Shown here piece after piece: positions 1 through 40,780 of a DNA stretch of 40,780 nt. The stretch's first letter is position 1, and every line of letters begins with the position of its first letter. Source of the DNA: Dimorphilus gyrociliatus (Eukaryota; Animalia; Annelida); assembly GCA_904063045.1 (NCBI GenBank), contig CAJFCJ010000104.1:1-40780 (forward strand), given 5' to 3'. The notes below the pieces were generated by a model. It worked only from the letters and a program-made list of their open reading frames with translations, did no database searches and had not been told where the DNA came from. The position numbers and the translations under genes are program-made.

Positions 1-1610
1 CAGTTTGTGGATTAAAATTATAGAAGTTCAGTTTTCTGGTTTCATCATTTTCCCCCATATTGTAGGATGCTACTTTTGGAAAGATCAATTTTTCCTTTTG
101 TACATTTGCACCTGGTGGGATCTTGTAGTTAATGGAGTACATACACAAGATTGTTTCTTTTTGTTGTATTATGAATTGATATTGTGATGGAAAAGGAAGC
201 CTTAGCCAAATTACACATCTGGCTCGATTCTTATCAATAAAAGTAATATAATGTGTTTTCTCTGGACTATCTTTCATTGTCATCTTTTGATTTTTGTCAT
301 TATTAACTGTTTCACTCAAGATAAATAATTGAAGTGATAAATCACCATCAAAATTCTCATTAATACCAAAAATGATTTCATTGTTGGCCTTGTTTGTTTC
401 AATTGCGTGTCTAGGATGAGAAAGGATTGACAAACCAATATTGAAGAATGCTACATTCATTTTGGCTGCATCACGAAATTCTTGCATTGTAAGTGGACGA
501 GCTAGCAACTGATTTTTAGGATTGTCAGGAAAAAATCGAAAAATGAATTGTTCCGGATTGGACATAAAGTAGGTCTCCGTATACTTATAGATAATTTCAT
601 TCTGGGAACATTTACTTTCACAGGTACTATTTAATAGAGTCCATCCATCCAGTTTAAGGTATCCATGGCACCACGCATAAAGTGGATGGCATATGTACCA
701 TTTATTAGAAACTTTAACAATACTCCATTTGCATTCAATCATTTGCAAACTGTCTGTTTTATTTGTTCCATCATTTTCAAGGTATTTATCAACTCCAGTT
801 ACTATATGACAAGAAATATTTGCTAGTCTGACAGAAGTACATTGTATTAAATCATATATTTGGAATATAATTTTTAAATTTAAAAACATTCTTACCTGCA
901 AAGTCTAGCAAAAAGTGAAATTATATTATGAGTTTCAAATAGATTTTTAATTTCATATCCAACTGTCTCAGGGGATGAATTATCAGTGTTGATCTCCTTC
1001 AATTTTGGTGAAGTTACCCAACGGAATATTATACGAAGTTTTTCCATATCATCTTTACATACTCCCATTAAATGCTGAACCAGCTGAGGTAATGAATTTT
1101 TCATAATCATTGGTGTTATTGTCTCTAAAGCAATTTTGTCCAATTCTTCGAAAGAATAGTTTTTAAGGACCTCTTCCTTTGTCAATGGAGAAGGGTATGG
1201 TTCATTTGTGTTTACCTATCATTGTATAGTTAAAAAAGTATTATAGGCCTATAATATTTGAAAAATCTTTTCACAAATTGAAAGTGAAAGTTAAAATAGG
1301 AATGAAATTTGAAGTTTTTGAAAAAAGAAAATAAGATGTGACAGAAAATGTCTATGAGGTTAGAGTCTTCCTTAGTTCAACCAACTCAACTTTAAAACAA
1401 TGACATGTCTACATTTTTTTCCAAATTCAAATTTAATATTAAAGTTCAACCCTACCTTTCAGTCTTTCCCAAGTAGAAACATTTTTTATCAGGTCTGAGT
1501 AAATATTATGATAATATATAGATTACCTCTTGTCCATGATATTTAGCCCATTCTCTATTTGCTATTCTCAATTTGATATCTGTTGGATAAGGAATTTCAG
1601 TAAAATCCAT
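1..1610 (-). CDS. Transglutaminase-like domain protein (kyphoscoliosis peptidase/hillarin/ltd-1-like), 3' end beyond the window
   Basis: Spliced model: exons 1610-1527, 1215-896 and 827-<1, with GT-AG introns and consistent phase. The last exon is open to position 1. Motifs: KLRIIFRWVTS, SLFARLCRLANISCHIVTGVDK, KWSIVKVSNKWYICHPLYAW, YFMSNPEQFIFRFFPDNPKNQLLARPLTMQEF, WLRLPFPSQY. Confidence 0.8.
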
Positions 1611-2339
1611 TTTCCTCTCGATAATTCCCTCTTTCTTCTATGAAGACTGAAGACCAAATAAAAAATTGTGGTAAAAATATTTCTACATTCTCATCTAGTG
1701 CAAGCACTTTTTTCACCTGGAAAGAAATTGTAATTTTAAAATATTATGATTATTATGCAAATTTTAGGCCTTGTTGAGAATAGGCCTTATTGTAATTAAA
1801 ATAGACTGGTTAAGGCTTGCATTATAGGAGGGAAGTTGCTATTTAGGTGACTATATTGGGTTCTATAGATAGACTAAATTTGACCTTTTAAACTGAATTT
1901 GTGAACATTGTGACCTTTGAATACATATACAGTTCTGATCATTAGTCATTATTACACCTTGAAAAATATATATTTTTTTGATTTTTTCTCTTAGAAACAA
2001 AATGCAAAATATTAGTATATTTATAAATATCATTCTCGTCATTTAATAAAGAAATTGTATGCTTTTTGCTTTTAATCCACAAAATATGATTGTTTTAATG
2101 CAAATAGGTCTATTATGGAAAGGAGTAACCATTAGTTATATTCGGAAAATTTACCCTAAACATTGAGTACTGTCACTTTTAACCAGATTTTAAGGTCATT
2201 TATTTATACGCACATGTGTTATCTACTAGTTTACAAATTTAAAATAAAATGGTAAACATATTAGAAGCAACAAGAATTTCTACTTTAAACTCTCTTCAAG
2301 CACCTGAATGTTCATTAGAAAAGTGACAAAGATTTTTAA

Positions 2340-2790
2340 ATGCAGCCCAACCACTGTTTAAAATAAAAGAAAGGAGTTTAAAGAGCTAAAAACGGTAAAA
2401 GATACACCAAGAAGTGATAGACCAAAAAATCTGACACCAAAGATGGAAAGGCAAATTACAAGGGTTTGTAAAGCTAGCCATGAAGGGAGTGAAGAATGGA
2501 AGCAAGGTTTACGTGCTGCTACTCATTCTGCCTGCAGAGCAAGACAGTGAAGCTCAAAATAACAGGTCTCGAGGCTAAATCTACCAAGCTGGAGCTGAAA
2601 GAGAGCTCTCATTGATCCTATGAGACAATTTCAGGACATTTATATCCATAGCCAAGGATACACAAACTAACTAAAGGTTTACAGCTCCAAAAGAACTCTG
2701 CCAAGGAGAGTATGGGAGGCAGTTGCAAAGGCAACAAAATAACTGGCAAAGTCATACCTCCACAACCACAGGAGCGAAAAAATGGCAGCC
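2340..2790 (+). mobile_element. Degenerate Tc1-like transposase relic (N-terminal DNA-binding region)
   Basis: 2374-2478 translates to EFKELKTVKDTPRSDRPKNLTPKMERQITRVCKA, matching the Tc1 'D.PRSGRP.KLT.R..R.I.R' segment. The downstream part is frameshifted. Confidence 0.5.
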
Positions 2791-2934
2791 GTTATGAGCA
2801 ATGGTGGAAAAGGTGATAAACGACAAACCAGTACAGCAACCTCTGGACCTCAAGTTTCTCCACAAAATATTAACCTTCAGAATAAATTCAGTTTTAAATA
2901 ATACGAATGTATTCAAGAAACACCAGAGAGACAG

Positions 2935-3115
2935 AAAACGTCCACAAATCACTGCTTTTGCCCTAACCATAACCCAGCCCTTGGCTGTACCTAGCCTTTT
3001 CCATAATCCCTAACCCTTATATGAGTTCCCCTTAAGCAGTAATCAGTTGCTATCTTCCTCCTCTATAGCTCTTTTCAATCCAAAATCTAGCCTTGAAAAT
3101 TCTCATTTTCTTATT
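2935..3115. repeat. Dispersed ~175-bp repeat containing a CCTAAC motif (copy 1)
   Basis: Aligns by eye to 34382-34560 in the same orientation (tccacaaat..tgctttt.ccctaacc.taacccagcccttggctgta, aatcagttgct, aatccaaaatcta.ccttgaaa). Confidence 0.7.
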
Positions 3116-4489
3116 GACACCCGAGTAATATTTTGGTTGTTGATGCCTTCTCCAAATATCTTTATGAGTAGTCAAGAGACTTAAAAATGACTCATCATTT
3201 CATTTCAACAAGTATAATTCCACCTGGGTATGGTTTCACCCTCAATGGGTACGATTTCACCCAAGTATGGTTTTCAATGTTCTTTGCTCCTTTAACAATT
3301 GCATTGTGGCTCCATCTATTATTGTCAAAGAATTTATTTCTTACGAAATGGAACTCTTTTAAAGTTCAATCATTCTAATGACAGGCTAAACTCAAGATGT
3401 AAGTGGATAAGTGGAATCCTGGCAGAAGTTCTTTCAAGTCATACAATGTGAAGAGAAAATGTAGACTAGAGATTAACAAGAGATTATTTATGTGAAAGGC
3501 AGCTTTTGTTCATGGGGTAACGAAAAAAGAAAGTTTTCCAGCTATGTTTTTTGTCAATATGAATGAATGTGAGCCATTTTTTTAAAAAGGCAAGGTCACA
3601 ATATTGTCAAATAGCTTGACCTGACATCACTTTGAGACACAACATCAGGTCAAACCAAATATCATGATATGTTTGTGGCACAACAAAAAAGTGAGTAGAA
3701 TCAAATACCCAGATGAAAATCAAACACAAATATAGGCAAGATATTAAAGGGAATGATTGCCACAGATCAATTATATATATGTGAAAATTTAAAACTTAAG
3801 AATAAAGATTATTATCTAATTGATCAAAGTATGTTCTTTAGCAAAACATCCATTCAACTAATTGTCCATTTTTAGGTTAAGTCTAAAAATTTCATAAGCT
3901 TGTGTCAAATAATGATTGATATCAATTCTGCCACACATTGAATAGCTAGTTTTATTCTGAGTTTTGCCTATTAAAGTCTTAAAACTATTTCAAAAGGTCT
4001 ATTTCGGAAATATCAACATTCCTTTCTCTTTTAATCTAGTGTATTGTTGTAAAAATTCTATTTTTCAATTTATTTTTCATAATAAAATAATGATTGCTAT
4101 AAATTTCAAATTTAATATCTTCAATACATAATTTCTCTTGAAATGACATATTATAAGAATGAACAAATTTTACAGTTTCAAATATGTCTATTATACATTG
4201 CAAACATCTAAAATTCTTGTAAAATTCACAATTAATTTTCAATTCCTGATATTTTGTAAAATATTTTCGTATTTCAAAAAATTTTTCATCACTTAAATAT
4301 AAAAATTCTGTGACTTGAAAAAGAGAGAGAAACATAAGAAGAAATTAAAGAATATTTTTGATTTTCTAGAGTGTTGAAGTGAGTATTATATAGATATAAT
4401 TACATTTTTCATAAAGCTCATCAATAGCTTTCTCTATGAGCTTTTTTCTAAAAAAAAAAAATTTATCGATGGAAAAAAAAATTTTTTTT

Positions 4490-5370
4490 TATAAAAAAAA
4501 ACTTGTACTGTTTCAATTCCCTGTCATCATTTCTCTTTTCAATTGTTGCTAAAGTTGTTAGAATAGAGTAAATACATGGATTTACTAAAGAATTTAAAGG
4601 AATTATTTATAATGTTATGAAAATGTATAATGTATCGCTGAAATGAAGATTTATAAATAATGAAACAATTCCCAAAACTGTAAATGGAAGCCAAGTAGCA
4701 ACATTTGTAAAAATAATTAAAAATGCTTTTCCATACAATGTTTTACTAATGATACACTTTTTATTCTGAAATCTTTTAATTGATTTTTCAACTCTCTATA
4801 TAATATCTAAATATAATATTAATACAAGAATACAATTGAATAATGAATATATACTGAAAAGGAAAAATGAAAATATCCATCCAATCATTCTCTTACTTCT
4901 AATAAATATATTAAAGCAAACAGATGTTGATGAGTTTTCATGAAAAACCAATATTGGTAGAATTGTTAATACAAAAGCAAAAATAATATAACCAATTGTT
5001 ATAAAACATTTAAGATTAGTTTCAATATTTGCCAATAGGGGTTTATAAACGCATAAATGCCTTTTAAATGTTATTAATGTAACACCACCAATTGATAATA
5101 AAAGTGAAAATGTTAATAAAGAACCCAACGAATAGGAGAAGAATTTTTGAATTTGTTGAAATTTTTGAACAATATTAACCATTTGTATATATAATATTAG
5201 TAACATCATTTCTTAATATTAAGCCATAGTTTGAATTATTTATAAGTTTTATCTTCATCTTCATCACCAAGGCAAACTATCTTTAAATCACACATTTTAC
5301 CTTTTGGTATGCATTTTTCAGTACATTCAAATTGAGTTCTATTATTGCACTCTTTAAAAAAATCATGCTT
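4490..5370 (-). pseudogene. Decayed LDLa + rhodopsin-type 7TM receptor (GRL101/relaxin-receptor-like)
   Basis: LDLa-like ECNNRTQFECTEKCIPKGKMCDLKIVCLGDEDE at ~5360-5250. ORF 4796-5209 gives TM2-TM5 (LITFKRHLCVYKPL; ECL2 STSVC). The frame downstream gives TM6/7 (IIFTNVATWLPF ... IIPLNSLVNPCIYSIL) but with an internal stop and a frameshift. Confidence 0.7.
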
Positions 5371-6258
5371 AATAAAGTCATTTAATTTAGTTATGTAACT
5401 TTCATGGCGAAGAGAACAAATTGCTATCCTGGGTTTCTTATAATAGCAGTAGTAAAATTTTTTGGTTTATTGGAAGGAAGCAATGCCTGTTTAAATTACA
5501 ACTCGAGCAGAGAGATTATTCAAACTTTACAAAAGACTGATCGTGTTCATCATGTTTATATGAAATATTTACATCAATTATCTTTTCTCTCTTGCCGAGG
5601 GTATAAATTCCAAAAGGCATTATTAACAGCAGCAATACCAGCAGCAATGTCAGCAGCAAACTTTATAAAAAATTATTTGAGAGATGTTTAAAGATCTCTA
5701 TAAGGAAACAAAATAGTGGAAGGATCAATAAACTACCGACCACTATTGAAGTGATAAACTGCGGAATTAAATGATTTATACTATTATCCACCTTTTGATA
5801 CCCCAAGCCTGTCAATAATCAATTTGGTGTTGATCCAACTGATGGTTTTTCATTCACTTGATAAAGGGTTAAACAATTTAAAGAAGATGAGAAGTAGATT
5901 TACTGCAATCCAGGTTCTTTTCACTATTTTGAGAGTTTGAATTTGTGGTATTGAAGACACAAGGAAAAACTTTGGCTAGAAAGTACTAATTTAGATAGTA
6001 ATTATTACACAAATAACCATTACTCTACCCCTGTTAAAATTCTTATTCATTCTAAAATCTTGTTTCTATCATTTGTCCTTGTCCTTAAGTAATCAGGTAA
6101 TTTTAAGACAACGGACACAATTTTAATTTGATTAAATCTTATAAGTTTTGTTATTTGGACAAGACAACATCTGTTTGAATAGGTATAGTGGAATACTGTA
6201 TAAGGTAATCAATAAAATTAAACCGGAACTGTAGGGTTTAACAAGCTGAATATTAAAA

Positions 6259-7122
6259 TTTTCTATCGCATCCATTTCCCATACATTTACAATATATTGT
6301 ACTGCTCTTGCTGGCAAAATCTATGCGTTTGCAAGTTATAACAATACTGGTTCTACTCGAACCTTTAAACAAATGTTTAAATTAAAATGGTTTATTCGCA
6401 ATAATAATACTTATGCAAGTAACAATATGAGAGTTCGATAGCAGAGTAGATAGTTCATAATAGCAGGTTGCCAAATTACCAAACTGTCTTCCAATGTTGA
6501 GGAGTAGATGGATGGTTCCAGTGGAGGTTGTTTCCAGGTTATCTTCCCAGTTCCTTGGATCCAGATGCAGAATGAGAATAGTGAGGATATATATCCTTTG
6601 AGGTTTGCCTCTGACATCCAATCATCACTTTACAGTTGTTTAGTAAGAGGATGTTACAAGGTTGAACATTTAGGAAGGTTAATTGAATTATAACTTGGCC
6701 AAACCTTTATTGGTAATTAAAGATGAGCCTTCAAGCTGACTAATCAGACTTATGTTTGGCCAATGTTTTAAGATGTACATGTATAAGTTGCATAAAATAA
6801 TAGAGTTCAAGCATGTAAAATATAACCAAAGTTGTACAACTTCCCCCCTTCTTTGTGAAGATGAGTCCCTTCATCTTGATTTAATCTATTCCCAAAGATG
6901 AATTAAATTTTTTGTGAAAGTATAACAAAGCCAATAAATAAAAGGAAAACCCTAGACCAAAACATCCCAAAGACTTCTTTTTGAACTAAACATGAATGAA
7001 ATACCAAAAGAGTTTTTACTGAGAGATATTAAAGGAAAAAACCATAGAAATATAGTTTTCAGTACAAAGTATCAAGTATGGTATATTGATGAAACATTGA
7101 AAGTTGATAAACTCCATTCTAC
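6259..7122 (+). mobile_element. Mutator (MULE) transposase relic, N-terminal part; left arm of an 864-bp inverted repeat
   Basis: RPKHPKDF / FELNMNEIPKEFLLRDIKGKNHRNIVFSTKYQVWYIDETLKV resembles the MULE 'W.IDGTFK' first-Asp motif. It is the near-identical reverse complement of 33525-34387. Confidence 0.7.
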
Positions 7123-7429
7123 TTTTTTTAATCTTATCTCATGAACCAAAAAAATGTACTTCTAAACAAAATCCCAAACTATTTATTTCTAAAAGAAAAT
7201 GATAAAACTGATATTTGAAATCATATTGTTGACTTGAACTTACCAAGGAGAATTTAAGAGATAGATATTAATTCAATGAAACACTTTCTGCATAGAAACC
7301 TGAATATTTAGTACAGATGCCTTTTATCCAGGATTCTCAGACATTTTGTCCCTGTGCATTTCACCCCTAAATGGGATATTTTGCCCCCTTTTCCTGGACA
7401 TTTCTTCACTTTTGTCTGGATATTTTGTT

Positions 7430-7775
7430 TATTTGAATATTAGTTTCCTCTTACTTTTTTGAATATATCTGTTTTGTTAAAATAATTTTGACTGCAATTT
7501 TTAAAACAAAAACCATTGATAGAAAACAGTTTGTAGAATGGAGGTTTAACCACTTTCAATGTTCCATCAACAAACCATACTTGGCACTTTGTACTCTAAA
7601 CTATATTTCTATGGTTTTTTCCTTTAATATCTCTCAGTAAAAATTCTTTTGGTATTTCATTCATGTTTAGTTCAAAAAGAATCATCAGGATGTTTTGGTC
7701 TATGGTTTTCCTTTTATCTGTTGGCTTTGTTATACTTTCGCTCAAAGTTTAACTCATCTTTAGGGAATAAAACAT
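7430..7775 (-). mobile_element. Second, older MULE transposase fragment
   Basis: The minus strand reads KCQVWFVDGTLKVVKPPFYKLFSINGF. It is roughly 80% identical by eye to 6890-7120, in inverted orientation. Confidence 0.75.
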
Positions 7776-7812
7776 CAGTCTAAACAAATGTTCAAAAGTA
7801 TAAATATGAAGC

Positions 7813-8276
7813 ACTAAATGATTAATACTTCTTTCATTCTTCATATTGTTATGCTAATCTCTAAATCTCTAAAACATAACTTTTACCTTAGAGGTAAAAT
7901 TGAATACGCATTCCTTTTGCATTAATCATTTAGTACAGTTACAAGGTAAAAGTTTTTATAATTGTGCAATCGAGGGGTTTTTGTTAAGTTTAGTTATGAA
8001 TTCCGTATACATATAATGGTGGAAGTTTAGAAAAAGTGTTATATCATAGAAATTATAATGGTGGAAGTTTAGAAAGACATTTATTTAGTAGAAATAGAGC
8101 CTAGAACTTTAAAAAGGCTTTTATTTTGTAGGAAACATATTCCTTGACCAAAATTATCCCATTTACAGTTATCCAGAACTACATTAATTACTTGATGTAA
8201 ATGGTGATTTATTAATGGACAATTATCTGAAAAAACCTCCTGAATTTTTCATATATTTAAAAAACTTTTATATTGA
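7813..8276. repeat. ~464-bp direct repeat R, first of 5 copies (also 13995-14457, 20185-20648, 26375-26837, 32320-32783)
   Basis: The sequence from actaaatgattaatac to ttttatattga is essentially identical in all five copies. The flanks diverge left of 7813 and right of 32783. Confidence 0.93.
8005..8150. repeat. 42-bp-period degenerate minisatellite inside R
   Basis: ataatggtggaagtttagaaa recurs with 42-bp spacing, followed by a 40-bp step. It is homologous to 37100-37270. Confidence 0.7.
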
Positions 8277-9029
8277 TCTTTTATATTCAGATATTCTAAC
8301 AATTTTTCTGGACTGTAAACCAGATAATTGTACAAAAGTCATAGTGTAATATAAAATCAGTATAAATTATAATTTTCAGATTCTCTTTACAAAAAAAAAT
8401 ATTTTAGTTTCAGAATCTTAAAGTCTACAACTTTCATTAGTGGAATATCCAAAGTTTGTTCTGTACAGAAGTCTGTTTTAATAGTTGTAGTTTTTAGTTT
8501 CATAACTTTCAACTGATTTTGAATTATTTCTTCATCATCATCATATAAATTATCATCCAAACAATCATCTAATTATTGAGTTTTAGTTCTAAATTAGCAA
8601 GTTTAAACAACCAGTTAACAGTTAAAACTGAACTGCCAAACTAGGGAAATGCATTTCCTTTTATACATTTACCAAAACTTGGGTTCACTTGGTCAAAAGA
8701 TTATGAAGTTGAAATGTAACAGTCTCACAATGCACATATAACAAAGACATGAAAAACTATTGCATCACTTCTGGCTAACATGTGTCACTGCAAAAACAAG
8801 CCTGCCTCTTTGGCATCTGTTTTTGAATAAGATGTAACAAGTTTGACATGCATTTTTTCTATATTGTTTGTTCCATTGTTAATTCTATAATGCAACATCT
8901 GTTTTTGGTCAAAGAATTATACTTTATGCGAACTAAAAGCCTTTTTAGAATTCAAAGCATCTAATTCCACTAAATAAGGTCTTTCTTTGGTTTGGGTTAT
9001 TAATTCCATCAAAAAGTGGTTTTTTTCTA

Positions 9030-9528
9030 ATGTTTCACTATTCTAATTCCTTTAAAATAAGATCTATCAAAAGTCTTTATATTATAATTCCAAAGTGCAC
9101 AAAATGTAAAATTGAATACAATTCAATGGGACATATTTTGAGTACAGTTCATTTTCCATTTCATAATTTAAAATTTTGTGTAAATACTACTTGTAAAACT
9201 GGAGAATATCTATGTAAAAAGGATGATTATTGTATATCAATTGAATTAGTTTGTGATGGAATTGTTCATTGTACTCTTGCAGATGATGAACAAAATTGTG
9301 GTATATATTTCCCCTAACTAGAATTTTAAAATTTGAAAAAATTTATCTTTATTGTTAATTCAACAGATAGATTATTTTGAACCAAAGGGATATTTTAAGT
9401 GTAGAAATGATCAATCATACATCACTCTGGATAAAGTATTTGATGGAATTGTTAATTGTAGGGAAGGAAGTGATGAACTAAATTGCAAACTATACTTTAA
9501 ATGTCCATCCATACGCAAATATGGAAGA
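9030..9528 (+). pseudogene. Two-exon LDLa-repeat gene fragment (unit 1)
   Basis: TCKTGEYLCKKDDYCISIELVCDGIVHCTLADDEQNC, then intron 9301-9370, then GYFKCRNDQSYITLDKVFDGIVNCREGSDELNCKLYFKCP. It is truncated at ~9529 by a foreign segment. Confidence 0.75.
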
Positions 9529-9636
9529 TTTCTTAGAATCTAGAGCTTCATACTATTATTCTCTATCTTATTAGTCTCTTCAACATGAAATGAGTCAAGT
9601 TGTTCATCATCTAAAGTGGGATTAATTTGTCCCTTC
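9529..9636 (-). repeat. Decayed copy of the first ~35 codons of the Dispatched-like gene (also at ~15710, ~21895, ~28090)
   Basis: Aligns to 13486-13594 with a few substitutions, and the ATG is lost. Confidence 0.85.
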
Positions 9637-10197
9637 AATCAAATTCCCAAATTATAACACACTTGATAAGATTCAATAAATTATAACCACCTAATAATAC
9701 TTGAAACGGGGTTATAAAATTAATTTATCCTTAATGTCATGGTTAAAAGCATGTTATACAATTTGAGTTTCAGTCAAAACTCTCCTACTTGGACCTCAAA
9801 TTATTAAATTGGATTCTCAGTCACAAAAGCTTTGTCTCATATAGCTTCTAGAAAATATTGTCTAGATGAGAAATCAGTCGAATGGTCTTTATGTTTAGAA
9901 TTAGGATTTTGAAATAAATGAAGATTGCACTTTCAAACTTGAACTATTGAACAATGTGACATTACATGTTCTGAATGCAGAAAGAGATGTATTCTTTCAC
10001 AAGATGAAATTTACAGTAATAGGTGTCTAAAAGTTAAGAGGATAATTTGAAAGACTTCACAATGCTTTCATCACACACAGTGCAAAAGAAAGGTGATAAG
10101 TATCATAGCTTTTAAAAATTTTTCTAAACTTCAGGTATAAAAGAATTCGAAATAAAATTAGAAAATATCTTTTGGTATGAGGAACTGATAACTTTTT

Positions 10198-13100
10198 CTA
10201 CTGATTGCTACTCTGTTGTCTATTACATCTACTGATAATCCATGAATAAACTGGTTTTAATGATCCAAAATTATTTTGCGGTCCAAACATACCCAGAATT
10301 GTAGAAAAAAAACCCAGAGCCCATACAATTGAAAAACCAATAGTTGCAAACATAAAAGCTCCAAATTCAACAAAAAATAAAAGATCTCCCAATAACAAGA
10401 AAAATGAAGCTCCTAGTGTTGTACTAGCTCCAGAAAGAACTGAAACACCGACTTGAGTCAACATATCTTTTACTCTTTCTTCTCTTGATTTGTAAACTGA
10501 TCTGGAATAGCCTTCTGCTAAATGTACAATATAGTCCACAGCCAATCCAACAACCAAAACGGAATTCAAAGATTCCATTAACCCTAGTTTCCAACCAGCT
10601 ATTGGCAATACACCAATAACACAAACTGTAACACAAGCAATAGTTATAGTAGCCAAAATGCCAACAAATATATTATGGGTTGCAACAATAAGAATAGGGC
10701 ATGATAAACCAACTCCAATTGCAATGCCAGTAATAGCTGAACCTACCAATATCTGTAGAAATAAAGATATCACATGATATTTTAAAAATTAAATTAAAAA
10801 AAGTGTACAAACTCTTTGAACTGCCAACCAATGCCATATAGATTTTCCACTATCTACCCTTTCAACATTCTCAATAGCTGTTTGCCAAACACCATTTAAT
10901 TCATTTGGTAAATTTTCACTCTAATGAAAAAAAGGAAACATTTTAAAAATTATCTTTTCTTATCATCATTATCTTCATCATTTTCAAAAGTTACCTGTTT
11001 ATTGATAAAATCCTCCCATTTATCCCTAATTTCTAAACCTTTAGTGTATCCTATTCTATTCCTTTCAATTGTTGTATTTACAATAATGGCAGCATATTTT
11101 AGCTTTGTTCCATAGACAATTGTCTCTAAATGTTTTTTATAAGTGACACTTCCCTTTAACTTCTCTTCTCCTAAAAGTTCATTGAAGAGTGCAAAGTCAG
11201 TTGATCGTCTTGGAGGACTGGTACCAGGAGGTGGATTAGTTCCATTAAATAACCACCAATCCATAGCTAATTCAAAATGTTTGTTAACAGCTTCACCTTT
11301 CAATTTTCCTATATCCTTGTATAATCCATATTATCATTAGCAATATGTCATGGCTGGTTCTGACATCAAAAGGAATGCTGTGTTTATATGTCAAATTCAA
11401 GGCATCATTCTGAAACATTATTTATATGTTTTGATTTCTTAGAAAGAAATTAAAACTAAAAAACAAACTTTGTAAAATTCTATCATATTCTTCATAAAAC
11501 ACAACACTTCCGGTACATTTGTACTCTTATCCCTCTTTATGTACAAATCTTTGGTGTTTTCTTCTTTTAAATTATGTAATAGTTGACAGAATTCAAGAAA
11601 TTTTGTTGAGTTTTATTACTACTCAAATTAAAGTCATTATCCCAATGTTGTTTTCCAGTACATTTAAAATCCGTATGATAACAATCAGATCTATCTTGTG
11701 GTTTTAGACCAAAAACAAGATAGATTTAATGATATTATCAGGATTTCCTTTATATTTTGTAGATGCATCAGGCAAGGTATCGACCATAGTTACTGCTATC
11801 CTTTAAGAATTTTGTTTCTTCCTGATTTACTTTCAAAGTACTTGCAAAATAGACAAAAGCTGCAAAAAGTCCAGCAAAAAATGCAAGTATAAACCATCTT
11901 GCAATTCTATTTGTAATTAATTTAAAATATGGTCCAGAGAAGAATCTAACAATAATATTCTTCTTTTAATATCATTACTATTATCTTTATCTTTGGATTT
12001 TTTTTACAGCAACAGCAGCATTTAAATTTATCCCAGAAAGTTGCATAAGTAAAAACTACACAAGGAAGGAATATAATCACTGAAAGATAGTTAACTATCA
12101 CCAAAATGGCGGAAAAAACACCAAATGTATAAACAGTCATAAATGGGGAAGCTGCTGACACAATAAAGGCTATTGCAGTTGTAAGAGTGGTATAGAACAT
12201 TGCAATTGATGCCTTTCTATAGCAATGGGACAATCGATGCGCTATAGTGGGATATTTATGATAAGAAGTTTCTCTCCAAGTATCATAGAGAACAAAACAT
12301 TATCAGCTCCAATACCAAGAATGATAAATATGTCTAGAATATGAAAAACACCAAAATATGTAAAGCGTAAAACTCCGTAATAGATAAGATTTGTGATAAG
12401 AAAACTGCTAAAAATAGAATATACTGCCAAAAATGTTATCCAGAATGATTGAGTTTGAATGAGCATAAATACAACAATAAAAAGCATAGAACCCACTGCC
12501 AAACTTAAATCTCTGAATACCATGCTTCGAATTTTAACATTAAGTAGAATAGGACAAAAATGATAAATTCCATACCATTGACACCATTTTCAAAGTATTC
12601 ATCTCCTTTTTCTGTTTGTTTGGATGAAAAAATATAGAACAAAAAATCTTTAGACAGAGAATTTGAATTCAATTTTTAATGATCTTTACCTGCATAATCT
12701 TTCAATAAATCTTCATATCTTTTTGTCATTTCTAAATCTTCCTTATGCTCATCAATTTTGTCAAAACCTTTCAATGGTCCTCCTATATTTATTCTCAATC
12801 TGGTTCTTGATGAAAATGCTCTTTTTCACTTATTTCAGCATCTTTACTAAGGAATACTCAAATTCAGAAGCTGTTTTTTGATCTTTACTAACTTTGTACA
12901 ATATTTCAGTAATGTTGTCAAAATCTTTTGATTTGGTGAAATATTGTAAAATTGACAAAGCAGGTGAACATTTCCCATTTAGGCCTATAAGGCAGAAATG
13001 TTCCTTGTAATTGTTGGTTGCCAAATATTCTTCTTGAACCTTTTAATAGCTAGTAAATTTTCTTTGTAAGGACATTTTTATCTCTGGAAACTCCGACAAA

Positions 13101-13596
13101 ATTCAGTTCTATTGCATTATAAAATATAGTTTGTTGAACTTGTTTAGCATTTTTGTCCCTTCCTCTTGTTATCATATAATCAGGTTCATTTCTTTGACTC
13201 CAAGCCATTGTTCTTAAAAAATGGTCATCTTTTGGAAAGTCCAATGGAATTCTATCAAATACAATTGGAAATATATCAATTCCTCCTAAGAATAGACCAA
13301 CAGTGACTACTGTTAAGCAAATATGAGAGCAAAGGGTAATTCCTGTGAAAGAAAAGGAAATAATTATAGTTAAATAGAACAGTATATCTTTAAAAAACAA
13401 AACACTCACCAAAAGTTAACTTTGGTTGATTCATTAAGAATTTGCATAATTTTAATGGTTCCCGATTAATTTCTTTATCAAGTTCTTTCTTAGAATCTAG
13501 AGCTTCCAAGCTATTATTCTCTATCTTATTAGTCTCTTCAACATGAAATGAGTCAAGTTGTTCATCATCAAAAGTGGGATTAATTTCTCCCTCCAT
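10198..13596 (-). pseudogene. Dispatched-like RND transporter copy 1, frameshifted as assembled
   Basis: Same exons as copy 4 but a net 12 nt shorter, with many 1-nt indels that break the ORFs. These may be consensus errors. Confidence 0.8.
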
Positions 13597-15210
13597 TATT
13601 TGATGCCAACTGAGCAAAAACCTCTCGATTGCACAATTATAAAAAACATTCCTTTTACCAGTTTTCGTAATGAAACAGAATTCATAAGTCACATAGAGGT
13701 AAAATTGAATCCGCATTCCTTTTGCATTAATCATTTAGAGATTAGCATAACAATATGAAGAATGAAAGAAGTACAGTTACATAGAAAAAAATGAAAAAAA
13801 ACCATAACAAGGCCTAAAATTGTGAAAAATATCAAAAATATAGTCATTTAACAAACAAAAGGACTAGGCATTGTATTTGTGAAAAATTGTAAAAAACAGA
13901 CAGCTGTCTGCTGTTTATTTTTTTATTTTGTCATCAGGAGTTGAATATTAGACCAATTCAGCTGCATTGGAAGTGTTTATTTGTGTGTAACTGTACTAAA
14001 TGATTAATACTTCTTTCATTCTTCATATTGTTATGCTAATCTCTAAATCTCTAAAACATAACTTTTACCTTAGAGGTAAAATTGAATACGCATTCCTTTT
14101 GCATTAATCATTTAGTACAGTTACAAGGTAAAAGTTTTTATAATTGTGCAATCGAGGGGTTTTTGTTAAGTTTAGTTATGAATTCCGTATACATATAATG
14201 GTGGAAGTTTAGAAAAAGTGTTATATCATAGAAATTATAATGGTGGAAGTTTAGAAAGACATTTATTTAGTAGAAATAGAGCCTAGAACTTTAAAAAGGC
14301 TTTTATTTTGTAGGAAACATATTCCTTGACCAAAATTATCCCATTTACAGTTATCCAGAACTACATTAATTACTTGATGTAAATGGTGATTTATTAATGG
14401 ACAATTATCTGAAAAAACCTCCTGAATTTTTCATATATTTAAAAACTTTTATATTGATCTTTTATATTCAGATATTCTAACAATTTTTCTGGACTGTAAA
14501 CCAGATAATTGTACAAAAGTCATAGTGTAATATAAAATCAGTATAAATTATAATTTTCAGATTCTCTTTACAAAAAAAAATATTTTAGTTTCAGAATCTT
14601 AAAGTCTACAACTTTCATTAGTGGAATATCCAAAGTTTGTTCTGTACAGAAGTCTGTTTTAATAGTTGTAGTTTTTAGTTTCATAACTTTCAACTGATTT
14701 TGAATTATTTCTTCATCATCATCATATAAATTATCATCCAAACAATCATCTAATTATTGAGTTTTAGTTCTAAATTAGCAAGTTTAAACAACCAGTTAAC
14801 AGTTAAAACTGAACTGCCAAACTAGGGAAATGCATTTCCTTTTATACATTTACCAAAACTTGGGTTCACTTGGTCAAAAGATTATGAAGTTGAAATGTAA
14901 CAGTCTCACAATGCACATATAACAAAGACATGAAAAACTATTGCATCACTTCTGGCTAACATGTGTCACTGCAAAAACAAGCCTGCCTCTTTGGCATCTG
15001 TTTTTGAATAAGATGTAACAAGTTTGACATGCATTTTTTCTATATTGTTTGTTCCATTGTTAATTCTATAATGCAACATCTGTTTTTGGTCAAAGAATTA
15101 TACTTTATGCGAACTAAAAGCCTTTTTAGAATTCAAAGCATCTAATTCCACTAAATAAGGTCTTTCTTTGGTTTGGGTTATTAATTCCATCAAAAAGTGG
15201 TTTTTTTCTA

Positions 15211-15709
15211 ATGTTTCACTATTCTAATTCCTTTAAAATAAGATCTATCAAAAGTCTTTATATTATAATTCCAAAGTGCACAAAATGTAAAATTGAATAC
15301 AATTCAATGGGACATATTTTGAGTACAGTTCATTTTCCATTTCATAATTTAAAATTTTGTGTAAATACTACTTGTAAAACTGGAGAATATCTATGTAAAA
15401 AGGATGATTATTGTATATCAATTGAATTAGTTTGTGATGGAATTGTTCATTGTACTCTTGCAGATGATGAACAAAATTGTGGTATATATTTCCCCTAACT
15501 AGAATTTTAAAATTTGAAAAAATTTATCTTTATTGTTAATTCAACAGATAGATTATTTTGAACCAAAGGGATATTTTAAGTGTAGAAATGATCAATCATA
15601 CATCACTCTGGATAAAGTATTTGATGGAATTGTTAATTGTAGGGAAGGAAGTGATGAACTAAATTGCAAACTATACTTTAAATGTCCATCCATACGCAAA
15701 TATGGAAGA
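15211..15709 (+). pseudogene. LDLa-repeat gene fragment (unit 2)
   Basis: Same sequence as 9030-9528. Confidence 0.75.
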
Positions 15710-16378
15710 TTTCTTAGAATCTAGAGCTTCATACTATTATTCTCTATCTTATTAGTCTCTTCAACATGAAATGAGTCAAGTTGTTCATCATCTAAAGTGG
15801 GATTAATTTGTCCCTTCAATCAAATTCCCAAATTATAACACACTTGATAAGATTCAATAAATTATAACCACCTAATAATACTTGAAACGGGGTTATAAAA
15901 TTAATTTATCCTTAATGTCATGGTTAAAAGCATGTTATACAATTTGAGTTTCAGTCAAAACTCTCCTACTTGGACCTCAAATTATTAAATTGGATTCTCA
16001 GTCACAAAAGCTTTGTCTCATATAGCTTCTAGAAAATATTGTCTAGATGAGAAATCAGTCGAATGGTCTTTATGTTTAGAATTAGGATTTTGAAATAAAT
16101 GAAGATTGCACTTTCAAACTTGAACTATTGAACAATGTGACATTACATGTTCTGAATGCAGAAAGAGATGTATTCTTTCACAAGATGAAATTTACAGTAA
16201 TAGGTGTCTAAAAGTTAAGAGGATAATTTGAAAGACTTCACAATGCTTTCATCACACACAGTGCAAAAGAAAGGTGATAAGTATCATAGCTTTTAAAAAT
16301 TTTTCTAAACTTCAGGTATAAAAGAATTCGAAATAAAATTAGAAAATATCTTTTGGTATGAGGAACTGATAACTTTTT

Positions 16379-19300
16379 CTACTGATTGCTACTCTGTTGT
16401 CTATTACATCTACTGATAATCCATGAATAAACTGGTTTTAATGATCCAAAATTATTTTGCGGTCCAAACATACCCAGAATTGTAGAAAAAAAACCCAGAG
16501 CCCATACAATTGAAAAACCAATAGTTGCAAACATAAAAGCTCCAAATTCAACAAAAAATAAAAGATCTCCCAATAACAAGAAAAATGAAGCTCCTAGTGT
16601 TGTACTAGCTCCAGAAAGAACTGAAACACCGACTTGAGTCAACATATCTTTTACTCTTTCTTCTCTTGATTTGTAAACTGATCTGGAATAGCCTTCTGCT
16701 AAATGTACAATATAGTCCACAGCCAATCCAACAACCAAAACGGAATTCAAAGATTCCATTAACCCTAGTTTCCAACCAGCTATTGGCAATACACCAATAA
16801 CACAAACTGTAACACAAGCAATAGTTATAGTAGCCAAAATGCCAACAAATATATTATGGGTTGCAACAATAAGAATAGGGCATGATAAACCAACTCCAAT
16901 TGCAATGCCAGTAATAGCTGAACCTACCAATATCTGTAGAAATAAAGATATCACATGATATTTTAAAAATTAAATTAAAAAAGTGTACAAACTCTTTGAA
17001 CTGCCAACCAATGCCATATAGATTTTCCACTATCTACCCTTTCAACATTCTCAATAGCTGTTTGCCAAACACCATTTAATTCATTTGGTAAATTTTCACT
17101 CTAATGAAAAAAGGAAACATTTTAAAAATTATCTTTTCTTATCATCATTATCTTCATCATTTTCAAAAGTTACCTGTTTATTGATAAAATCCTCCCATTT
17201 ATCCCTAATTTCTAAACCTTTAGTGTATCCTATTCTATTCCTTTCAATTGTTGTATTTACAATAATGGCAGCATATTTTAGCTTTGTTCCATAGACAATT
17301 GTCTCTAAATGTTTTTTATAAGTGACACTTCCCTTTAACTTCTCTTCTCCTAAAAGTTCATTGAAGAGTGCAAAGTCAGTTGATCGTCTTGGAGGACTGG
17401 TACCAGGAGGTGGATTAGTTCCATTAAATAACCACCAATCCATAGCTAATTCAAAATGTTTGTTAACAGCTTCACCTTTCAATTTTCCTATATCCTTGTA
17501 TAATCCACTATTATCATTAGCAAATATGTCATGGCTGGTTCTGACATCAAAAGGAATGCTGTGTTTATATGTCAAATTCAAGGCATCATTCTGAAACATT
17601 ATTTATATGTTTTGATTTCTTAGAAAGAAATTAAAACTAAAAAACAAACTTTGTAAAATTCTATCATATTCTTCATAAAACACAACACTTCCGGTACATT
17701 TGTACTCTTATCCCTCTTTATGTACAAATCTTTGGTGTTTTCTTCTTTTAAATTATGTAATAGTTGACAGAATTCAAGAAATTTTTGTTGAGTTTTATTA
17801 CTACTCAAATTAAAGTCATTATCCCAATGTTGTTTTCCAGTACATTTAAAATCCGTATGATAACAATCAGATCTATCTTGTGGTTTTAGACCAAAAACAA
17901 GATAGATTTTAATGATATTATCAGGATTTCCTTTATATTTTGTAGATGCATCAGCAAGGTATCGACCATAGTTACTGCTATCCTTTAAGAATTTTGTTTC
18001 TTCCTGATTTACTTTCAAAGTACTTGCAAAATAGACAAAAGCTGCAAAAAGTCCAGCAAAAAATGCAAGTATAAACCATCTTGCAATTCTATTTGTAATT
18101 AATTTAAAATATGGTCCAGAGAAGAATCTAACAATAATATTCTTCTTTTTAATATCATTACTATTATCTTTATCTTTTGGATTTTTTTTACAGCAACAGC
18201 AGCATTTAAATTTATCCCAGAAAGTTGCATAAGTAAAAACTACACAAGGAAGGAATATAATCACTGAAAGATAGTTAACTATCACCAAAATGGCGGAAAA
18301 AACACCAAATGTATAAACAGTCATAAATGGGGAAGCTGCTGACACAATAAAGGCTATTGCAGTTGTAAGAGTGGTATAGAACATTGCAATTGATGCCTTT
18401 CTATAGCAATGGGACAATCGATGCGCTATAGTGGGATATTTATGATAAGAAGTTTCTCTCCAAGTATCATAGAGAACAAAAACATTATCAGCTCCAATAC
18501 CAAGAATGATAAATATGTCTAGAATATGAAAAACACCAAAATATGTAAAGCGTAAAACTCCGTAATAGATAAGATTTGTGATAAGAAAACTGCTAAAAAT
18601 AGAATATACTGCCAAAAATGTTATCCAGAATGATTGAGTTTGAATGAGCATAAATACAACAATAAAAAGCATAGAACCCACTGCCAAACTTAAATCTCTG
18701 AATACCATGCTTCGAATTTTAACATTAAGTAGAATAGGACAAAAATGATAAAATTCCATACCATTGACACCATTTTCAAAGTATTCATCTCCTTTTTCTG
18801 TTTGTTTGGATGAAAAAATATAGAACAAAAAATCTTTAGACAGAGAATTTGAATTCAATTTTTAATGATCTTTACCTGCATAATCTTTCAATAAATCTTC
18901 ATATCTTTTTGTCATTTCTAAATCTTCCTTATGCTCATCAATTTTGTCAAAACCTTTCAATGGTCCTCCTATATTTATTCTCAATCTGGTTCTTGATGAA
19001 AATGCTCTTTTTTCACTTATTTCAGCATCTTTACTAAGGAAATACTCAAATTCAGAAGCTGTTTTTTGATCTTTACTAACTTTGTACAATATTTCAGTAA
19101 TGTTGTCAAAATCTTTTGATTTGGTGAAATATTGTAAAATTGACAAAGCAGGTGAACATTTCCCATTTAGGCCTATAAGGCAGAAATGTTCCTTGTAATT
19201 GTTGGTTGCCAAATATTCTTCTTGAACCTTTTTAATAGCTAGTAAATTTCTTTTGTAAGGACATTTTTATCTCTGGAAACTCCGACAAAATTCAGTTCTA

Positions 19301-19786
19301 TTGCATTATAAAATATAGTTTGTTGAACTTGTTTAGCATTTTTGTCCCTTCCTCTTGTTATCATATAATCAGGTTCATTTCTTTGACTCCAAGCCATTGT
19401 TCTTAAAAAATGGTCATCTTTTGGAAAGTCCAATGGAATTCTATCAAATACAATTGGAAATATATCAATTCCTCCTAAGAATAGACCAACAGTGACTACT
19501 GTTAAGCAAATATGAGAGCAAAGGGTAATTCCTGTGAAAAGAAAAGGAAATAATTATAGTTAAATAGAACAGTATATCTTTAAAAAACAAAACACTCACC
19601 AAAAGTTAACTTTGGTTGATTCATTAAGAATTTGCATAATTTTAATGGTTCCCGATTAATTTCTTTATCAAGTTCTTTCTTAGAATCTAGAGCTTCCAAG
19701 CTATTATTCTCTATCTTATTAGTCTCTTCAACATGAAATGAGTCAAGTTGTTCATCATCAAAAGTGGGATTAATTTCTCCCTCCAT
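16379..19786 (-). pseudogene. Dispatched-like RND transporter copy 2, one coding frameshift as assembled
   Basis: 3 nt shorter than copy 4: two intronic A-run differences and one T-run (T4 to T3) at ~19247 in exon 2. It is probably intact if that base is an error. Confidence 0.75.
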
Positions 19787-21391
19787 TATTTGATGCCAAC
19801 TGAGCAAAAACCTCTCGATTGCACAATTATAAAAAACATTCCTTTTACCAGTTTTCGTAATGAAACAGAATTCATAAGTCACATAGAGGTAAAATTGAAT
19901 CCGCATTCCTTTTGCATTAATCATTTAGAGATTAGCATAACAATATGAAGAATGAAAGAAGTACAGTTACATAGAAAAAAATGAAAAAAAACCATAACAA
20001 GGCCTAAAATTGTGAAAAATATCAAAAATATAGTCATTTAACAAACAAAAGGACTAGGCATTGTATTTGTGAAAAATTGTAAAAAACAGACAGCTGTCTG
20101 CTGTTTATTTTTTTATTTTGTCATCAGGAGTTGAATATTAGACCAATTCAGCTGCATTGGAAGTGTTTATTTGTGTGTAACTGTACTAAATGATTAATAC
20201 TTCTTTCATTCTTCATATTGTTATGCTAATCTCTAAATCTCTAAAACATAACTTTTACCTTAGAGGTAAAATTGAATACGCATTCCTTTTGCATTAATCA
20301 TTTAGTACAGTTACAAGGTAAAAGTTTTTATAATTGTGCAATCGAGGGGTTTTTGTTAAGTTTAGTTATGAATTCCGTATACATATAATGGTGGAAGTTT
20401 AGAAAAAGTGTTATATCATAGAAATTATAATGGTGGAAGTTTAGAAAGACATTTATTTAGTAGAAATAGAGCCTAGAACTTTAAAAAGGCTTTTATTTTG
20501 TAGGAAACATATTCCTTGACCAAAATTATCCCATTTACAGTTATCCAGAACTACATTAATTACTTGATGTAAATGGTGATTTATTAATGGACAATTATCT
20601 GAAAAAACCTCCTGAATTTTTCATATATTTAAAAAACTTTTATATTGATCTTTTATATTCAGATATTCTAACAATTTTTCTGGACTGTAAACCAGATAAT
20701 TGTACAAAAGTCATAGTGTAATATAAAATCAGTATAAATTATAATTTTCAGATTCTCTTTACAAAAAAAAATATTTTAGTTTCAGAATCTTAAAGTCTAC
20801 AACTTTCATTAGTGGAATATCCAAAGTTTGTTCTGTACAGAAGTCTGTTTTAATAGTTGTAGTTTTTAGTTTCATAACTTTCAACTGATTTTGAATTATT
20901 TCTTCATCATCATCATATAAATTATCATCCAAACAATCATCTAATTATTGAGTTTTAGTTCTAAATTAGCAAGTTTAAACAACCAGTTAACAGTTAAAAC
21001 TGAACTGCCAAACTAGGGAAATGCATTTCCTTTTATACATTTACCAAAACTTGGGTTCACTTGGTCAAAAGATTATGAAGTTGAAATGTAACAGTCTCAC
21101 AATGCACATATAACAAAGACATGAAAAACTATTGCATCACTTCTGGCTAACATGTGTCACTGCAAAAACAAGCCTGCCTCTTTGGCATCTGTTTTTGAAT
21201 AAGATGTAACAAGTTTGACATGCATTTTTTTCTATATTGTTTGTTCCATTGTTAATTCTATAATGCAACATCTGTTTTTGGTCAAAGAATTATACTTTAT
21301 GCGAACTAAAAGCCTTTTTAGAATTCAAAGCATCTAATTCCACTAAATAAGGTCTTTCTTTGGTTTGGGTTATTAATTCCATCAAAAAGTG

Positions 21392-21895
21392 GTTTTTTTT
21401 CTAATTTTCACTATTCTAATTCCTTTAAATAAGATCTATCAAAGTCTTTATATTATAATTCCAAAGTGCACAAATGTAAAATTGAATACAATTCAATGGG
21501 ACTATTTTGAGTACAGTTCATTTTCCATTTCATAATTTAAAATTTTGTGTAAATACTACTTGTAAAACTGGAGAATATCTATGTAAAAAGGATGATTATT
21601 GTATATCAATTGAATTAGTTTGTGATGGAATTGTTCATTGTACTCTTGCAGATGATGAACAAAATTGTGGTATATATTTCCCCTAACTAGAATTTTAAAA
21701 TTTGAAAAAATTTATCTTTATTGTTAATTCAACAGATAGATTATTTTGAACCAAAGGATATTTTAAGTGTAGAAATGATCAATCATACATCACTCTGGAT
21801 AAAGTATTTGATGGAATTGTTAATTGTAGGAAGGAAGTGATGAACTAAATTGCAAACTATACTTTAAATGTCCATCCATACGCAAATATGGAAGA
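21392..21895 (+). pseudogene. LDLa-repeat gene fragment (unit 3, extra 1-nt deletions)
   Basis: Same sequence as 9030-9528 with several single-base deletions. Confidence 0.7.
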
Positions 21896-22563
21896 TTCTT
21901 AGAATCTAGAGCTTCATACTATTATTCTCTATCTTATTAGTCTCTTCAACATGAAATGAGTCAAGTTGTTCATCATCTAAAGTGGGATTAATTTGTCCCT
22001 TCAATCAAATTCCCAAATTATAACACACTTGATAAGATTCAATAAATTATAACCACCTAATAATACTTGAAACGGGGTTATAAAATTAATTTATCCTTAA
22101 TGTCATGGTTAAAAGCATGTTATACAATTTGAGTTTCAGTCAAAACTCTCCTACTTGGACCTCAAATTATTAAATTGGATTCTCAGTCACAAAAGCTTTG
22201 TCTCATATAGCTTCTAGAAAATATTGTCTAGATGAGAAATCAGTCGAATGGTCTTTATGTTTAGAATTAGGATTTTGAAATAAATGAAGATTGCACTTTC
22301 AAACTTGAACTATTGAACAATGTGACATTACATGTTCTGAATGCAGAAAGAGATGTATTCTTTCACAAGATGAAATTTACAGTAATAGGTGTCTAAAAGT
22401 TAAGAGGATAATTTGAAAGACTTCACAATGCTTTCATCACACACAGTGCAAAAGAAAGGTGATAAGTATCATAGCTTTTAAAAATTTTTCTAAACTTCAG
22501 GTATAAAAGAATTCGAAATAAAATTAGAAAATATCTTTTGGTATGAGGAACTGATAACTTTTT

Positions 22564-25500
22564 CTACTGATTGCTACTCTGTTGTCTATTACATCTACTG
22601 ATAATCCATGAATAAACTGGTTTTAATGATCCAAAATTATTTTGCGGTCCAAACATACCCAGAATTGTAGAAAAAAAACCCAGAGCCCATACAATTGAAA
22701 AACCAATAGTTGCAAACATAAAAGCTCCAAATTCAACAAAAAATAAAAGATCTCCCAATAACAAGAAAAATGAAGCTCCTAGTGTTGTACTAGCTCCAGA
22801 AAGAACTGAAACACCGACTTGAGTCAACATATCTTTTACTCTTTCTTCTCTTGATTTGTAAACTGATCTGGAATAGCCTTCTGCTAAATGTACAATATAG
22901 TCCACAGCCAATCCAACTACCAAAACGGAATTCAAAGATTCCATTAACCCTAGTTTCCAACCAGCTATTGGCAATACACCAATAACACAAACTGTAACAC
23001 AAGCAATAGTTATAGTAGCCAAAATGCCAACAAATATATTATGGGTTGCAACAATAAGAATAGGGCATGATAAACCAACTCCAATTGCAATGCCAGTAAT
23101 AGCTGAACCTACCAATATCTGTAGAAATAAAGATATCACATGATATTTTAAAAATTAAATTAAAAAAAGTGTACAAACTCTTTGAACTGCCAACCAATGC
23201 CATATAGATTTTCCACTATCTACCCTTTCAACATTCTCAATAGCTGTTTGCCCAAACACCATTTAATTCATTTGGTAATTTTCACTCTAATGAAAAAAAG
23301 GAACATTTTAAAAATTATCTTTCTTATCATCATTATCTTCATCATTTTCAAAAGTTACCTGTTTATTGATAAAATCCTCCCATTTATCCCTAATTTCTAA
23401 ACCTTTAGTGTATCCTATTCTATTCCTTTCAATTGTTGTATTTACAATAATGGCCAGCATATTTTAGCTTTGTTCCATAGACAATTGTCTCTAAATGTTT
23501 TTTATAAGTGACACTTCCCTTTAACTTCTCTTCTCCTAAAAGTTCATTGAAGAGTGCAAAGTCAGTTGATCGTCTTGGAGGACTGGTACCAGGAGGTGGA
23601 TTAGTTCCATTAAATAACCACCAATCCATAGCTAATTCAAAATGTTTGTTAACAGCTTCACCTTTCAATTTTCCTATATCCTTGTATAATCCACTATTAT
23701 CATTAGCAAATATGTCATGGCTGGTTCTGACATCAAAAGGAATGCTGTGTTTATATGTCAAATTCAAGGCATCATTCTGAAACATTATTTATATGTTTTG
23801 ATTTCTTAGAAAGAAATTAAAACTAAAAAACAAACTTTGTAAAATTCTATCATATTCTTCATAAAACACAACACTTCCGGTACATTTGTACTCTTATCCC
23901 TCTTTATGTACAAATCTTTGGTGTTTTCTTCTTTTAAATTATGTAATAGTTGACAGAATTCAAGAAATTTTTGTTGAGTTTTATTACTACTCAAATTAAA
24001 GTCATTATCCCAATGTTGTTTTCCAGTACATTTAAAATCCGTATGATAACAATCAGATCTATCTTGTGGTTTTAGACCAAAAACAAGATAGATTTTAATG
24101 ATATTATCAGGATTTCCTTTATATTTTGTAGATGCATCAGCAAGGTATCGACCATAGTTACTGCTATCCTTTAAGAATTTTGTTTCTTCCTGATTTACTT
24201 TCAAAGTACTTGCAAAATAGACAAAAGCTGCAAAAAGTCCAGCAAAAAATGCAAGTATAAACCATCTTGCAATTCTATTTGTAATTAATTTAAAATATGG
24301 TCCAGAGAAGAATCTAACAATAATATTCTTCTTTTTAATATCATTACTATTATCTTTATCTTTTGGATTTTTTTTACAGCAACAGCAGCATTTAAATTTA
24401 TCCCAGAAAGTTGCATAAGTAAAAACTACACAAGGAAGGAATATAATCACTGAAAGATAGTTAACTATCACCAAAATGGCGGAAAAAACACCAAATGTAT
24501 AAACAGTCATAAATGGGGAAGCTGCTGACACAATAAAGGCTATTGCAGTTGTAAGAGTGGTATAGAACATTGCAATTGATGCCTTTCTATAGCAATGGGA
24601 CAATCGATGCGCTATAGTGGGATATTTATGATAAGAAGTTTTCTCTCCAAGTATCATAGAGAACAAAAACATTATCAGCTCCAATACCAAGAATGATAAA
24701 TATGTCTAGAATATGAAAAACACCAAAATATGTAAAGCGTAAAAACTCCGTAATAGATAAGATTTGTGATAAGAAAACTGCTAAAAATAGAATATACTGC
24801 CAAAAAATGTTATCCAGAATGATTGAGTTTGAATGAGCATAAATACAACAATAAAAAGCATAGAACCCACTGCCAAACTTAAATCTCTGAATACCATGCT
24901 TCGGAATTTTAACATTAAGTAGAATAGGACAAAAATGATAAAATTCCATACCATTGACACCATTTTCAAAGTATTCATCTCCTTTTTCTGTTTGTTTGGA
25001 TGAAAAAATATAGAACAAAAAATCTTTAGACAGAGAATTTGAATTCAATTTTTAATGATCTTTACCTGCATAATCTTTCAATAAATCTTCATATCTTTTT
25101 GTCATTTCTAAATCTTCCTTATGCTCATCAATTTTGTCAAAACCTTTCAATGGTCCTCCTATATTTATTCTCAATCTGGTTCTTGATGAAAATGCTCTTT
25201 TTTCACTTATTTCAGCATCTTACTAAGGAAATACTCAAATTCAGAAGCTGTTTTTTGATCTTTACTAACTTTGTACAATATTTCAGTAATGTTGTCAAAA
25301 TCTTTTGATTTGGTGAAATATTGTAAAATGACAAAGCAGGTGAACATTTCCCATTTAGGCCTATAAGGCAGAAATGTTCCTTGTAATTGTTGGTTGCCAA
25401 ATATTCTTCTTGAACCTTTTTAATAGCTAGTAAAATTTTCTTTTGTAAGGACATTTTTATCTCTGGAAACTCCGACAAAATTCAGTTCTATTGCATTATA

Positions 25501-25974
25501 AAATATAGTTTGTTGAACTTGTTTAGCATTTTTTCCCTTCCTCTGTTATCATATAATCAGGTTCATTTCTTTGACTCCAAGCCATTGTTCTTAAAAAATG
25601 GTCATCTTTTGGAAAGTCCCAATGGAATTCTATCAAATACAATTGGAAATATATCAATTCCTCCTAAGAATAGACCAACAGTGACTACTGTTAAGCAAAT
25701 ATGAGAGCAAAGGGTAATTCCTGTGAAAGAAAAGGAAATAATTATAGTTAAATAGAACAGTATATCTTTAAAAAACAAAACACTCACCAAAAGTTAACTT
25801 TGGTTGATTCATTAAGAATTTGCATAATTTTAATGGTTCCCGATTAATTTCTTTATCAAGTTCTTTCTTAGAATCTAGAGCTTCCAAGCTATTATTCTCT
25901 ATCTTATTAGTCTCTTCAACATGAAATGAGTCAAGTTGTTCATCATCAAAAGTGGGATTAATTTCTCCCTCCAT
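22564..25974 (-). pseudogene. Dispatched-like RND transporter copy 3, frameshifted as assembled
   Basis: Same exons with multiple 1-nt insertions and deletions, and one substitution at ~22918 (silent in the Disp-like frame). Confidence 0.8.
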
Positions 25975-27590
25975 TATTTGATGCCAACTGAGCAAAAACC
26001 TCTCGATTGCACAATTATAAAAAACATTCCTTTTACCAGTTTTCGTAATGAAACAGAATTCATAAGTCACATAGAGGTAAAATTGAATCCGGCATTCCTT
26101 TTGCATTAATCATTTAGAGATTAGCATAACAATATGAAGAATGAAAGAAGTACAGTTACATAGAAAAAAATGAAAAAAAACCATAACAAGGCCTAAAATT
26201 GTGAAAAATATCAAAAATATAGTCATTTAACAAAACAAAAGGACTAGGCATTGTATTTGTGAAAAATTGTAAAAAACAGACAGCTGTCTGCTGTTTATTT
26301 TTTTATTTTGTCATCAGGAGTTGAATATTAGACCAATTCAGCTGCATTGGAAGTGTTTATTTGTGTGTAACTGTACTAAATGATTAATACTTCTTTCATT
26401 CTTCATATTGTTATGCTAATCTCTAAATCTCTAAAACATAACTTTTACCTTAGAGGTAAAATTGAATACGCATTCCTTTGCATTAATCATTTAGTACAGT
26501 TACAAGGTAAAAGTTTTTATAATTGTGCAATCGAGGGGTTTTTGTTAAGTTTAGTTATGAATTCCGTATACATATAATGGTGGAAGTTTAGAAAAAGTGT
26601 TATATCATAGAAATTATAATGGTGGAAGTTTAGAAAGACATTTATTTAGTAGAAATAGAGCCTAGAACTTTAAAAAGGCTTTTATTTTGTAGGAAACATA
26701 TTCCTTGACCAAAATTATCCCATTTACAGTTATCCAGAACTACATTAATTACTTGATGTAAATGGTGATTTATTAATGGACAATTATCTGAAAAAACCTC
26801 CTGAATTTTTCATATATTTAAAAAACTTTTATATTGATCTTTTATATTCAGATATTCTAACAATTTTTCTGGACTGTAAACCAGATAATTGTACAAAAGT
26901 CATAGTGTAATATAAAATCAGTATAAATTATAATTTTCAGATTCTCTTTACAAAAAAAAATATTTTAGTTTCAGAATCTTAAAGTCTACAACTTTCATTA
27001 GTGGAATATCCAAAGTTTGTTCTGTACAGAAGTCTGTTTTAATAGTTGTAGTTTTTAGTTTCATAACTTTCAACTGATTTTGAATTATTTCTTCATCATC
27101 ATCATATAAATTATCATCCAAACAATCATCTAATTATTGAGTTTTAGTTCTAAATTAGCAAGTTTAAACAACCAGTTAACAGTTAAAACTGAACTGCCAA
27201 ACTAGGGAAATGCATTTCCTTTTATACATTTACCAAAACTTGGGTTCACTTGGTCAAAAGATTATGAAGTTGAAATGTAACAGTCTCACAATGCACATAT
27301 AACAAAGACATGAAAAACTATTGCATCACTTCTGGCTAACATGTGTCACTGCAAAAACAAGCCTGCCTCTTTGGCATCTGTTTTTGAATAAGATGTAACA
27401 AGTTTGACATGCATTTTTTCTATATTGTTTGTTCCATTGTTAATTCTATAATGCAACATCTGTTTTTGGTCAAAGAATTATACTTTATGCGAACTAAAAG
27501 CCTTTTTAGAATTCAAAGCATCTAATTCCACTAAATAAGGTCTTTCTTTGGTTTGGGTTATTAATTCCATCAAAAAGTGGTTTTTTTCTA

Positions 27591-28089
27591 ATGTTTCACT
27601 ATTCTAATTCCTTTAAAATAAGATCTATCAAAAGTCTTTATATTATAATTCCAAAGTGCACAAAATGTAAAATTGAATACAATTCAATGGGACATATTTT
27701 GAGTACAGTTCATTTTCCATTTCATAATTTAAAATTTTGTGTAAATACTACTTGTAAAACTGGAGAATATCTATGTAAAAAGGATGATTATTGTATATCA
27801 ATTGAATTAGTTTGTGATGGAATTGTTCATTGTACTCTTGCAGATGATGAACAAAATTGTGGTATATATTTCCCCTAACTAGAATTTTAAAATTTGAAAA
27901 AATTTATCTTTATTGTTAATTCAACAGATAGATTATTTTGAACCAAAGGGATATTTTAAGTGTAGAAATGATCAATCATACATCACTCTGGATAAAGTAT
28001 TTGATGGAATTGTTAATTGTAGGGAAGGAAGTGATGAACTAAATTGCAAACTATACTTTAAATGTCCATCCATACGCAAATATGGAAGA
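27591..28089 (+). pseudogene. LDLa-repeat gene fragment (unit 4)
   Basis: Same sequence as 9030-9528. Confidence 0.75.
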
Positions 28090-28758
28090 TTTCTTAGAAT
28101 CTAGAGCTTCATACTATTATTCTCTATCTTATTAGTCTCTTCAACATGAAATGAGTCAAGTTGTTCATCATCTAAAGTGGGATTAATTTGTCCCTTCAAT
28201 CAAATTCCCAAATTATAACACACTTGATAAGATTCAATAAATTATAACCACCTAATAATACTTGAAACGGGGTTATAAAATTAATTTATCCTTAATGTCA
28301 TGGTTAAAAGCATGTTATACAATTTGAGTTTCAGTCAAAACTCTCCTACTTGGACCTCAAATTATTAAATTGGATTCTCAGTCACAAAAGCTTTGTCTCA
28401 TATAGCTTCTAGAAAATATTGTCTAGATGAGAAATCAGTCGAATGGTCTTTATGTTTAGAATTAGGATTTTGAAATAAATGAAGATTGCACTTTCAAACT
28501 TGAACTATTGAACAATGTGACATTACATGTTCTGAATGCAGAAAGAGATGTATTCTTTCACAAGATGAAATTTACAGTAATAGGTGTCTAAAAGTTAAGA
28601 GGATAATTTGAAAGACTTCACAATGCTTTCATCACACACAGTGCAAAAGAAAGGTGATAAGTATCATAGCTTTTAAAAATTTTTCTAAACTTCAGGTATA
28701 AAAGAATTCGAAATAAAATTAGAAAATATCTTTTGGTATGAGGAACTGATAACTTTTT

Positions 28759-31700
28759 CTACTGATTGCTACTCTGTTGTCTATTACATCTACTGATAAT
28801 CCATGAATAAACTGGTTTTAATGATCCAAAATTATTTTGCGGTCCAAACATACCCAGAATTGTAGAAAAAAAACCCAGAGCCCATACAATTGAAAAACCA
28901 ATAGTTGCAAACATAAAAGCTCCAAATTCAACAAAAAATAAAAGATCTCCCAATAACAAGAAAAATGAAGCTCCTAGTGTTGTACTAGCTCCAGAAAGAA
29001 CTGAAACACCGACTTGAGTCAACATATCTTTTACTCTTTCTTCTCTTGATTTGTAAACTGATCTGGAATAGCCTTCTGCTAAATGTACAATATAGTCCAC
29101 AGCCAATCCAACAACCAAAACGGAATTCAAAGATTCCATTAACCCTAGTTTCCAACCAGCTATTGGCAATACACCAATAACACAAACTGTAACACAAGCA
29201 ATAGTTATAGTAGCCAAAATGCCAACAAATATATTATGGGTTGCAACAATAAGAATAGGGCATGATAAACCAACTCCAATTGCAATGCCAGTAATAGCTG
29301 AACCTACCAATATCTGTAGAAATAAAGATATCACATGATATTTTAAAAATTAAATTAAAAAAAGTGTACAAACTCTTTGAACTGCCAACCAATGCCATAT
29401 AGATTTTCCACTATCTACCCTTTCAACATTCTCAATAGCTGTTTGCCAAACACCATTTAATTCATTTGGTAAATTTTCACTCTAATGAAAAAAAGGAAAC
29501 ATTTTAAAAATTATCTTTTCTTATCATCATTATCTTCATCATTTTCAAAAGTTACCTGTTTATTGATAAAATCCTCCCATTTATCCCTAATTTCTAAACC
29601 TTTAGTGTATCCTATTCTATTCCTTTCAATTGTTGTATTTACAATAATGGCAGCATATTTTAGCTTTGTTCCATAGACAATTGTCTCTAAATGTTTTTTA
29701 TAAGTGACACTTCCCTTTAACTTCTCTTCTCCTAAAAGTTCATTGAAGAGTGCAAAGTCAGTTGATCGTCTTGGAGGACTGGTACCAGGAGGTGGATTAG
29801 TTCCATTAAATAACCACCAATCCATAGCTAATTCAAAATGTTTGTTAACAGCTTCACCTTTCAATTTTCCTATATCCTTGTATAATCCACTATTATCATT
29901 AGCAAATATGTCATGGCTGGTTCTGACATCAAAAGGAATGCTGTGTTTATATGTCAAATTCAAGGCATCATTCTGAAACATTATTTATATGTTTTGATTT
30001 CTTAGAAAGAAATTAAAACTAAAAAACAAACTTTGTAAAATTCTATCATATTCTTCATAAAACACAACACTTCCGGTACATTTGTACTCTTATCCCTCTT
30101 TATGTACAAATCTTTGGTGTTTTCTTCTTTTAAATTATGTAATAGTTGACAGAATTCAAGAAATTTTTGTTGAGTTTTATTACTACTCAAATTAAAGTCA
30201 TTATCCCAATGTTGTTTTCCAGTACATTTAAAATCCGTATGATAACAATCAGATCTATCTTGTGGTTTTAGACCAAAAACAAGATAGATTTTAATGATAT
30301 TATCAGGATTTCCTTTATATTTTGTAGATGCATCAGCAAGGTATCGACCATAGTTACTGCTATCCTTTAAGAATTTTGTTTCTTCCTGATTTACTTTCAA
30401 AGTACTTGCAAAATAGACAAAAGCTGCAAAAAGTCCAGCAAAAAATGCAAGTATAAACCATCTTGCAATTCTATTTGTAATTAATTTAAAATATGGTCCA
30501 GAGAAGAATCTAACAATAATATTCTTCTTTTTAATATCATTACTATTATCTTTATCTTTTGGATTTTTTTTACAGCAACAGCAGCATTTAAATTTATCCC
30601 AGAAAGTTGCATAAGTAAAAACTACACAAGGAAGGAATATAATCACTGAAAGATAGTTAACTATCACCAAAATGGCGGAAAAAACACCAAATGTATAAAC
30701 AGTCATAAATGGGGAAGCTGCTGACACAATAAAGGCTATTGCAGTTGTAAGAGTGGTATAGAACATTGCAATTGATGCCTTTCTATAGCAATGGGACAAT
30801 CGATGCGCTATAGTGGGATATTTATGATAAGAAGTTTCTCTCCAAGTATCATAGAGAACAAAAACATTATCAGCTCCAATACCAAGAATGATAAATATGT
30901 CTAGAATATGAAAAACACCAAAATATGTAAAGCGTAAAACTCCGTAATAGATAAGATTTGTGATAAGAAAACTGCTAAAAATAGAATATACTGCCAAAAA
31001 TGTTATCCAGAATGATTGAGTTTGAATGAGCATAAATACAACAATAAAAAGCATAGAACCCACTGCCAAACTTAAATCTCTGAATACCATGCTTCGAATT
31101 TTAACATTAAGTAGAATAGGACAAAAATGATAAAATTCCATACCATTGACACCATTTTCAAAGTATTCATCTCCTTTTTCTGTTTGTTTGGATGAAAAAA
31201 TATAGAACAAAAAATCTTTAGACAGAGAATTTGAATTCAATTTTTAATGATCTTTACCTGCATAATCTTTCAATAAATCTTCATATCTTTTTGTCATTTC
31301 TAAATCTTCCTTATGCTCATCAATTTTGTCAAAACCTTTCAATGGTCCTCCTATATTTATTCTCAATCTGGTTCTTGATGAAAATGCTCTTTTTTCACTT
31401 ATTTCAGCATCTTTACTAAGGAAATACTCAAATTCAGAAGCTGTTTTTTGATCTTTACTAACTTTGTACAATATTTCAGTAATGTTGTCAAAATCTTTTG
31501 ATTTGGTGAAATATTGTAAAATTGACAAAGCAGGTGAACATTTCCCATTTAGGCCTATAAGGCAGAAATGTTCCTTGTAATTGTTGGTTGCCAAATATTC
31601 TTCTTGAACCTTTTTAATAGCTAGTAAATTTTCTTTTGTAAGGACATTTTTATCTCTGGAAACTCCGACAAAATTCAGTTCTATTGCATTATAAAATATA

Positions 31701-32169
31701 GTTTGTTGAACTTGTTTAGCATTTTTGTCCCTTCCTCTTGTTATCATATAATCAGGTTCATTTCTTTGACTCCAAGCCATTGTTCTTAAAAAATGGTCAT
31801 CTTTTGGAAAGTCCAATGGAATTCTATCAAATACAATTGGAAATATATCAATTCCTCCTAAGAATAGACCAACAGTGACTACTGTTAAGCAAATATGAGA
31901 GCAAAGGGTAATTCCTGTGAAAAGAAAAGGAAATAATTATAGTTAAATAGAACAGTATATCTTTAAAAAACAAAACACTCACCAAAAGTTAACTTTGGTT
32001 GATTCATTAAGAATCTGCATAATTTTAATGGTTCCCGATTAATTTCTTTATCAAGTTCTTTCTTAGAATCTAGAGCTTCCAAGCTATTATTCTCTATCTT
32101 ATTAGTCTCTTCAACATGAAATGAGTCAAGTTGTTCATCATCAAAAGTGGGATTAATTTCTCCCTCCAT
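28759..32169 (-). CDS. Dispatched-like / Patched-family 12-TM RND transporter with sterol-sensing domain, intact copy (1023 aa)
   Basis: Exons 32169-31983, 31914-31258, 31179-30032, 29972-29556, 29481-29374 and 29313-28759. GT-AG introns are 68/78/59/74/60 nt and the exons total 3072 nt in consistent phase. Topology is 1+5+1+5 TM with two extracellular domains. Motifs: DLSLAVGSMLFI, FIILGIGADNVFVLYDTW, MFYTTLTTAIAF, GWKLGLMES, VGLAVDYIVHLAEGY, SVLSGASTT. Orthology to DISP1/2/3 is not established. Confidence 0.92.
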
Positions 32170-32247
32170 TATTTGATGCCAACTGAACAAAAACCCCTTG
32201 ATTGCACAATTATAAAAAACATACCTTTTACCAGTTTTCATTACTAA

Positions 32248-32513
32248 ACGGAATTCATAACTAAACTTAACAAAAACCCCTCGATTGCACAATTATAAAA
32301 ACTTTTACCTTGTAACTGTACTAAATGATTAATACTTCTTTCATTCTTCATATTGTTATGCTAATCTCTAAATCTCTAAAACATAACTTTTACCTTAGAG
32401 GTAAAATTGAATACGCATTCCTTTTGCATTAATCATTTAGTACAGTTACAAGGTAAAAGTTTTTATAATTGTGCAATCGAGGGGTTTTTGTTAAGTTTAG
32501 TTATGAATTCCGT
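32248..32513. repeat. Perfect 86-bp inverted repeat with a 94-bp loop
   Basis: 32248-32333 is the exact reverse complement of 32428-32513. Confidence 0.9.
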
Positions 32514-32639
32514 ATACATATAATGGTGGAAGTTTAGAAAAAGTGTTATATCATAGAAATTATAATGGTGGAAGTTTAGAAAGACATTTATTTAGTAGAA
32601 ATAGAGCCTAGAACTTTAAAAAGGCTTTTATTTTGTAGG

Positions 32640-33345
32640 AAACATATTCCTTGACCAAAATTATCCCATTTACAGTTATCCAGAACTACATTAATTACTT
32701 GATGTAAATGGTGATTTATTAATGGACAATTATCTGAAAAAACCTCCTGAATTTTTCATATATTTAAAAAACTTTTATATTGAAAATTTTCTTTTTGAAA
32801 ATCACTTTCTTACATCATATGTTCTGACAATTATAATTGGCCAATTTGGAGTTGTGAGCTCTCCAGATAGTTTACAAATAGCTATGCCTATATTTATATA
32901 ATCTTCTGTTATTTTAAATTTCAGTATTAAGAATCCAAATGTTTTTGATTTGATGAGATAATTTTCATAGAAATCCAAAAAGAATTTCTCTTTATAGATT
33001 GAAGGAAATGTTTCACCTGTACTATCTAAATAATACTCTATATAATCAAAGAACTTTTGAATAATGTAGAAAATGGCCACAATCAACCTTGACCTATCAT
33101 ATCAAAGTCTTAACAACATGATTTTTATGGCAACTTTCAAAGATGAATTTTTTATAAACTGTTTACCATTTAATTCATTAAATTCACAAAAGAACTTCTT
33201 TATTCCTTTAAATGACTCCATTTTTTTAATGGTAAAATTTGTAAGATATTTATCCTCAAATATAAGTGGATATCAGAACAAAGTTCAGTCACAGCAATCC
33301 AGAAACCTTTTTCAAAATTTAAGAAACTGTCTCAGCTTTATTTAG
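32640..33345 (-). pseudogene. Inverted paralogous fragment of the SRCR/CTLD/LDLa gene at 37859-40780
   Basis: ORF 32802-33086 (-) parallels ORF 38847-39134 (+), with YLIKSKTFG..GIAICKLSGEL.TPN.PIIIVRTYDVRK shared. DNA similarity spans the equivalent of ~38700-39290. Confidence 0.8.
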
Positions 33346-33489
33346 GGAATTTTTAAGATGGTTAAATAAAGATTGTGCTACTTTTAATAATTATAATTGG
33401 TAGTATACCTTTAGGACTTCTAAATAATATTTTCCTTTTTTACCAGTAATCAAAATAAACTCCAAGGGAATTTGATGATATTTTCAATT

Positions 33490-34387
33490 TAAAAAAAAAA
33501 AAAACCATGGATAGAAAACAGTTCGTAGAATGGAGTTTATCAACTTTCAATGTTTCATCAATATACCATACTTGATACTTTGTACTGAAAACTATATTTC
33601 TATGGTTTTTTCTTTTAATATCTCTCAGTAAAAACTCTTTTGGTATTTCACTCATGTTTAGTTCAAAAAGAAGTCTTTGGGATGTTTTGGTCTAGGGTTT
33701 TCCTTTTATTTATTGGCTTTGTTATACTTTCACATAAAATTTTATTCATCTTTGGGAATAGATTAAATCAAGATGAAGGGACTCATCTTCACAAAGAAGG
33801 GGGAAGTTGTACAACTTTGGTTATATTTTACATGCTTGAACTCTATTATTTTATGCAACTTATACATGTACATCTTAAAACATTGGCCAAACATAAGTCT
33901 GATTAGTCAGCTTGAAGGCTCATCTTTAATTACCAATAAAGGTTTGGCCAAGTTATAATTCAATTAACCTTCCTAAATGTTCAACCTTGTAACATCCTCT
34001 TACTAAACAACTGTAAAGTGATGATTGGATGTCAGAGGCAAACCTCAAAGGATATATATCCTCACTATTCTCATTCTGCATCTGGATCCAAGGACCTGGG
34101 AAGATAACCTGGAAACAACCTCCACTGGAACCATCCATCTACTCCTCAACATTGGAAGACAGTTTGGTAATTTGGCAACCTGCTATTATGAACTATCTAC
34201 TCTGCTATCGAACTCTCATATTGTTACTTGCATAAGTATTATTATTGCGAATAAACCATTTTAATTTAAACATTTGTTTAAAGGTTCGAGTAGAACCAGT
34301 ATTGTTATAACTTGCAAACGCATAGATTTCGCCAGCAAGAGCAGTACAATATATTGTAAATGTATGGGAAATGGATGCGATAGAAAA
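33490..34387 (-). mobile_element. MULE transposase relic; right arm of the 864-bp inverted repeat
   Basis: ORF 33440-33655 reads EIPKEFLLRDIKRKNHRNIVFSTKYQVWYIDETLKV. 33525-34387 is the reverse complement of 6259-7122 with scattered substitutions. Confidence 0.75.
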
Positions 34388-34560
34388 CATCCACAAATGA
34401 GTGCTTTTACCCTAACCCTAACCCAGCCCTTGGCTGTATCTAACTTTTTCCATTACCCCTAAGCCTTAGAGGAGACTCTGCTGAGTACAAATCAGTTGCT
34501 GTCTTCTTGTTCCTAACCATTTCTTAATCCAAAATCTAATCTTGAAATTTGTCATTTGTG
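34382..34560. repeat. Dispersed CCTAAC-containing repeat (copy 2), abutting the MULE relic
   Basis: Homologous to 2935-3115. Confidence 0.7.
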
Positions 34561-34599
34561 AATGTTTTCTGTTGATCCCATGAGAAATATATATTAGGT

Positions 34600-34730
34600 A
34601 GGATTGTGATATTGTAGATGTTTTGCTGTAATTTTAGAATGATCTTACCAATACTACTGATACTTTCCATATATATTTCTTAATCTGTAAGCTTTCATTG
34701 TGCAAACTTTCATTTGGTTCTGTGTAGCAA
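34600..34730. repeat. Dispersed ~130-bp segment, inverted copy of 37440-37555
   Basis: aagtttgcacaatgaaagcttacagattaag...ttctaaaattacagcaaaacatct is shared in opposite orientation. Confidence 0.65.
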
Positions 34731-34944
34731 CTATAAAATTTTTTTTGTCAAAGCAACTGCAAGTCATGCCTACATGTTGTCATCAATGAAAAATTATTGC
34801 ATTTTTAGTCCATGAAAAAGCTTTTCAAAGACACTAATCAGAAAGTCGTCATATTTATACTTTTGAACAATTGTTTACAATGATGTTGTCATGCTCTTGC
34901 TGGCAATGAGGTAAATTAAAAATTTAAGATTGTCTTTAAAAAAA

Positions 34945-35455
34945 GCAATTTTTTAGTTGCAGAATCTTAAAATCTTTTAATAACTATTTTTCATTTTGTA
35001 TTAAATGTTTTTTTATTGACAAAATGTGTAAGAAATAATATTGAAAATTTTAAAAATCTCTTTCATTGACATAGCCTTGACTTTAAACAGTTCTCTTTGC
35101 TGCAACATTTTCCAATCATCAACAGTTATATCAAATTTTATCTAGAAACAAACAAAATAATTTTTTGGTCAGTTTGCGAAATAATACAAATGTTAGTTTA
35201 TGTTTCAGGACACAATTTTTCAAAAGAAATTTTTATGAAGATGATGTAAATTCAAAACATTTTTTGTTCTTTGTGGATAAATATCTTAAAAATTTTACAA
35301 TTAAAAAAATGGAGTCATTTAAAGGAATAAAGAAATTTTTATGTGAATTTAATGAATTAAATGGTAAACAGTTTATAAAAAATTCATCTTTGAAAGTGTC
35401 CATAAAAATCATGTTATTAAGACTTTAGTATGATAGGTCAAGGTTGATTGTGGCC
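34945..35455 (+). pseudogene. Direct duplicate fragment of 38350-38860 (exon block of the SRCR/CTLD gene)
   Basis: ORFs MVSLRNNTNVSLCFRTQFF (35165) and MVSLRNSTNVSLCSRTQFF (38569) match, and long identical DNA stretches are shared. Confidence 0.85.
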
Positions 35456-35869
35456 AGCTGGAAGAAAAGGTGATACCAAAACTGGATAATAATAAGCAAA
35501 GTTAAATAAATTTACGTTTTTACACCTTTTCAGGTATGATGAAAGATTGAACATATAGTTCTACTTTTCTTCAAAATTATTGGAAAATATTCTTTGAATA
35601 TCCATTCTTCCCATACCCAAATATATTGGATGAAATTCAGAAAACTGTTGAATGTTTTTGAAAAATGAACTTTTTAATACTTTAATTATCTTCATCTTTG
35701 TTGCTTTTAGAACATGTGACATTTGAATTATAAAAAATATAATATGTCTTCATATTTTATATTTATTGTTGAGTTTGTTACTAGAAATATTGATGATATG
35801 TATGAGAAGCTTTCAATTCATAATTGTTTAGATACCTTTTATGTTGCAACATGATTATTTTACAACATA

Positions 35870-36273
35870 AAAATGCAAGACTGTACCAGTCCGTACACAG
35901 CTGATTTTATCAGAAATCAGGGATAGTCTGTCCACATCCCCCATAAAGCCCTGATTTGGCCCCATCTGATTTTTACCTGTTTGGACAACTGAAAGATCAA
36001 ATCAGGGGAGTTGATTACAAAAATTTGGATGAGCTAAAAAAAGACATAAGGAAATTTTTGAGGAGAAAACCATCCTCTTTTTATCAGAATGAGATAGATC
36101 TATTTCCACCCAAATGGCAGACATGTATAAACAATGGGGGACTATTAAAGAATGAAATAGTTAATTTTTATAGGCTAGACTATAGGCTATAATATAAAAA
36201 AGAAATTATTAAAATAACTTAACTATTATAGATAAAAGTACAAAATGTGTAATACTTTCAGATCATACCTAAT
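35870..36273 (+). mobile_element. Mariner transposase 3' relic with a probable terminal inverted repeat
   Basis: SPDLAPSDFYLFGQLKDQIRGVDYKNLDELKKDIRKFL...FYQNEIDLFPPKWQTCINNGG is a canonical mariner C-terminus. 36242-36273 reverse-complements to attaggtatgatctgaaagtattacacatttt, resembling TTAGGT-type mariner TIRs. Confidence 0.85.
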
Positions 36274-36339
36274 CATATCAAGAGCTTACAAATATGGATT
36301 AAAAGGTGTAATTTTGTTTTTAAAGTATTCAATAATTAC

Positions 36340-37030
36340 ATTTTCTGTACATGCTTTTTTGTCTGCAGGAAATTCAAAGAATGACTGTTTATCCAATGCC
36401 CCAGGATGTAGTTGTTGATTTTGAGAAAGGACTGTGGAAAGCTCTGAAATCTATTTATTCAGCAGTATCCATAAGACAGTGTGCATTTCATTGGAGCCAA
36501 ACTGTGTATAGAAAGATTCAGGTAAGAAGAATGTTTTAATCTAAGTACAAACTAAATGTACCAGATTTACTTTTAGAATTTGGGATACATTAAAGATTAT
36601 CAATCAAATATGAATAATAGGAGGACAACATTAAGCAAGATATTAGCATTGCCTTTCCTTTCTTCTTTTACCCTACCAACAATGTTCAATTTAATTGAGA
36701 ATGAAATGAAAACAGCAAATAGATATTCTGATTTGGAAGATAATGTCAGATCTCAATGGATTGAAAATTCAATTTGGCAACTTCAACAATGGTCCGTAAT
36801 TGGTTTTAGTATCAGAAAAAACAATGAAGTTGAAGCTTGGCACAGAAGGTTGAACAGTAAGACCTTAATAAAAGGCTCTTTTTTTGACCAATTGGTAGAT
36901 GAATTAAATAAGAAAGCTTATTTATTATTGAGGATTATAAAAAACTCTTGTCTGAAAAAAAGTTAAAAAACCATCAAAAGAAAGAATGTCTGAAATTCCA
37001 GGTTAAAATATTCAATTTTGGGACAATTAG
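36340..37030 (+). mobile_element. MULE transposase C-terminal relic
   Basis: VVVDFEKGLWKALKSIYSAVSIRQCAFHWSQTVYRKIQ, then ILALPFL, then QWSVIGFSIRKNNEVEAWHRRLNSK, matching the MULE DFE / CxFH / TNN.EGWH motifs. It is disrupted. Confidence 0.85.
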
Positions 37031-37099
37031 GATTTGGGATTAACAACAGCTGTGCACTTAGATATAATGATATATCAATATTTAGACTTTAGATATAAA

Positions 37100-37270
37100 C
37101 ATACATTAGAAAGACTTCTATTTCATAGGAATTACAATGGTGCAACTATAGAAATACTTCTTTTTCGTAAGAATAATAATGGTGCAACTTTAGAAAGACT
37201 TTTATCTTGTAGAGTTAGCTTTTAGTACTTTAGAAAGAACTCTATTTTGTAGGCTATAGACTCTTTGACC
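37100..37270. repeat. 42-bp-period degenerate minisatellite just downstream of the MULE relic
   Basis: The t(t/a)tagaaa core occurs at spacings of 42, 42 and 40 bp, and aatggtgcaact is repeated. Confidence 0.75.
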
Positions 37271-37858
37271 ATAACAGATAAATATATATATATTTTGTAT
37301 TTCACTAGTTATTCAAGCTGGTAATTTGTATTGAAAAGTATATTTCTATGGTTTTTTCCTTTCATATCCTTCAGTAAAAAATAGTAAGGATACTTTATTA
37401 TAATACTTTACTTCACCAAAATAATTTTCAAATGGCTTGACAGAACCGAATAAAGTTTGCACAATGAAAGCTTACAGATTAAGTAATATATTTGGAAAGT
37501 ATCAATAGCATTGGTTAGGCTATTCTAAAATTACAGCAAAACATCTAACATATCTTTCCCATACATTTTCAATTTATTTTTGATATGATAGGGACATTTT
37601 CAATAATTTTTTGATATTTTCCATGACATCCCATTTAGCCTAGTCATGTTTTTGATTTATAAGATTCCATTATACAGCATTACAATAATTGAATAATTAG
37701 TAAATTTTAGTTTAGGTCTACACAAAAATTTTATAATTAGCAATGGGAATAGAATTTCAAAATGCTCTAATGGACTAAAAGTAAATCAATTTAATAGTTT
37801 ACATATAAAAAGGTTTATAAAAGGAAAGTGAATAATCTTGCTAATTTAAACAAAGAAA

Positions 37859-40780
37859 ATGAACAAATTTTTCTTTTTGGTTTTTTTAATAAGTATTGAA
37901 AAAATATTTTTGCTTTATAATATTAGAGATTGTGAAACTCCCACTAAATTTATTGATTTATACTTTTTGGATAAATTTTTTACCTATTCAATTAAACCAT
38001 TAGTAAAAGATGAATACTCAATTTATGGAAAATTACAAATACAAATTTCATCTATAAATCAACTTGAAAATGTTGCATTTCAATCAAAAATAACTGATAA
38101 TGAAATGAAAATGCTTTGCAAACGTATGGGTTATGATGGAATTCATTTTATAGCACAAGCATGTCCATCAGATGGAGGTAAAAATAATTGGCTTTCAATA
38201 TTCTTGTCAAAAATAAAAACATTATGTCAATTTTTGTGTTCAGATATTTTAACAATTTTTCTCAACTGTAAACCAGAAAATTGTGAAAAAATCATAGTGT
38301 AATATAAAAGCAATATAGATTTTAATTTTAAGATTCTCTTTACAAAAAAAAATATTTTAGTTACAGAATCTTAAAATCTTCTGATAGCTATCTTTCATTT
38401 TGTGTAAAATGTTTTTTTATTGACAAAATGTGTAAGAAAAAATATTGAGAATTTTAAAAATCTCTTTCATTGACATAGCCTTGACTTTAAACAGTTCTCT
38501 TTGCTGCAACATTTTCCAATCATCAACAGTCATTTCAAATTTTATCTAGATACAAACAAAATAATCTTTTGGTCAGTTTGCGAAATAGTACAAATGTTAG
38601 TTTATGTTCCAGGACACAATTTTTCCAAAGAAATTTTCATGAAGATGATATAAATTCAAAATTTGTTTTGTTCTTTGAGGATAAATATTTTAAAAATTTT
38701 ACAATTCAAAAATTTGAGTCATTTAAAAAAACAAACAAGTTTTTGTGTAAATTTAATGAATTAAATGGTAAAAATTAACAAAAAATTTTCTTTCAAAATG
38801 GCCATTAAAAATCATATTGCTAGGACTTTGATATGATAGGTTAAGGTTGATAGTGGCCATTTTCTCAACATTCAAAACCTTATTCATGATAAAGGGTATT
38901 TATTATTTAGATAGTATATTAGAAACAATTCCTTCAATCTATAAAGGGAAATTCTTTATGGAATTGACTGAAAATTATCTCATCAAATCAAAAACATTTG
39001 GATTCTTACCAATGAAATTTAAAATGACAGAAGATTTTATAAATATAGGCAAAGCTATTTGTAAACTGTCTGGAGAGCTCCCAACTCCAAATTCGCCAAT
39101 TATAATTATCAGAACATATGATGTTAGAAAGTGATTTTGAAAAAAGAAAATTTACAATATTTAATTATTTTTAAATATTTGAAAAATTCAGGAGATTTAT
39201 TTGGAACATTGTCCATTACTAAATCAACATTTGCATCGATTTGGTAATGTAGTTCTGGATAACTGTAAATGGGATAATTCAGATTTATGGGGATGTGAAC
39301 TGCTGGATACTGAAGAAACTGTTTATACAAGCATACCAAATTGTGTAAAAAAAGAGAATTTTACAAGTAAACATTATTTTAAACAAATGGTTTTTTTTAC
39401 AAAAATTAAAAATTATAGATTTTGATGTAAGATTATATACTTTTCAATCTCAATTATATTATTCAAAATATAAACAATCTAAATTCAAATTTACTGGAAA
39501 ATTTCAAGTTTTTTATAATGATTTTTGGTATAATGTAAGATTAATAGATTTAAAATATTTAGAAGTTAATGCAGTTTGTAAATATTTTGGTTTTTTGAGT
39601 GGAACAATGATAAAAGCAGAGGAAGAAACAGGTTTAGGAACTAGGGAATTATTTTCATTTAAATGTAATGGTACATCATTAAAAAATGACTGTAAACTTT
39701 CCTTTTTTCCACAAAGAGCATTTTTTCAAGAGTAAATATTTTTGTTAATTTTTAAAATATGTTATTTTCTCTGCTCTCTTTTTTTTTTACATACACAAGT
39801 AAACATGTTGGAAATAGACAAAAAGAAACAATACATTTTGCAATTGAATGCAAAAACTCCCATATATCTGGTATTTGTAAGAAAAAGAAAATAATAAAAG
39901 ACTGGTTTTTTAAAGAAATTGTTTTTTATTTGTTTTCAGATTGTAAATCGAAAGGTTTGTCATATACTTTTGAAGAATCTTGCTTCTATCTTTTTTCTGA
40001 GAAAATATCAGTGTCAATAAAAGACTCTTCTGAGTTATGTAAAAAGAGAAATATGACATTACCTAGCTACATTACCAATGAAGCAGAATATTTACTTACA
40101 TTAAACAAACAATTTGAGTATATACTTAGTGTTGAGGCAAGTGACAAACTTCAACCAAATTCAAAATTTAGACTCTCCTTACCTGGAAGTAATTAAAAAC
40201 AAACCCAATTTACTTGAACAAAAACTTTCTTTGTCTTTTTCTTATAAGCTTTAAAGACAGAGGAAGATGTTAAGGGTAGAAAATTTCTAGTTTTTGATGA
40301 TGGTAAACCTTTTGAATTAAGATACTTTCAACTTCTTAGAAATAATGAGTAACTTCAATAAAATAATAGTTCCATTGCATTGAATTATTTCATTTAATTG
40401 ATTTTATTTGGCAGTATGCCCGATAATTGTTTTACATATCTCTCTAAAATAACGACACCTTACATAAGTCGAAGAGATAAATGTTTCAAAGCTGAACATG
40501 CTTCTATGGTACTTGATTCAGTTATATTTAATGCTTTTCCTTGTGATATCAAGTTTTTCTATAATGTTTTTTGTATTCAATCAGAAAGTTGGTAAAAACT
40601 TTTTTCATTTTTCTTTTCTTTGGATAAAATAAATTTTTATACAGAATTTGATTTATCACAATTAAATATACACCAAGAATTGAATGATTTTTCAATGATG
40701 TTGATTTGTCCAAATAATTCATTTTTTTGTAAAATTGATATTATATGCATTAATATGATTTATGTATGTGATGGAATAGA
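37859..40780 (+). pseudogene. Multi-exon secreted/receptor gene: signal peptide, SRCR-like, C-type-lectin-like and LDLa domains; probably disrupted; continues past the window
   Basis: N-terminus MNKFFFLVFLISIE. SRCR-like MLCKRMGYDG and, at ~39480-39730, GKFQVFYNDFWYNV..NAVCKYFGFLSG..FKCNG..LKNDC. CTLD-like EESCFYLFSEK..SSELCKKRNMTLPS. LDLa CPNNSFFCKIDIICINMIYVCDGI at the window end. In-frame stops near 40350; I could not resolve a clean splice model. Confidence 0.6.

Follow-up and report, generated by a model that had tools for sequence, protein, structure and literature searches.

The window analysed here is an entire 40.8-kb orphan contig of Dimorphilus gyrociliatus, which lies amid dispersed repeats and ends in such repeats. 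Bases 7813-32783 are occupied by 4.07 head-to-tail copies of a unit of ~6.19 kb, as was found by self-BLAST and by alignment of the units with MAFFT (Table 1). These two methods replaced TRF, which reported nothing on the window because the unit period exceeds its 500-bp limit. The units are 99.5% identical, a level far beyond chance: 18.3 kb of alignment contain 16 mismatches and 72 gap openings. The unit bodies harbor 2-3 clean substitutions in all (divergence <0.05%), and the sequence-only reading, which had described near-identical head-to-tail units with almost no substitutions between them, was correct in both respects. Units 1-3 show zero substitution divergence and no reliable distinguishing substitutions, and the identity of the internal units extends to introns as well as intergenic DNA; the real substitutions cluster at the edge of the array, at 32015 and 32187-32260. 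A search of the window with Rfam did not match any RNA family.

Table 1. Coordinates of the array, the gene copies and the neighboring elements in the window.
Feature	Position	Strand	Description
Whole tandem array	7813-32783		4 units plus 464-bp start of a fifth; order R-U-R-U-R-U-R-U'-R
Unit 1	7813-13994		6182 bp; deletions clustered at 11328-13057
Unit 2	13995-20184		6190 bp; nearly clean
Unit 3	20185-26373		6189 bp; ~21 single-base indels scattered unit-wide
Unit 4	26374-32319		5946 bp; body clean, gene-upstream end rearranged
Terminal copy of R (464-bp segment opening every unit)	32320-32783		100% identical to 7813-8276
Gene copy 1	10198-13596	-	14 frame-breaking 1-bp indels in E2-E4
Gene copy 2	16379-19786	-	single 1-bp deletion at 19246, within a T run of E2
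Gene copy 3	22564-25974	-	13 frame-breaking 1-bp indels in E2-E5; one substitution (22918)
Gene copy 4	28759-32169	-	only open frame as assembled; 1023 aa (DgyrCDS14942)
Exons of gene copy 4	E1 32169-31983, E2 31914-31258, E3 31179-30032, E4 29972-29556, E5 29481-29374, E6 29313-28759	-	stop 28761-28759
Diverged gene-upstream end of unit 4	32187-32333		~10 substitutions at 32187-32260
LDLa fragment	27666-28068	+	two LDLa modules, without LRR or 7TM part; other copies 9105-9507, 15286-15688, 21498-21833
Dispersed repeat inside unit	14755-15284		unit positions 761-1290; at least 40 genome copies at 80-93%, one partial copy at 97%
Related inverted repeat piece	14194-14335		unit positions 200-341, inside R
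Left arm of flanking inverted repeat	6259-7122	-	864 bp, 99.2% identical to 33525-34387
Right arm of flanking inverted repeat	33525-34387	+	partner of 6259-7122

The introns of gene copy 4 measure 68, 78, 59, 74 and 60 nt, and all five follow the GT-AG rule. The peptides of its six exons map end to end on the deposited 1023-aa protein DgyrCDS14942, which confirms the proposed six-exon structure exon for exon. Exons were searched singly, while the deposited protein was used for full-length searches. The sequence-only reading had also called the product a 12-TM transporter, and hydropathy read exon by exon agrees, with TM1 in E2, TM2-7 in E3 and TM8-12 in E6. The predicted helices fall into two halves of 1+5, TM1 and TM7 are each followed by a large loop, and the two ectodomains are encoded by E2/E3 and E3-E5. 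GxxxD motifs, which we take to be the ion-coupling residues of the family, were read directly in TM4 (GIGADN, E3) and TM10 (GLAVDY, E6).

In Pfam, the E3 open reading frame matched PF12349 (2.8e-12) and PF02460 (1.4e-10), the full-length protein matched both above the curated cut-offs (1.2e-15 and 3.2e-11), and the second TM bundle gave a match to PF12349 (3.9e-5). The protein thereby carries the sterol-sensing domain (TM2-6) of the Patched/Dispatched/NPC1 superfamily. Among solved structures, DISP1 ranked first over both halves (3e-41), followed by fly Dispatched (2e-31), NPC1 (~1e-16) and PTCH1 (~1e-10), and the same order was obtained when E3 and E6 were searched separately. Over both halves, Dispatched is therefore a nearer match to the protein than Patched, NPC1 or PTCHD are, and the description of the protein as a Dispatched-like sterol-sensing RND-type transporter is supported by domains and structures alike. 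The ESM Atlas, queried with E3, returned the generic 'SSD domain-containing protein' alone. A tree was built from 30 homologues of invertebrates other than flies, all with automatically assigned names; it grouped the array gene with 'Lingula DISP1' and with sequences named DISP1-like, next to a sister clade with DISP3 names. The protein falls in a multi-copy lophotrochozoan clade whose members are labelled DISP1-like or DISP3-like interchangeably by automatic annotation. Any part of the array gene in Hedgehog release would be conjectural. From its family membership, the protein is probably a 12-helix, cation-gradient-driven mover of a sterol, a lipid or a lipid-modified ligand via its two ectodomains.

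A second gene with the same six-exon layout and Pfam domains, DgyrCDS2935, is present on contig C4. It shares 70% amino acid identity with the array gene (dN 0.20, dS 1.27, dN/dS ~0.16). Unlike the array gene, it is single-copy and resides on a 2.5-Mb contig. The downstream neighbor of the gene of a related species (P0001) is also found on C4 and is absent beside the array gene, and because of this synteny C4 is regarded as the ancestral locus. In the same tree, the array gene, DgyrCDS2935 and P0001 formed a clade with 100% support nested within annelid homologues, with a longer branch for the array gene (0.32) than for DgyrCDS2935 (0.19). Judged by these sequence comparisons, the array gene and DgyrCDS2935 are old paralogues; DgyrCDS2935 occupies the ancestral locus, and the array gene was relocated and has evolved under purifying selection.

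The claim that each unit carries a complete gene did not hold for the sequence as assembled, in which only unit 4 is open and units 1, 2 and 3 contain 14, 1 and 13 frameshifts. Apart from its single deletion, copy 2 equals copy 4 except for K52/R52; it is annotated as a shortened model (DgyrCDS14939, 755 aa). The base behind the R52/K52 difference is 32015 in copy 4, as against 13442, 19632 and 25820 in copies 1, 2 and 3. Copy 3 is represented by DgyrCDS14940 (652 aa) and DgyrCDS14941 (101 aa). From the order of accessions, copy 1 is probably annotated as the fragments DgyrCDS14937 (310 aa) and DgyrCDS14938 (159 aa), the peptides of which do not map to one single unit. The alignment of units revealed 37 simple 1-bp indels (~40 indels overall) versus 2-3 substitutions, distributed as 12, 2, 21 and 1 simple indels over units 1 to 4. 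Adjoining the same base were 92% of them (55% expected), 54% lay in longer homopolymer runs (14% expected), and they were equally frequent outside exons. Since the indels far outnumber substitutions and sit in homopolymers, they look like uncorrected PacBio homopolymer errors rather than gene decay; the reads of this assembly were generated on a PacBio RS II (PMC7854359). Taken at face value, the frameshifts could also mean a real array whose units 1 and 3, perhaps also 2, have truly decayed into pseudogenes, leaving one working copy and no dosage gain. This is highly improbable, as normal mutation spectra would not give ~28 indels with at most one substitution across 3 x 3 kb of coding sequence. 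Both true pseudogenes and programmed frameshifting were rejected as causes of the indels on the basis of the indel-to-substitution ratio and the homopolymer context. If sequencing error is accepted, reads may have been mapped during polishing to the cleanest copies, so that the dirtier ones stayed dirty; the alternation of clean units 2 and 4 with dirty units 1 and 3 fits such 'winner takes all' polishing.

Unit 4 is an incomplete copy that differs from the others at its gene-upstream end, where ~250 bp are missing. The normal unit end (~300 bp) is replaced by an inverted copy of R positions 109-194 (32248-32333, 100% identical), and the swap is bounded by motifs common to both sequences (GAATTCATAA; TGTAACTGTACTAAATGATTAAT). 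The junctions between unit end and R are of two kinds, three of one type and one of the other. A genome search with the ~500 bp that lie upstream of the gene in the unit, among them the ~300-bp stretch present only in units 1-3, gave no match elsewhere. Every unit further contains an LDLa fragment, a truncated member of a large family of LDLa-LRR-7TM relaxin-receptor-like GPCRs. Dispersed repeats that recur on dozens of other contigs make up the flanks and parts of the unit; the contig is therefore assigned to the D. gyrociliatus genome, and contamination was rejected on the same grounds. Other genome members of the flanking inverted-repeat family reach at most 88% identity, and nothing in the sequence implicates this 864-bp repeat in the amplification. 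A mobile element or gene-capturing transposon was likewise rejected as an explanation of the unit, as the whole unit is absent elsewhere; matches came only from its TE pieces and from the C4 paralogue (71% identical).

The assembly was made from PacBio RS II CLR data with PBcR, a 2015-era assembler, and the library was size-selected at >=5 kb (PMC7854359). The contig consensus is visibly poor. Near-zero divergence of copies is also what re-use of reads in a mis-assembly would give. As R measures 464 bp, every read crossing it from such a library should show U-R-U. It is very unlikely that the animal is single-copy (R-U-R) and that the whole tandem order is a mis-join. The lack of substitutions in units 1-3 and the general unreliability of the contig speak for a mis-join, but R is far shorter than the reads, which makes a mis-join across it unlikely, and two distinct versions of the unit end lead into R, the longer of which has its own sequence unmatched elsewhere in the genome. 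Missed-adapter PacBio chimeras give inverted joins, whereas the joins in the array are direct. Real substitutions that cluster at the edge are also what a homogenised array would show. The tandem arrangement is thus very probably real in the animal.

The assembled count of four is uncertain, and only the presence of at least two units is well argued from the assembled sequence. An array of 25 kb with 6.2-kb units is near the read-length limit of the RS II, and for this reason units could have been gained or lost during assembly. It is rather unlikely that the true locus has two units in tandem, or another number, and that PBcR inserted or dropped copies because few reads span 25 kb of near-identical sequence. 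The orphan contig ending in dispersed repeats, the type of reads and assembler, the local consensus error of up to ~0.7% in unit 1, a sign that effective coverage was very low for some units, and the lack of reliable distinguishing substitutions in units 1-3 are consistent with it. On the other side, the sequence holds nothing that contradicts four, the indels differ from unit to unit, which means that no single consensus was simply copied into all of them, and with an assembly of 77.9 Mb versus a measured genome of 71-74 Mb the overall over-representation is modest.

Taken together, we favor, with a probability of about two in three, a real and very young tandem duplication by unequal crossing-over, in which the frameshifts would be PacBio errors and, for that reason, all copies probably intact in the animal. 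The ~6.19-kb segment that was duplicated would have comprised one complete Dispatched-family gene, transposon debris and a dead LDLa receptor fragment. Unequal crossing-over between the copies of R bounding the units most likely expanded the array, and a small rearrangement of the upstream end of the edge unit may have followed later. An older array held identical by ongoing gene conversion or unequal exchange is quite unlikely. In its favor, divergence is higher in the edge unit than in the internal ones, and the flanking inverted repeat is ~0.7% diverged versus <0.05% for the unit bodies. However, introns and intergenic DNA of the internal units are equally identical, and one genome does not distinguish homogenisation from recent amplification. 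A very recent amplification of a Dispatched-like lipid/sterol transporter under dosage selection, with at least four real copies that are all intact and expressed and with copy number varying between strains, would parallel efflux-pump or esterase amplicons but is very unlikely; dosage selection, which had been raised earlier, is pure speculation.

The array is thus most likely an ordinary, very young tandem duplication. Because of the uncorrected homopolymer errors, the public annotation lists six models of 101-1023 aa (DgyrCDS14937-14942) where the assembly has one gene in four copies, and gene counts and family analyses of D. gyrociliatus are distorted at this locus. The genome is famous for its streamlining, with only nine expanded gene families (PMC7854359). 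The array suggests that young tandem amplicons still arise in the repeat-rich parts of such a compact genome, and if the copy number is real and strain-variable, it would be a convenient case for studying the dosage of a Dispatched-family transporter.

The array protein shares with the Dispatched family (DISP1, Drosophila Disp, DISP3/PTCHD2) a length of ~1000 aa, 12 TM helices, the order TM1, ectodomain 1, TM2-6 (SSD), TM7, ectodomain 2 and TM8-12, and the GxxxD motifs of TM4 and TM10. Its identity to DISP1 is estimated at ~25-30%. It differs from Dispatched in its ectodomain exons, for which searches against solved structures gave noise only (E2 and E4) and no detectable match. An orthologue of DISP1, the Hedgehog-releasing Dispatched, would be recognised by its place in a tree with vertebrate and fly sequences and by a furin-cleaved ectodomain 1. 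At the level of the locus, the closest parallels are young tandem amplicons formed by unequal exchange between flanking repeats, such as those of esterase, P450 or efflux-pump genes in insects. Evidence of selection, copy-number polymorphism or raised expression sets these amplicons apart from the array, which shares with them head-to-tail units bounded by a short direct repeat, a divergence close to zero, an edge unit that has diverged and TE-rich surroundings.

Self-comparison of the contig (40,780 bp, in an assembly of 77.9 Mb in 349 contigs of the miniature annelid Dimorphilus gyrociliatus) resolved a head-to-tail array in the order R-U-R-U-R-U-R-U'-R, in which R is the 464-bp segment opening every unit, U the rest of the unit and U' its altered form in unit 4. 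The fifth start matched the opening 464 bp of unit 1 at 100% identity, and alignment of the array with itself at a shift of one unit extended over 18.3 kb at 99.5% identity (16 mismatches, 72 gap openings). TRF was silent on the array owing to its maximum period of 500 bp.

Features of the array and related loci
Feature	Position	Strand	Length or state	Basis
Unit 1	7813-13994		6182 bp	self-comparison
Unit 2	13995-20184		6190 bp	self-comparison
Unit 3	20185-26373		6189 bp	self-comparison
Unit 4	26374-32319		5946 bp	self-comparison
Fifth start (R)	32320-32783		464 bp	self-comparison
E1, unit 4	32169-31983	-
E2, unit 4	31914-31258	-
E3, unit 4	31179-30032	-
E4, unit 4	29972-29556	-
E5, unit 4	29481-29374	-
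E6, unit 4	29313-28759	-
Gene copy, unit 1			14 frame-breaking indels, E2-E4	exon projection
Gene copy, unit 2	19246		one 1-bp deletion, T run, E2	exon projection
Gene copy, unit 3			13 frame-breaking indels, E2-E5; one substitution in E6	exon projection
Gene copy, unit 4			open frame	exon projection
LDLa stumps	9105-9507, 15286-15688, 21498-21833, 27666-28068	+		Pfam PF00057
LDLa-LRR-7TM receptor loci outside the window	L029:4808-8854, L030:2544-4394

A four-way alignment revealed 66 difference events among the units. Near-identity, as proposed by the sequence-only reading, was borne out, the unit body containing 2-3 clean substitutions versus 37 simple 1-bp indels, together with a small number of compound indel shifts. 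Indels adjoined the same base in 92% of cases (55% expected for a random unit base), and 54% lay in a run with at least three further identical bases (14% expected). Unit 3 was the odd copy 21 times, unit 1 12 times (11 of them deletions, clustered at 11328-13057), unit 2 twice and unit 4 once. An indel to substitution ratio above 10, concentrated in homopolymers, argues for an uncorrected PacBio CLR consensus, and we read the unit-to-unit indels as its signature, not as mutation. The assembly was made by PBcR from PacBio RS II P6-C4 reads (20-kb library, 5-kb size cut-off), polished by Quiver and Pilon and reduced by HaploMerger2 (PMC7854359, section 8). Polishing reads that prefer the best-matching copies would leave two clean and two dirty units.

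The unit 4 gene was modelled from ORFs, tblastx against its paralogue and GT-AG sites, giving introns of 68, 78, 59, 74 and 60 nt and 3072 nt of coding sequence (1023 codons plus stop). The separately translated peptides of E1-E6 fell consecutively in the public protein DgyrCDS14942 (1023 aa; residues 1-62, 64-281, 283-664, 665-803, 804-839 and 840-1023), so that the two models independently agree. Hydropathy placed TM1 in E2, TM2-7 in E3 and TM8-12 in E6, in line with the six-exon, 12-TM gene described earlier. The accompanying claim of a complete gene in every unit did not hold for the sequence as assembled, in which only unit 4 is open; in the living animal every unit probably carries one. 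Public annotation at 10198-32169 (minus strand) splits the four copies into six models, DgyrCDS14937-14942 (310, 159, 755, 652, 101 and 1023 aa), as a result of homopolymer indels, and only DgyrCDS14942 is correct and full-length. Among the clean units a single coding position shows a clean difference: 32015 is C in unit 4 and T in units 1-3, which by direct reading turns residue 52 from Lys to Arg.

The differences that set unit 4 apart are confined to its gene-upstream end. About 10 substitutions lie between 32187 and 32260, and then ~300 bp that close a normal unit are missing, their place being taken by R positions 109-194, copied perfectly in inverted orientation (32248-32333), with the swap bordered by two motifs common to both sequences. 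Conversion or template switching between the unit end and R appears to be the source of this change. Real substitutions gathered in the edge unit are the pattern of a genuine homogenised tandem array. The rearrangement also created an 86-bp perfect hairpin-forming inverted repeat (32248-32333 versus 32428-32513, 94-bp spacer), one arm of which lies upstream (~80-165 bp) of the start codon in the single gene copy that is intact as assembled.

Arguing from sequence rather than reads, we consider the array real with roughly its assembled structure (probability about 0.65). Since R measures 464 bp and the reads at least 5 kb, unit-R-unit joins must show directly in single reads, which favours a real tandem of at least two copies. 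The same is favoured by the presence of two distinct forms of unit end before R, and by the ~500 bp of the unit upstream of the gene, including a ~300-bp stretch present in units 1-3 and missing from unit 4, for which no match was found elsewhere in the genome. Usual PacBio chimeras give inverted joins and those of the array are direct, which likewise speaks for a real tandem; false duplication is thus improbable. A wrong copy number is a more serious, though still unlikely, alternative: the sequence is an orphan contig of poor consensus, and 25 kb of 6.2-kb repeats is about the most that RS II reads can cover. Both flanks of the array are mosaics of dispersed repeats common to dozens of mostly small contigs, which assigns the contig to the D. 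gyrociliatus genome. An 864-bp inverted repeat surrounds the array (6259-7122, minus; 33525-34387, plus); its 99.2% identity, against at most 88% for other members of its dispersed family, suggests that the arms arose by inverted duplication, or were converted, not long ago. A left-flank ORF (4796-5209, minus, perhaps with 4036-4335, minus) gave a sub-threshold rhodopsin-type 7TM match (PF00001, 1.5e-6, 28.3 bits, cut-off 30.5) and showed no similarity to the LDLa-LRR receptors tested.

The Dispatched-like naming was upheld by Pfam and by solved structures. Sterol-sensing and Patched SSD matches were obtained for E3 (2.8e-12, 1.4e-10) and full-length DgyrCDS14942 (1.2e-15, 3.2e-11), and a Sterol-sensing match for E6 (3.9e-5). 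Among solved structures, DISP1 matched E3 (1.6e-24), E6 (4.6e-16; fly Dispatched 4.3e-14) and the full protein (2.9e-41; fly Disp 1.9e-31), and for all three Dispatched ranked above NPC1 and PTCH1 (~1e-16 and ~1e-10 for the full protein); the ectodomain exons E2 and E4 had no detectable match there. Acidic motifs lie in TM4 (GIGADN) and TM10 (GLAVDY). By family membership, the protein is presumably a cation-gradient-driven transporter of a sterol, lipid or lipidated ligand. Homologue names alternate without pattern between 'dispatched homolog 1-like' and 'dispatched homolog 3-like'. In a maximum-likelihood tree of 30 proteins, the array protein, its paralogue DgyrCDS2935 and P0001, a related species' homologue from Logan, formed one group (100% support) within an annelid/lophotrochozoan clade with 'Lingula DISP1', sister to DgyrCDS8401 and proteins named DISP3. 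With its invertebrate sampling, the tree makes DISP1 orthology, and hence a role in Hedgehog release, no more than a possibility; neither this role nor dosage selection finds support here.

DgyrCDS2935 (C4:1401932-1404971) is the nearest relative in the genome, with 71% DNA identity, 70% protein identity and the same exon layout. Over 869 aligned codons dN was 0.20 and dS 1.27 (ratio ~0.16), which makes the array gene an old paralogue that evolved under purifying selection. P0001, found in genomic contigs of SRR23372216 and SRR23372229, has a downstream neighbour with Kunitz and thyroglobulin domains; this neighbour matches sequence that follows the C4 gene and had no match in the window. C4 is therefore the site of origin, and the gene in the array is the one that moved. 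Branch length in the tree was greatest for the array protein (0.32; 0.19 and 0.25 for the other two). An 8738-bp Logan contig of SRR23372216, compared with C4:1392000-1401999, carries the related species' orthologue of the C4 paralogue together with the conserved Kunitz/thyroglobulin-domain neighbour, and could serve to date the split between the two loci.

Each unit further holds dispersed repeats (unit positions 200-341 and 761-1290) and two plus-strand LDLa modules (5.7e-7 and 8.5e-5, for example at 27666-28068). The modules match residues ~92-230 of LDLa-LRR-7TM receptors that are encoded without introns at other loci of the genome. Within the unit they are not followed by LRR or 7TM sequence and thus represent a dead stump. 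This relaxin-receptor/GRL101-like family, many members of which are long intronless ORFs, gave at least 150 six-frame matches in the 78-Mb genome and 759 first-look candidates. The GPCR repertoire has been described as conserved, with only nine gene families expanded in D. gyrociliatus (PMC7854359).

Taken together, the locus is of use for annotation correction and is otherwise ordinary. It comprises a gene of familiar type, recently duplicated in tandem within a repeat-rich part of an assembly built from long reads.
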